From Raillietiella orientalis (lineage: Eukaryota), in assembly GCA_036172245.1 (NCBI GenBank), contig JAYWIR010000022.1, positions 620,001-684,000 on the forward strand: DNA of 64,000 nt, written 5' to 3'. The notes beneath the pieces are model-generated. The model searched no databases, was not told the origin of the DNA, and saw only the letters and a program-made list of their open reading frames with translations. Positions within the stretch are counted from its first letter, which is position 1, and each line of letters begins with the position of its first letter. Below, one piece after another: positions 1 to 64,000 of the stretch. The translations under genes were made by a program, and so were the position numbers.

Positions 1-1109
1 GTACAAACGACGGTAACATGCGAAGTAATCAATTCAATCGGAAATTGTATAGCAGCAAACAAACTTGGGGGGAGCTTTTATTGGATTACTCTTTCGATTA
101 CTAAAAAACAACTGTGCGGAAAGAACGGGCTTTCCCTGCAGCACGGATTTACATTCGGACGTGATTTGGGACTTTTCTGCACTTCGTCATTATTTGCATT
201 ATCAGTCTTCCAGTCGCTGGAGCCTTTCACAACGGGCGGAAGTCACGGTCCGGACGCACGGATTGCATTATTTCAGGAGGCTGTCCGCATCCCGCTTTGG
301 CGACGGTGAGTCCCCCGACCCCTCCCCCCCTCTCCTCCTCCTCCTCGGGATCGGTGGAGGAGGATGGCTTCCTCGTCGTCCGTCCTTTGCCAGTGCCCGC
401 TTCACCCGGCCGCTCCATGATAAGCTTAATGAAATTTGCAGATTTCTTTCAGAGGCATGCAAGGCCGTGGTTTCCTTCCGATCCCTGCGTTCGCTGGGAC
501 CATGGTAACCTAATTTCTCAATTACGAAACGGCTACAAATCAGCAGTCCCATCCATCTTCGAAGTCCTCCGTTCACCACGCTTCCTCTGGTCGGAAATCG
601 ACCTCTTCCCCCGTTTTTCTTTTTTTCTTCAATGGGTATCGCATTCCTATTTCCTCGAGCTGGAAAGTGGTTAAAGATTCATCACTGTTATTAAATATTG
701 CAGGCCCGTCGCTTTCATCCTTCTTCCCTTTAAAATTTTCATAACCACTTCTTTTTCTCGAAGGCAATCGTTTCGCTCTGCTCACGGTACGACTGTGATG
801 CGACTTCGCTCCTTATCTCCTTCGCTGCTTCCTTGCTTCTTCAGGTGATGCCACTCCTAAAGGGAAGGTGCCTTACACTGCTTCTTGGACGTCTCGAACA
901 ACCAACGAGCAAGAATCAACTTGCAGTATTTAAAAGCAAATGCTCACTTGTTTACTAAATAGTCTGAAGCCAGCTTGTTTTCTCTCTTCCTAGACTAAAC
1001 AGTTCCACTAGGGAAACGGCTTTTCGACATCTTCCTGATCTCCCCATTTGCACATTACATTACCCAACATGTGCAATTCGCTGTAACAAACAGCAATAAA
1101 CTATGCTGC

Positions 1110-1134
1110 TATATATATATATATATGTATATAT
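1110..1134. repeat. (TA)n microsatellite
   Basis: Direct read: tatatatatatatatatgtatatat. Confidence 0.95.
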
Positions 1135-1705
1135 GAATTAAAAACTTCCAACTTCTATTAACTTTGGATTATTCTCGCGCAGCCCCTTGCGTTACCGTTT
1201 ACCAAATCCTGACATAAATCATTTAACGTAATAAATCCATTTACATTTAGTATTCATAACTCCAAGCGCAGACTCCATGTTCCGTCCTTGATAAATGATG
1301 GCTGTCGCATGATTAAACACATATTAAATAATGGTTAGTTGTGATTCGTAACACAAAACGTTTATTACTGTGATATTATTATAATACCATTTAATGCAAA
1401 ATGCATTAATTATAAATATGTTCACGTTGGACGATCCATGCTATCATCCATCTTTCACGAGATGGGATTTTTGTTGATGTTTCACACTAGGAAGAGGGAA
1501 CATTGCATAACGCAGTGTCCATCGCCCACCCATCTCGCATGGAGCCATTTTTCAGTCATCATCCGAACCAACCCTCAATTCAATTTACCAAATGTGAGAT
1601 CAGCTTTATAGAACCCCTTGATTTCCATCGTGATTTCTGTTGAACATATGCGAGGAGCTATTTTTGAAGCTGCAAGAGATGCTGAACTTGATAGCCAAAA
1701 GAACA

Positions 1706-1768
1706 AGAGAGAGAGAGAGAGAGAGAGAGGAACGCAAAAAAAAAAAAAAAGAAAAGAAAAAAAAAAAA
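1706..1768. repeat. (GA)n microsatellite followed by an A-rich/poly-A tract
   Basis: Direct read of the repeat and A runs. Confidence 0.95.
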
Positions 1769-1962
1769 TGAAGAATGACGAACACCTGAGATCCAAATTG
1801 CTTATGTTCAAGAGTTCCCTTTTTTGTCTGTTCAACTTTACACATGATGGTCGAAAGAAACTTCAAAGAACATAATTCAGTCGAAATAAAGAGGAATCAG
1901 AAAAACCACCGAAACTTTTTTTTTCCCCCTTCCCCGCTTCAAACAGTCGTTCTCAGCATCCG

Positions 1963-1993
<31 letters not shown>

Positions 1994-4900
1994 GTGGTCC
2001 AACTGAGAAATGCGGAAAAACCGGTATCCGAATTAACCAACCTGTCAGGTCTTGACCGCTCGGAGACTTTTCGCCTCCGCTAATAACACGGGATGCAACC
2101 GAGCATCCTCCTCCGGTGTCGCGTCGGTAATCAGAAATCGACAGATGCAGTCAGAAAAGAAAGAAAAAGAAAATCCTCGTCATGGGGAAACGGGAAATTA
2201 AAATATGCAAATTGCCTTGGCAATGCAGTCACTCGTCTCCACGTCAAGTCGACGGTGGCTCCCCCCCCGCCCTCGTGCAAACTTGACGCACGTTTCCCCT
2301 GTACAGGAGGACGTGGCTTTGGCGGCACCACGTGTGCGTGCCTGTACACACTGCACGCGACCTGTTTGAGATGCAGAACTTCACGTACGTGACAACGGAA
2401 CGCAACGCCGAAATTTCGGAAAGTCGCCGATTCTGGAACGGGGGGCGCCAGCATCCGAGTCTTTTCGGATGCTGCCGATCCCAGGGCAGCGCGGGCATCG
2501 GCCGTCGGGACGGGTGCCGCAGCTTATCCGACCGTTTCCAAGCAACGTTCACGCAACCCCCCCCCCCCCCCCGCGTACACATCCGCACAACGTCGCCTGC
2601 CTTGCCAACAGAAAACTCGAGCGGATTAAACGCCGAGATCATTTCCGAATATGCCATGTAATTTGATTTCATACTTCTTATTCTCAGGCTGCTTTCCTTT
2701 GGGTCAGCTGATACTAAAAGATGATGAAAGAGACGTTGCTGGGCACGTGAGATCGATATGAAATGCATTCGAAAAGCAGCCGCCAAGTACCACGACGGAA
2801 ATACCATTTATTCAATAAGCTTCATCAGAGCACACGGTCATAACGAAGTTGTATGGCCGGGAGCGAAGTAAGCTCTGAGAAATTTGTTGTCTGCCAGCGA
2901 AACGAAGTGAGGTTACACGGTGGAATGAATGCAGGACGACAGCTTCCTCGTCACACACTTTGAATCCAAAGTCCCCGTTCTCACAAGTCTGTCGTTTTCT
3001 TCTTCCGGGGATGCTCTACTTTCGCATCTCATCTCAGAATGCTGGGATTCCCAGCCGCTGACGTCTCGCAGCTGAGATTCTCGAGATCACCTACTCCTAC
3101 AAACCAAATTTCGAAAACACACACACACACACACGCCTTACGCTGCTCGACAGGAGCGCTGTCTTTGCGTGTCAAGGAATCTCTGCCCAAACAGGATTAG
3201 GAAAGTCCATCTGCCTTTCCAGAACGGATCTGAGCGACAACAAAACGGCGCCAATGTACGAAACCATCCTTTTGGCGCTCTTCTCGCCTTCAGCGAGGTT
3301 CACCCCGGTGCTTTTGTTTTGACCACGAGACACAAAGGCTGCTGAAGTGAAAGCACAAAGAATAATTCCGATCGTGGTCCTTAAATCGCACCGTCGTCAG
3401 GACTGCGGCGGGCAGTTTCTGTGAGGTCACCGTGGTGATGGCACATTTTCTTCTTGCCGCAACTCTCTCCTTCGTGACACAATGAGAGTGCGCGGAGGAG
3501 GACGACCATAACTTAGCTTCCAAGATAAGGCCATGTAACCACCGCTGAGTAATGTAACATTCCTTGGTCTAAATAATATTGTTTGCACAATCTCGGTTTC
3601 GTTGCCTGACGCAAGAAGATAAAGTGAAACGAATGATTTCTCCGTTTTCGCAGCGGCTCGAACGCGGGAACAAATAACTGTCAGCAGGGATCCTCTGCAT
3701 AGCGAAAAAGGATATCCTAAACTGACTGGCATCCGCTACCAATAAGTTTGCTTATTTGTCATTTATGCAGAGATAAACCAGAATGAATCCCCCTCCTCCC
3801 CCCCCCCAACGCAAGCTTAGCACATTAGGGACGCGGCTTACTTAAATCATAGGCGTTTTCATTCTTAATGCACAGCAAGTGCTTGCGCATGGTAATGTTT
3901 TTTGGAGAGGAACCGAGCAAAGTGTAGGCTCGGAGACACGGATGCAAATTGGACTTTGCTCTCCCAATTCAGCCCACGGATTGAAGCACTCTGCTTTCTC
4001 AAATCAGTCCATCGATCCCTTTGATGGAGCCCTTTCGAAACAGCACAACCACGCGAATTCTGCCGAAACCATTCTGGCTCGGACTCGGAATTCACGACGG
4101 TCATCTTCTTCCTGGTTCCCGAATCGACACACACAACGTACACGTATGCCACACTGCGAAAACACACGCTCTGAACGCTTGGCGGGTTGGTCCCCTTACG
4201 CTACACTTACGGTGAAATGCTGACCAGCAAGATTGCAATTCACAGCATGTGCAGTCAAGTGGTTTCCGGTTTCCAACGGATACTGCTGGCGCTTGGAACA
4301 GACAGCTATGAATTTCCAAGTAATGCTTCGGAGAGCAATTGCCTACGAAACATAGCTCTCTCCCCTTAAGAGTCTCCCGGTGTCCATGCCATCGTCGTCG
4401 TCTGTGTCCATAGTCTTCTTTAATGTACCGGGCAGGATCACTGTGGAACGCGCGGCCTGTGGCCTCGTGGACCGCAGCTGGCGCTCAAGAGTCGCATTCC
4501 ACGATTCTTTTCCGGTTTTCCCACACGAAAGTGCACACGGAGAATTAATTTCTCAAGGGGCTTTCTCCGTCTCGCAGCCGTGCCGAGTCGATCGTCCTAT
4601 GCGCGCGACTGCTACACCGACGGTGCTTCAGTGTATACACGACGCTCGCAGAATGTGTCACGGGAATGCTGAGTTTATCGTTAATGAGTGTGTGCACCTA
4701 AAGGAATGAAACCCGTCGCTGCAGGACGCATGGCCATGCTGACGATCACGGAGAAATTCGAGCTGCTACGTCCCCTTGATAGGTGCTGTGCCCCGAGGGA
4801 AGAACGGAAAGCAGGACACGGAGAGCGTTTCGCCACACGGCACAAAGTGGAAAAATTTCATTCAATACCTGATCAAAGCACGCCACAAGGAAGGGATCCT

Positions 4901-7900
4901 CGCGATCCTTTTGCGGTTCCTTGGTTTGCATTCGACGCAAATCCGGCCGTCGAGCATCATTCGGTGTGATCAAAAAACAGCGAAAAGAACTTTTTCCGCA
5001 TCGGATCTTCATTTTCACCCTGTTGTGTAGGCCTCTGCACTGCGAGAGTGTATCGGGTTTCTGGCGAATGCCTACGAGGGCACATGACGATATCATCCGA
5101 CTCAGAGCGCTCCCAAAACCTTCTGCCACCTTCTTTCTCTTTTTTAATCCACGAGCAAATTTAACGCATCGTCTGCCTGCGATGTCACTTCTGAAATTCG
5201 AACTCTGTTCACGTGCGAGACATCCGAAGACGTAACCTCCGAGCTGAAATTTCCGATGCATCTACGGAAATTGCGAGACCCCGTGCACAAAGGGAAATTT
5301 TAACATTTTAACAAGAAAAGGCCGTTTGAAAATAAAAGAAACAAGAACAGAACGCACGTGACTTTGATAGAGAACACGAGGATGGCATCTCATCGCAAAT
5401 ACTCCAGGAGCAAATAAATCATCTTACGCTGGTACGATCTTGCGCTTTCCGAAGGTGAGAGTTCCGAACCAATCTCCAGAACACTGCGTCACTGATAATT
5501 CTGCTTATTTCATATGAATTTGTCCGATTCGAAAAGCATGCATCGGAGAGCTTGTACAGAATCCGGTTCCGAGAGGAGCTTCGCGGACATGACGGATGAG
5601 CAGGGGCATCAGGGAGAAAGAGGAGGTTTTCGATGCTGCATCGCTCCGTCTGAAGCACTTGATAACATCCAGACGGAGCACGAAGCGGAGCGGAATTTTC
5701 AAACAAATAAATAAAAAAGAATTCGGGGTCTGAAGTTCAATTCGGTGTCAGGCAGCAACCCCTTGTGCGAGCGAGCGACGTACATCTGCGAGCATACATT
5801 TGTCCCCCCTGCTGAAACATGGTGGCTGTGGTATATATCGAAAGATAATATCTGCCTGCTGTTCCGGCACGTAGGGAGGAGGAGGCCTAGCTTTCCTCGT
5901 ACGTATAAAATTAGACCACCCTGCCATTGTTGCCGAGTTTGCCCTGTGGTGGTTGCGTGGTTACCGAACTTTGTTGCCGCCGCCGCGAAATCGAAATCGC
6001 CATTGTTGCCGTGAAATGGATTCCGATTGTTGCTCCCAAACGGAACGGATCCGGCCCCAATTTTAGTACATGTACAGCCGGAGCGTGCATGTACAATTTC
6101 GCCCCACGAAAGCTGACAAGTGCATTCTGCTCGTAACCAGGCTGGTTTCGAGTCGTCATTCCTCGCTCGCAACGCACATGCTGGTTCGAGACCGAAGGGT
6201 GCTGCCAAAACATTTTGGGGGTGGTTTTTTATACTCTCGCTGCAGATGACGATACAATTTGTGTTCCTCGTCAAGGATCATCCGGAGAGGATCTCGGCAT
6301 CGCAAATCCGGAAAGCAAGGAGATCACCGAGAATGGGGAAAGAAAGGGTTTCCGATTCGCGGGGCAGAATGCAATAAACACGCCAAAGTTGAATAGAGGA
6401 CACCAAAGCATAGAATCCTGATCACTTTTTTGCCAGAGGCGGCACGGATGCTCGAGACTTGAGCGATGATCTTAAAGCAGCAAGCTCTCATAGAGGTGTT
6501 CACCATGCGTTGCTTCACAGCAGCTAGCACAAGGGGATACCACTGCTCTGTCGCAAAATGAATAAAAGAATTTCATTAAAAGCAGCTAGAGTGCACAAGT
6601 TGAAAAGCCCATTGCAAACTTTTTATTAAAAATTACGGAATTTCTAAAAACTCACTCCGGTGTGTAAGCTTCAGTAGCTATACACTCCCTACAGATCAGG
6701 CTCATCCCAAGGAATGCAACCAACTTATTAATCATGCGGTTTTCACAGACAAAAACTACATCCCTGGTTGCCAATAGCTTTCAAAAAAGCTCCTTAGCAA
6801 AATTTATATTAATGAGATCAGTCAGCATGTGGGGAATCAAACACTTCATCAGCGTGGGATGCATTACAGTGATGATTTTCACTCAAGGCATCATGTAGTC
6901 CTCGTTCCACCCCCCCGTCCCCCAAGGGAAAAAAATAAATAAATAAATGGAGATTTAATCACCTTGCATTAAGAGGAACCGACACCATGATTCAAAGAAA
7001 AGAATTATGAGAGCGTTATCAAAAATTACCATTCATTATTGTTAGTAGTAAGGAATTCAACAACATCAGTTTTTTTTCTTTTCTTGGACAACAAATTCTC
7101 GTCTCGAAAATCTGTTGGAGGGTCGGCAAAGTAAATTATACAATTAAAGGAAAAATAAAAAAATCTACGCCTAGATCCGTGCACAAAATTTCGAGACTTT
7201 TCAGAAAACTGCATTGCGTGTCTTAAAAGTCGTTTCTTTATTAGGCCAGAAAACAGAGTCCCTCGAGCAATTACGGGATAACTGCTGAAAAGTATATATT
7301 AAGCGGTAGACTCATAATCTTTTCGGGAGAAAAAGTCTGAAGAAGGGAATCAGGTTAACGAAATTGCTCCTGCAAAGTCAATTCTTTCGTCATCCTCCGT
7401 TTGGAGCTAAGCCGAATAAGTTGAAGAAGGACGAAGAAGAAGGAAAAAATGCAGCGGTGTTTAAGCCTCAGTAATAACGTTAATCGCAACGAAAATAACT
7501 GGAAGACGCACCCAATTCAAGTTTATTCTTCTTCACATTTTTCCAGAACCAACTGTAAAAAGTCATTCGCTGCGTTGCATGGAAAAACGGATGGAAGTTG
7601 GTGAAAACCATTCATTGATTCTAAGAGCTGATTGCAAAGCAGAATGCTAATGTGGGAACACATCCGTGGCATGCAAAGAAAGTAGAGAGAGACGACGACC
7701 ACCGTTTGATGTCATCCTCACCAGATAGATTCTCTCCATCTACACAGCTTCCGGCAGACACAGACACACACGCATCCCAGGGGCAAGGCAGACTGCAAAA
7801 ATCTGTGCTCCTCATGGTTACGCATGAGCTTGAGTTGCAGGCTCAGGTGCGGCATGTGTACAATGCCGATGACCATTTTTGCAATCCATCTTGAGATCTC

Positions 7901-9373
7901 TTCTTCCGAGTAAAGAAGATGCTCGAGGTGATTGAAACGCTTGTGCTTATTTATTGCCGAGATAATAACAGAGATAAGTGGGTTTCCGAAAGGATTCACC
8001 ATCTGCAACACAAAGTGAAATCCCATTTTCAAATCGACGTCTTTGTGCCGCCTGACATGTGCTGCGTCTGCACGTGCAATTACGTACATCATCACACAAT
8101 CAAGAAGCACTGCTGATCATGGAGATCACAATACCCAGAGAGGAATCAGGGGGATTTCCCCGTTTCCGGCAGACTTCCCAAACCGAATACTGCAACGTTT
8201 CCCTTTTTGAGGTTTAAAATGCTACACTTTTTGTTTGCGACTTTCAAGCATCCCAAGGATTTTCCATGATAAATCTCCGGTAGAAAACACGAAGGACCAA
8301 CGGAAGCAAGCTTAGACTTTTCCTTCCGTCCAGTGACATCTCAGTGGACTCTCTATACAAAGTGTTTGCTAAAACTAATGTTCTAAGTACACACTCCCGT
8401 GGTGCTTTAATGAATTCATTGGGGAAGTATTTCAGAGTGCTGCTATCTTCTCACCCCCGCCCCCACCCCATCCCCCAATTATGCCCATTTACAATAGAAA
8501 TCGGTTTTCAGAGGTAATATGGACTCTGCGCCTGATACACAGGAATCTTCGTTATACATGCTGACCCAGTGAGAGGTTATACATAGAGATCTCAGGAGAC
8601 CACGGGGTGGAGGGGGGGGGGGACGGAAGAAGTACGGCAACAAAAAACATATAAATTGTGAAATCCTCAAATGGCGTATCGGTGAATCATTTCTTAAGCT
8701 GGAATCCATTGGGGTTATCGTTCTCGCGTATGATTTCACTGAGACACATTACAAGCTTCGTGGATTCGGAAGTTCAAGGCTTTGAAATTTCTTCGGAAAA
8801 AAGTCAGAATAAAAGCGATTGACTCACATTTTCCGCTTTTTTTTTTCCTCCTTCCCCTTTTCCTTTTGATTCCACGTGAGACATTCCGTCTGAATTTCCT
8901 CAATTAACAGTGCACGTCCACCGAATGCTTGCCATAAGGCAAACTTAGTCACTTCTGGAACGATAATTTTCCCATCTCCTTCGGGTCACACGTGTTCCAC
9001 CCATCCATTCCAGGCCGGAGCGATATAACGTGAAATGCATACTGTGCCTCGATAGACGAGATAGACAAGTGGTCGCGAGGAAAGGCAGATGATTTGTCTC
9101 CTGGGGTGAGAGAAACAGCAGCTGCAGAAGCAACGAGTTCACGGTGCGTTTCCAGGAGCCGTTCTCTTTCCATTAATGCGTCGCAGGACATCAGCCTGCC
9201 GATTCAATGGACTGAAGTCATACATCCAGATAACGAGATCATTGGAGAGGTAGGACTGAGCCCTGTGACTCACGGGTGCGTCTCCCCAGGGTGTACCCGA
9301 CAGATTTCCGTCTTGCACACAACTTGCCTTCCGGTTAGCAGCAGCAGCACTTGCTGCCAGACATCTTGCACGC

Positions 9374-9394
9374 ACACACACACACACACACACA
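9374..9394. repeat. (CA)n microsatellite
   Basis: Direct read; similar tracts near 3117, 10396 and 13505. Confidence 0.9.
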
Positions 9395-11035
9395 CGCAGA
9401 GACCTTGGAACGAAAGTCTGATGGCAAAAAACCTCAGAAAACCTACTTCCACCTAGTGGATCTCAAGAGCAAGGTGCTACTAGCTGACTTGCTGGTTGCT
9501 CGAAGATCTGTCCGGGATCACAGGGACTGGTCGCCGGAAGCAGAAAGCGGCAAACAACCTACGGGTCGACTTCATCTCACAGAGTACGTTTCCACTGGTT
9601 GCCTCCAGCGATATCCCGTGGTCCTCTCCCGAGTGTTCAGTGCTTTCCGAACTGATTTGGCGAATTTTTCACAAGAACTTGCGAATCACAGATTCTCTCT
9701 CACAGGGAAAAACGAATGATAAAACCCCCGAGATTTCAGCACTGCTCATCGTGGGCCTTGGAATACCCTCGTGGTCGTACAGTGATACACTCCTTTTTTT
9801 CGTGCTGACCTGGTACGCACATGCCCAACGGCACGTTCTCAAACGCTCCTCCCTACCGAAGTTTCACTTTTCTTGAGGAAAAAAAAAAGCACCCATGATT
9901 TGGCGGAATCCAATACCTTATCGAGATCTTGTAGACATTTGTATGAGAGACAGATAAAACTATAGCTAACACTCCCATATAACAACCAATCTATCTCATG
10001 GCTGCTTTGGTTTTTACCTAAGTTTCTTATCATGCATGCCGCTTTTATTATCTAACAGACACGTGGTTTTTATTTTTTTTTTAAAGCCTGAAGCAATCCA
10101 TGCAAGTGATTCTCCACTGGACCAAACCTCCTTGCACCAAACTTCCATTCAAAACCGGGCACACGGAAATATTTTCCGCCACTCGAGCCCCTCTCCCCCC
10201 CCCCCCCCCCGGTATATCATTTCCTTAATATGGTTGAAATCAATAAATGCTACACAATCAAACGTATCTCAACTCAACGCGAGAGGATCATTGAGAAGCC
10301 GGGAATACGCACAATTAGTTGGGGAATGATCGGGGAGTCATCCATGCATGTGATGGAATGCATTTTTAAGCACCATGTGGGAAAAACGCGCGCGCGCACA
10401 CACACACACACCACTCGCTCTCGATTTTCCTTTCTCTTCGCAATCGGATGAACGGATAAAAAATCTTTTGCTCGATTGAAGCTGGCATCTCAATGTGCAA
10501 AACATTGTGAAACGAAAAGTTTGAACTCCATCGCTGCAGCAGCGGCGCTCTTCTTCCTCTCTTTCATTACTTCCGTTCTTTTTTGCCGGGAGTTCTATTT
10601 TCCAGGAGCATCGCCTTAAAAGTACAAAGGCGAACAGGAAAAAAAAGGAAAAGAAAGGAGCGGAAAGAAGAAAGGCTCCCATCGTGATGAATATGCATTT
10701 TTAAAAAAAAAAAAAAATGAAGAATATATAAAATTACAGCGATAGCTACCGTCCATCGAACGTGGACATGGAGGCGGGGAGGGGGGGCACTGGAAAAATC
10801 TGAACTCTACATGCCGTGGCATGAATTGTACAACGCGCATGTACACTTTGGCTGGTCTCCCGAGCAGCGAGGGTTCTCTCTCACTGCTGCATGCATGTAA
10901 TCTTGAAAATGAAGAAGGGAGTAAAATACAGTAACACATCAAATGTCAGAGCCATGGAGAAGATGTTGGGAAAGAAATACACTGATCAAATGTGTACACA
11001 CATATAACATGATAAAACAGCTACTTCTCCAAAAG

Positions 11036-11059
11036 CAACAACAACAACAACAACAACAA
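11036..11059. repeat. (CAA)8 microsatellite
   Basis: Direct read; produces the spurious polyQ in ORF 10943..11395. Confidence 0.95.
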
Positions 11060-11180
11060 AAAGCATCAGTAATTAGAATTTTCAGATTGTGTAGTCTGAA
11101 GACCACACAATCGAAAAATTCGACTTCCTTCCATGACAAGCGCTCAGGCTTGCCATTTGTATTTTGGTGTCGAAAGAAAG

Positions 11181-11203
11181 GAGAGAGAGAGAGAGAGAGA
11201 GAG
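11181..11203. repeat. (GA)n microsatellite
   Basis: Direct read. Confidence 0.95.
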
Positions 11204-12716
11204 AAAAAAACTCTAAACAGATCTGAAGGCTGCTTTGTACTTTTAATGGATTTGGCTGACAATTATCAGGAAAATTATTTCTGTGAGAACTGCAAAGCAC
11301 TTTTCATATTTCAGAGAAGATTGGTAGGAACACGGCGTGGAAGACGCAAACGAGAAGACAATCACGAGCATCCGATGTTATTTTTAAATTCCTAAAGGAG
11401 GCAGAAAATTGGTCCATCGGAAAATTTCTAAAGCATCCCTACTATTCTCTGCACATGTGTTCTGGTAACAAAAGCTATTTCTAAAGATTTCATGGTCCAG
11501 GTCAAATTCTAAACGCTGCTTCTGGGAATGGAGATGTGGAGTTAGAAAAACCTTAGGAATACCAAAGGGATGAAACCTGTGCCTAAACTGATAAGCGATA
11601 ACATTTTAATTTTTTATTCTTTTTTTGCCGAAACCCGAAACGCTTCGGAACTCTTACGTAGTTCATTCAATTATCCTATAATCGTAGAGGCATCTTCTGG
11701 TCATATTTGAGGGTCCGACGGGAACCGTCGATGGAAAAAGTTTCGGTTTTGTGCCCTTATTTTTCAGCAATCATTTTTTTTTTTTTTCTTCCTTTTCTTT
11801 CCCCAGAAAGTTTCTGTGATTTTGGGCTTCTGGAATGGAAACTTTTGCTTTCCTGTTCGAAGGAACCCTTATTTCTAGGCGGCAGATATCACGGCCTGAT
11901 AGTGGGGGATCGACGAAATAGCTGGATGCGGAGGAGCAACGAGTCGAATAAAACGAGTCGAATCCACATTTGGAATGCTAAGAAGGCAAAAGAAATAAAA
12001 ATAAAATAAAGTAAAATACACCGTGTAACCCTGCCTCCGCTTGCGTCTCCCATGAACGGCAACTTTTTGTTGATGGAGAATGTATCAAACCGCCGTAGAT
12101 TTATAGGGAATGCATTAAATTATGACTCATAATGCTCTGTTAAAAAGGCACCTTCCTCTCTAAAGAATAATAACCGGGCAGATAAAGAATAATAATTCAT
12201 TCCATTCTTTCATGCAACATTTAGCGCTTTTTTCCTTCGCTACCCGCATCTGTGTCGGATGAACTTCCCCCAGCGGCTTTGAATGTTTTAAAGTCCTCTC
12301 TTTAATTTAGCGGAATGATGCTGCACATGTAACCAGATGTGACGAATGAATTCATCCAACTTTTATTTGCTCCTAATCCTTTTTGTATTACAACACCATA
12401 AACACGGTACGGCACGGAATTTATTTGCTCGATGCTTATGTAGTGGCATTAATGTATCAATGTCTAGAGCAATGTATCGCGTCATATCTCCGCATGAGTT
12501 TTTTTTTGCAGGGGAGGAAGGGAAAAAAAAAGGGGGGTGGAGGAGACGCATACTCACAAAGATGAAAAACGCAAGAAAAGAGCTGTTTTAATCAAACACA
12601 TGCATGTGTGTGTGTACGAGCGGCTCTTCAGGGAACTTAACCACCGAAGAAGGAAGGACAAAGCTGTTGGGCATCGGAGGGGTGATCCAGACACTCAATT
12701 TATCTATTTCATTTAG

Positions 12717-12889
12717 TGGAATGCTCAACCGCCAGCAGCTCGGGAGGACGCGGGACATCCCAAGGAAAGGGTGGTTCTTGAGCGTCCTCCGGGCGGTGCG
12801 ACTTGCACAAGGCGCAAAGGTGCACGCCGACGCCCTGCTTGCACGGCTGTGACCAGCGTGAACACGAGCCGGGATCCCGACAAACTCAG
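12717..12889 (+). other. Candidate internal exon, product unknown
   Basis: Pyrimidine-rich acceptor ttatctatttcatttag|TGG and donor CAG|gtaagg; one frame is open throughout (WNAQPPAAREDAGHPKERVV...DPDKL). No recognisable homology and no partner exons identified. Confidence 0.22.
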
Positions 12890-13216
12890 GTAAGGGAAAA
12901 AAGGGGAACGCACACATCCCGGATCTGCGTTTCCCGAATTCGCGGGCGCGCTTGCCGGGAAGGACGCACGCATACTTCGCTCCTCGAAGACGGCGCAAAG
13001 ATACGGAAACGAGTCGGGAAAAAAAAAAAAAAAAGCAAACAAGCAAGCAAAGAGGGAGAGAGGAGGAAGAAGAAGAAGAAGAGGAAAAAAAAAAAAAATA
13101 GGCTTGCTGTTCAGATTGGTGCTCGATGACGTTCCCAATCTACACGGAGTCCTCCTCCTCCTACTTAACACGCCAGCCGAACGTGAAAACCAACCGAAAA
13201 AGAAAAAAAAAGAGAG

Positions 13217-13240
13217 GAAGAAGAAGAAGAAGAAGAAGAA
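13217..13240. repeat. (GAA)8 microsatellite within a purine-rich tract
   Basis: Direct read. Confidence 0.95.
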
Positions 13241-15879
13241 GAGGAAAAAAGGTTCCGTAACGGATTCGTCCAACTCTGGGTTCTCGGAAGATATTTTTAC
13301 TTTCGGAGCGGCTCAACTGCTCCTGACAGCAACATGAAACAGAAGTCGGGAATCTTTAAAAGTTCCTACAAGGGGCTTTTGGAATTTGATTTCACTTCGA
13401 ATTTTTTTTTTTTTTTTCTTCTTCCCCCTGAGCAAAAATTTGCGGCCGGAGTGTCACCACCACACGCGGAGCCGGCCACGAACTCTTTGACTTGGGAGAG
13501 CAAAAACACACACACACATACACACACAAACACACACCAGCAAAAATGCATAAATACCAATTCGAAATATCAATTAGCTCCCTGTCATTTCGCCTAAGTG
13601 TTAAAGCCAATAAATAACACAAAGTGATCGTAACGGTACATCCCGTCTGAATTCTTTTAGGCATAATATTTCTCATTAATTGACATTCCTCAGATGGACG
13701 GAAAAACCACGCTGTGCTTTAATTCACCAACACATTTCACTGGAGCTCCTTTGTGCTGGAGGCCGCCTCCAGCACGCGAAAACCAAGTAAGAAGAGAAGG
13801 GGCACGTGTGCAGCATCCATTTATCATTTCAAAGGAACGCCGCCAACGGCTACGGATCTCGCAATATCTCGGGATGGATGCACATTCCGGGAAACACGTC
13901 CAACTTTAGCTGCAAACACTGCCCGAGTTACCTTCTGCCGGTAGCGTTCCCCGGTGCGGCCATATTAGCAGCAGCCCGTATCCCAGCTGCCGATGCTCTG
14001 AAGCGGCTGAGAGCAATATCTTCCCCACCTCAAACTGTCAAACAGGAAGATCCTCACGAAGTTGAACGCAAAGGGCGCGGGAAACTGCATCGGGGGAAGA
14101 TGCTTTCCATCGGATCACGGGAATCCCTCTCTCTCGGGAACCTCCGTTCCCGCCGCGGCCTCAGGGAGTGACGACGTGGAGGACGCGGCACCCGGGAGCA
14201 TCCGACACTTTACTGCACTTTTGCACCTTCGCATCTGCACGGCGTAGGTCCGCGCGGGGCGAGGCAGCAGCCCGGTGAGGGCGCACACCACATCGCACGA
14301 CAGGCAGATCGCAACTGAGGGTACTCTTTTTCCGTCCGTGCTCTCTCTCCCTCTCTCTCTCTCTCTCTCATCTTCACGGGCGGATCGGTCCGGATTGTTA
14401 CGCCTCCCGCCGGGGGCATCTCTCCCCGGACGAGGTGATCTCTCCCGCCCTCGATCACGAGCCGTCCGAAGGGGGGGCGCCCGAAACTCGGGGAAGCCTG
14501 GGGTACGCGCGGTGGTCCCCGCGTGCCCCCTCCACAGGATCCCTCGTAAGCCGTGCCGGAGATGGTCTCGGGATCACCGTGTGAGCATCCCGGATCGATT
14601 CTGCCGGTTTTCGCTGTCCCCCGGGTTGCACGCGTCGAGGAATTGGGTTCGCTGAATGCAGGGGGTGTCACATTTTCGCAAGCGCAAAAGGGAAGCATTC
14701 GTCCCCAAGCAGCTTTGCTGGGGCAAAAAGACGACAAAAAGTGTGCGTGTATGTGTGTGGGGGAGGGAGGGGCCTTTGATGTGCAACGCAAGCACAGATC
14801 GGAAAAAAGAAAAAAACCCAAAGCGTTCAGAAGTTGAGGCACAAAGGAAGAACTCTTTAAAAAAACGGGCACGTCAAGATTAACTCCGCAGCTTCCCACT
14901 GTCACCTCGTGGCATCCGCGGACGGTGGCACCTATGCGACGATGATCTCATCAGGTCGAGATGCGGACGAGCGCGTTCAGCTTCCTTCGTCCACTGCGCT
15001 TGTCCCTTAAAAAAAAAAAAAAAAAAACTCTTGCACGTTCACGGTTAGTCTGGAGCCGTCCATTCCCAACGCGATGTACAGTAACGTCTGGAGAATGGGA
15101 ATAATAATAATTAAGGCGGTGTTCCATAATCATGCGTGCCCAAATTCGTCGGACCGACTGCGGTTCACTTCTGGGAGGGGTTCCCGTTCGTAGGACTGCT
15201 AATTACTGTACAGGAGGAACCGATATGTACGTTATCGATATCGGAAGATTCACATCTGCTGCCATCTGCACGGCTCGGCAGGAATCAATCCTTTCAGTCG
15301 ATGGAAGAGTTCGGGAAGGCGCGTGCGTTTCGTGCGGGTGTCCAGAAGGATTTCGCGGGCCTCTTCTGGAGTCGTCTGCTCTAGTTCCTGATCCAGTGTC
15401 TGTTTCCCAGGGGCCGGGCTAGAGGATCCCTTGAGGGGAGGGGAGGATGGCACCCTGCGGAGGAGGCGCGAGTAGCGGAGGCCGCTTCGGGCCACGGAGC
15501 CACGCGAGGAGGGCGCCTTGTCCGAGGTCCGGGGATGGCGCGCCTGACTCTTCCGCTGCCTCCCGAGAAGGGCGCAGAGAAAGGTAGGCACGGCGCCGGG
15601 GTGGGTTCGTTACGTCGTCGCCTCATGGGCGGCTGGCGAGGGCGGGCCGCGCTACGATGCGGACCGCTGGCTCTCTCCGCGCATGGGCAGGAGGGAGGAA
15701 CTCCGCCGTCGGAGGAGGCGTCCGCGAGCCCCGAAGAGAAAGCGGGGGTGGGGGCAGGAGTGGGGGCAGGAGGCTGCTGCAAGCGAATGAGGAAAGTATG
15801 CACCGATGGCTGCTCTCCCACTTCCGGTCCATGTGGTCTCTCGGCCGGGGCAGATGGAGGAGGAGGAAGAGAGAGAAGC

Positions 15880-17150
15880 GCGAGGCAACCTCAGCTTGGG
15901 AGCAGGAACTGAAGGGAGAGATCATCCTCACCCGCTGCCTACCCTCTCGGCACCACGCTCGCTCGCTCTTTCGACTGCGAACTGTTGCCGTGGACACCCC
16001 GGTGCGATGGAAGGGGGAAGACGGAGCTTTTCCGGTTGGCATGACCAAGACGGGTGTTCCCGCTCGGGCAATGCCAGGATCCGAGTAAGGGGAGGAGAGA
16101 AGAGGGGTTTCCTGGGATACTGGCGACCGCTCCGCTTCGCCTCGAGTTCCTCCCTGGTCCCCCTGCCTTCTTCCTCCGGGCGCAAGACCCAACTCCTACT
16201 CCAGGCAGCCTTCAGAGGTGGCCCGAGGTTGCCGCGAAAGGGCCCCCCTCGCTCGCCCCTTCCTGCCCACTGCTGTTTCCTCAGGGACGGGGTCAGATTC
16301 CAGGAACGGACGCTTCCGGGTCTCCCGGAGACCTTCCGAGCATGGGGTCGGTCGGAGGAGATGCCGCCTGGATGCAAGGGCCCTCTTTCCCGGAGGGACG
16401 AGGCTCCCTCCCCCTCTGAGGAAGGCGCCCTCAGAGGAGGGAGTGCGAGTCCAGCCAGGGGCTCCGCAGTTGCTCCCTCCCCGCCCTCGGCATTCCCCAT
16501 GCCGTTCAGCCGCAAACTCCCTCTCGCTCGCTCGGTGGCCGCCGCCGACTGCGGGCCACACGTGCGGGGGCGGACACGAGACCCTGCCTCCAGAGCGGAC
16601 AGTTCAGCGACCCTCTGCCTTTCCGGCCCATCGCCGCCGCAGACCACCCGGATCGGGGCAACCCGGAAGAGGAACTTCCGCGTCCTACGCCCCTGACTCC
16701 CCGCGGGCGCGGCGGCAGGAGGGGCGCCTCGGGGATGCGGGAGGCTGTCCCCATACACGGACGGCGCCTGCGGGCTTTCGAGGTTCCCCGATCGGCCGAT
16801 GTTAGTGCGCAGCAGCACCTTGCCTGCGCCCTCGGGCTATGGCTGGCCCCCTTCCATCCGGGAGGGGATCCAGGCGGCTCACGAAGGAGGAGGGAGACCA
16901 CTCAGTGACCTCCGTGGACTGGAGGAGCGACCACCACGGGCAGCGGCCCGGGGAAGCCGACATCTCCCTCGCGTGAGAGAGCACCCGTGCGGGGCCTGCA
17001 GTCCCTGTGGGGAAGGTCACCGCTGGGGCTGCCAAACTCCTTGGCCGCATGGAGGAAAAGATCCTCCAGGCATGCTCGCCTCGGGAGCAGAGGAAGGTGG
17101 GATGCGGATCAACGGAGTCGTTCCAACGCCGTTCCCTGCTCCCCTCCCTC
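15880..17150 (+). mobile_element. Degenerate R2-like (RLE) retrotransposon, 3' half
   Basis: Motifs in the expected order across frames: QELKGEIILTRCLPSRHHA and DTPVRW...GEERRG (post-RT/GGLG region), HTCGGGHETL (CCHC-like), GLSRFPDR (PD motif), IQAAHEG...SDL, and a terminal LGSRGRW. Confidence 0.42.
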
Positions 17151-17599
17151 CCCGTCCCCTACGGTCGCGCCACCGGTGCCACCCGGCCTGACCGCAGGCG
17201 CCGGCGGGCGTATTCTCCGGAGTCTCGCCGTCTCCCCGGAGTAGACCGCCGTCTCCAGGACAACCTTCCTCCGGGACAACTCCCGCAGGAATGGGGGCGG
17301 GTCGGGACTCCTGCCGGACGCATAAGCAGCGCAGCAGCCACCATGCGCCCGCGGTCCTCTCGGGACGGAAGCAGCGACCTACCCACATCCCTCCCGTTGC
17401 ATAACAGCGCACATCTCCACGCTCCCCTGCCTCCCCGCTCGCGGTGAAGGGCCGGATGAGAAGACCGGATCCAGTCGTTTCGATCTCCAGCAGTTGCCGC
17501 GGGGACGCCGCTTGACAGGACAGGCGGTACCCGGAGGCACCGAAGCCGAGGGGTCGGGAGGTCAGGCGTTGCCTGGAGCCCGCCTGGGCTCAGATCTTG

Positions 17600-18340
17600 C
17601 GGACCCCGCTGGTGGGAAGAGATCAGGAGGGGAGGGGGCGTGCCGTGCCGTCCCTGCTTTCATCCTTCCGAGGTGGGCAGCGGCGGAGCAAGGGCTCGTT
17701 GCCATGACACCCGAGACGCTTCTTCCGCTCCCGGGTTCGCCTCCGGCGGCTTCGCGGGAGTTCCCTCCGCCTTCCCTGGGCTCGAAGGGAGGGTGAAGGA
17801 GGCGATCTGCCACTCCATGGCGAGGGCGGCCTCTCAGGGAGCGGCTCCTCCCCTCCCCCTCCTCCCGGCCACGAAGCGTTTCGTTGCGCGCGCACACAAG
17901 GGCCGAGAAAGTGGACAGGCGAAGAGGATTGTCGTTGCCCTCTCTTGGCGAAGATCCCGTCCGCCTGCATACGAGGGATCCCTCGGTCGGAGTCCTCGAC
18001 AGGAGGGCTGGCTTGTTCGGAACCGGTCCGCCAAGCGAGGTGGCGGCGGGGGTTCCTCCTGTGGGGGTGCACGGGAAGCGAGATGGACAACATCCTCGGG
18101 GAAGGAAAGATGGGCCGCTCCCTCCTCTCTTCACGAGCGGCGGCAAGCCAGGACCCCGAGCGCCGCAGGCGTGTCTTCCCCCGTCCCCTGTCGGCTGCAC
18201 GAAGACAGCTCGTGGAGCCGCAGCGGGAGTGGCTCGCCTCCCAACAGACCGGGGATCTTCGCCCAAGGCGGGACCCGCCTCACTCCCTTGCAGTTTCCCC
18301 GCATCCTCTTAGGCCTTTCTCCGCACTTCTTCTCCATGGA
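17600..18340 (-). mobile_element. Possible APE-endonuclease remnant of a LINE ORF2
   Basis: Weak, frameshifted echoes of APE motifs ending in KKRLGCHGNEPLL (resembles GxWKLNxSLL). Confidence 0.25.
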
Positions 18341-20929
18341 CTGAGGGCTCGCGACAGCTCCCCTCCTCTCCGACCTTCTGCGCGTGATTGGTCGGATCCC
18401 CCCGATCCGGAGGGTCGGACGCGCGCGGGCTCAACCGCCTTGATGGACGAGAGTCACGTGACTTCCGATTCGGTCCTTAGCGTGCGCGGCGCTAGGGACC
18501 GAACAGTCCGTCCCTGACGCAAGAGTGGTCCTTTGTTCCTCCCTGCCGGCGACTGGGCCTCTTCGACCCGCTAGCCGTGCGCTTTGCTGGGGACAGGGAC
18601 GGTAAGGGGGTGGTGGGAGAGGAAGGAAGGAAACAGACGTATGAGCCCCTCGAGCCCGCGTCCCGCGCCACCCAACCCCCTCTGCCAGAGGCGCGCTCGT
18701 GGAGAGCGAGCGCGGAGCCGCCGCCGCGATCCTTACGGCGCACGCGCGGTCAGGCACCCGCCTGGTCGTGCGGAACGCTACGGCTATCGCTCCTCACGCG
18801 CCGACCTCCGTGACCTCCCGCGAACGCATCGGGTCTGGCGTCGAGCATATGGCCTAGCTGTCTCGCATGCCGCACGGGCACGCCAGTTTCGCGCGGGGAG
18901 ACGGTGCCAACAGGAGCACACGGACGAGCAGCAGTGCACCTTCCTTCTGAACCGAAGCGACCACGCGTCTTTCTGGAGGATTGGACCCGCCGAGCTCTAG
19001 GATTCGAGCTGGGTCGACCGGAACTGGGGTCGGCAGGCCGGCTGACCTTCTCTTTTTCTTCCCTTCCTCTTCCTCTTCTCTTCCTCCTTCTTCCTTCCTT
19101 CTCCGTGAGCTGCGAGGAACACACTCCGCAGTCTCCGTGGATGCAGGAGGACGGACGGCGTAGTTCGGGAATGCTGGCCGCCGCCTCTCGAGGGCGGAGA
19201 AGCTGAGGATGCTGAGCTTCCTAGCCGGGGGCCGGATGTCCTCTCTCGAGGTGGATTTCCGGGTGCCGCCGGCTCGGATCGCGGGAGCCGCGGGAGAGAT
19301 CCGCGTCGCATCTTTTCGGATGCCATTCTCGATCCGCGGCAGTCTCCCCTAAGAGGAGCACGCGCTCCCGAAGCGTCCCGTGCAATGCCGGAAGGAAGGG
19401 GAAGAGGGGCGCAGGGAGTTTCCGGCTGTTCGTTCTTTGTGCTCTCTCTGCGCGTTGGGTTGAGGGGGGAAGAGGGGAGCGCGCGAAATCGCCATTCTCG
19501 TCTAGCGTGAAGCTGGGGGCTCTCCGGGTCCGGACCGTCGGGGGACTGAGGAGGAGAAGGGGTACACCTGCTCCGGGGCTCGGAGTTCTGCGCTTTCCTC
19601 CCCCTTTCTTGTCGCGCCCACCTCCACTCGAGCCGGCTGCCAGGCTTCCCTCCGTGCTTTTCCAAGGGCTCATTTCCAGGGCGCTTACAGAGCGTGCGGG
19701 GTGATTTCCCTCCGGGGAGAGGAGGAGCAGCCCTGGCGTGGCCGGGAGTCGAGCAAGAAGCGACGCCGAGGCGGAGAACCACCCCGCGCTTGTCCTGCTG
19801 CCGGACGATGTCGACGCCATCTTGGATTGTGAGCGCCGTGGATTCCATCCCCTCCCCTCCCTCCTCGCGAGGAAGAGTGGAAGCAGAGGCTGCTCCTCCC
19901 GGAGCGATCACCCTAGCACGGGCAAAACGAGGTGGTCCAGAAGCTGCCTCGCATGAAGCCCGGCCTGCTCACCGCGGGTTTCCGGTGTGCGGCCGCCCCG
20001 GAGACAGGACGTCGTGGAAGGCAGGGAGGGGTCCTTTCGGGCAGTGCTGCCCAGAGAAGGAGTCTGCGGGCGGCGTCGAGGGCTCTCCCCTAAGCAAGGG
20101 GAGTGGCTGGGGAAGGAGTCTCCGTTCGTCCGCGGAAAGGGGCGGTGCTCACGTCTGCTACGCGCGGCCGTCGCGCGCCCGCACTCCCGTGAGGTCTGGG
20201 ATCTCCGGAGCTGGAGCGAGCATCCCAGGCGCCTCTCCCTCCTCCTCAGACACCCCTCCAGGAGACTCCGAGGACATATCGGGAAAAATGGTCCGCCGCC
20301 AGGGCAGCGAAGCGCCTGAGCGCGCCTCCGGCAGCCGCTCGTGGTAGCAGATTCTTGAGTCACCACTCGAGTGGAGATCGCTTCGCCTGCTGGAGCCACG
20401 GGAGCAAGGAGGTTCAATGTGTTCTCATCGCTCCTGGATCCGAGCGACCGCTCCTATGGGTGCCTCCCTGAGCTGCTCCAAAGCCAGCAGATCCTGGGGG
20501 AGCGCGGCGGACGTCAGGATTCCCTCCCAAGGGGCATTCCTGGTAAAGAGGAAGGCAGCAAGGGAGCGCGGCTCCGCGGGAGGCGAGGGCGATGATGTCC
20601 CGGTTATTCCGGAAGCAACGAAGCGGGTAAGGAAACCGGGAGGGAATCCGAGAGGGAGAGAGCAACTGTCCCCTGGGATGGACTCGCTTTCGGTTTCCCT
20701 CGCGGGGAAGACCCCCACCTCTTCCGGCGGCGGACTGCCCTTCGGGGTCCGTAGGGCCCCTGGGCCTTCGGAGAGGCCTCGGAAGGAGGGGTGAATGACG
20801 ATGGATGAGGGGAATGCCGGGGGAGAGGGCGAGGAGGAGGAGTAGGGGCAGCAAAGACGGCTGAAGAAGCGTCACGAGGAACGGTCCTTCCAGCCGGAGG
20901 AGTCTCCAATCACTGGAATCGTCTTTTGC

Positions 20930-21170
20930 AGGTGACGCCATCTGAGAGGTCTGCAGGTGGCCTCCTCCGCGGACGGACCCGCAACTAGTTGTCGGACCCC
21001 AAGGACAGAGGGAGGGAGACACTCCGGAGTCCGATCCTCCCTTCCTCCCTGATGGAGATCTCAGCTTCCCTCTTCTCCTTCCTCTTTGCTGGGAGAGTGC
21101 AGAAGAGCGTATGCCCGCTGGAAGCGACTCTCGCTGCCACCGAAGAGGCCTGCTGGCCGCCGCCTGAGTA
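20930..21170 (-). mobile_element. Possible LINE ORF1 zinc-knuckle remnant
   Basis: WGPTTSCGSVRGGGHLQ resembles GQPxTCxxCxxxGHL. Confidence 0.25.
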
Positions 21171-21939
21171 ATCCTCCCCCCCTCCTTTTTTTTTTCCCGC
21201 CGCAGCTGCGGAAGCGGCCGCGCCAGCTGAGGCGCGCGTGGAAGCCGCAGCTCCAGTGGCAACGCCTCCTCTTCCCCCTTCGCTCCAGTCGCGCGCGCGG
21301 CGGGTCACATGATCCGCCGCGCTTCTACCCGGGCGGTTTCCGCGTCAGGTGCAGCCGTCCTCCCGATCCCTCCTGCGACGTGCCGGTGGGGCCGCTCCTC
21401 GGCACCTCTCGGAAGCCGGGCGGGGCCCGCAAAGAGCGGCGAGAACAATCGCTGGCGGTCGCGCCGGGCTGCAGGAGGAGGTCGGCGGCGTCGCTTTGAC
21501 GGAGGAGGGGCTCGTCTCCTCCCCGCGCTCCCATTGTTTCCCTAGCCCCAGCCTTTCCGGAGAGCGCCGCTTCCAAATTTATCACCGAGGCAGTTCCGGG
21601 AAGGGAGACTGAGTCCGGGATGGGCTACCGCCGCCGCCGCAGCTCCAGCGAGGGCTGGGAGTTGCCTCGAGGGAGCGTTTTTTGTTTTCGTTTCTTCTTC
21701 CCCACTCCTTCTTCTTCTGGAAGATCCGGGAGAGACAGCGGAGGGAGGAGGGAGAGGAGGAGGAAATCCTCGAGCTCTCTGCTTCTTCCAAAGGTCTTCC
21801 GAGGGGAAGAGTCGCGCGCGCGCGTGCCTGCGGCGACGGCTACGACCCGCACGCACGCGCGACTCCGAGGACGCTTCCTCTGAGAGGGGGTTCACCCTGC
21901 GCGAAGGAACGGGAGCGAACGCCGCCGCCGCTCGCCCGA

Positions 21940-22480
21940 GACGCTGAGTCAGGAGCGAGCGGTCTCCGAGAGACCAGCAACGAAGCGCTCCGTCAGCATC
22001 CAGCGACAGCGAAGGAGAAGAATCAGGCGAAGCGAAGTGGCGTCTTTCCGACGTTGCAGGGATGCTGCTCCACATGCCTTGCGGGGATCCGGATCGGGAG
22101 GCCGATGCCCGACTACTCTTCAAGGCAAACCCTCAGTGACCTTCCAGACGGAGATCAGCCAGTACGGAGGGCGTTTTCATACTGGCGTACTTCGAGCCAG
22201 TACGAAACGTGCCTGGCCTTTTCTTCAGGTCTTCCTGCCTCCCGTCGATCAGCAGCATCTCGGTCATCCTTTCCGGGGAAGGGAGGGGGATGTGCACGAA
22301 CAGATCGGAGGTACCTCTTCCATCCTCAGTGACACGACTGGCTTCCAAGGTTGTAAGAGGTTCCCCTAGACCCCGATGTCCCCAGACCTTCCGAGATCGA
22401 ACGTCGGCAGGACATCACCCACCCGGCTCCAGAATGCACGCCTGATGCAACTGTTTTCTTTACTTGCTAACCCTTCCTTC
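21940..22480 (-). mobile_element. Reverse transcriptase remnant, I/Jockey-like LINE
   Basis: Ordered motifs: GRGTSDL, MLLIDGRQ (position of DxxKAFD), SRSGSPQG (GxPQG) and SLSLDADG (YADD). Confidence 0.55.
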
Positions 22481-22703
22481 ACCTCCTCAGGGTCACGACC
22501 GCTTCGAGGCTCTCCGCTGCACTTGTCGCGTTCAGCAAAGGTCGAAGGCTCGTCGAGACAAGCAGCCCTGGAGACCCCAATCCATAATAGGTAGGGCCAA
22601 GACCGGCTTGGAAACTCGAGACAGGGCGCCAGCGTTGGCGCCGCCGCCCTCGGGGAACCGAGTTTAAATCCTAGAATGCCTGGATGCCCTAAATCAGGCA
22701 TTC

Positions 22704-22741
22704 GCAGCCACACAGCCCCCGTTGGGGGGCCGTGTGGCTGC
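22704..22741. repeat. 17-bp inverted repeat (hairpin)
   Basis: GCAGCCACACAGCCCCC / GTTG loop / GGGGGCCGTGTGGCTGC; 16 of 17 positions pair. Confidence 0.92.
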
Positions 22742-22744
22742 AGT

Positions 22745-23540
22745 CTTTGGGCGTGGTACCGAACTTCGCGGGTTCGAATCCCCAAGTGAAGGATCGACGC
22801 CGAGAAATGGCGGGGGTGCGTCGTGGGTTTCGATTCCCCTCTCTCCCCCTGCGGGATGGCGCTGGTTGACCTGTGCCCGGGTGTGGCACCAGTGGAGGCC
22901 GGATGCCCCCGCTGACTGGACGGGCTTGGAATTTGACCCTCCGGAGTACTTCCAGGAATCAAGGCGTCCGTTCCCTCCGGGGTTCCACCTTCCGGTTGGG
23001 AGAATGGAGCTCTCCATCGGTTACCATGGAGATGGTTGATGCCTCTACGGAGTGTCAAGAAGCGCGCTGCTCCCTTCCGGGAGCGCCCTTCAGAGAAAAC
23101 TGGAAGCGTTCCACCTGAGTTCTCTTCAGAGAAGAAAACAAAGAGCGGTTCTCTCGCGAGTTCCTTTCGGAGAAGAAATGAGGGGTGACCTCTCTGGAGG
23201 ATTCTCTCTTCCGGAGAGAGTGAGGAAGAGGTGGTTCCCTTCGGGGTCCCTTCCCAAGAGTGAGAGAGAAATGGACTCCTTCCTCTCGAGCCTTCCTGGA
23301 TTCGGAGAGTGGTCCCTCCGGGGATGCCCCCTATAACTTGAAGAGTTACGCGCACCCTCCCGGGAGGTGGGGACGGTCCGTGTACGAGAGTTTCGTGAGT
23401 CCTCAGGCGGGCGATTCGCGAGTGTTCCGCTCGGGGAGGCCGGAGCAAAACGGTCGGGATGCGCGTCCGTTCCGAAGTGCTGCTTTCCTGCCATACTGCC
23501 CCGAATCGCTGACAGCCGAGTCTGCTCCGGGAGGTGCCTA
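22745..23540 (+). mobile_element. Interspersed repeat family 'head', copy 1; probable LINE 5' region/ORF1 (RRM-like plus zinc knuckle)
   Basis: Clear DNA similarity to copies at ~24 kb, 32.3 kb, 36-37 kb and 39.8 kb (shared CAGGAATCAAGG, GAGTGTCAAGAAGCGCGCTGCTCCCTT). Translations give PYNLKS and a terminal FLPYCPES...SAP knuckle-like motif. Confidence 0.6.
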
Positions 23541-23699
23541 GAACGAGGTCTTCGGAGTGAGAGGTTACTAGGAGATCCCGCTCAGGAGACGCCTTTCTTG
23601 AGGAAAAGGAAAAGATCTGGCATTCCCCTCGCTCTTGTCGCGCGGGAGTTTCGGCTGAGCGGGAGCGGAAGAGACGAGCTCGAACTTGGGCGACAAAGT

Positions 23700-24370
23700 C
23701 CAGCCTGAACCGCAGAAGTAAACGCGGGGGTGGAAGTTGAGTCGATGCGGCCGAGACTCCGAAAGTGGTCCGTTCCTCTCACGCTTGGGGAAGGATCCCC
23801 TCGGAGAGGGGGGGGGATCGCACCTCCCACCCTGGTTGCCTCCGAAGGGGATCTCCTTCCTCATTCCCTCCGGAGGGACACCCACCTAATAGGGAGGGTG
23901 GTCTTCTCCATTTCTTCTCCGACAGGAACCCGCAAGGGAATTGCTCCTGTTCACTCCTCTGAAGAGAACCCCGAAGGGACACTTCCGAAATCCAGAAGGG
24001 GCGCTGCAGCTTTCCGCAGGGGGATCGCTCTCGCTTGCTTCCTTGCACTCTTCTGGAGAGGCGGCGACTCGGAGAGTCCCCCTCTCAACAGGGGGGTCTG
24101 CTCCTTTGAACAACTAGAGAGGTGCCTGTGAAGGTTCCTGCTCCATCTTGAAACCGGAGGGGTCCACCCGGTGTGGGGGTTCCGCTCTCCGTTGCAAGAC
24201 CGGAGGGGGAACTCCCCACTCCTTGATTCCTGGAAGGACCCGAAGGTCGACTCCCATTGTTTGGGCCTTCATCGGGGGCCTCCGGCTTAAGAGGCCACCG
24301 GTGCCACGCCCGAATGTCTCGACAACCAGCGCCATTGCAGGAGAAACTCGAAACCCAACGACGCAATGGC
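23700..24370 (-). mobile_element. 'Head'/ORF1-like repeat, copy 2 (inverted relative to copy 1)
   Basis: Reverse complement contains GGGTTTCGAGTTTC, GGGCGTGGCACC, CCAGGAATCAAGGAG and GGGGTTCTCTTCAGAGGAG, matching copy 1. Confidence 0.6.
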
Positions 24371-24469
24371 GTCAGTTTCTGCAGGAGTATTCTAACCCGC
24401 GACGCATGGTGCCATACGCGGAAGCATTAAGCACAAAGCCTCCGACGCGGGCCTCAGGCTGCTCTCAGA

Positions 24470-24890
24470 CGGGGAGGCGTCCCCTGAATACAGGAGATTC
24501 CAAAAGAAAAAAAAAACAAAAGTTCATTGGAGATGACCACCGGTACGCAGGCACTCTTATAAAAAAGTAGGGAGCGGAGGGAAAGGACAATAGATAAATA
24601 AAAAAAGAGACGGGAGGGTAGGGAAAGGTGTCTTTTGGTTTCAATCGTTCTTTTCTTCCTAAAAGCGGCTGTGGAAGGTGGCGATCTCCTTGATGACTTC
24701 TTGGAGTTGAGATCACCTTGCTGCTGTCCTCATCGAGGCGCCTGCCATGAGGATTGCGCTGTGAACGAGATTCCACCACGGAGCGGGCTGCGATGATGGC
24801 TGCGCAGGCGCAACAGATCGTTCGATTGAGCCGCCTTGCGAGTCCTTGGCGGTGTCCTCCGAGTAGCGGAGAGCCGAGGCTGGTCTTCAC
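24470..24890 (-). mobile_element. L1/Tx1-like LINE 3' fragment (copy A)
   Basis: MRTAAR*SQLQEVIKEIATFHSR matches the family C-terminus; pyrimidine-rich UTR with GCCTGCGTACCGG and hairpin TCTCCTG-TATT-CAGGGGA. Confidence 0.65.
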
Positions 24891-24899
24891 ATGTCCTTC

Positions 24900-26520
24900 A
24901 GGGTACCTCAGCCCAACGGGAGGTGTGGGAACGATTCCATCGCCAAGCGCCTTAAACGGTTTGGGAAGGTAGCTCCCCCGGAAACCAGGTCTCTTGAACC
25001 GGAATCCCAGTGCAGAAACAACAGAACGTCCCGTTTCCAGCGGAGCAGGAACACGGAGGAGTCCGCATATAAGGATGAGACGGCGGGTTCTTCGGGAGGC
25101 ACACCAAGCAGGTCACTTGTGCGCTCTGCGTCGCGACGGAGGACTCGGCCTCCTGACTCTTGAGCACCTGGAGCGGCAGCTTCGAGTGCAGGGCGCTTGC
25201 CCTCATGGCGAAGATATGCAGCACCAGCTGGTGCGAGCCCGCACGATACCTAGTCAAGTGAGCCACCGGCTACGCGGGACTGTCTTTGTTCCTGGCGCGG
25301 CGGCGCAGACGCAACGTGTCCAGCTGCGTACTGGAGCTCCGGCGGATGGTCAAGCTGACTAGGACCAACACCTGGATCTTCTGCCGACCCGCAAACGGTA
25401 GTGCCTGGACGAAGGAAACCATTCACACGTGGACCAAGATGGTTGAAGAGAGTCTGGAAATGTGGCAGCAACTGCTGCACTGCTTCTACAACGACCGCTC
25501 GCTGTAGGACGTCATAGTGCAGCCCACCACGTGTGCGTGCGAGCAAAGAACCTCTCTAGCTGCGGCACTGCCCTCCTTCAGGGAGCACCTGGTCAGTAAC
25601 CAGCTGGCCAAATGGGAGTTCAGTTGCGAGATCAGTCAGAAGACGAGGGAACTAGGTGGTTGGACCACGGGCCAGCTCACGCACGCTGCGACTCCGAGTG
25701 TCCCACCGAAAGGACTATTGCGCTGGGGTGAGCTGCTAGGAATCCCACAGGAAGATCTCGAATGGTCCAGATCTGGAAAACAGCCGGGTCCTCACCCTGA
25801 ATAGTTGCAGGAGTCGGCACTTCTGCTGTTGCACTGCGGTATCCCATGCAACCCCCGCCGGCCATACTCGACTCAGAGGGCCATTGACCACAACTGTTGC
25901 AGGTGCAGGGACAGGAATCCTAGTTCCCGCACCCGTTCGAAGACTGCGTTACCCTCCGACCCCTGCGGTTGCGTTACGCAACGGCCCTTGGTGCTCCGAC
26001 GAACAATCTCAGGGACATGATGAAGCGCCTATTTGTGCTCCAGGCCCATTCTCCTGCCGCAGCATTCGCAGCTCTTTGCTTCTAAGGATGGGGCAGTATA
26101 TGTACCTGCTTCGACGGTACATATACTGAAATTGCTGCCTACGTGGGGTTGTGGCTGCCTGGAGCTACGGAACAAGAGAACGGCACGATAAGTACGTCAT
26201 CTGCTTCGCCCTGCGCTTCCTGAGGACTGCAGCAAGATGGTCCCACCTGGGGCACCCTCGGATGGAACTTGTCGGCATCCTGGAAGGATGCAGAGGATGC
26301 CCTCCAGTAAACAGTGATCCCTTCCTGCTCCTGCCAGAGTTTTTTTTTATTTATTTTTATTTTTGTTTGTCCCTCCTCCTCTGCTGCCGAAGCGAACCTC
26401 GCCTGCCTGCGTGCCGATTACTCGGCAAGTTCTGAGCATTTTCGGACAATGTAGGGGCGATGCCCCTACACATGTCTGCTTAATTTTATAATAAACGCAC
26501 CGGAGTGACTGGGTGATAAA
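24900..26520 (+). mobile_element. L1/Tx1-like LINE ORF2 3' third plus 3' UTR (copy B)
   Basis: ALRRDGGLGLLTL; WTTGQLTHAA...KGLLRWGELLGIPQEDLEW; ESALLLLHCGIPCNPRR...HNCCRC; FLRTAARWSHLG...ELVGILEG; ends AATAAACGCACCGGAGTGACTGGGTGATAAA. Confidence 0.85.
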
Positions 26521-26539
26521 CCGAGCAGGTCACTCCACC

Positions 26540-26960
26540 GAAGGAGTCCCTTCGCCCGGAAACGACGAGTGGAGCCGTCCACCAACGCGATCGTCTTTCA
26601 GCCGTCAAGGATTTGCTCAACTCCCATCATTTTGCAGGACAACTCACTCTGCTGTCATCACCGGCTGCTGTCATCGCTTGCCCCGAGGGCAGACAATGCT
26701 GCAGCAAGGGGTGTGACTCTGTCCGGGACCACTGTGTCCAGTTCTGCAGGAGATTTCTCGGAGGCTTGCATCGGAGTTTCGGCTGTGGATTAGGTTTCTC
26801 TGGGAGCACTTCAAGATTGGCAACCCAGGACCACAGTGCCTCCTGCCGCCAGGTGCTCCAGCCTTTTGGCCTGCAGGCGGTCCACGGATGGGCCACCAGT
26901 AGTGAGGACAGGAATCGCCTGCGATGCTATCCCACCGGCGGCACCGCTGCTCTTCCCGAA
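26540..26960 (-). mobile_element. Internally deleted L1/Tx1-like C-terminal fragment
   Basis: RPKGWSTWRQEALWSWVANLEVLPEK...TESHPLLQHC parallels the B/F C-terminal region. Confidence 0.4.
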
Positions 26961-27899
26961 ACGCAGATGACGGTCAGGCGTGGAGAGGAGCGACCCCCTG
27001 GGGGATACCACACCTAGGAAGACTATCCCTGCTCCGGAAAGGGCCAGCCGGGACGCTGCTACCGGCTCGAAAACTTTGGCGGGCTGCTGCGTTTTCGGAA
27101 CGCTGTCTGCGACGACGGGTTCCCTGGAGAGACGGCGTTCACCCCGGTCCGGCAGCCGAGAGCACTGGACACGCCCCCTTCCGGCGACTTCTCCGGCGAA
27201 TCCTCGGAAGGGATTCTCCCCCGGCGCGTTCAGGAGTCGTCATCCCGCATCGTCGCAGGGTCCCAGGTGGGACTGGTGGGGGCAGAGCAGTCAGTGGCTC
27301 TGAGCGGCGCGACGCTGCCGCCGCCTCGCGTGGAATCGGGCGGCACCCCGCGCGCGAGCACGCGCGAGGCGAGGCCTGTAATCATCGTTTTCTCGGGTTC
27401 TGCCGACCGCCGCGCCGGCGGTCCAGGGGATCCGCGCGATCCGCCCTGCTCCGCATCGGCAGGCGTTCCCTCCCCCGAGCGCTTCCCCGCTCCACGTTGC
27501 GCCCACTTCAGGAGGGTCCTCCGTTCCCTCCTCCCCACGATCGAAGCGCGCGCGGGGTTGAGCGAGGTTTTTTTTGCTCGGGGACAGTGTCGGCGTCGCA
27601 AGTAAACCTCGTGAGACTCGGGAGTCTTTTCCCATCCCCCTCCTCCCCATTTTCCTACTCCAGAGGAAGGTTGACTCTTCTTTCGCCTCTAGAACAGCGC
27701 ACGGGGGTCTCTGTTCTGGCGCTCCCCCCTTCCGAACGCTGCGTCGGATGGCCACTGATGCCGGCGCGGTCACGGAAGCGCAATGCAGGAAGGCACATCG
27801 TCCGGGGCGTCCTCCTCCGGCCAGCGGGAGATACGTTCGTCCTTTGAGGGGCGGTCTCCGGTCCTTCGGGTTTCACCCGGCCGCCTCCTGACGGGCGCC

Positions 27900-28250
27900 T
27901 TTCCCGAGGGTGTGCCTTCTCACTGTTTCGCGGAAATGGAGAGTCTCGGGGTCGCGCGCGCGCGGGGGAGCGGCGAGGGAAAGATGGCGGACACGCGTCT
28001 ATTTTTAGCCACGAGCACCGTGCAGTCCGTGATTTACGGGATGGATCCGCAGCAAGTGGATATGCCATTTCAGCTTGGCCATCCGGGAGAGGTGGGAGGT
28101 CGGAGGGCGGGTCCGGAGGTGAAAGATGGACTGCAGCAGGGAGGCTGGAAGGTCTCTCCCGGTGATGAATTGCCCCCGAGCCCAGCCCGGAGGAGGGAGG
28201 GGAAGCGGTGGGCCACCGCCTCCCAAGCGCAGGAGCGAGGTGGGAATTAT
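27900..28250 (-). mobile_element. Possible APE-endonuclease remnant
   Basis: HLLRIHPVNHGLHG...KID resembles DxWRxxHP...T...SRID. Confidence 0.28.
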
Positions 28251-29379
28251 CAATGGGAAGAGTAGACCGAGGGCCGTCGGCGGAGTTAGCTCAGAGGTGG
28301 CGAGTGCCTGGGAGGAGTCTGGCCCTTCGTGCTTCCCCTTCCGATCTTCCAATGAAGGGGGGGAGGGGGGGGAGCGGAGCCCTCCTTCAGATGGCTCGTC
28401 CACTCGGAATCCGGAAACTGTCGGACTTCGCGCAGGAAGCGCCGTTCCCACGTGCCTCTCATCCAGAGGCTCTTCGTCCTCCCGTCCAGCGTCCTTCCAT
28501 TCTCCGGGGTTTGCCTTCCCCCCCTCGGTCCTTTGGATCTCTTCTCGCTGCTGACGAGATGAACGATCGATTCACGAAGAGGAAAGACGGGAGAGAGAGA
28601 GAGAGAGGGTGGGGGGAGGAGTGACGAAAAAAAAAAAAAAAAAAAAATGGGAAGATTTTTCAGAATTGCGAAGGAGAAAGGGGGGAGGGTGGGAAGGAGG
28701 CGCGCGAGCCCAGGGGAGAAGCAGAACGACACGCGCAAATCCCGCCGTCGCCTCGCTAGGGACTTCGGCGCCTGCCTGTGCGTCACTGCCGAGGGCGCGC
28801 GGCCTGCTCCGGGGCAGCGCCATCCCCCTGGTCCGATTTGTTCCCCGTGGAACGCGGGCGTGCAGGCGGGGGACTACCCTACCCATCCCCCTTTTTCCCC
28901 GACGTGAGGATGCCGGTCGCGCGTGACCGGAGGCGTAGGGAGTAGCCGGGGACGGAGGAAAGGAGAAGGCGGTTCTTGAGGCTGCTCTAGAATTGGGAGC
29001 GGAGGCCCCTTGCGTTGTCGCGGGCCAGGCACCGCCGCATTTCCAGGGACGGGAGCTCAGTACAGGTGGACTCCCGGAGCGAGGGAGCGACGCTCGCTTC
29101 CGGGGGAAGAAGGGGGGATCGCGGGCTTTCGAGAGTGCCCAATCGCTTGCGTCGGGCAGCGGCGCGTCTTGGAACCCCTCACTTCAGACCGAGGACCTCA
29201 TCCGGGGATCTATCGGGTCTCTCGCTTCCCCAAAGGGTCTCGAGGAACATCTCACTTTCCTCAAGCAAAGAAGCCAAGGCAGCTAGGGCGTCTCGGATGC
29301 TGCAGACACGGGGGCAGCACGAAGAAGATTGAACTTTTTTTTCCTTGGGTGCCGGCTAGTGCCGGAAGCTCCGGTCGAC

Positions 29380-29720
29380 CTCGGGGATTCCCGAAACCTC
29401 TGCTCCTTGCCTCAGGGATTCCGCTCTGTCCCGAGAGCGGTTTTGTCTATCCCCACGCGCCACCTAAACCCAGCCTGTCCCGATCTGGCGCTCTCTGCCA
29501 GGGTTTCTCTTCCCCGCAGCGACAAGCGGTTGGGGATTTTCGGGGTGAGTTGGAGTGCCCGCCGCCCTCCCGTGGTTGCGCAAGCGCTCCCAGGGACGAC
29601 GAGCCGTCTCGAAAGGAGCCACGGAGGCTCGCTTTTCCTTTCAGGACACGAACCTCTGCGTCCCACGGGGTCGCTCCCGGTCAGGAGATGCCCTTCAGTC
29701 CATCTCTTCCTCATCCCAAG
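29380..29720 (-). mobile_element. LINE ORF1 remnant (RRM-like to zinc-knuckle junction)
   Basis: TTGGRRALQLTPKIPNRLSLRGRETLAESARSGQAGFRW matches the TGxRxxxxxLxxxIPxxxxxxG...GQxxCFxC pattern of Tx1/L2-type ORF1. Confidence 0.5.
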
Positions 29721-29899
29721 CGTGTCGGGGAATTTATTTAAACCGAATCAATGAAACGATTAAAAAAAAAAAAAAAAAAAAGGGCAATCGGAAGGAATCT
29801 GACATCTGCGGGCCAGAATGGAAAGGGTTAAACCCCACTGGAGATAAAACGAGAAAGGGAATGGAGGAGGGAACCCGTGGATGCACGGAGAAAGGAGAT

Positions 29900-30560
29900 G
29901 GACCGGCGCCACGGCGATGATGAACCTGCAGTTGCCGCCCGATCATCAACGGGGCCCTCGACGGCGGGTCCGGTTTCCCATAATTCCCCCAGGAGCCTCT
30001 GATCTCCTTCTGCGCTGCGAGCACGCCTTCGTTTCGCCATTGCTCGGCACCGCGACCTTCCCCAGGAACGAGGAATGCCGCTGCCGCCGTGGCCGATCCC
30101 CGAAGGATGCATGTGCGCGCTGCGGGATCGCCCGAGTTCCTCTTCACCATCGCCGCAGATGCATGCACCAAACCGCACCCTGGGGGTGCACCGATGGCAG
30201 CAGCAGCTTTCCCCAGCAGGGACAAGCCAAGAAGAGTACTTGACTTGGACGAACCTTTTCCCGAGCGTCCACGGTCTGCGTCCCCCAAGGTCGACTCCTC
30301 GAGGTCTTTCCGCTTTCCATCCCCTCATTCATGCCTTCTTGGTGATCCAGCCAGCAGGAGAGCTCTCCTCCACCAGGATGGGGCGGGAACTCTTTCGGAG
30401 ACCGGAAAGCGCGGAGTGCTGCTGCTTCCTCTGGACAACCTTCCCACTCCTCCGAGGCATCCTCCGGCGGAGGGCGGCGCCTCCTCATCTTCAGTTTTCT
30501 GGACCTCGCTTGAGGGGAGGGGTCCAAGAGCGCCGCCACGGATCCTGTAAACATCCTCTC
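29900..30560 (+). mobile_element. L1/Tx1-like ORF2 C-terminal fragment (copy J)
   Basis: ADACTKP.../LGVHRWQQQL...EEYLTWTNLFPSVHGL parallels TDAA...GLLxWxxLL...EDLxWxSV in B and F. Confidence 0.45.
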
Positions 30561-30899
30561 CGGTGGGATCTCCCCGGTCAGTCGTGGAGCGTCCCCACTG
30601 CGACTTTTCGTGGACCGGAGGCGTCACGTGATTGTCTCTGAGGGGTGGGAGAGGCGGCCGTGAAGATCCTCCCCGTCCTTGGGGTTTGGGTGTAGCTTCT
30701 GGTTCCTTGATGGATCTCTCGTGGGAGTCGACACTTCGAGCTCGAGAGAGGAGGAGGAGCAGAAGGAATCTTCCCGTTCAGTGCGAAAGCCGTCCAGAAG
30801 GCGGGTTCATCCCTGGGAGAATCGTGGACCCAAGAAGACGGCGGCGGTGCAAGAAACACATGGGAGGAGGAGGGGGGGAAGGGTCTCCAAAGCATTCGG

Positions 30900-31600
30900 C
30901 CGCAGGCGAAATCCCGCACTCTCGAGAAGGAGAGAACCGGAACCATCGGGGAGGTTTGGAGTGAGGGGGAAGGAAATTTGTTTGAGGCTCGCTCGAGGTC
31001 CATCTCTGGAGGAGCGTGGAGGTGTCTTGCAGCCTTGTTCGCCTTGCGACCAGCTCCAGCTCACCCGAGGAAAACTTCGGAGGGAACTAGCCTCTTTAGA
31101 TGCTCCGATTTGTCTTCGATTGTGCTTTGATCCACAGAGTCGAGAGGGGCAGCACCCCTGCATCACCGGTCCCAGGCTTCCAGTGGTCCAACCGGTCTAT
31201 CGAGGCTGGGTTCCCATGCTTCCAGCATCCCAGGATCTCTCGGTCACTCCTCTGTCCGAGGGTTAGGAAGGTCCAAGGATTAGGAAGCCACGAACGACGG
31301 TAAACCTACGGAAACATCCGCAGCTCCCGCTGCTCTTCTGATGCGCCTCTATCGGCTTCTTTGCTTCCGGCATTTTTTTCGACCGTAGCTACTATAATGG
31401 GGAGCTCCTTGTAACGGCCCCCGGAGGGGCTGTGCATGCCGTAAGCTCCGGATTTGCGGCCGTGGACCTTCGCGTGGGAGGATCCAAGTCTCCATTCAAA
31501 TCTGAACGCCAACTTTCCAACGTGAGGAAGCTGGAAAGGGATGGGTGGAAACACACGCATCTTCCTCTCTCATATCCTCCCTTCCTTTGATTCGAAGGGT
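30900..31600 (-). mobile_element. Reverse transcriptase remnant, RTE-like
   Basis: SGGRYKELPIIVATVEK (~GRxxxDxIF...EK) followed by VMQGCCPSRL (~RQGCxLSP). Confidence 0.33.
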
Positions 31601-31839
31601 GGATCCACTCAATGTTCCCATGGCACATTCCGGGGACAAGGGATGCTCCTTCCTTCCCGATGTGCTCCTGCTGCTACTTTGAAACTTTCCAGCCCCCCCG
31701 AGACTCCACGACTCGAACCTTCCTCAAGAGCTCGGGACTTCGCCGTTTCTTGCATTCTATGATCTTGGAGATCCTCCTGGAATCATTCTTAAGACCGCGG
31801 GCGCTTCTTCAGAGGAGAAGGAGAAGCGGACTGGACAGT

Positions 31840-32280
31840 CCTTTCCTCTCCTTCTTCGCCGTCTCTTCCTTCTTTGTCTCTAAATATCTCTTCTGTCTCT
31901 GCAAGGGCAGGCAACGTCCAAGACGACCATATTCCTTCTCTCTGGAGCACCACATCTGCCTTCAATCTGTTCCCTGAGCATTCCTGGTTGTCGGCGGCTA
32001 CCGAGTGCCGCTGCCCTGGTGTGCCGGGTTCGCCATCCGGGTCACCAGCTGGCTGTGCTGCTCACTGATCCACGGCCTCGTTGATAGCTCACTTGCTGAG
32101 GACGCTCTTCCCAGCCGCTGCGCCTTCCGCACAGGCGAGCAGCGCCACCCCCGATTCGGGGAGCCCGAGCATGCGGAAGGTCGGATCGCACCGCACAGGA
32201 AGATATGTGACCTACAAGCCTGAGGTGCTTTGCCTCCGCTTTGCCTCAAGGCGTATCGATGCCGACCCCCTCAAGACCAG
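31840..32280 (-). mobile_element. RLE (NeSL/R2-type) endonuclease remnant
   Basis: CDPTFRMLGLPES (CCHC start), PWISEQHSQLVTRMA (RHxxxV), DNQECSGNRLKADVVLQ (PD motif), MVVLDVACP (DVxCP). Confidence 0.62.
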
Positions 32281-32329
32281 TTCCCTCGTTGGTCTAGGCG
32301 GTTTGCGGTTCCCTTAGAGATTCCCCTCC

Positions 32330-32800
32330 ATGCGTGCAAAGGATCCCCCCACTAGGGGAGGCCCTTGTGGGGGGATCCTCCGTCTCGTACCATGGAGCTG
32401 GCGCGATACCTCTCCAGAGTGTCAAGAAGCGCGCTGCTCCCTTAGGGGAGAAACCCTTCAGGGAAACCTGGAATCGTCCCTCCGGGGTTCTCTTCAGAGG
32501 AAGAAACAAGAAGCGGTTCCTTTCTGGGGGGTCCCTCTGAAGAATAAATGAGGAGTGGATCCCCTCCAGGACACCTCTCCAGAGAGAATGTGGACGAGGT
32601 GGTTCCTTTCGGAGTTCCCTCTCAAGCGTAAGAGGAACGGACTCCTTCCTCCGGAGCCTTCCCAGATTCATAGGGTACTCCCCCCCGGGGTTATCCCTTA
32701 CAATCTGAAGAGTTCCACGCAACCTCGGGTCGCGTGGACAGTATTCGGACAGTGGACATGAGAGCGTTGGATCGTAGATCTCTGCGGTCCAGCGCCTTCC
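32330..32800 (+). mobile_element. 'Head'/ORF1-like repeat, copy 3
   Basis: Near-continuous similarity to 23020-23400 (CCTCTCCAGAGTGTCAAGAAGCGCGCTGCTCCCTTAGGGGAG...PYNLKS). Confidence 0.7.
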
Positions 32801-33379
32801 TTTTCCCGGAAGCGATCCATCTGTGCCCACTCTCAGACCAATAGAGCACAAAGGTTCTCTTCTTGAAGCATTCCCCGTTCTTCGGAGGAACGGGGACTAT
32901 TGACCTCGCGATCGCACGCGGTTGCATCCTCTCATCCCCCTCATCCTCGCAGCCGCTCTGCATCTGCGAGTCTGCGGGTAGGAGCTGCAGGCTCGCTGTT
33001 CGTCTCTGAGGAAATGGGAGCACGCGAAACCCTCCCCAAGTAACCAGGTCACGAAACCCATGCAGACATCTCTGCCTGCAGTTCCTACCACTGCTGCGAG
33101 CCACTGGACTCCAGCTGACCACTCTGAATAGTCTCCCGGTGGGGAGGAAAGAGGAGGCGAAAGGGGAGTTGCCTCGGAGAAGCCGAAGACCGCGTTTCCT
33201 CATCCCCAGCTCGTTGAGCCGCAGGAGCCTCGAACCGAGTGCAAGGAGATCCCTGGATCCTGGGATTTCGGAGGATCACCTTTTCCGAGAAGAACGGTCC
33301 TCTTCAAGAAGGTACAAATATGAGTCCAGCCTAGTACTAGGAAAGCCAGCTCCCTGTGCCTAGGTGCGCATCACCAGCT

Positions 33380-34150
33380 ATAAGAGAGAAGATGGGCGCT
33401 GCATCGGGGTAGCTCACCGGAAGTCGTGAGAACTCTCAGTTGGATCGTCTCCAATTCGCATTGCGATCTGAATGAGGCTGACACAATAACAACTGCTGAA
33501 GCCCACTGTGTGCTTCCTGCATTTCTGTTGGTTCCGACTTTTGGTTCCGCCGATACAAACGACTCGATCTTCCGGCTCCACCAGCAGCTCCCACTGTTCC
33601 TCCGCAACCTTGCTCGTTCGATCTGCGAGGAGCGACAGGAAGATTAAAATGGTACCGAGATGACGACGCATCGTTTGAACCAGACAGTGTCTCCCTTCGG
33701 TTCGTATTCCGTTGATGGAAACTCGTTCGTCAATGGATCCTTCCAACGAGCAAAAGGTGCGCGTAGGCACCGTCCATCCATAGTCGCTCTGCTTGATAAC
33801 AGCATGGTTGCATTCTGGCTTCTTGAGCGTCAGATCGGAGAGCGGACCGTGGAATCTGCGAGACGTCAATCCGAGCCCAAGACTGCATTCCGGTCGTAGT
33901 TTTATTGCCTTACAGCTTCCGTTCCCCTGACAGTTTACCATGTGCCCGCTACCGCCTTGTCTACTCCTGGTACGTTGGCCGGGTGGGTCGTGACGTTCAA
34001 GCCGCAATCACTGCACCCTTCGAAAGGAGCAGCTTAAATTCTGTCAGCTGCCTCAAAGTTCCCACACAATTCCTGCAACTGATGGATCGATCCTCGGCTT
34101 TTCGAAGTCTTTCTCGATGTTCACTGCTCCGACTGCCTCGCAGAGGTTCG
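33380..34150 (-). mobile_element. Reverse transcriptase remnant, CR1-like LINE
   Basis: DRSISC (~YRPISL), NHAVIKQSDYGW, ERVSINGIRTE, HLGTILIFLSLLAD (~LGPxLFLxxIND). Confidence 0.6.
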
Positions 34151-34329
34151 CTCCTGTGTACGAAAGAGGTACCTGCAACTCAGTAGCATAGGGACTGCAA
34201 GAGCGATCACCAAGAGGCGAAATTAAGATACGCATCTGAAGGAAGAGCAGATTCAGTAAAATGCAAAGGTAGTAGCCGTGACAGAACAGAAGAATAAACT
34301 CGATTAGAGGATATTTGGTTGTGCTCAAA

Positions 34330-35175
34330 GGGTCCATTGAGACATTCGGTCCTCGGCAAAAGGTCCTTGAAGTTTATGTCTGAAACGTCTATGCTTAGAA
34401 AGCGTTTTTGGATTATAATAGTCCATAGAGTTTCTTTATGCTTTTATACACGAATGCCACCATCAGCCCTTCATTATGCCTGATGGATTCCGAGACTGCA
34501 GATATGAATGGAACTCGATTATTCTTACCAACCACTGTGGCGGAGAAATATCTTTTGGGGGTCCATAACGCCTGCATATGACAACGGAAAGTAACTTTGG
34601 ATGTAAAGAATTATGGAGAATACAGAACAAAATTTGGATGAACTAATGGACTATGCTAGAAGGGTACAAGTCCACGGAAGGCGTGGAAGAGGTAAGAGAA
34701 GACCGGGAGTTTCCAGGTTTTCACTGGAAACTTGGAACGTCTATGCGTCAGTTCGGAACGGCAATCGCAGGGCAGACAACGCAGCGGAAGGATGCAAATT
34801 CCAAAGGCTGGTGGTCGTTCGTTATCTTTCCATTCAGAGATTTCTGGAAGTGCTGTACGACGAAGAGCGAGGCAACGAACAAGTCGTCACCCAGATTCGT
34901 GGTGGTCACCTTCGAATACGGTCACCAGCATCACGACGACATCGAAAAAAGCCAACACACAATGTAAAGCTAATGATGAGATCGATGTGTACTCGGGGGC
35001 AGTCGCTCATCTGCGTAGAAGCCACCGTGCTCAGCTTGATGACGAGGAAGAGCAAGAATGAAGTGAAATCCAGAATTCGGCATGCATCACAACAAGAATG
35101 GAACGTGAACGAAATTCCACGAAATAAAATGTTTGCATCCTTTGGAAACCACGGACGACGAAATGTCCTCACGAA
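34330..35175 (+). mobile_element. Mutator-like (MULE) transposase remnant
   Basis: MDSETADMNG (~DFExAxxNA); ORF 34613 has RFSLETWNVYASVRNGNRRADNAAEG...FQRLV...SIQRFLEVLYDEERGNEQ (~FPxxxWN...RTNNxxEG...IWKF). Flanks carry GACATTCGGTCC/CAAAAGGTCC and GACGAAATGTCC, motifs resembling subterminal repeats. Confidence 0.85.
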
Positions 35176-36049
35176 CCTCTCGAAGAGCACCGAACCTTTC
35201 CGCGGACCAGATGCCTCAGCGGACCCTTTGGACGGGACGCCGCTTCCTGCGAGGAGGGAACCTTGGTTTTGATCGGACTCCTCCTTCCCGAATATGTGGC
35301 CCGGGAATTTCGCGTGCGGAAGATCTCTCCGCTGCAGGGTACCGGGGGGCGTCGTATCCTCCCGGCTGTCGGAGGGCGGCGCCGCGCCGGAGCCGACAGG
35401 ACCAGGCGCTTTTCCGCCCTCCCGCGCTGAGCTCGCCCGTTCGATCTCGCGTTCCCTTAATGGCGACATGGCTAATTAGCGCTTCCCGACGGCAGCTGCC
35501 TTCCCTTCCTGCCGGACAGCTCGGGAAATTCCTCGCTCTGCAGAAGGCGAGCTTCGGAAGGAAGAAGGAGGAAAGAGCGGAGCGCTCCCCCTTCCCAAGC
35601 TAGTTCAGAAGTGACAAAAAGAAAAACCCTTCGCGCGTTCGAGAGAGTCGATGGCGACCGTATGAACCGGTGGAGCTTCCACTAATAAATGACCTTCGCG
35701 CGGAAATGCCCAAGAAAGCTCCTAGCGCCGATAACGAAACGCTTGCCCGAGACAAAGTGCCGTTCGGTTTTTATAACCAACGAGTTTATCTCTCAGGAGC
35801 CTCGCCGACCCGGCACGTAATGAGAGCAATGCATCTCGCGGAGAGCAGCGCGTGGATAGAGAAGACGGTCGGGATGATCGGCTGCGTCGAATTGGATTCA
35901 GAGATCGCCAGGCTGGCCTCTCTCCCTCGGAACAGCTTCGAGAAGCTGATGGAAGAGGGGAGGGGGAGGGGGGGAAGAGTCGGTGCGGTCTCAGACCGAA
36001 GGAATATCGGTTAATCTCACTTAGCACATTCCGCCATCTCTGATGATGC

Positions 36050-37080
36050 GTATCTCGTGTGAACTCCTCGCCGCGGGCCTCGCCGCTTTCGAGGATTCGT
36101 GCTCCGGCAGACCTGAAGATGTTGCTCCACCGAGCGGCACAAATGGCACCGAAGACGAAATCGTCTGCAGAGTAGCAATTCTTTGAGAAGGCGGACCCCG
36201 GTGGTCCAGTAGGCGGAGTGGAGCTCGCAGCACTCCGGCGAGCCTGTGGAAGCCAGCACCTGCGGCCATGTTGGATGCCAGCACGCCAGCATAGGAGGCC
36301 TCCTCCTGCCGCTGGACCACCTTGGAATCACTTCTTTATTTCGTGGGGATCCTGGAACCTGACAGATCTGGGACTAGGACCGCCGCCCGAACAGCCATCG
36401 TCGGCAGGGACCCGGCGAGGCTGCTTATATTGGGTCTCCTTTCTTCTCTGGAGCCCTTATGGGCGCGTTCTCTCGAAGACGAGGGCGACGCCCAGGGCGA
36501 AACATTCTTCTCCCCTTCCTCAGCACCAGATCCAGAAGAAGAAGATCCTTTCCTGGCTTCCTCCCGCTGTCCCTCTCTCCGTTTTTTTTCCGGACTTTGT
36601 TTTTTTGGATCCGCTCCTGGAATTTCTTTTCTGAAAGGAAACCCGCAAATAAAGCGTTCCTTGTTTCTTCCTCTCAAGAGAATCCCGGAGGAACGATTCC
36701 AGGTTTACCTGAAGGGTTTCTCCCCTAAGGGAGCAGCGCGCATCTTGACTCTCTGGAGAGGCATCAACCAGGTCCATGGTACGCGATGGAGAGCTCCATT
36801 TTCACAACCGGAGGAAACCCCCGAAGGGCTCCTTGATTCCTGTAAGGATCCTGGAAGATCAACTTCCAATCCTGTCCAGTCGACGGGGTCATCCGGCCTC
36901 CACTGGTGCCACGCCCGAAGCCTAGAATCCAGCCAGCGTCATCCTGCCGGGAGATTGAGGGGGAAGGGGGAATCGAAACCCTCTCGCCATTTCTCGGCGT
37001 CGACCCCTCCTTCACCGGGAGGGATTCGAACCCGCAATACTCAGTGCCATGCTCGGAGACAGAGACAGCCAGCTCAGGCT
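36050..37080 (-). mobile_element. 'Head'/ORF1-like repeat, copy 4 (longest)
   Basis: Aligns to copy 1 over several hundred bases; translates to NQGALRGFPPVVKMELSIAYHG/LVDASPE (RRM-like) and downstream RLRCHLCRSVEQHLQVC (CCHC knuckle). Confidence 0.72.
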
Positions 37081-37699
37081 GCCCTTCTCGGGAGGCGAGG
37101 CCATGCGCCGCCGCGTCGCCGGAGGAAGTGCTACAAACGGCGATTTGGCGCACGGGGAAGACACGCTCCGCATCCCCTGCAGCTAAAACACTGCTTGCGA
37201 CAAGGAACCGCTCCTCCCCTCCCCGCCTTCCCGATAGGGCTATGTAGCACGGATGGATCTGAAAGTCGGACGTCTTCGAGGCCGTGGTTCAGGTGGCTGC
37301 TGCCGCGCGGGGCGAGCGGAAGGGCGGCGTGCTGCAGCGTTGAGAGACGCTGAAAACGGGAGCGACCGTCGGCTTCAGCCGGTACTTCAGCCGCCTCGGG
37401 GAAGGGCGGGATCGTGGGATTTCGCGCTTCGCGGCGGAACGCTCCCACCCCTGCTGAGGGTCGCCTTGCAGCGGCCCCGCTAGGGAAGGGCATGTGGCTT
37501 TCCGAGTGCGCGCATGCCCTTCCGAACGACTCCATCGGAGCATCGAACCTCCCGTGTCGGAACGGTCGACGCTCCAGGGCTTGACCGCCCACGCGCGCCC
37601 TCGGTGGCGCTTGACCTGTCGATCTGCGGCTCTGCAGCGTCCCCTCACGGCCCGCGAGCGCAGAGACCAAAAGGCGAAGGACAACCGGAAGAACGGGGC

Positions 37700-39150
37700 A
37701 GAAGGGGTGAGCGAGGGTAATGCCAGAAGGCCGTACCGAGGTTGCCGACTCCCTCGAAGGTCTGTGCGGGCCGCATGACGGCCGGGGTCATCTCGGCTGC
37801 GAACCACGGGCCGTCAAGAAGAGAAGCCCGTGGTCTCCAGAGTGCCTTTCCTCCCCTCTGTTTGCCAGGAGCACCGTCTGCTCCAGAGGGAAGAAGGTCC
37901 CCCCCTTTCGGTGGCTCCGTCCTGTCAGAACAGCGGCGGAGTTCCGGATCGAGGAAGCCCCGACACCGCCGTGGACCCGGGAGCTGCTGCATTCTTCGTG
38001 AGGGATGCAGCCGCCGGGACGGGCACGCATCGACGCCGGCTCTGGAACTCCGCGGAGTTGGGAAACCGAGGGACCGCCTCCGGGGGCAGCCGAAAGGTCC
38101 GAGGTCAGGAAATCGGATCACTCGCGCCTCGCACCAGGCAAGGAGGAAAAAACTGTAGGAGAGGAGGGGGAAGGGAGGGGGAAGGAAGTTCTCCGCATCC
38201 CCAGCTTCCGCAGCCCTCCGAAACGAGGAGTTGGGCCACATTCTGGTGGGAGGCGGATACAAGTCGTCCTGGTTCGCTGGAGCCGCTTCCTGGAGGAGGT
38301 CCAGCCCGAGAGCCCGAAGCGACGAGCTCTCGGCCCACGAAGCGGACGGCGCGAGCAGCAGCGGGGGCCCCTGCCCTACCACGGATGGGAGGGGGGGGGG
38401 ATTGGAGGCTGTGCAGTTTTGTTCCAGGGAGCCAGGAGAGGGGAGAGGTGGAACTCCTTCCCTTCTGCCGGGGCGAGGAGCCGCGTCTGCAGGGATACAC
38501 CACTCCCGATCCCCGGAGGAAGCATGCGAAAGAGCGGATTCGTTCCGGGAAGCAAGTCCCGGAGGGGCAGGAGCGGAGGGGTCTGGAAAGGCGTCCGAAT
38601 CGCTCTGGGACAGGCGAACGGGAGAGCGCTCGGGAATCCTCCCGCCCTCTTCCCTCCTTCCCTCCGCTCCGCCCGCGAGGGGCTCGAGAGTCCTGAGCCT
38701 TCCCAGCGGAACGAGGGGCCTGCCGGTCGTCCCGTGAGACGCCAGCCTCCGCTTCCTCCCTTTCCTCCGCCAAACGCCTTGCCGGCCTGGCGGGAAGTCC
38801 GCTCTCTTCTCCCCTTCCTGGGGGGCCGCGAATCAATCCGAGACAGGGGTGCCGCACGGGAGGGAGGCGTTTCCTTCGCTTTCGCTCCGTGGGGCCGGTG
38901 GCCCCTCCCGCCTCCGCTCGCCGGCCTGCATCTAGCCGGTCATCGGGGGCGGGACGAGCGAAAGGTGACGCGCGAGGCCGGTTTCCGGGTGGGGGATCCC
39001 AGCGTCCCTCGCTTCGTCCGCACGAGTCGGGGGTGGGCGCGGGGCGCGCTTCTTCGGGGCGAATTTCCGGACGCGCGACTCTGCATCGAGCGTACGGGAA
39101 GGGGGGGAAGGGAAGCGCAGCCGGCCCGTGGATCTCCCCGGCACGGCACG
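37700..39150 (+). mobile_element. LINE 5' half: ORF1 knuckle region plus APE endonuclease remnant
   Basis: EVLRIPSF, RIQVVLVRWSRF (~DIxxLQET), GIGGCAVLFQG (GGVAIL), LLPFLGGRES (~GDFN). Stop codons are scarce, which creates ORF 38005..39315. Confidence 0.45.
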
Positions 39151-39181
39151 AATGTTAAGCAGTCCCCCCCGCAGGGCTGGA

Positions 39182-39640
39182 CTCCCGGTTGCGCTCCGGG
39201 TGCGCTCACGGGAAGCGTCCGCGGCAGGACACCCAGTCCTGCTGCGCCCTCCGGCAACGTGCCGAGGCGCGGCACTGGGCAGAGCTGGGTGGGACCCGGC
39301 TACGGGGAGAGGTGAGACGCTAGGCGGCAAGCGAAAAGAAAAAGGAAAAGGAAGCCCCGTGGGGCGGGGACTCGGGAAGGGACTACTGCCCGCTGGAAAG
39401 AGTCCTCTGCATCCTTTCAAGGACGCCGCTGACGCGGCCCTCAGGAGGAGCTCCGTCCAGTGGATGGCACTCCCTTTGCCCCGACCCCTCCATGCCGCTT
39501 CCAGGACCCCACGGAGACGGGCGGCCGACGGCAGTGCGTCGCTTGGGATGAGGCGTCTCGTCAGGTTCCTCCTCCAGGGACCCGAGGGCAGTCACAGAGT
39601 GTCCCCAAAGGGACAAAAGGTCATCAAGAGGAGGGTGAGG
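39182..39640 (-). mobile_element. L1/Tx1-like 3' fragment (copy H), GC-shifted
   Basis: RNLTRRLIPSDALPSAARLRGVLEAAW...SGVLERMQRTLSSGQ*; the UTR has three hairpins homologous to those of F and B. Confidence 0.75.
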
Positions 39641-39789
39641 GTGGGGTCTCCGGGATTTTCCTTCTCCTTGCACCCACTGCTCAACTCGGCTCCCCGCTCC
39701 TCCTGGTTCGGTGATGACGGCGGGAGTTGCACGGGAGATCCCCGATAGGGGTGTCGACCAGCTCCGTGATACGCAATGGAGGATGTCTC

Positions 39790-39970
39790 CCCTCAGGGGG
39801 TAGGGCGCGTCTTCATCTTCATAACAGGAGGGGAACCTCGAAGGGCTCCTTGATTCCTGAAATGACCCCGGAGCACTCCTGGCCAGTCAACCGGCTTCCA
39901 CCAGTGCCGCAACCGAGCCCTACGAGTCCAACCAGCGTTCACCTTGCGGGGAAACTCGAAACCCACAACG
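39790..39970 (-). mobile_element. 'Head'/ORF1-like repeat, copy 5 (short)
   Basis: GGGTTTCGAGTTTCCC...CAGGAATCAAGGAGCCCTTCGAGG; FRNQGALRGSPPVMKM. Confidence 0.65.
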
Positions 39971-40009
39971 CACCCTGAAGAGAACCCGGCCGTTCGATAA
40001 GGCTCGCCC

Positions 40010-40138
40010 CCCGCAAGCAGAAGGGAGGAAGGCCCTCCACTCCAGCGAGGGGCCTCTCTCCTTGATGGCCAGTGGTGCGCAGCCGAGATGATCCTGACCG
40101 GCGCGTTTCTTGCGCAGACCTTCGAGGAAGTCGGCAAC
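40010..40138 (-). repeat. Diverged inverted copy of 37741-37870 (ORF1 knuckle segment)
   Basis: Both read GTTGCCGACTyCCTCGAAGGTCTGyGC...TCATCTCGGCTGCGnACCACnGGCCrTCAAG. Confidence 0.8.
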
Positions 40139-40710
40139 GTCGATTATCTGAGAGGTGGGAAGCTGCGCGGCAGCGCTCTCCGAAGGAAACCTCGAAGGAC
40201 TGGACCCTTGCCTCCCCCCTCTCTTCACCAACCCCTCCGTGATAAAGTCGACCGATCCCGGCTGCGTCCCTTGGAGAGGGGTACTTGGCACTGCCTACGT
40301 CAGACAGTCTGAGTTTCTGGCTGCTTTGCTGCCTCCGGACGCTCCGCTCGCGTGGTCTCGGATCGCACGTCGCTCTCCAGGAGAGTCATGCACATGCGCG
40401 CGTTCCGGCGCCTGCTGCCGTCCTCAGAGGGTTTGCCCCCGTTCCCGTCCTTCCAGGGGGTGCGGCGTGGAATGGGAAAATATCCCCACCCTGCCGGAAC
40501 CCGGGAGACGATTCCTGGAGGCTTTTCCCGGGTCAGTCCGCGTTCCATCTTCTCTCGCTCGGACTCGCCGGGGGAAAAGCTCACAAATTGTGGTCGGATA
40601 CATGGTCCTAACACGCTCCATTTGCCAGTGGACCTGCCAGGTTGCCGGTGCGCAGACCAGTGAGGTTCACCTCGGCAGCAGTGAGGAGGGGAAGAAGGGA
40701 AAAGAAAAAG

Positions 40711-40790
40711 ATAAACAAATAAAAACACTCTGAAGATCTGAGAAGAGAACGCTGAAAAAATAAACAAATAAAAACACTCTGGAGATCTGA
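40711..40790 (+). repeat. Direct repeat of a 31-bp unit, period 49
   Basis: ATAAACAAATAAAAACACTCTG(A/G)AGATCTGA occurs twice. Confidence 0.9.
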
Positions 40791-40895
40791 AAAGGGAACT
40801 CTAATCTGAAAGGGAAAATACCTGTCTCCTTTCCGGGATGCCGGCTAGATGGAACCCAGGTGGGGGGCATCTGGCTGCCATCTGCAGGAAGAGGA

Positions 40896-41670
40896 TTTTT
40901 CCCCCAGTGGGTTGAGGCGTTTCGCTAATAAAAAATAAATATCCACAATCTGTGTGCTCAGAACGGTGGCCACGTCCATTTTCCAAGGAACCTGCCAGGG
41001 TTCCGGTACGCAGACCGGTGAAGGTCTCTACAACAGAAGAGCATAGGGGGCGAACAAAAGGAAACAAAGAGAAAGATAGAACTTCTGGGATTAGTTTGGT
41101 CCCTTCATGCACATCCTTTCCAGGTCCTCTGCATCCTTTCGAGGATGTTGGCAAGTTCTTGCTGAGTATTTTCCAAGTGAGGCCGTCTTGTTGCTATCTT
41201 CATAAATCGGGCGGCGAAGTGGACATGGCACTCCTGTCGTTTGGTCCTCCTTTTGCTTCTCTCCAGGTAGCTACAATCTCGCGTAGGCAGCAGAGAGCTG
41301 CTGGCGAGGCAGCCGACAGGAGGACGTCTCGTACGAAGAGGGGTCTAACAGCGTTTCTGTAGTTGCCGCTGGGGGCTCCTAGGGTCGCAGCAAGACGTTC
41401 CCAGAGGGGCCGGAGAGCGACGCTATCCACAAAAAGGTACAGGATGGACTCTAGTTCCCCTCGCCCGCGACATCCAGGCTCGCACTCTCCAGTGTCCGAT
41501 GATACCGGCAGGCGTTGCAAGGGAGGCATCAATGCAGCAGCCTCAATGCTGACTCCTTCTACTTGAATCGGAGGGTGTGGATGCCTAAGAGCACTGGGGG
41601 TCGCTGCAGATCTTACACAGAAATATCTAGTCAGACTGTCCAGCCCACGTCGCACCAACTGTCCTCATTG
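40896..41670 (-). mobile_element. L1/Tx1-like 3' fragment (copy C)
   Basis: KESALRLLH*CLPCNACRYH...LWERLAATLG...FMKIATRRPHLENTQQELANILERMQRT; UTR with GGTCTGCGTACCGG and a degenerate end AAACGCCTCAACCCACTGGGGGAAAAA. Confidence 0.85.
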
Positions 41671-41709
41671 ACGACTTTGCCCTATTCACCACCAAGCCCA
41701 TCCCGTTCT

Positions 41710-42346
41710 CTCGTGCAACGCCTGCCGGCATCACCGTACAAGGGTGTGTGTGGACCCGAACTGTGTCGGGTGCGGAGAGCGTGAATCTCTCTCCCACCTG
41801 CTAGTAAATTGTTTCCCTTGGCTCCTCTTGAAATCTTTGCCGCGGCCCTGGGAACCTTCGGCAGCAGCTCCAGGGACGCTTTGAAACCCCTCTTCGTTAG
41901 CGACTGCCTTCGGCCGACAGTCTCGCTAGCAGCCCTCTGCTGAGTACGCGGGATCGTCGCTGCCTGGAGCGACGCAAGAGGGACGCACAGAGGGAGGGAT
42001 GCCACATCCACTTTGCCTTCCGATTTCATGAGGATGGCCACAAGATGGCTCCACCTAGACAACTTATTACGGCAAGAACTCGCTGGCTTCCTGCAGAGGA
42101 TGCAAAGGACCTGCCTCAGCAGACAGTGGTCCCTTCCAGCATCCCCCAAAGTTTATTTATCTCTATTTTTGTCTCTTTTCTTTCTTTTTTTTTGTCCCCT
42201 CCCCTCTGTTGCCATGGAGGACCACGCCGGTATGCGAATCGGTGTCTCGGCAGGCTCCTGTTGAATTGTGTGTGGTTGGACCTCCAATTTTTGGAAAATG
42301 TTTATTTTTTTATTGGGATAAGCGCCCTGGCTCACCCGGGTGAGAA
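41710..42346 (+). mobile_element. L1/Tx1-like 3' fragment (copy D)
   Basis: Intact knuckle CNACRHHRTRVCVDPNCVGCGERESLSHLLVNC; FMRMATRWLHLDNLLRQELAGFLQRMQRT; ends GATAAGCGCCCTGGCTCACCCGGGTGAGAA. Confidence 0.88.
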
Positions 42347-42359
42347 TCGAGTGCTAACG

Positions 42360-42620
42360 CCGGGATGAACATGGAGAGCAGGGACCCAGAAGATCGTCGG
42401 CATGCGCTGACACGTTCCATCGCGGGGAGCCACTTCCGCGCTTCCAGTCTTCCGACCCGGAGACTTCCTGATTGATGGCCGAAAGTCGAGTGCCTCCGAG
42501 CTAATGGCCTGCTTTGTCCGCAGAACCTGGTCCTCATCAGACGTGCGATAGAAGCTCCTGGAGGATCTCGGATGACCCTCCAGGGGACACCGGTGAGCGT
42601 CCGGCGGGGGACGGAGCGCG
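42360..42620 (-). mobile_element. Possible L1/Tx1-like post-RT fragment
   Basis: DPPGASIARLMRTRFCG...HQSGSLRVGRLEARK (~PP...FxW...GGLxx). Confidence 0.3.
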
Positions 42621-42839
42621 CGCGCGCGGCCTCAGCGTCTCCATGGAATCGCAGCGGAGGTACCCCGAATCTTGTGCGCTCTTGGGGCTCCCGTTCGCGT
42701 GCCGCGCGGCCGCGTGGGCTTCGGAGAGGACTCTCCATCGGCTATCCATCTTCCCGCGACACTCCATCTGCCACGGACGCGGAGGTCGAGGCATGAAAGA
42801 CGGAAGCCGTTGCCTTTGATGTGTTCCCATCAAGCGAGA

Positions 42840-44030
42840 GGACGGTGCCGCTCCGTCAACGCGAATTCGTAGCGCGGTGAAAGCCCCGCACGCCCTCGGG
42901 CGCCTTGGCGGAGGTTCTCGTCACACCCGTGCAGGTGGGAGACGCAGCTCGGGTGCAACCGCAGTACAAGGTCGGAGGGGAGCGAAGGAGGTAGGGGGAG
43001 AAGGTCTCGTGGTGCCCATCTTAAACGCGGCCGCTGGTGATTCGCCTGCGCCTCTGAGTGCGGGTCGCGAAGTCGACGGAGGACGGCAACTGACCCCCAG
43101 AGGAGCGCAGCGTCCCGACCGCCCTCAGGAACCCTGGTTAGCTGCCGCCTTTGACGAAGAGCTGTTGATGTTATCTCCAGCATTCTTGCAGCGATAGCAA
43201 TCTCCCGACATGCCGAGAGTCCGCTGAGGCGCTGACCGGCGAGGTTCAGCCTCCCCCGGGCGTCCAGCGAGAAGCTGCTGCTGCCCCGAGAACGGCATAG
43301 CTGAAGAGCCCCCGAGCGGCAAGCAAGACTGTTCGCTCTGCTTTGGCGGTCACTTCGAAATCCTGCCCTCGGTTGCCAGGTGCCATGACCTCCCGTTTAC
43401 AGCGAGAGGGGAGGGCGGCCGTCAGCTTCCGCAAGCGCCGGATGCAGGGGGTTCTAGTGCACGTAGTCGACCTCCCGTACTCGCTGTTGTGCGGGAGGAG
43501 ATGGTGAAAAGCAGGGAAACAGCCGGAGGGTCCAGGCGAACCTCAAGGCGCCAGAAACCTACTGTGGGCGTACCTATTGGGGCGTACTGCGCCCGAGGAG
43601 CTTCCCGCTTCTATGGACGCACCGCGGGGTCAGCGGGGAGTTTCTCTCGGTTGCCTCTTGGAATCTGAGAGTCAGGCAATCGCGAGGCGGGAGGAAGGCG
43701 TCCCGGAACGTAGGGCGATGTGTAGAGCAAATGAAAGGTTTCGAGGGTAAGGAAGAGGCCGACTGTGCTCCTGTATGAAATGGAAGGGGTCAACCTCTGT
43801 TGGAGGAGGAGGGGAGGTCAGTCGATAGGGGTGCGTGGGGACTGGGGTGAACCGGTCTCACGGTGCTCACCGTGGTTCGCCAGGGTCTGCGTCGCTCAGG
43901 GGCGGTAGGGGGAAGAAGAATGTCTCTGCTCCCGAGACCGCAGTATCCCTTAGGCCACTTCTCACCCTCGCACGAAATCGATGGCGATCGGGAATGGCTC
44001 TCCAGGATGATGCCCTCACTCTCCCTCCAT
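42840..44030 (-). mobile_element. I-clade-like LINE remnant (post-RT, RNase H-like, C-terminal zinc motif)
   Basis: CGLGSRDILL...RRPW; SYRSTVGLFLTLETFHLL (~RxxxGAFxTSP); DSRHVG (~PSHVG); GHHETFSPYLLR...YCGC...HLHGC. Confidence 0.48.
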
Positions 44031-44049
44031 TCTGAGGTTGCTACATGCA

Positions 44050-44690
44050 GCGGAAGCTGGGCCTGCCGCCGCTCAGGCAAGAGGTGAACATCTATCTCAA
44101 CATCTAGACGAGACGTGCCATGGGGGTAGTTGGAGTGGTGCCCCTGCGATGCGCCTCCATCCCCGCTGCAGCCTCAGGAGCATTTCAGCAGCAAGTGAGG
44201 GATGCCTCGCTCGGGGGGCCACCTCGACGAGGTCTGATGCACCAATGGCGAGATGGTAGCATGCTGGTGTCAGCAGGGGACCCTCTTCTCTTGTGGCTTT
44301 CCCCCGAGAGTCCCTTGGAGCCCAATTCACCTCCGAGATCCCCGCGAGAGAGGTCTCTGGGCGCGGCTTGCTGCGCCACTTCTCGTGTCGTGGGGTGGGC
44401 TTCGCAGCTCCCGCGGAAAGAGAGAGCGCGCCCGAGGACAATATGTAGAGGACGAAATGCAAAGGGCACTATGCAGATGGCAAGAGACAGAGGCCTTCGC
44501 TAGCCGGCCTCCTCTTCAAAATTCATCCTGGGGGTGCACAGCTCCCCATGTATTCCCAACTCACCTCCTTCACCTTAATCCATCCCCCATCGTTGCTTGC
44601 TAAAATGTAAGGACAATTTTGTTTTTTACATCACCATGTGAAAAGTTGGTCTATTCGTTTAAACGCACTTTATTTTGTGAATAAAAAATA
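44050..44690 (+). mobile_element. Divergent LINE 3' fragment (copy K) with an AT-rich version of the 3' module
   Basis: HLRDPRERGLWARLAAPLLVSW-type C-terminus; hairpin at 44623-44644, then TAAACGCAC-TTTATTTT-GTGAATAAA. Confidence 0.45.
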
Positions 44691-44704
44691 ATAATTAGAA
44701 TAAT

Positions 44705-45842
44705 TTGACCTCAGGCCTACCTGACTCGAGATTTCATATCGTACAAGTGGCGCCACTCTGCATACTCTGCATACCTGCAACCGACAGGATTCTCTTCGCG
44801 ACTTCGGGAAAGGCTTCTCTCCCTGGTTTCCTGGCAACAGCGAGAGCATTCTGCCGCGGGCAAAACGCGGGCTCTCCCGCTGCAGGAGTGGTTGGGACCA
44901 TTCTCACGAAACCGAAATGAAGTGCCGGTGGCTTCTCGAGACTTTCGTTTGAAGAAGCCCGTGAAGGCAGTCGGGAAGCATCCTGCGAGATCGCGGTAAA
45001 AAAGAACCTGAGATGCTGGACGGCGCGTCAACTGGCTGACGCATGCACCCCCGCCGCCATCCTCAAAGGAATTCGTCTCTAGTTGCAACTTATGCACATT
45101 CCTTCTAAAGAGAAAAATACCCCCAGTGTTCATGGGCCACGTTTTCCCTGAAGTGGCAGGACTCGGCATTGCAGTTGTGGCACTGGGAAATCCCATGTAA
45201 CGCATGGGTCCACCATTGGACAGGGGGACAGCACCAGACCGAGCCAGGTGAGGGGAACGGGAAACCTTCCCGCACCTGTTGTGGGATTGTGCTAAGTGTC
45301 CGAGAATGCTTCGCTGCTACCCTCCCACTCCCGATGGACGGCAGAGGGGTGTTGCAGCGCTCCTCGCCTCTTTCGACTCGACTTCACCTGCGGCTTCCCT
45401 TGCAGCCCTGTACTGCCTTCGTGGGATCGTGACAGTGAGAAACTGTGACGAAAGAGGTCATCACAATTGTCTTCTCCTTCATGAAGAAGGAGACAAGATG
45501 ACCACACCTTTGCCAACAAAAGGAGAAAGTTGCCAACATCCTCCAGAAGATGCTGAGGACACCAAGAAGGAATCTATGATCCTTTCAGCTCCCCCCAAAC
45601 ATTTTTCAACTGAAATTTTGTGTGCATTTTTTTCTTTTCGTCTACCCCTCCCCCCACTTCTCCTGTGCTGCCTTCATCGGGGGAGCTGCTTACGAGAAGC
45701 AGCGCCTCTGGGGCATTTCCCTTTGTAGTAGGGATGTGAAGCCACTACGGAGATGGACGTTTTTATATTTTTTATGACTTTCCTTTTTTTGTAAACATTT
45801 TTTTTTAGAATCAACGCTCCTGCGTGACCGGGTGAAAATAAA
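44705..45842 (+). mobile_element. L1/Tx1-like 3' fragment (copy E)
   Basis: WTARQLADACTPAAILKG; ALQLWHWEIPCNAWVHHWT; RETFPHLLWDC; VANILQKMLRT; ends AATCAACGCTCCTGCGTGACCGGGTGAAAATAAA. Confidence 0.85.
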
Positions 45843-46559
45843 TCAAGGCAGTCTTGCAATTCCTGATCACGGGCGGAAGGGGACGAGGAGGCCTACGATC
45901 ACGCCGGGCGGGGGTCACCAGCGAGCGTTCTTCGCCGCCTGTTCGAAATGCGGCGCCGCCGCGACAGTGGTTCGCCATCCGTCCGCCACTCGGGGTCCGT
46001 GCTCTAAACTGCAGACAAAGAGAGGAGTGGGCGTGGGTCTCGACGCCGGTGCCTCCTCCGTCAGCAGCTCTTGACAGGAGCTGGAAATGTGCATGGCAGC
46101 GGCTTCCCGACTAACATCCTCCGACGCCCAGGAATCCCGGAAGACCCCGCACAGCCTCAGTGCTGACGAGAATCCAGGATTTGCAGCCCCGACCGACGCT
46201 GCGTGGAAGCGGAGGCGGAAAGATCGTGAGGTGCTCGATGGCATAACGTCCGGAAGTGAGCTCCCTGGCACGGCAGGCAGCTCCTTCGATCCGTGTGGGC
46301 GGTTTGATCGTGGTAACCTTGGAAACGAAGTTCGAAACGGTGGTTCTGGCGTTTTATTGCACGCCGATCGTTTCTGCATACCGTCTCTCCGAGGAGATGA
46401 GCTCCTCTCACTTCCCAGATGAGAACCTTTGCGGTTCCAAAGCGCGAAGAAGAGTCAGATTTTCTCCTTCCTCCTGCTGGTCCCTTGATAAGCAGTGTGT
46501 AATCACTTGATGTGCCGCTGAAGTCGCGGCCGCATCCCCTTTGGCTCTCAGCACAGAAA

Positions 46560-49500
46560 ATCCGCACCTGCTTGTCTTCTATTTCTTTGCTCGCCTTCAA
46601 AAAACACTGGATATCAACGTAATCGCGGCATTTCAGACGACGGCCACTGACCGCCGCGTCACCACAAGGCGACGGTGTACTTCCCAGGTAGCACGGCGCA
46701 TGGGCAGGAGAAGATTCTCGTCTGGAGCATGCCTGAATACATCCGCGGAAGATACCTTGCTCTCTTCTCTACGGATCTCAATGGATTTTCCCTTTCGTTT
46801 CTTCTTCGCCTCACCGGGAGCTTTCGCCTCCCCTTCCCGACCTCGTCTCAGGGGAAGAAGCAGCTGCGTGTGCAGACGTTCAGGCGAAGGCTACCCGGGC
46901 GCTCTGCTTCCGCGTCCAGAGTGCTCTTGAATCCTAGTTCCAGCATGGACCGCTGTCTTTTTTCCCTCCACAGGAAGGGACGGGGGACTGGGGACGGGGC
47001 TTCGAGGAAGGAATTGCATGCACTGCACCAAATGGCAGAAATCCCAGTCTGCTGCTGCGGTCCTCTGCAAAACCGCGCCTTGCAGGAACAGCTCCCTTGC
47101 GCGCGTCGGGAATGGTACGAAGATGTCGGATAAAAAAGAGCTAACAGAAAAGCACTCATCGAGGTGCGACTCCTTCTGCGATGTTTGGTCGCTTCTGTTG
47201 CCATCCGGTTCTGGCTGGCCCGTTAGGCGTTGGACTTGGAGGGACCAGGTGGGTGCCATCAAGTCGCTTCCCAGCGGCCTCTTATGTGGGGCGCTCTCGA
47301 AGGAGTGCCTGCAGGTGTTGGCGGAACAGAGCGCGGCGGTGCTGACAAAAGAAAGCAAAAGAGGGACAACGAGTTTCTTTCACCTTGGGGCTGCTTGGCA
47401 ACAGCGGCATTCATAGAAGCAGCCGTTTGGATCAGCGTTGCTGGAGACAGGACGGGTTCGCAAAACCGGGACTCCGCAGAGGTCCTTTCTCGGAAATTCC
47501 CGAAGGAAGGCTCCTCGAAGAATTGCAAGAAGAGAGAGCGGGCTGCCCTTCCATCTTCGGGGCCCTGCAGACTGTTTCCAAAACTCACCGGTTTCTTCAG
47601 TGCCTGTGGGTAGCTCCCTAGCCCGCACCGCTTTCCCTGAAGCGGGGGAGTAAGGTGCAGCTCAGCTAGCCGGACGCACTCAAAACCCAGCTCTCTTCTG
47701 CCCACTAGCGTCCCGGAGGCGGATGGTCGCTCCTTACTGAAGACATGGCACCTCAGTGCCCGTGCGGAGTTCGAAATTCCGTCTTGACCATCCAGGAACC
47801 CTCACGCATCAAGAAGAATCGAGCCAGACTAAAGAGATGCCTCGCCTCCACCAGCCCCTCCTCCCTGCTTCCTCCAGACGGCGTTTCTGTGATGCTCCGG
47901 CTCTGGGTCTTTTCCCAGCTTTCCAGGGCTCCCGGATCATTCCGAGCGATCCCGTTTGAAGGAACGTGGGAGAAAGTCCTGAACCTTTCGCCAATCCAGC
48001 ATCTCTTCTCAGGAAATGGAGGCCGGCAGTCTTCAGCGGTCGCCTGCCTGCAACAGCAGCAGCAAAACACTACGAGGACGGCTTCATCGTCGCTGAGACG
48101 GCAACGCTGGCTGTCGGCATCAACAAGCTGTAGCCAACGATGGTGACCGCCGTCTCCATTGCATTGAAGACCGGAGACAAGGTCCAGGGGATCGGCAACA
48201 ACTGTTCCTCGAGAGGGGAGCTTTGAATCCCTGAGGGGAACGAAGCGGCCTGTCCACCTCCACCTCTTCCCTACCCTCTGCATCCATGGGAGCTGGCCAT
48301 AGCTCTCCGCCGCCATACGGTCCATCGCGCGAACGCCGTCCTCCTACCCCGAGGGTGCCCGAGCTTTGCTCATAGAAGCGCAGGAGACCCTTCCGCGTCA
48401 GCCGGCAACAAGCAGCGCTTCAACGAGACCTTCGAGGACCTCTTCTCAAGTCATGCGGATGACCGCTCAGGGCACCGCCTGCAGGCCAACGGCTGGACAG
48501 GGGGAGCTCCCTTATTCCCCATCCGGACCATCCCGGGAATTAGGAAAGAGATGCTTTCTCTCTGGGTTCCTTCCAATTCCACGGGAAGACAGGAGGTGGC
48601 TTGAGGCACGGAGATCGAAGCGGACTTCGGCTTCCATCTCTCTATCGAGCTCATCTCAAGAACAGGCTCGAAAGGGTCTCCTGGGCTGGCCAGTTGCCAA
48701 GAAGCTGCAGGAGGGGGATGAGTGGTGGCTCTCGGATGGTACCCCATTCTATCTGCTTCCCTGCATCCTTCATCTTCTTTCGCTCGTGCAGAGGACGTGC
48801 GGCGGGTGCTTCGGGGATCCGGGAGGCGATCCTCGAGGCGGCAACAAGGGGGTTGCCAGGGACAACCCTGGAGGACACGGGTAGGAAGGTGACAGGTGAC
48901 AGGCTGCAGACGGCTGCTCCTGCGCAGGGGGAGAGTCTCTTCGCTGCAACCATCCAGACGACGATGCCGGCCTTCCGAAAGAAGTTCGGGGCCCTCCTCC
49001 TCCAGTTTACGCGTCTGGATCTCTCGACTCCTGGAGGACGCTCTTCGGGCGCGGAGGCAGCTTGGGGAGGGATAGGGGATGAGCCGTGAGGAAAGGAGAA
49101 AAGGAGGAGGAGGAAGGGTGGACGCCTCCACCACGAAGATGGGTGCGGTGCTCAGGGTCGAGAAAGGGTTCGCTAGCGCAGCATCCACAGCAGCGAGCAT
49201 CACCTCGAGGTAGTGAACGAGTCTGGTCTCTGATGTGCTCGTGGAGGATCATTCCCTTTCATCTTTCACCGTCCTTGCTTTTTTTTTCTTTTCTTTCTCT
49301 CTCTCTCTCTCCCTCTCTTCCCCCTTCCTCCTTTTCTTCCTCCTCCTCCCCCGCGTCGCGGCTTCTACGAGCTGGCGATGTGGAACTGAATAAATGATGA
49401 ATTGGCCCGAGCCCGTCGAGCAGGGGAACTTCTTATCGCCGGATTCGAGCGATCAATTCGCGTCAAGAGAAGCGCCTCTGCCCCGCCGAGGACGCCGCCG

Positions 49501-50250
49501 TGCGGCCGCGGCCGGAGTTGGCCAGGCAGACGCTCGCGCACGGCGCGCGACCTCTCTGAGGAGACCGTCGAAGTCCCGACGGTGCTCTGGGGAGAGAGAA
49601 TCGCGGGGGACAAGGCGGCGGGCAGGAGCTGGTCGTGGTGAGAGGAGAGGGAGCGGGTGGAGGAGGAAGGAAGGAGGAAGCGCTGTGTGGAACTCTCGGC
49701 CGTGGCACGCCCAGAGCGCCTCCGCACGAAGTTCCTCTCCCTCCCCACCCGACTTCCCGGCCCACGCGCACCTGCGATGTCGTACCTCCTCCTCGCTCAC
49801 CCCCGCCACTCCAAAGGGGACTCGCTCTCAAAGCTGGATGTGGAGCGATACGGACGGTTCCTTCGAGGGCTTGGGTGGCTGGAACTGACGCAGAATGCCC
49901 AGGGAGCAGGCGAAGTCAGGAACACGAGGCGCGCGTCCTGGAGCTGCTGGCTTCCCGCCGGGTCCCCCTCGCCATCCGGGGCCGTTGTCGCGTCTCTTTA
50001 AGCGACTCCCCGAAGCTCCCGCAGATCTGAAGGCGGAGGAGGCTGGGAGCCTGCGCTCCCGCCTCCGGAAGACAGCAGGGAAGAGAAGAGACGTCGGTGT
50101 TCTGTTCCTTTGCCTTTCCCAGGGGCAACAGAGGATTGAAGGGTGTCGCACGCTGTGGAGCAGATGCAGGGGAATGGCGTTTTGTGGCCAGGAGCAGCTT
50201 CCAGGGCTCAACGGAAGCAGAGACTTCCGGGAGAGGAGCCCGATGATCCT
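46560..50250 (-). mobile_element. Near-full-length fossil R2-architecture retrotransposon (ZF/Myb-RT-CCHC-RLE)
   Basis: In order from the 5' end: zinc-finger echoes (QICGSFGESLKETRQ); Myb-like GAEALLLTRID; PLIPLLQLLGNWPAQETLSSLFLR (~LIPK...GNWRPI); SVPQATSCLP (~QxGFxP); VVADPLDLVSGL; RLSDDEAVL (~ADD); LHLTPPLQGKRCGLG; YPTSSYHSRR...ARFCRG...IWCSAC; ELGFKSTLDAEAERPGSLRLNVC (~LRPD); EETKGKIH (~EKxxKY). Confidence 0.68.
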
Positions 50251-51749
50251 CTGGGGGTGATGGTTCGTGCGGCTCGTTTACGGACTGTGACCACCGGAAG
50301 CGCTATCCTGAGACCGGGGCGAGGTGGACGGGAGGAAGCATGGAGCGAACGTCTCATGCTCGGAACAGGTTCCGGGGGATCGATCGTCGTCATCTCGGTC
50401 CTCGGAGGGAACTTGGCCTCGGGGCGTGGTCGTCGCCACCGGTCTGGTCTGTCGCGAGCTGTGCCCCTTTCGCCCGCGAGTCGGAAGGCAAAAACACCCT
50501 CTGGGATGCTGCTAGGGCGAAGAGTTCCTGGAGGGGGGCGGGCCGAGAGGCCGGAGGAGGGAGGTGTCCTGCTCCAATGCGGTTTTTTCTGCATTTCCGC
50601 TCGGTTCGCCGGGAGGAGTGGACCGCGGCTGCCGAGATTCTCGCGTGCCGCACGAGGAGTCTTAGCATGCATGGGGAAATGCTCCCCCCCTTGGTCGTTC
50701 TCCGTCCTGGCTGCACGGAGGGACCATCTCCATCTCTCGGATCGATTTCACATCCCCTCCTTCGGCTGGCGGGCCGCTCGCAAGAGCTTGGGACCCAACT
50801 TAGCCCTCCCCTTTCGAAAAGCGGCCCGTGAAGGTGCATAAAGCGAAGGAGGTCACCTGCCTGCATCTCGCGCGCCGGGGCGGAGGGAACCGTGAGACCG
50901 CCACCACGATGACCTCCCTAGCCTTGTGAGACCTCGCTCTGATTTATTGGATACCTCCTGTGCCTCGTCATCAGATCTTCACATGAAGTGGACGTGGACT
51001 GATGTGGACTCTCCTGGGCCGCCTATTGAAGCGCGCTTTTTGTTTTCATTGATGCTCCCTGCAACATGATCAAATAAGAACGTGCCTCTTGTCTTCCGGC
51101 TTTGCTAGGTGTCGCCTGCGCAAGCCAGAAGCTTCTGCTGCAGGTCTCTGGAAAGCAATTTCCTTATCCTCCTTACGTATGACCTGGAAGTCTCCTGTAG
51201 ACTTGAGGTGTCCGCCGTCCGGCCGGATGTCTCCTTCCTGCGGCCCCGCGTCTTGGCCACGTGCTCCTGAACCGGATACTTGGGTCACCAGGGCTGAGGA
51301 CTCGCTAAGCACTCAAGAACCTCTGCATCGCCCCGTTGGGACATCGGAGAGGGGGCGAGAAAAACCTACGGACGGTGGGGTTGCAAGTCCAGCCCACTGC
51401 CACGATCTCGAGCACTTCCTGAAGCGGCGAGGGGCCCGAAGATTGCAGGCTGGTCAGCGGGGAATCTGACCAGCTAGTAGATGAGCGAGCCTGAAGCATC
51501 CCTCCACCTCCGCGCCGTCTTGAGAGTGCCCTAATCAGCGAATCCCAAGGCCCTTGGATGAACGCGGCTGCCACGCAACGGCTGGTGCGGGCGGCAGGGA
51601 CTGAGGGACCCCCAGCTCTGGCGTCTGGAGTGACCAGAGAGTTCGGTTGCCTGCCTCTTCCCGCTCTCCAGAAGAGCCCCCGATCCAGATCCGCCTCGTC
51701 TGAGGCTCATTGGGTTCCAGGGGAGGCGTTCCTGCTCTCAGCGAGCTCG

Positions 51750-52650
51750 TAACTTGCATCTCAGCATGAACTCCTTGGGCTGCGCTCGTAGAGCGGGTGA
51801 CCGCGGAAGCGCCATCGCCCGGTCGAGGGATCCAGAAGAGGAGGTCATTGCGGCGGAGCAGGGTTCGTCGAGAGCGAGGAGAACGGGCTCCAGCAGAGAC
51901 GCCCCCCTCCTTCTCGGACGCGCCCCACTCCGGGAGCGATCTTCCGCTGCCATGACGACCATCGCGATCTCTACTCCGGAGGAAGGTCCGGAAGGTCCCC
52001 CTGTAGCAGAGGTGTGTCCTTGAGCGGTCCCCCTGTAGCAGAGGTGTGTCCTTGAGCGGTCCCCCTGTAGCAGAGGTGTGTCCTTGAGCGATCCCCCTGT
52101 AGGCGTCTGTCGCATGGCGCGGGAGCCACGATTGGTCGGCTCTGCCCCCATCTCCGGAGCCTTCGAGATGGACTTTGCGACATCGCGCTCTTCGGCCTCC
52201 AGAGTGTCGGGCGGGTTGCCTGGGAACTCTGCTCCCCAGATCCACCGGATCCTCTCTCAGCACCCCTCCGCTTTCGGAAGGAATCGACTGACCGTTGGTT
52301 CTTTCGACCCTTCCGTAGTCCTCCAGCTTTCGCTCCATAGAAAATCTCGATCCTGCCTTAGGTCGGCGGGACCCCACAGCGAGGCTGGCATCCTGTGGAA
52401 TCGCTCCCTGATACCCTGGCAGACCTCCTTCTCGTGAGCTGGGGAGAACTCCTTCTGCCAGAGACCGCCTTCCAGCCTCCAGCCGAAGCGTGCCGAGAAT
52501 GGCGAGCTCCCGATAAGCTCCCCGAGAAGTTACTCCTGCGGAGTCCCGGATCTGCGGAAGTTTTCCTATCAGGATCCCCCATGTGACAAGAAAGGCCGAC
52601 GGAGAACTCTCACACCTACCGAGTTCGTCCCGGCTGCGCGAAGAACCGGC
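51750..52650 (-). mobile_element. LINE ORF1-like remnant
   Basis: MERKLEDYGRVER (~LxxYGxV) and a frameshifted RRTCxRxND knuckle; interrupted by a 32-bp tandem repeat. Confidence 0.4.
51994..52102 (+). repeat. Minisatellite: three identical 32-bp units plus a partial fourth
   Basis: GGTCCCCCTGTAGCAGAGGTGTGTCCTTGAGC at 51994, 52026 and 52058; partial GATCCCCCTGTAG at 52090. Confidence 0.97.
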
Positions 52651-52897
52651 TTGCGCAGTCTCCACCGACGCCTCTCCTCGTCGGATCCGTCGACAGAACT
52701 CCCTAAGGATCCATCTGCCGACTGTTCTCTCCTGCTCTTTCAGATGGAATGCCTTCCTGATCGCCATATTCGTGCACAGAAGTTGCCGCGCTGCCCGTGA
52801 TTCCTTCCCGCGGATTCCGTAAGAGTCCCGCTGCCAGGAAACGTTCGCCGTTCAGAAACAGCTGCAGATGACCGCCGGTCAGGAGCACTCGAAGCGA

Positions 52898-53337
52898 AAT
52901 ACACTGGTGGACAGATTTGCGTGTATAGAAATGTACTGGCAGACGGATCATGGGATCCTGAAAACGATGGAGTTCTTAAACGCTTAGGCGTCCCTAGAAA
53001 ATACGCGACCAAGATGAGAAAACTGATAGTTTCATCAGTGATCGCATGCAGAAGGGATGCCTACTGGACACATCGCCTGGGATATGCACCGGATAATGCT
53101 AGAGACCCGCTAAAGTTTCTGGATGTCGAAGCACCGTAAACAATCAGCTCAATGCCAATTTGGTCCATTTCCATAGAAAGGATTGGTAGATCAGGCAGGT
53201 AGAAAAACGTACTGGCAGACGGATGTACTGGTAAAAAAATTGTACTAGTAGCGTGGATGTGCTAGTAGGGAGTGTATTGGCAGACGGATGTGCTTGTAGG
53301 AAAATGTACTGGCAGACGGATGTACTGGTGGAGGGAT
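52898..53337 (+). repeat. Degenerate ~16-bp tandem array (ATGTACTGGCAGACGG / ATGTACTGGTAGAAA type), MITE/MULE-subterminal-like, split by a retro-insertion
   Basis: About eight units at 53207-53337 and two to three at 52898-52948. Confidence 0.75.
52945..53139 (+). mobile_element. 5'-truncated NeSL/Utopia-like RLE retrotransposon C-terminus, well preserved
   Basis: Open frame GSWDPENDGVLKRLGVPRKYATKMRKLIVSSVIACRRDAYWTHRLG matches the GSWDPxND...Y...RKLxVSxxIxxSRDIYxEH terminus of this group. Confidence 0.8.
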
Positions 53338-54137
53338 CCGCGAATTGAGAAGTGCAAGCTAGGAAAACGCACAGGCGAACGTGCTGGTAGCTATTTAGGT
53401 GTATTCAGAGCCAAGAGCGTTCACAGCGGGATGCATTGGTTGCTGCATTTCCCTACGAGAGTGAGCATGGCTGATGTGATGTACTTTCCCTGATGGAGCG
53501 AATGTTATTGAGGTGGATTCTGCATGCACATCGATGCGTGTTGAAGTCGGGCGCTGCTGGATTGCTCACCTTTCTCTGATATGGAGTTTGAAAGAAACAG
53601 TTCCCATTCAGCATTTTGTTCCACAATCTAGAATCGGCGCATCTCGAAGATCACATCGTCTGCGATTTTAAAGGCACTGCAGCTGACTTCTTTTCTTCAG
53701 TCATTTGACAGGAAAAGTGAGAATCAAGAGGGGATCCGGGAGGAATAGCGATCCTGTCGGTAGTCACAGGCGTTCCATCACCGCCATCTCTTTGTCGATC
53801 ACCTACAGGTCCCTATTCTGGTCAGTCAGCTAAACTCGTGTCTCTTGATCCTCCCCCTCTGAGGTCTCAGAACTTGTTCAGAGTATTTCCTGGAAGCTGG
53901 AAGCAGAGCATCATCATTGCGTCGAGGCAACTCTGTCCCGAAAGATGACGCATTCTTTCCATTGCATTCGCCTTTGGAGGCGGGTGGCGCCAGTACGATG
54001 GAGGCGCAGGTGTAACCTGGTACCCGCGCGCGCCAGCAGTGTGAAGCCAAGTTCCACTCTCGTCTCTCCAGATTTCCGGATCCCGATCGCGGTTTCTTCG
54101 GTCGGTTCTGAGAGCGACCTTGAGCTCGGCTGGTTGA

Positions 54138-55430
54138 CACTCGGTCACGCCGGGGCGTTTATTTATGAAATATAAACGTCTGTGGCAGGACGTTTGATCC
54201 TGCCACGTTACTCATAAGTACGAGAAGGGACCTGCCGGGAACTGGCACGCAGGCCAGCGGGGTTCGCCTCTCCAGCACAGGGGAAGGGGAGACACACAAA
54301 AAGGAAAAAATAAAACAAAAACATACAGTCAAAAAATGAGGGGAGGGGGGTCGGGAAAGGTTTACTGTGTGCTGGAGGAGGTCTTCTGCATCCTTGCCAG
54401 GATGCCGGCAAGTTCCTGTTTCAAGACTCCCAGATGGGGCCATCTTGACGATCTCCTCATGAAGAGGACAGCAAAATAGATGGCGTCCCCGTCGTTCTGG
54501 CCTCCTCTGGCGTTGCTCCATGCAGCCACAGCCCCGCGCGTGGGCAGCACAGTGCTGCTGGGGATACAGCTTGCCGGCGTGAGGGCGTCTCGTAGGAAGA
54601 GACGCTTCAAAATATCTCTGGTGTTGCCACCGGGGCTTCCAAGGGTCGCGGCAAAGCGCCCCCAAAGGTACTGGAGGGCAACACAGTCCACTAGGAGGTG
54701 CGGGAGGTATTCCCGCGATTCCCGCTCCCAACACCTGGCACAGTTTGGATCCACACACATCCGTGTCCAATGATGCCTGCGGGCGTTGCACGGGAAGCCC
54801 AAGTGCAGCAGCATCAATGCCGACTCGTACCACTTTAAGGAGAGGGTGCGGATGTTCGTGAGCACTGAGGGCCACTGTAGGTCTTCCTCCAGAATATCCA
54901 GTAACACGTCCCAGCACAAAAGTCCACAAGGTCGAGCACCCGAGATCGCAGCGTCAGTGAGCTGGCCCGTCGTGCACTCGCCCAGTCCTCTTCTTCCGGA
55001 GATTTCTCTGGAAGCTCCTCGGCTGGTGGTTCCTCGGTGCTGCAGGTCTCGGCTTTCCGGTGCTGCCCTGCTGTTCGAGGCCGTGGCTTCCAGGTGAACC
55101 CTTCCCCGCAGCAAGCCGTAGACATTTCCGACGAAGGGCGACCGGCCTGACCGTTCGGGGTTCAATTTCCTCGGGATTTCGAGTTCCTCAGAAGAGCCCC
55201 TGGTTAGTGTCAGCTGGAGGGCCGAGTCCACTCCTGGAGGGCTACGGAAAATTTTTCCCCGTGCTCTTGGAACCACTTCCTCGAACCGTCTGAATTCATC
55301 TTGGCGCCATTTTTCGAGTTCGGATGGATGAGGAAAGCGCTGTGAGCGACTCCCGGCTAGACAGGCGCCGCAGCGGTAGCATTCCAAAAACGCCATCCAA
55401 GAAGGAGCGTTCCTTGCAGGATATACGTTT
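54138..55430 (-). mobile_element. L1/Tx1-like ORF2 C-terminus plus 3' UTR (copy F, best preserved)
   Basis: Open frame to the stop at 54362: EDLQWPSVLTNIRTLSLKWYESALMLLHLGFPCNARRHHWTRMCVDPNCARCWERESREYLPHLLVDC...FMRRSSRWPHLGVLKQELAGILARMQKT; CCHC at 54683-54742; UTR ends AATAAACGCCCCGGCGTGACCGAGTG. Confidence 0.9.
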
Positions 55431-56499
55431 TCCTCCACTTTTCCCGGTTCCGGGAGAGACGCTGAAAAAAAAAAAAAGAAGAAAAGAAAGAAAGGCCAAA
55501 AAAAAAAAAAAAAAAAAATGCAAATCTGATGAATTCGCTTCGCAACTTCGGGAACGGAGGCAGGGCTCCCCTCGTTTTCATTGGGCAGGCTCCCCACTTA
55601 TCGCGTCCGGGAACCCCTCATCCAGCATCCGCAGGGAGGCAGTTCCGACGGCGTAAATTTGAATCGGAAGCAAAATACACTCGTTGACAAAAAGACGAAT
55701 TGGTCCATAAATTGAGATTAGAGCGAAATTAGTTATCAGGAGGAACTTTTAGCTGGCGATTATGAGGTCTCGAACTATCCGCAGTGAATTTCTCGCTCGT
55801 CGTCGGGGGGGCTTCTCCGGCTTTCCTCTCTATCGAGCGGAGTTTATTTTCCTCCCAGGCGGGTTTTTATCGCCTCCGGCTCTTTATCAGTGCAAGAACA
55901 AAAAAGCATCAACACTTATATTAGATCACGGATAATCGCCATATGTTCTCGTGCTCTCTTCCCAGAGAGGGACTGGGGGGAACGCCCCGCGTCCGGATGT
56001 GCGCATCCCGAGACGCGTCTTGAGGGGAAGCCGCAGCCATCGCCAGCCTGGCCGGCGGCAGCGCACGTTTGCGGCCGATCCCTTTGGAAGTTGCGTCCCC
56101 ATCACGCGCAACCCACTGTTCCCGAAGGAAAGTCTTCTTTCGCCCTCTGCTCCACCCGCTGGCGCTTTCGTGCTCGCATCTGAGACGCGCGGAGATGAGA
56201 CGCAGCAGAGTCCGCGCTTTTTGGACCAGGGTGTGTGCGCGAGGAGGCACCTCTCCGAGCGTTTTCCCCCTTCCGGGCGCGAGGAAGCGCATGGGGCTCG
56301 CTCCACGACGCGCTGGTCGCCTGGCAACTGAATCATCCGATGGCTGACCCCAGATTTTCCCACTCGAATCCTTCCAGATTCTTCTCTTCGATCAAAAGAA
56401 GAAGAAGAAGAAAAAGAGGAAGGAAAAAGCCTCTATCTCGGCATCGGAGAGTTCAAGTAACCCCCAATCTTGATGAACGGATAGGTGGATCTTCATTCG

Positions 56500-57220
56500 G
56501 TTTACTAAGTGGAATCTGCCATCAGGGAGGTCAGTATCGTACAGCCAGCTCCATGGGACGCAACCGACTCGATGGCGGATACCTCAAAGGAGGAGGGGGG
56601 CTTGTGCAGGACTGTCGAGGTTTCCTCGGAGAGCAAGGACGCGCTTTGCCTGCCTACCAGATTGCTGGGAGCCATCGGCTGTCTCTCTGTGCGTTTTCCA
56701 CTGCTGCGGATGGAGGCTTTTTATCTTCGGGGACTCCAGCAGCCACCCCGTTCCGTCCGCGCGAGGACGACGGCGCAGGAAACAACTGCCGCAACTTTCT
56801 TATGCGAAGGCTTCTGCATTAGATGACCACCAGTTTCTTCCGAAACATGGAGCCCCTACTTGTTCTGACTGCACGCGAGCTACTCAAGATGCCACAGGGA
56901 GGGTATTTCGAGGAATATTTGAGAAATCTGTCTCATGAGCTCGTGGACTTCTCCTGAACGAGGCCAGATTAGAAGACATGATTTGAAGATCCCAGGAACC
57001 CATCTGATGGGTTGGAGGAGGAGCGCATGAGTGGCACACTGCGCAGGAGTGCTTCTGCGACACTTGGGAGTTCCTCCAAGAGGGTTCGGGCAGTCGCAAA
57101 GATGAAGGCATCTCCAGCCTCGAGATTTGTTCTCGCTGGTCCGGCATGAAGACGGCAGTCTCTCTTATGTAATCGTGTGGTTTCATGCGAACCACCGTGT
57201 GCAAACCACGTCTCGTTCTT
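56500..57220 (+). mobile_element. R2-like remnant (post-RT to CCHC)
   Basis: ESAIREVSIVQPAPWDATDSMADTSKEEGGL (~DxxIR...WxxLP...GGLG); ERMSGTLRRSA. Confidence 0.4.
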
Positions 57221-58099
57221 CCCTTTCCTTCTGAAACGAAATTCCTCAGCTTTTTCCTTTTTTTCCTTCCCTTTCTAAATAAAGCCAGTACTGTCAAGTA
57301 CCTTTCATGCAGTGCCAGATAACAGAGTTTTGATGTTTATTTGGAACACGGCAAAAGGACTCGAAAGAAACTCCTGAGAAACGGGAACGGAGGAATCGCA
57401 TTTAGGGAAATTTCAAAACCGCTCGCGGCCTTCCTGGTTCCTGGACAACATATTCCGTTCTTTGCGTCTGGACTCCAACCAAGAACTTTCCAAGTTTGCT
57501 CAAATTTTTTTTCCCCCTTTCAAACACGCGAATCCATACCAATCCGTTCTTAAACAGATCGCAATGGAGCACTTAGGGATGCCGTAGCTGTTCCGGGAAA
57601 ACCAATTTCGTTTCTACCATGGCGATCCAATAATTCCATTTCTCCCTTCCCCTCTTTCTTCAAGGGATGTTCTCTTCACCATTCAGGTTGTTCTCTGGCA
57701 GTCCTTCACATTATTTGGTTATCATCCAAGCTTCCCACTTCCTTCTAAATATAAAATCTTCTTGTGAATGATAAATAGGATTTGCTGAATGCAATTTCTC
57801 CGTGAGTCTCCTCGGAGAACTTCCTGCGTTTCACATTTGCTTTGTTTGTTTTCAACAAGCCAAGCCCAACGTCCTTCTGATTGCTGCACGTTCATCTGCC
57901 AGCTCAATAATCAAGATGTTGCCCCTGTTGAGTGCTCACGAGTGCACTCGGAGGAGACGCACTTCTAGGAGTTTACCTATGAGGACGGTTCCTCGAATTG
58001 CCGACAGTCCAGAAGACTCTCCTTACCGCCTTCCAGTTGGTTGATTTTCTGGGAGGGAAAACAGCACCGCTCTTCGCAAAACGAGAGCTACAGCAGCCT

Positions 58100-58900
58100 T
58101 TTGCACATGGTGGGCGGTGGAAAACTCCAGAATTCCCCATGGATGCCAAAATCTTTCATTCTCTCGGAGGAGCGTGGATGAAGCCGCTACTAGGGGGAGG
58201 CGTCCTTCGACTCGATTATCCACTCTTGAGGCCGAATCTCGAGGAACTGATTCTAGGGACGGCTGCAACGGGGTGGGGTGAGTTTGAAGCAAAAGAGGAT
58301 TCCAGTTGCTATGGCAGCAGGTGCAGTCATGCTCGTCGTCATCATTGCGTTCCCCTTCTGGGTGTGTCACTCCTTGATGGCTGTTCGAAAACAGAGCTGC
58401 GCTCGATCAACGACACCAGGCTGCTCAACTTGCAGCGCCCTTCGGAGAGTTCTGCTCGTCTTGTTGGGACAGCCCTGCCGGTACCAGACCACATGCAGTC
58501 GCTCCCCGTTCCTTCTCGAAGGCGGGGGACGTCTGTTGGTTTCATCCCTTCCTCACAAACGCTTTCATAATCGAAGAACACGCTCAAAAGTCACCAGAAA
58601 CCCGGAAAAAATCGTTGCTTTCCAAGGTTCGATGTGCGCTCTTGCTCGCCCTGCTGCAAATGCCGAGGATCCAAAACGGGAATCATTAGGGCGAACGGGT
58701 GAAGCGTCCAGGGATGCCGTCTAGAGGGCCCGCAGTAGGCATCCCCCATTTTCAGATGGAAACCCGTCCTCCCCTCTTCCGCAGTCTTTCCCCTCAACCG
58801 TGGATCCGGGATCCCTCCAAGTTCTCCGAACTCCTACCGCATCAGCAGTCCACTGGTCTTCCCGGTAGAGAGCCCTAAGTGACACCGGAATTGCGCTCTG
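58100..58900 (+). mobile_element. R2-like CCHC plus RLE remnant
   Basis: ARSTTPGCSTCSALRRVLLVLLGQPC; RNPEKIVAFQG...AEDPKRESLGRTGE (~KPDxxxxxG...SLxxAxxxK). Confidence 0.45.
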
Positions 58901-59399
58901 TTTTGGTTTTGCTCGAATCCGACAGCTTCCCAGCTCGTCTTGCTGGAGCCACGAACCGCCTTGCAGCCGCCCCTTCTTTTCCGGTGTCACGTGAGCACCG
59001 TCGATGCCTGTGCAGAGGAACCAGCCTGCACCCAGGCGCGCCCCGATTGACGTGCTTTTAGCTCAGTGAGACTGGTCTTGCGGAAGGTCTACCGGGAAGC
59101 GTCTCGGGATGCAGAAGCCCCCCTCTCAGCTTCCCCTCCTCGACTGGCCCCGATGATTCAGACTCTCGGATCTCAGGATGGCAGACCCGGCACGCGCAGG
59201 AAGCTGCGAGAGACTATCAAGACGATAATGTGAACTCGGGGCTTCCTCACGGGAAACTCCTGGGGAGAAATCGGGAAGGAGGAAGGAATCAGAAACGCGC
59301 CGCAAGTCCAAAATCGATAAGCGGATGGAGGATGGGAAGATACGGCCCGTGTTTCCGCAGCAGCGAGCGGACGACGCTATCCGACGGAAGACTCTCAGG

Positions 59400-60200
59400 A
59401 AAAGTGCGATCCTGGCTCCAGAGAAGCAGGAGCGCCTTCCTCGTGCTCTGTGGCTACGCCGCCAAGCTGTTTCAGACGTCCGTTGAGCACCGCTGCTCCG
59501 GTTTAGCAGGAAATCTTTGCTGCTGCCTTGCCCTTTGCTGACTTCTGCCAACATCCGCCGCTCCCGAGTGCGGGTGTTCACCCTGGGGCGAGTGTGTCAC
59601 CTTTCTGAAAATCACATCCCGGATCGGTCTGGAACATTACCACTTTTCCGTGTTTGGCTTCACAAGGATTTCATGGGGAATCACCCTCCTCTGATTTCTG
59701 CTTCGCCTCCTGCCTGAAGAGTCTGGAGAGATGGCTGCATTCACTGTGGGGCACCTCGCCTCCTCGCAGCAACGTCCCCTCCTTTCGGCGTTTTTGTTCT
59801 TTCGGACCTTGGTTCCACGCATGCTTCGTCCAAGGTTCTGGGAACAGGCAGCCGTCTAGGAGCTACGGGAGTAGCAGCCCTCAGCGGACGGGATCGCAGG
59901 CTGGCCGCAGCTCCCCTTGAGCACTGCCGGCTCAGCACCAAAGGTTAGGGTTTCCTCGTCTGCGTGGCCTCCCTGCTCAGAGTCGTGACTACCCAGCGGA
60001 CCGTGCGATCCGCCACGGTAGTCCGTCAGCTTGGGCGTCGCTCTTCCGCGAGGGTGTTGAAGCGATCGGGTCCGAAGGGCATAGACGAAGGCACCGTTTT
60101 CTTTTTTTTCTTTCTTGGCTGTTCCCTGAAGTTTCGAAAGTGCTTGGGAAAAAATTCTGGAACAGAATTCTTGGGGGTTTCCCTGCCAGTTCCACAATTT
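59400..60200 (+). mobile_element. Reverse transcriptase remnant, Jockey/I-like
   Basis: QERLPRALW, FGFTR, TGSQAGRSSP (~GxPQGSxLSP), DYPADRAI (~YADDxAI), TEFLGVSL (~KYLGV). Confidence 0.45.
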
Positions 60201-60337
60201 TGTTCCCTGTTCTTCCAGACTCCGCGAGACCTTCGCGTCGCAGCCACCTCTGACTTCCCCCTTCCTCCGAGTTCCCTCCTACAACTTGAGGGGCGAAGAT
60301 GGCGCTGGCGCGCTTTCCTCTGAGGGCTGACAAGAAG

Positions 60338-62160
60338 TTTTTCATCTGGTCACGCCAGTGCGTTTATTTTATAGAGATGAACCAGTCGGGAACACTCTGG
60401 TTCCCAAACAAAGGCACAAGTTCAAGGAATACTGGAAAGTCCGGAGCAGAGAAATGGAGGGAGACAAACCACACAAAAATGGGGAATCCGGGGGAGGTGG
60501 AGCAGGGATCTTTGGGTTCGCTCTTCACACTGAATATGTAAAAACCGGGGAAGGTCCGGAGCAAAAGGAAGTGGAAATGAAAAAAAAAAAAAACAAAGAA
60601 AATAAGGTGATGATGATGATGATGATGATGGGGACAAGGGTCACCGGTTTCCGCAAAAACAGCGCCGCATGCTCGCGGTCCCTGCCTTGGCATCTTCTTG
60701 CAGGTGAGGCCACCCTGCAGCCATCCTCATGTAGGCGACTCCCATCATGGTGACCTTTCGCTGCGTGGTCGTCCCCAGCACGTGGAGGACCGTGACAATG
60801 GCGCTCCCTTCCGGAGTCCTCCCGGTGCGAAGAGCCGTCGCAGAGTATCCTCCTGATGCAGGAGCGCGCTGACGCCAGCCTCTGCTGCAGTTCCTGGAGG
60901 GCACCACAGTCCAAAAGCGGGTGCTGATCGACTCTACCGACCCACACTGACCAGTTCGGCTATGCAACCCCTTCGGAAACGAGGGTGCTGACTGACTGAA
61001 CTAGAGTTCCCAGCGCAGAAACAGGCAGCACAATTTGTCTCCAGCTTAAGGGGAACTCGGAAGTTTTCAAACAACAGGGAGGAGCCACAAGATCTTCGGG
61101 GATGCACTCGACAGTTGGAGCCACTAAAGGAGTCCTTTCTCCTGGATATGCGGAATAGCATCGTCTGCCAGCTCGCGCATCTTCCAGCCGCCAAGGAGTT
61201 TTGTCTCGTCTGTAACGGCGCAACCGGCACCGATGGACAACTGTTACATTTTGCCCAGAGGGCCGACAGCGCTGCGGCAAGAAGTGTGGCGGCGGCCTGG
61301 GTGAACCACTTCGTCGAGTCCTGCATCACCGCTTCCTGAAGGTGGCTTAGGAAGTGGCGCAGAGGGCGAAGTTGCTCCGGGAACATACCTTGGAACGCAG
61401 CCCGGGACTCAACCACCTCCTGTCACCAAGCGCTGGAGTTCAGAGGGTGGCAGGAGACCCGCTGTTGGGCTTCCAGGAGCGAGGTGAATTGTCTGAGGGG
61501 AAGCTAAATCCTCCATCCTGTACAGGAATCTTGGCAGCAATGAGAGCAGTCCTTCGCTGCCGGCGCATCTCTTCAGGATGAGGCGTTCTGGCGCACAGAA
61601 CGGGGGAGTCCACAACCTTGCGCACAGCGCCAGCATTCGGAACTGTGGACCTGCAGTCTGATTCTCTCCAGCGTCAAGATGGCTAAACCAGAAGCCCGAC
61701 GCGAATCCGCCCAAGTCATTGAGGCGGATCCCGGACCTCGCAGGTCTCCAGAGAGCATTCCTCAATAGGCGTTGAGTCCGAGAAATTAGTCCGAAAGTAG
61801 AGGGAGGCACTAGTCCGTCGTATCTCAGGGACCGCAGCACGCCTTGCTGCAGATGACGAAGAAGGCGTATCAATGTGATCTTCCCGGATACGGAGCGATG
61901 TCGTATCCGATTCTTGAAGGAATTCTTGTGGATTCTAGAATTCCCGCTCTGACAGAGGGCTGCCGTCCTGCTGGAAGTGTTGGTCTCCTTTGTGATGCCG
62001 AGCGTCTTACCACCCTCGAGGAGCAGCGTATCCGACGAGTACTTGTGGTGCGCATCGTGGACTGGTTGCTCCCGGTCCTTTCTCGGCTTCACGGAGGGCG
62101 AGAATGCTCTGCAAAGGGCGCTAAACCTTCCCTCAAGCTACCCAGGAACTCTCCAATAGC
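60338..62160 (-). mobile_element. L1/Tx1-like ORF2 3' half plus 3' UTR (copy G)
   Basis: KTLGIT (~KYLGI), RSVSGKITLIRLL, VPPSTFGLISRTQRLLRNALW, HPLLDCGALQEL, YMRMAAGWPHLQ; ends AAATAAACGCACTGGCGTGACCAGATGAAAAA. Confidence 0.82.
60608..60630. repeat. (TGA)n microsatellite inside the copy G 3' UTR
   Basis: Direct read. Confidence 0.95.
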
Positions 62161-62199
62161 ACTTTACGCCTCCCCGCTGACACGCATAGAGTTCATGGA

Positions 62200-63700
62200 C
62201 ATGCATAGATGATAACGGTGCTCATTTGGCTAGTAGAGAAGCGAAACCAACCACCACGCCACCCACAACCCCTTAGCAGCCCCTTAGCAGATCTCTCTGA
62301 GGCAAGGTGCGGAGAAGCGATCTCCTCCTCGACGGAGAGTGGACACGCCTCGGGGCCGTTGTGGAGCCAATTCAGAATCGGCATCAGTGAGCACACTCTC
62401 CGACACTCCTCGACCTCTCCCAAAGCGCTCCTTTCGACAATCTTTAGCGCGGAAGGGTCTGCTGCTCTCCTCTCTATTTGCTCACTCATTTGTCCCCCCA
62501 CTCCACCGTGCCTCTGTCCCTCTCAGGAGGTCCGCCCACCTACTGCGTATGCGCCTTCCGACAAGGTCAGGGGTTCTTGAAAGTCTTTACCTGCATCCTG
62601 CGGTTGAACGCCCTGGTGCGCTCGAAATGAGAATGCACAAGCGGAACGTCCACGCACTCTCCTCCTTCAGCTTTGCCTCCTTGTTTGACTAGAGACGGTC
62701 GCTAAGGGAGCAGTTGGAGGCGCCGGGTTTCCTCTTGAGTTCTCGCTTGCCTCGGTGGGGGCTGCACTGCGCCTGGGAAGAATCGACGGCCGCCGTCCTT
62801 GGCAAGGTCATTGAGCGCGCTCGCGATGCCGAAAGGACCGAACCATCTGCTCGTTCCTTCCTTCCGTTCCTCCGGAAGAACTCACCATTCTCATGCCGCT
62901 GGGATTCACGGCAGGTTCCCGATTCGGCTCCAGTGTCGATTCGTGCAAACCTCATATGCCCAACGCAGTGTCAACATGGGCGAGGGAGGCAAGCTCCGCT
63001 TTCGTCTCTTCTCAAACCAACAGAGACGCAAAAGGCATCTTTCCAGGGAGCAGAATCCACGCGATCGATAAGTCCACGCTGCTGAAGCGAACCATCAGAA
63101 CGGTCACAAAGGAGGAGGCTCGATCTTCAGCCACGAAGATAAGAATCGGCGAAAGACTTCTGTTGGAACGAGAGTTCACATCGCAAGTGAAGGATCACCT
63201 GCTGTTGCTGTCTGTGGAAAAGGGGGCGCCGTTCATCTGCATTTGGTCGCCTTTCCCTCTGGCCTTGCTGCGGACTTGCTGACCTTCGTATGAAGCGTCA
63301 GGCACCTCTTGTCTCGTTGAGACGGGAAAAGCACGCTGTCCTGTCTGCTTTCAGCTGTCTGCATGTGCACGCGGAGTTTGTTGCCAGGCGGCGGCGGCAT
63401 CTCTCCTCATCCTCCACCTTCTTATCTCTTTTGGATTTCCAACGCATTCCTGCTTCCTTGTGTTTCTTATCTTGCCCGCCAGGAGTTTTCCGCACGAACC
63501 CCCAAGTCTTAATGCTCCTTCAGCATGCTGGGAGAAGACTGCCATTTTCGAGGACGCGTATTCCTTTTCCTCCCCCCCCTCTTCGTCTCCAGGAGGAGAT
63601 TCCATCTCTTTCAAGGGAACAGAAAACATCACTGACTCTCCTGAAAATGCTGTGCACTGTGAAAACCCATGTAAGCTGGCTTTACCCGGATCTGATGCAA
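62200..63700 (+). mobile_element. L1/Tx1-like reverse transcriptase domain remnant
   Basis: AVGGAGFPLEF (~PGxDGxPxEF), FLRKNSPFSCRWDSRQVP (~KK...WRPI), KGIFPGSRI (~GFxPGRxI), DGKSTLSCLLSAVCM (~QGxPLSxLL), QHAGRRLPFSRT (~SGLxLNxxK). Confidence 0.6.
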
Positions 63701-63732
63701 GTATAACCAAAGTTCAGAAATTCCATGCCCCT

Positions 63733-63895
63733 CTCCATCCACATTTCTGCATCCACATGAATCCTCACCCACATCTGCGAGATCACCATCCACATCTGCA
63801 CCTAAATCCATTTCCACATCGACGTTAATGTACACATCCACATCGATGTGCTACATCTAGGTGCACACCCACATCGACATCTATATGCACATCTG
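63733..63895 (+). repeat. Degenerate CACATC/CATCCA hexamer-based low-complexity repeat
   Basis: Many CCACATC/CACATCGA/CACATCTG units. Confidence 0.75.
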
Positions 63896-64000
63896 CGTAC
63901 TAACTGAAAATTCCACATGGCACACATGAGAACACACCTCATTGATCAGAATATTCACATCTTCACTTGTTTGAAATTTTCATCCGCGCTTGCATAGTAC

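Follow-up and report, generated by a model that had tools for sequence, protein, structure and literature searches.

The reading of a LINE 3′ end through its structure is an established principle, and other LINEs are known to use a stringently recognized terminal hairpin; the lineage concerned here is an undescribed L1-like one. Human L1, whose ORF2p is the closest solved relative of the ORF2 of this family (E 3e-46, compared to 6e-15 for R2), is poly(A)-primed and carries long variable A-tails, unlike the family. For the human element, computational work has proposed a stem-loop in the 3′ UTR (PMC5135761). The monocot LINE1-1_ZM group (Ohshima, 2012; PMC3472496) and L1-1_CR of Chlamydomonas combine an L1-clade ORF2 with a 3′ hairpin displaying compensatory changes, a variable stem and a conserved loop, as does the family. 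The premise of the first-pass annotation, that stringent stem-loops belong to L2, CR1 and RTE elements and that mammalian L1 relies on poly(A), was therefore too strong. L1-1_CR ends in poly(A), which the family lacks, and both systems share tails with SINEs, whereas the family had no SINE partner in 102 ends. The family differs from these stringent L1 elements in the fixed position of its end, in its three to four hairpins grouped around AATAAA and in belonging to a separate RT lineage.

In ZfL2-1, ZfL2-2 and UnaL2, members of the L2 clade and so of another clade than the family, the stem is recognized as structure and the loop as sequence (PMC4176376), and one hairpin of the family, P2, has that signature. 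UnaL2 ends in TGTAA repeats (PMC3747384), whereas the family ends in a non-repeated tail of 5–7 nt. In SART1Bm and R1Bm (R1 clade) and in R2Bm, which also lie in other clades, a structured 3′ UTR determines which template is used and where reverse transcription starts, as it probably does here, and primer-RNA annealing has been proposed (PMC7265360; PMC11194090); SART1Bm, unlike the family, needs a long poly(A) (PMC7265360). Tx1-group LINEs, e.g., crocodilian Tx1-Mar, are like the family L1-group APE elements inserting preferentially into other transposons, although the SINEU families mobilized by Tx1-Mar-type LINEs have poly(A), which the tail of the family does not; the words "stem" and "secondary structure" are absent from that paper (PMC4494074). 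A literature search, outside which lay most subscription papers and Repbase, returned no description of the family, nor of any animal L1-group LINE that ends in AATAAA and a hairpin and lacks poly(A).

Copies in the window and identity of the family

The stems in the window, a stretch of 64,000 nucleotides from Raillietiella orientalis, belong to 5′-truncated copies of an abundant L1-group LINE with about 15,000 candidate copies (Table 1). The six stems quoted in the first-pass annotation exist as quoted, in position and in fold. Its copy A, taken there for a 3′ end of the family, is not one; its stem is located on the 5′ side of a tRNA-like SINE head on the minus strand.

Table 1. Positions in the window of family copies, their 3′ elements and the excluded copy A.
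Feature	Position	Strand	Details
Copy A of the first-pass annotation, outside the module	24387..24497	−	Stem 24480-24497, immediately 5′ of tRNA-like SINE head (about 24451 to B box 24387-24397)
Copy B, 5′ TSD copy (15 bp)	25103..25117	+	
Copy B, 5′-truncated decayed LINE	25118..26519	+	tblastn to intact ORF2s, and TSD
Copy B, ORF2 C-terminal remnant	about 25118-26285	+	tblastn; then 3′ UTR
Copy B, P1	26384..26428	+	Arms 26384-26389 and 26423-26428; encloses P2
Copy B, P2 (CTGCGT loop)	26401-26418	+	Two mismatches; copy dead
Copy B, H3	26450..26470	+	Main stem of the first-pass annotation
Copy B, AATAAA	26490-26495	+	
Copy B, terminal hairpin	26499-26513	+	Decayed
Copy B, 6-nt tail TGATAA	ends 26519	+	Element end
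Copy B, 3′ TSD copy	26520..26534	+	
Copy H, old copy	39184..39242	−	H3 39224-39242; terminal hairpin 39184-39200; AATAAA lost, GTGAGCG in place
Decayed 3′ UTR fragment	40558..40660	−	Absent from the first-pass list; P2 40645-40660; terminal hairpin remnant 40558-40573
Further copy	41003..41710	−	ORF2 remnant 41132-41710; P2 41003-41018; no recognisable terminal motif
Further copy	41699..42346	+	ORF2 remnant 41699-42102; P2 42226-42243; decayed AATAAA, terminal hairpin and tail 42317-42346
Copy E	45139..45838	+	ORF2 remnant 45139-45570; 7-bp stem in P2 position 45685-45703; loose H3 45724-45749, 59 nt upstream of decayed AATCAA; AATCAA, terminal hairpin and tail 45809-45838
Copy F, 5′-truncated LINE	54134..55017	−	9-bp duplications 54125-54133 and 55018-55026; P2 54241-54258; H3 54182-54206; AATAAA 54158-54163; terminal hairpin 54140-54154; tail 54134-54139
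Copy G, old copy	60339..61840	−	ORF2 remnant 60698-61840; H3 60388-60405; AATAAA 60363-60368; decayed terminal hairpin 60345-60359; P2 unrecognisable

Domain analysis of the ORF2 (Pfam) revealed an APE endonuclease (PF03372) and an RT (PF00078) above cut-off, and a zf-RVT domain (PF13966) at E 4e-4, below cut-off. An ORF1 with CCHC knuckles (Pfam scores weak) lies upstream, CCHC being also the knuckle type of Tx1-group ORF1. The 150 longest ORFs of the window beyond 14 kb gave no Pfam match above cut-off, the copies being decayed, and no known Rfam RNA (ribozyme, histone stem-loop etc.) reached its gathering score in the window and five loci. In quick trees the RT fell inside a 55-row L1-like group (SH-aLRT 98), grouping only with plant L1 at a weak 83%, and formed with two sister lineages, whose ORF2 is 25–30% identical to that of the main family, its own host-specific clade (support 99–100). 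No named Tx1 reference was among the 240 matches listed for the RT comparison. The family is not an L1 of the vertebrate, relaxed type, as its RT lies outside the Anolis/frog clade and none of 173 ends carries an A-run longer than 5. Divergence within clusters of copies was 1–10%.

Anatomy of the 3′ module

From 5′ to 3′ the module consists of P2 (a hairpin with a CUGCGU loop, enclosed by an outer stem, P1), a second hairpin (H3), AATAAA, a CCCGG/CCGGG terminal hairpin, about six bases and a target duplication (TSD) of 9–17 bp. AATAAA plus the terminal hairpin was found downstream of the ORF2 C-terminus in 42 of 42 loci fetched by protein match, using a lenient motif with a background of 7/156 coding windows. 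Two exact terminal patterns had 413 and 1248 matches in the genome, compared to 0 for reversed controls. The terminal hairpin always starts 3–4 nt after AATAAA and the element ends 24 nt after it. This end is fixed per subfamily, 5–7 nt (mostly 6) past the terminal stem, and passes directly into the TSD, which began 6 nt past the stem in 19 and 5 nt past it in 6 of 34 resolved copies; in these 34 copies the TSD was also found at the copy's own 5′ boundary. The first-pass description of ends in "only a few A's" was borne out, with a longest A-run of 1–5 in all 173 ends (A at +5 in 163, at +6 in 161), and no poly(A) is copied.

The H3 stems had been described as mostly unrelated, swapped sequences with intact pairing; they proved to be one homologous, compensated hairpin sharing a GRRC/GYYC core and aligning through intermediates. 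Their reported position 15–20 nt before AATAAA holds for copies B, F and G (18–19 nt), whereas across lineages the spacing is 1–53 nt. The sister lineages retain AATAAA and a CCC...GGG terminal hairpin of different sequence, with no P1, P2 or H3 seen, and one lineage (3 copies) has no P2 3′ arm; the upstream hairpins are therefore dispensable. The suggested third stem (TGCCGA/TCGGCA) displayed no covariation, its pairing was reached by 239 of 500 shuffles, and it is an alternative pairing of the P1/P2 arms. Unrelated RLE-type elements of the same genome also have AATAAA at their ends. A tail shared with SINEs, a further possibility raised in the first-pass annotation, had no partner in a sample of 102 exact-motif ends, 84 with ORF2 upstream and the other 18 being short truncations without a B box, and the tRNA-headed SINE in the window carries a different tail.

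Pairing and compensatory change

Hairpins were more frequent than in dinucleotide shuffles, as the first-pass annotation had expected. Within the 75 nt preceding AATAAA, the best local hairpin reached P < 0.05 in 19 of 39 lineage representatives and z < −2 in 18 of 39, compared to 3/38 coding and 3/39 flank segments. Of 17 consensuses, each from a cluster of at least three copies, 13 had a significant H3 (P < 0.05) and the other four, all from one related group, only a short one.

The best-supported covariation was that of P2, which the first-pass annotation had missed. Its closing pair was CG in 20, UA in 19 and GC in 3 of 53 lineages in a sequence-only alignment, both-side cells numbered 56 compared to 25.8 in shuffles, and Watson-Crick-to-Watson-Crick co-changes on the tree numbered 13.3 compared to 7.1 ± 2.3 for any co-change. 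The outer five positions of H3 were paired in 77% compared to 45% when permuted (21 clusters, core weights chosen after the sequences were seen and several mis-anchored rows retained); one chimeric cluster of 54 was excluded. H3 co-changes (5.3) were below the null for any co-change (9.6 ± 2.6) and above the slid-partner control (1.6 ± 1.3) only. A home-made test that takes the tree into account gave no single pair below E 0.05 among 3321 (best E 0.7–2.8), although the top two pairs of the 53-row run were proposed pairs. P2 and H3 are thus conserved 3′ stem-loops with compensatory changes at the level of the helix, not significant pair by pair.

Private mutation rates in the stems (0.068, 0.063) were close to the background of 0.077. 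Private mutations broke H3 pairs in 65 of 107 cases, with double changes keeping the pair in 3, whereas differences between lineages preserved pairs in 458 of 630 (non-independent) comparisons; pairing is under selection along active lineages. G-U pairs and lineage-wide G.A/G.G mismatches persist in H3. The terminal stem is invariant among the lineages of the family and its pairing has no covariation support within it, which removes the terminal stem of copy G as pairing evidence. The paired change in G, read in the first-pass annotation as covariation, compares with partner double hits in 3 of 86 copies, about 4 being expected from single-hit counts (hand calculation). CpG decay was considered as its cause and rejected; the rate of CpG transitions was barely raised (0.050 compared to 0.045 at other C/G) and damage was spread over the terminal stem, so the change is plain chance.

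Initiation of reverse transcription and target sites

The first-pass reading stands in so far as the family is an L1-group LINE that lacks poly(A) and whose 3′ end carries several hairpins, kept by selection, flanking AATAAA. Judging from sequence patterns, we consider a stringent L1-group LINE with structure-positioned reverse transcription the best explanation (probability about 0.68). The RNA 3′ UTR would fold into P1/P2, H3 and the terminal hairpin just past AATAAA, the putative host cleavage/polyadenylation signal. ORF2p would bind the hairpins in cis, with the terminal hairpin as a universal anchor, the P2 loop as a sequence-read tag and H3 as an accessory, structure-read stem; ZfL2, with a stem read generically and a loop read specifically, offers a precedent (PMC4176376). 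The terminal stem would act as a ruler for the start of target-primed reverse transcription, leaving any poly(A) further 3′ uncopied.

Subfamilies have specific 3′ flanks, from 3–5 nt motifs to long shared sites, consistent with sequence-specific targeting of the Tx1 type. Even in dispersed copies the TSD start carries a conserved 3–5 nt motif per subfamily (e.g., ACC at 90/84/93% of 33; TCG in 12/12). These motifs, together with the element end 24 nt after AATAAA, could reflect a start primed by the flank, in which cleavage falls a few bases into the 3′ flank and the RNA carries the first 3–5 nt of the previous target; by pairing with the primer at the nick, these bases would define the junction, and daughter copies would inherit a short target preference from their parent. 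Accurate initiation by R1Bm is described as needing downstream target sequence (PMC7265360), and a poly(A) template could not have paired with the primer at the 18 of 34 TSDs whose first base is not A. Such a start is compatible with structure-positioned reverse transcription and we regard it as doubtful. The 5′ TSD copy also carries the motif, and position −1 upstream of the TSD shows some preference, neither of which RNA pairing can explain, and endonuclease specificity alone suffices. Corrections to the family motif that were confined to the 3′ copy (5 cases, compared to 2–3 in the opposite direction, read by eye) were not significantly in excess, and the apparently inherited non-A terminal base, considered as proof of templated ends, was target-derived in most resolved cases.

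It is less probable still, and unlikely, that the hairpins act mainly in host 3′-end processing or RNA stability, the terminal hairpin setting cleavage after AATAAA, H3 and P2 protecting or exporting the RNA, and ORF2p merely starting at the RNA end or the UTR-poly(A) junction. The retention of AATAAA in all three lineages and at RLE-type ends, the constant spacing of the terminal hairpin, and upstream hairpins that vary in spacing and can be lost would agree with this; relaxed poly(A)-primed reverse transcription should, however, leave variable A-tails, which the 173 ends lack, and a covarying P2 stem with a nearly fixed loop is the pattern of a protein-read tag. That the hairpins have no function is scarcely credible. 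Template switching can create hairpins (PMC10710096) and, by perfecting quasi-palindromes, would mimic compensatory change, in keeping with the non-significant single-pair tests; the private changes of dead copies are, however, mostly single and pair-breaking, imperfect pairs persist in H3, and the position of the terminal motif gives the exact end of the element in 42/42 unbiased ends.

A bolder reading, which we put forward only tentatively, is an L1-group radiation in an animal, without any copying of poly(A), in which a terminal hairpin whose shape is kept at 25–30% identity determines the site of host cleavage as well as that of the RT start, an RNA tag of 3–5 nt from the previous target pairs with the primer, and part of the subfamily target preference is RNA-inherited. 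If true, this would explain how dozens of subfamilies gained different landing sites inside one another. More than 50 UTR variants with intact ORF2s form a natural series for finding which hairpin ORF2p reads, and a compact 30-nt end giving precise insertions is of interest to builders of TPRT tools. This large, still young family joins a small number of L1 relatives whose 3′ ends are stringent, here with single-base precision and no poly(A), and it speaks for poly(A) recognition in mammals being a derived trait.

The LINE family and its 3' end

A protein search of the source genome (210 Mb, 491 contigs) with copy F as query returned 15,715 first-look candidates. The 18S of this genome seems to be that of an animal, perhaps an arthropod. 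Full-length copies of this focal family measured ~5.5 kb between duplications, with CCHC knuckles in ORF1 and an ORF2 of ~1200 aa carrying APE, RT and zf-RVT. The best database relative has only 34% identity; among solved proteins, human L1 ORF2p comes closest (E 3e-46; R2, E 6e-15). In an RT phylogeny (two quick trees) the family and its two sister lineages (X and Z) formed a host-specific clade (support 99-100) within the L1-like group, with vertebrate L1 and the RLE elements placed elsewhere.

The window copies were decayed repeats; past 14 kb, the window's 150 longest ORFs all stayed below the Pfam cut-off. ORF2 C-terminal remnants preceded copies B, E, F, G and two more (tblastn, intact relatives as queries), and copy H was identified through DNA similarity to copy F. 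The six stems originally quoted were all found in place and folded as described. Copy A, which had been counted as a 3' end of the family, lies 5' of a tRNA-headed SINE with a different tail.

AATAAA with a CCCGG-loop-CCGGG hairpin followed 42/42 ORF2 ends at loci retrieved through protein hits (lenient motif; background 7/156) and 173/178 in the whole set, which was partly motif-selected. Two exact terminal patterns gave 413 and 1248 genome matches and their reversed controls 0, and the terminal stem was invariant across the family's lineages. A duplication was detected at 34/173 ends, starting 6 nt past the terminal stem in 19, 5 nt in 6 and elsewhere in 9; searching again, this time at the 5' boundary of the individual copy, yielded 34 duplications of 9-17 bp. 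An A occupied position +5 in 163/173 ends and +6 in 161/173, with an A-run >5 in none of the 173, as expected of elements said to end in few A's. The tail was constant within subfamilies (12/12 and 16/17 copies). The paired change reported in the terminal stem of copy G is expected from decay, with double hits in 3/86 copies compared to ~4 expected and CpG decay barely raised. Stacked tails, where one copy had inserted straight into the duplication that follows the 3' end of another, occurred at L083, L056, L092 and L157.

Hairpins upstream of AATAAA

The 3' hairpin module is a real, selected structure. It comprises an outer stem (P1) enclosing a CUGCGU-loop hairpin (P2), the main stem noted earlier (H3), AATAAA and the terminal hairpin. 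The 173 UTRs fell into 54 clusters, of which 53 were aligned by sequence only and one chimera was dropped; from this alignment RNAalifold recovered the terminal hairpin and P2, which the first reading had missed. The closing pair of P2 was CG in 20 clusters, UA in 19 and GC in 3. The named structure had 56 both-side changes compared to 25.8 in shuffles, and P2 had 13.3 WC-to-WC co-changes against 7.1±2.3 for any co-change (coding-region tree).

H3 exceeded dinucleotide-shuffled UTRs in 19/39 representatives and 13/17 consensuses; the four failing consensuses are related to one another and their stem is short. The H3 sequences of different copies are not unrelated, a GRRC/GYYC core being common to them. 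Anchored on this core (weights chosen after seeing the data), the outer five positions were paired in 77% compared to 45% with permuted partners (21 clusters), and in 63% compared to 40% across all 53 clusters. H3 co-changes (5.3) were above a slid control (1.6) but not above the any-co-change null (9.6), and no single pair reached E<0.05 in a tree-aware covariation test (best 0.7-2.8). The proposed 15-20 nt between stem and AATAAA held in B, F and G (18-19 nt) but not across representatives (1-53 nt), and the suggested third stem, the 3' arm of P2 pairing with that of P1, was without support. In one lineage (L050, cluster 38) P1 and H3 are separated by an additional stem.

Mutations private to dead copies struck stems at roughly the rate seen elsewhere and broke H3 pairs in 65/107 cases, whereas lineage differences preserved H3 pairing in 458/630 comparisons (non-independent), so it is along active lineages that selection operates. 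The H3 co-change comparison with the any-co-change null and the single-pair test given above weigh against this.

Sister lineages, landing sites and other repeats

The true sequence swap is between lineages, at the terminal hairpin. Lineage X (ORF2 28% identical to the focal family) ends in AATAAA, 4 bases, a CCCCA/TGGGG stem (inner 3-bp stem, 3-nt bulge), AAA and a 13-bp duplication, with the inner stem altered on both sides in one sub-lineage. Lineage Z (25% identical; only 2 copies) has the same terminal shape as CCCTCA/TGAGGG. Neither displayed P1, P2 or H3, and one focal-family lineage is missing the 3' arm of P2, so AATAAA and the terminal hairpin are universal and the upstream hairpins add-ons. 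The 3' UTR of Z is just ~50 nt, the stop codon being followed by AATAAA and then the terminal hairpin (L214 (-), after the ORF2 stop, and L215). Lineage X (L031-L044) forms head-to-tail 5.6-kb arrays with the 13-bp duplicated target between units, and lies antisense at one site in ORF1 of a focal-family relative.

Subfamilies had their own landing sites (L053, L054, L079, L080, L048; L060, L064-L066; L047, L115-L132; the B family, L001-L030), several of which look like insertions, in antisense, into conserved motifs that encode endonuclease or RT in related LINEs. An RLE-type (NeSL/R2-like) element (L216, L043) lies in opposite orientation within 28S rDNA (Rfam LSU both sides), presumably near the R2 site, and terminates at or just past AATAAA. 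Another (L213) has its A-rich end immediately before a U2 snRNA gene, a case of Utopia-like targeting. The tRNA-headed SINEs form an old family of ~700-850 nt elements with 3567 first-look candidates; their end is A-rich and their tail unlike the LINE's, and no SINE sharing the LINE's tail was found among 102 ends.

Coordinates of features in the window and in fetched loci
Feature	Position	Strand	Remark
tRNA-headed SINE	window 22704-23400	+	
tRNA-headed SINE	window 23842-24451	-	
tRNA-headed SINE	window 32378-32742		
tRNA-headed SINE	window 36607-37071	-	
Short tandem array	window 51994-52102		period 32 nt
Short tandem array	window 53199-53328		period 16/32 nt
Short tandem array	window 40704-40799		period 49 nt
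GC-rich (60-69%)	window 15000-22000, 27000-31000		numerous overlapping ORFs; nothing above the Pfam cut-off and nothing resembling a fetched locus
Copy E stem	window 45685-45703		7 bp, new sequence, occupying P2 position
Stacked tails	L083 1501-1625		
RLE-type element in 28S	L216 2068-8501		
RLE-type element before U2	L213 8116-8293	-	
Lineage X array	L034 2072-9037		
Lineage Z 3' UTR	L215 4864-4918		

Reading of the structured end

An excerpt of Ohshima 2012 (PMC3472496) describes LINEs of the L1 clade whose 3' hairpin shows compensatory change and keeps its loop, and which the focal family resembles; a 3' stem-loop is proposed for human L1 too in part of PMC5135761. Rfam gave 0 matches in the window and 5 loci, and the literature searches returned no account of this family or of a multi-hairpin end like its own without poly(A).

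In ZfL2 the stem is recognised by its structure and the loop by its sequence (excerpt of PMC4176376). By analogy, ORF2p probably binds the structured end in cis and would start reverse transcription at a set distance from the terminal stem, with AATAAA serving in host 3' processing (probability roughly 0.68). In a rather unlikely variant, the RNA would continue for a few bases of flanking sequence and pair with the primer: a 3-5 nt motif opens each subfamily's duplication, 18/34 duplications start with a non-A base, and such annealing is stated for R1Bm (excerpt of PMC7265360), but endonuclease specificity accounts equally well for the motif. A processing or stability role for the hairpins is improbable and a template-switch artefact scarcely credible, both fitting less well than ORF2p binding.
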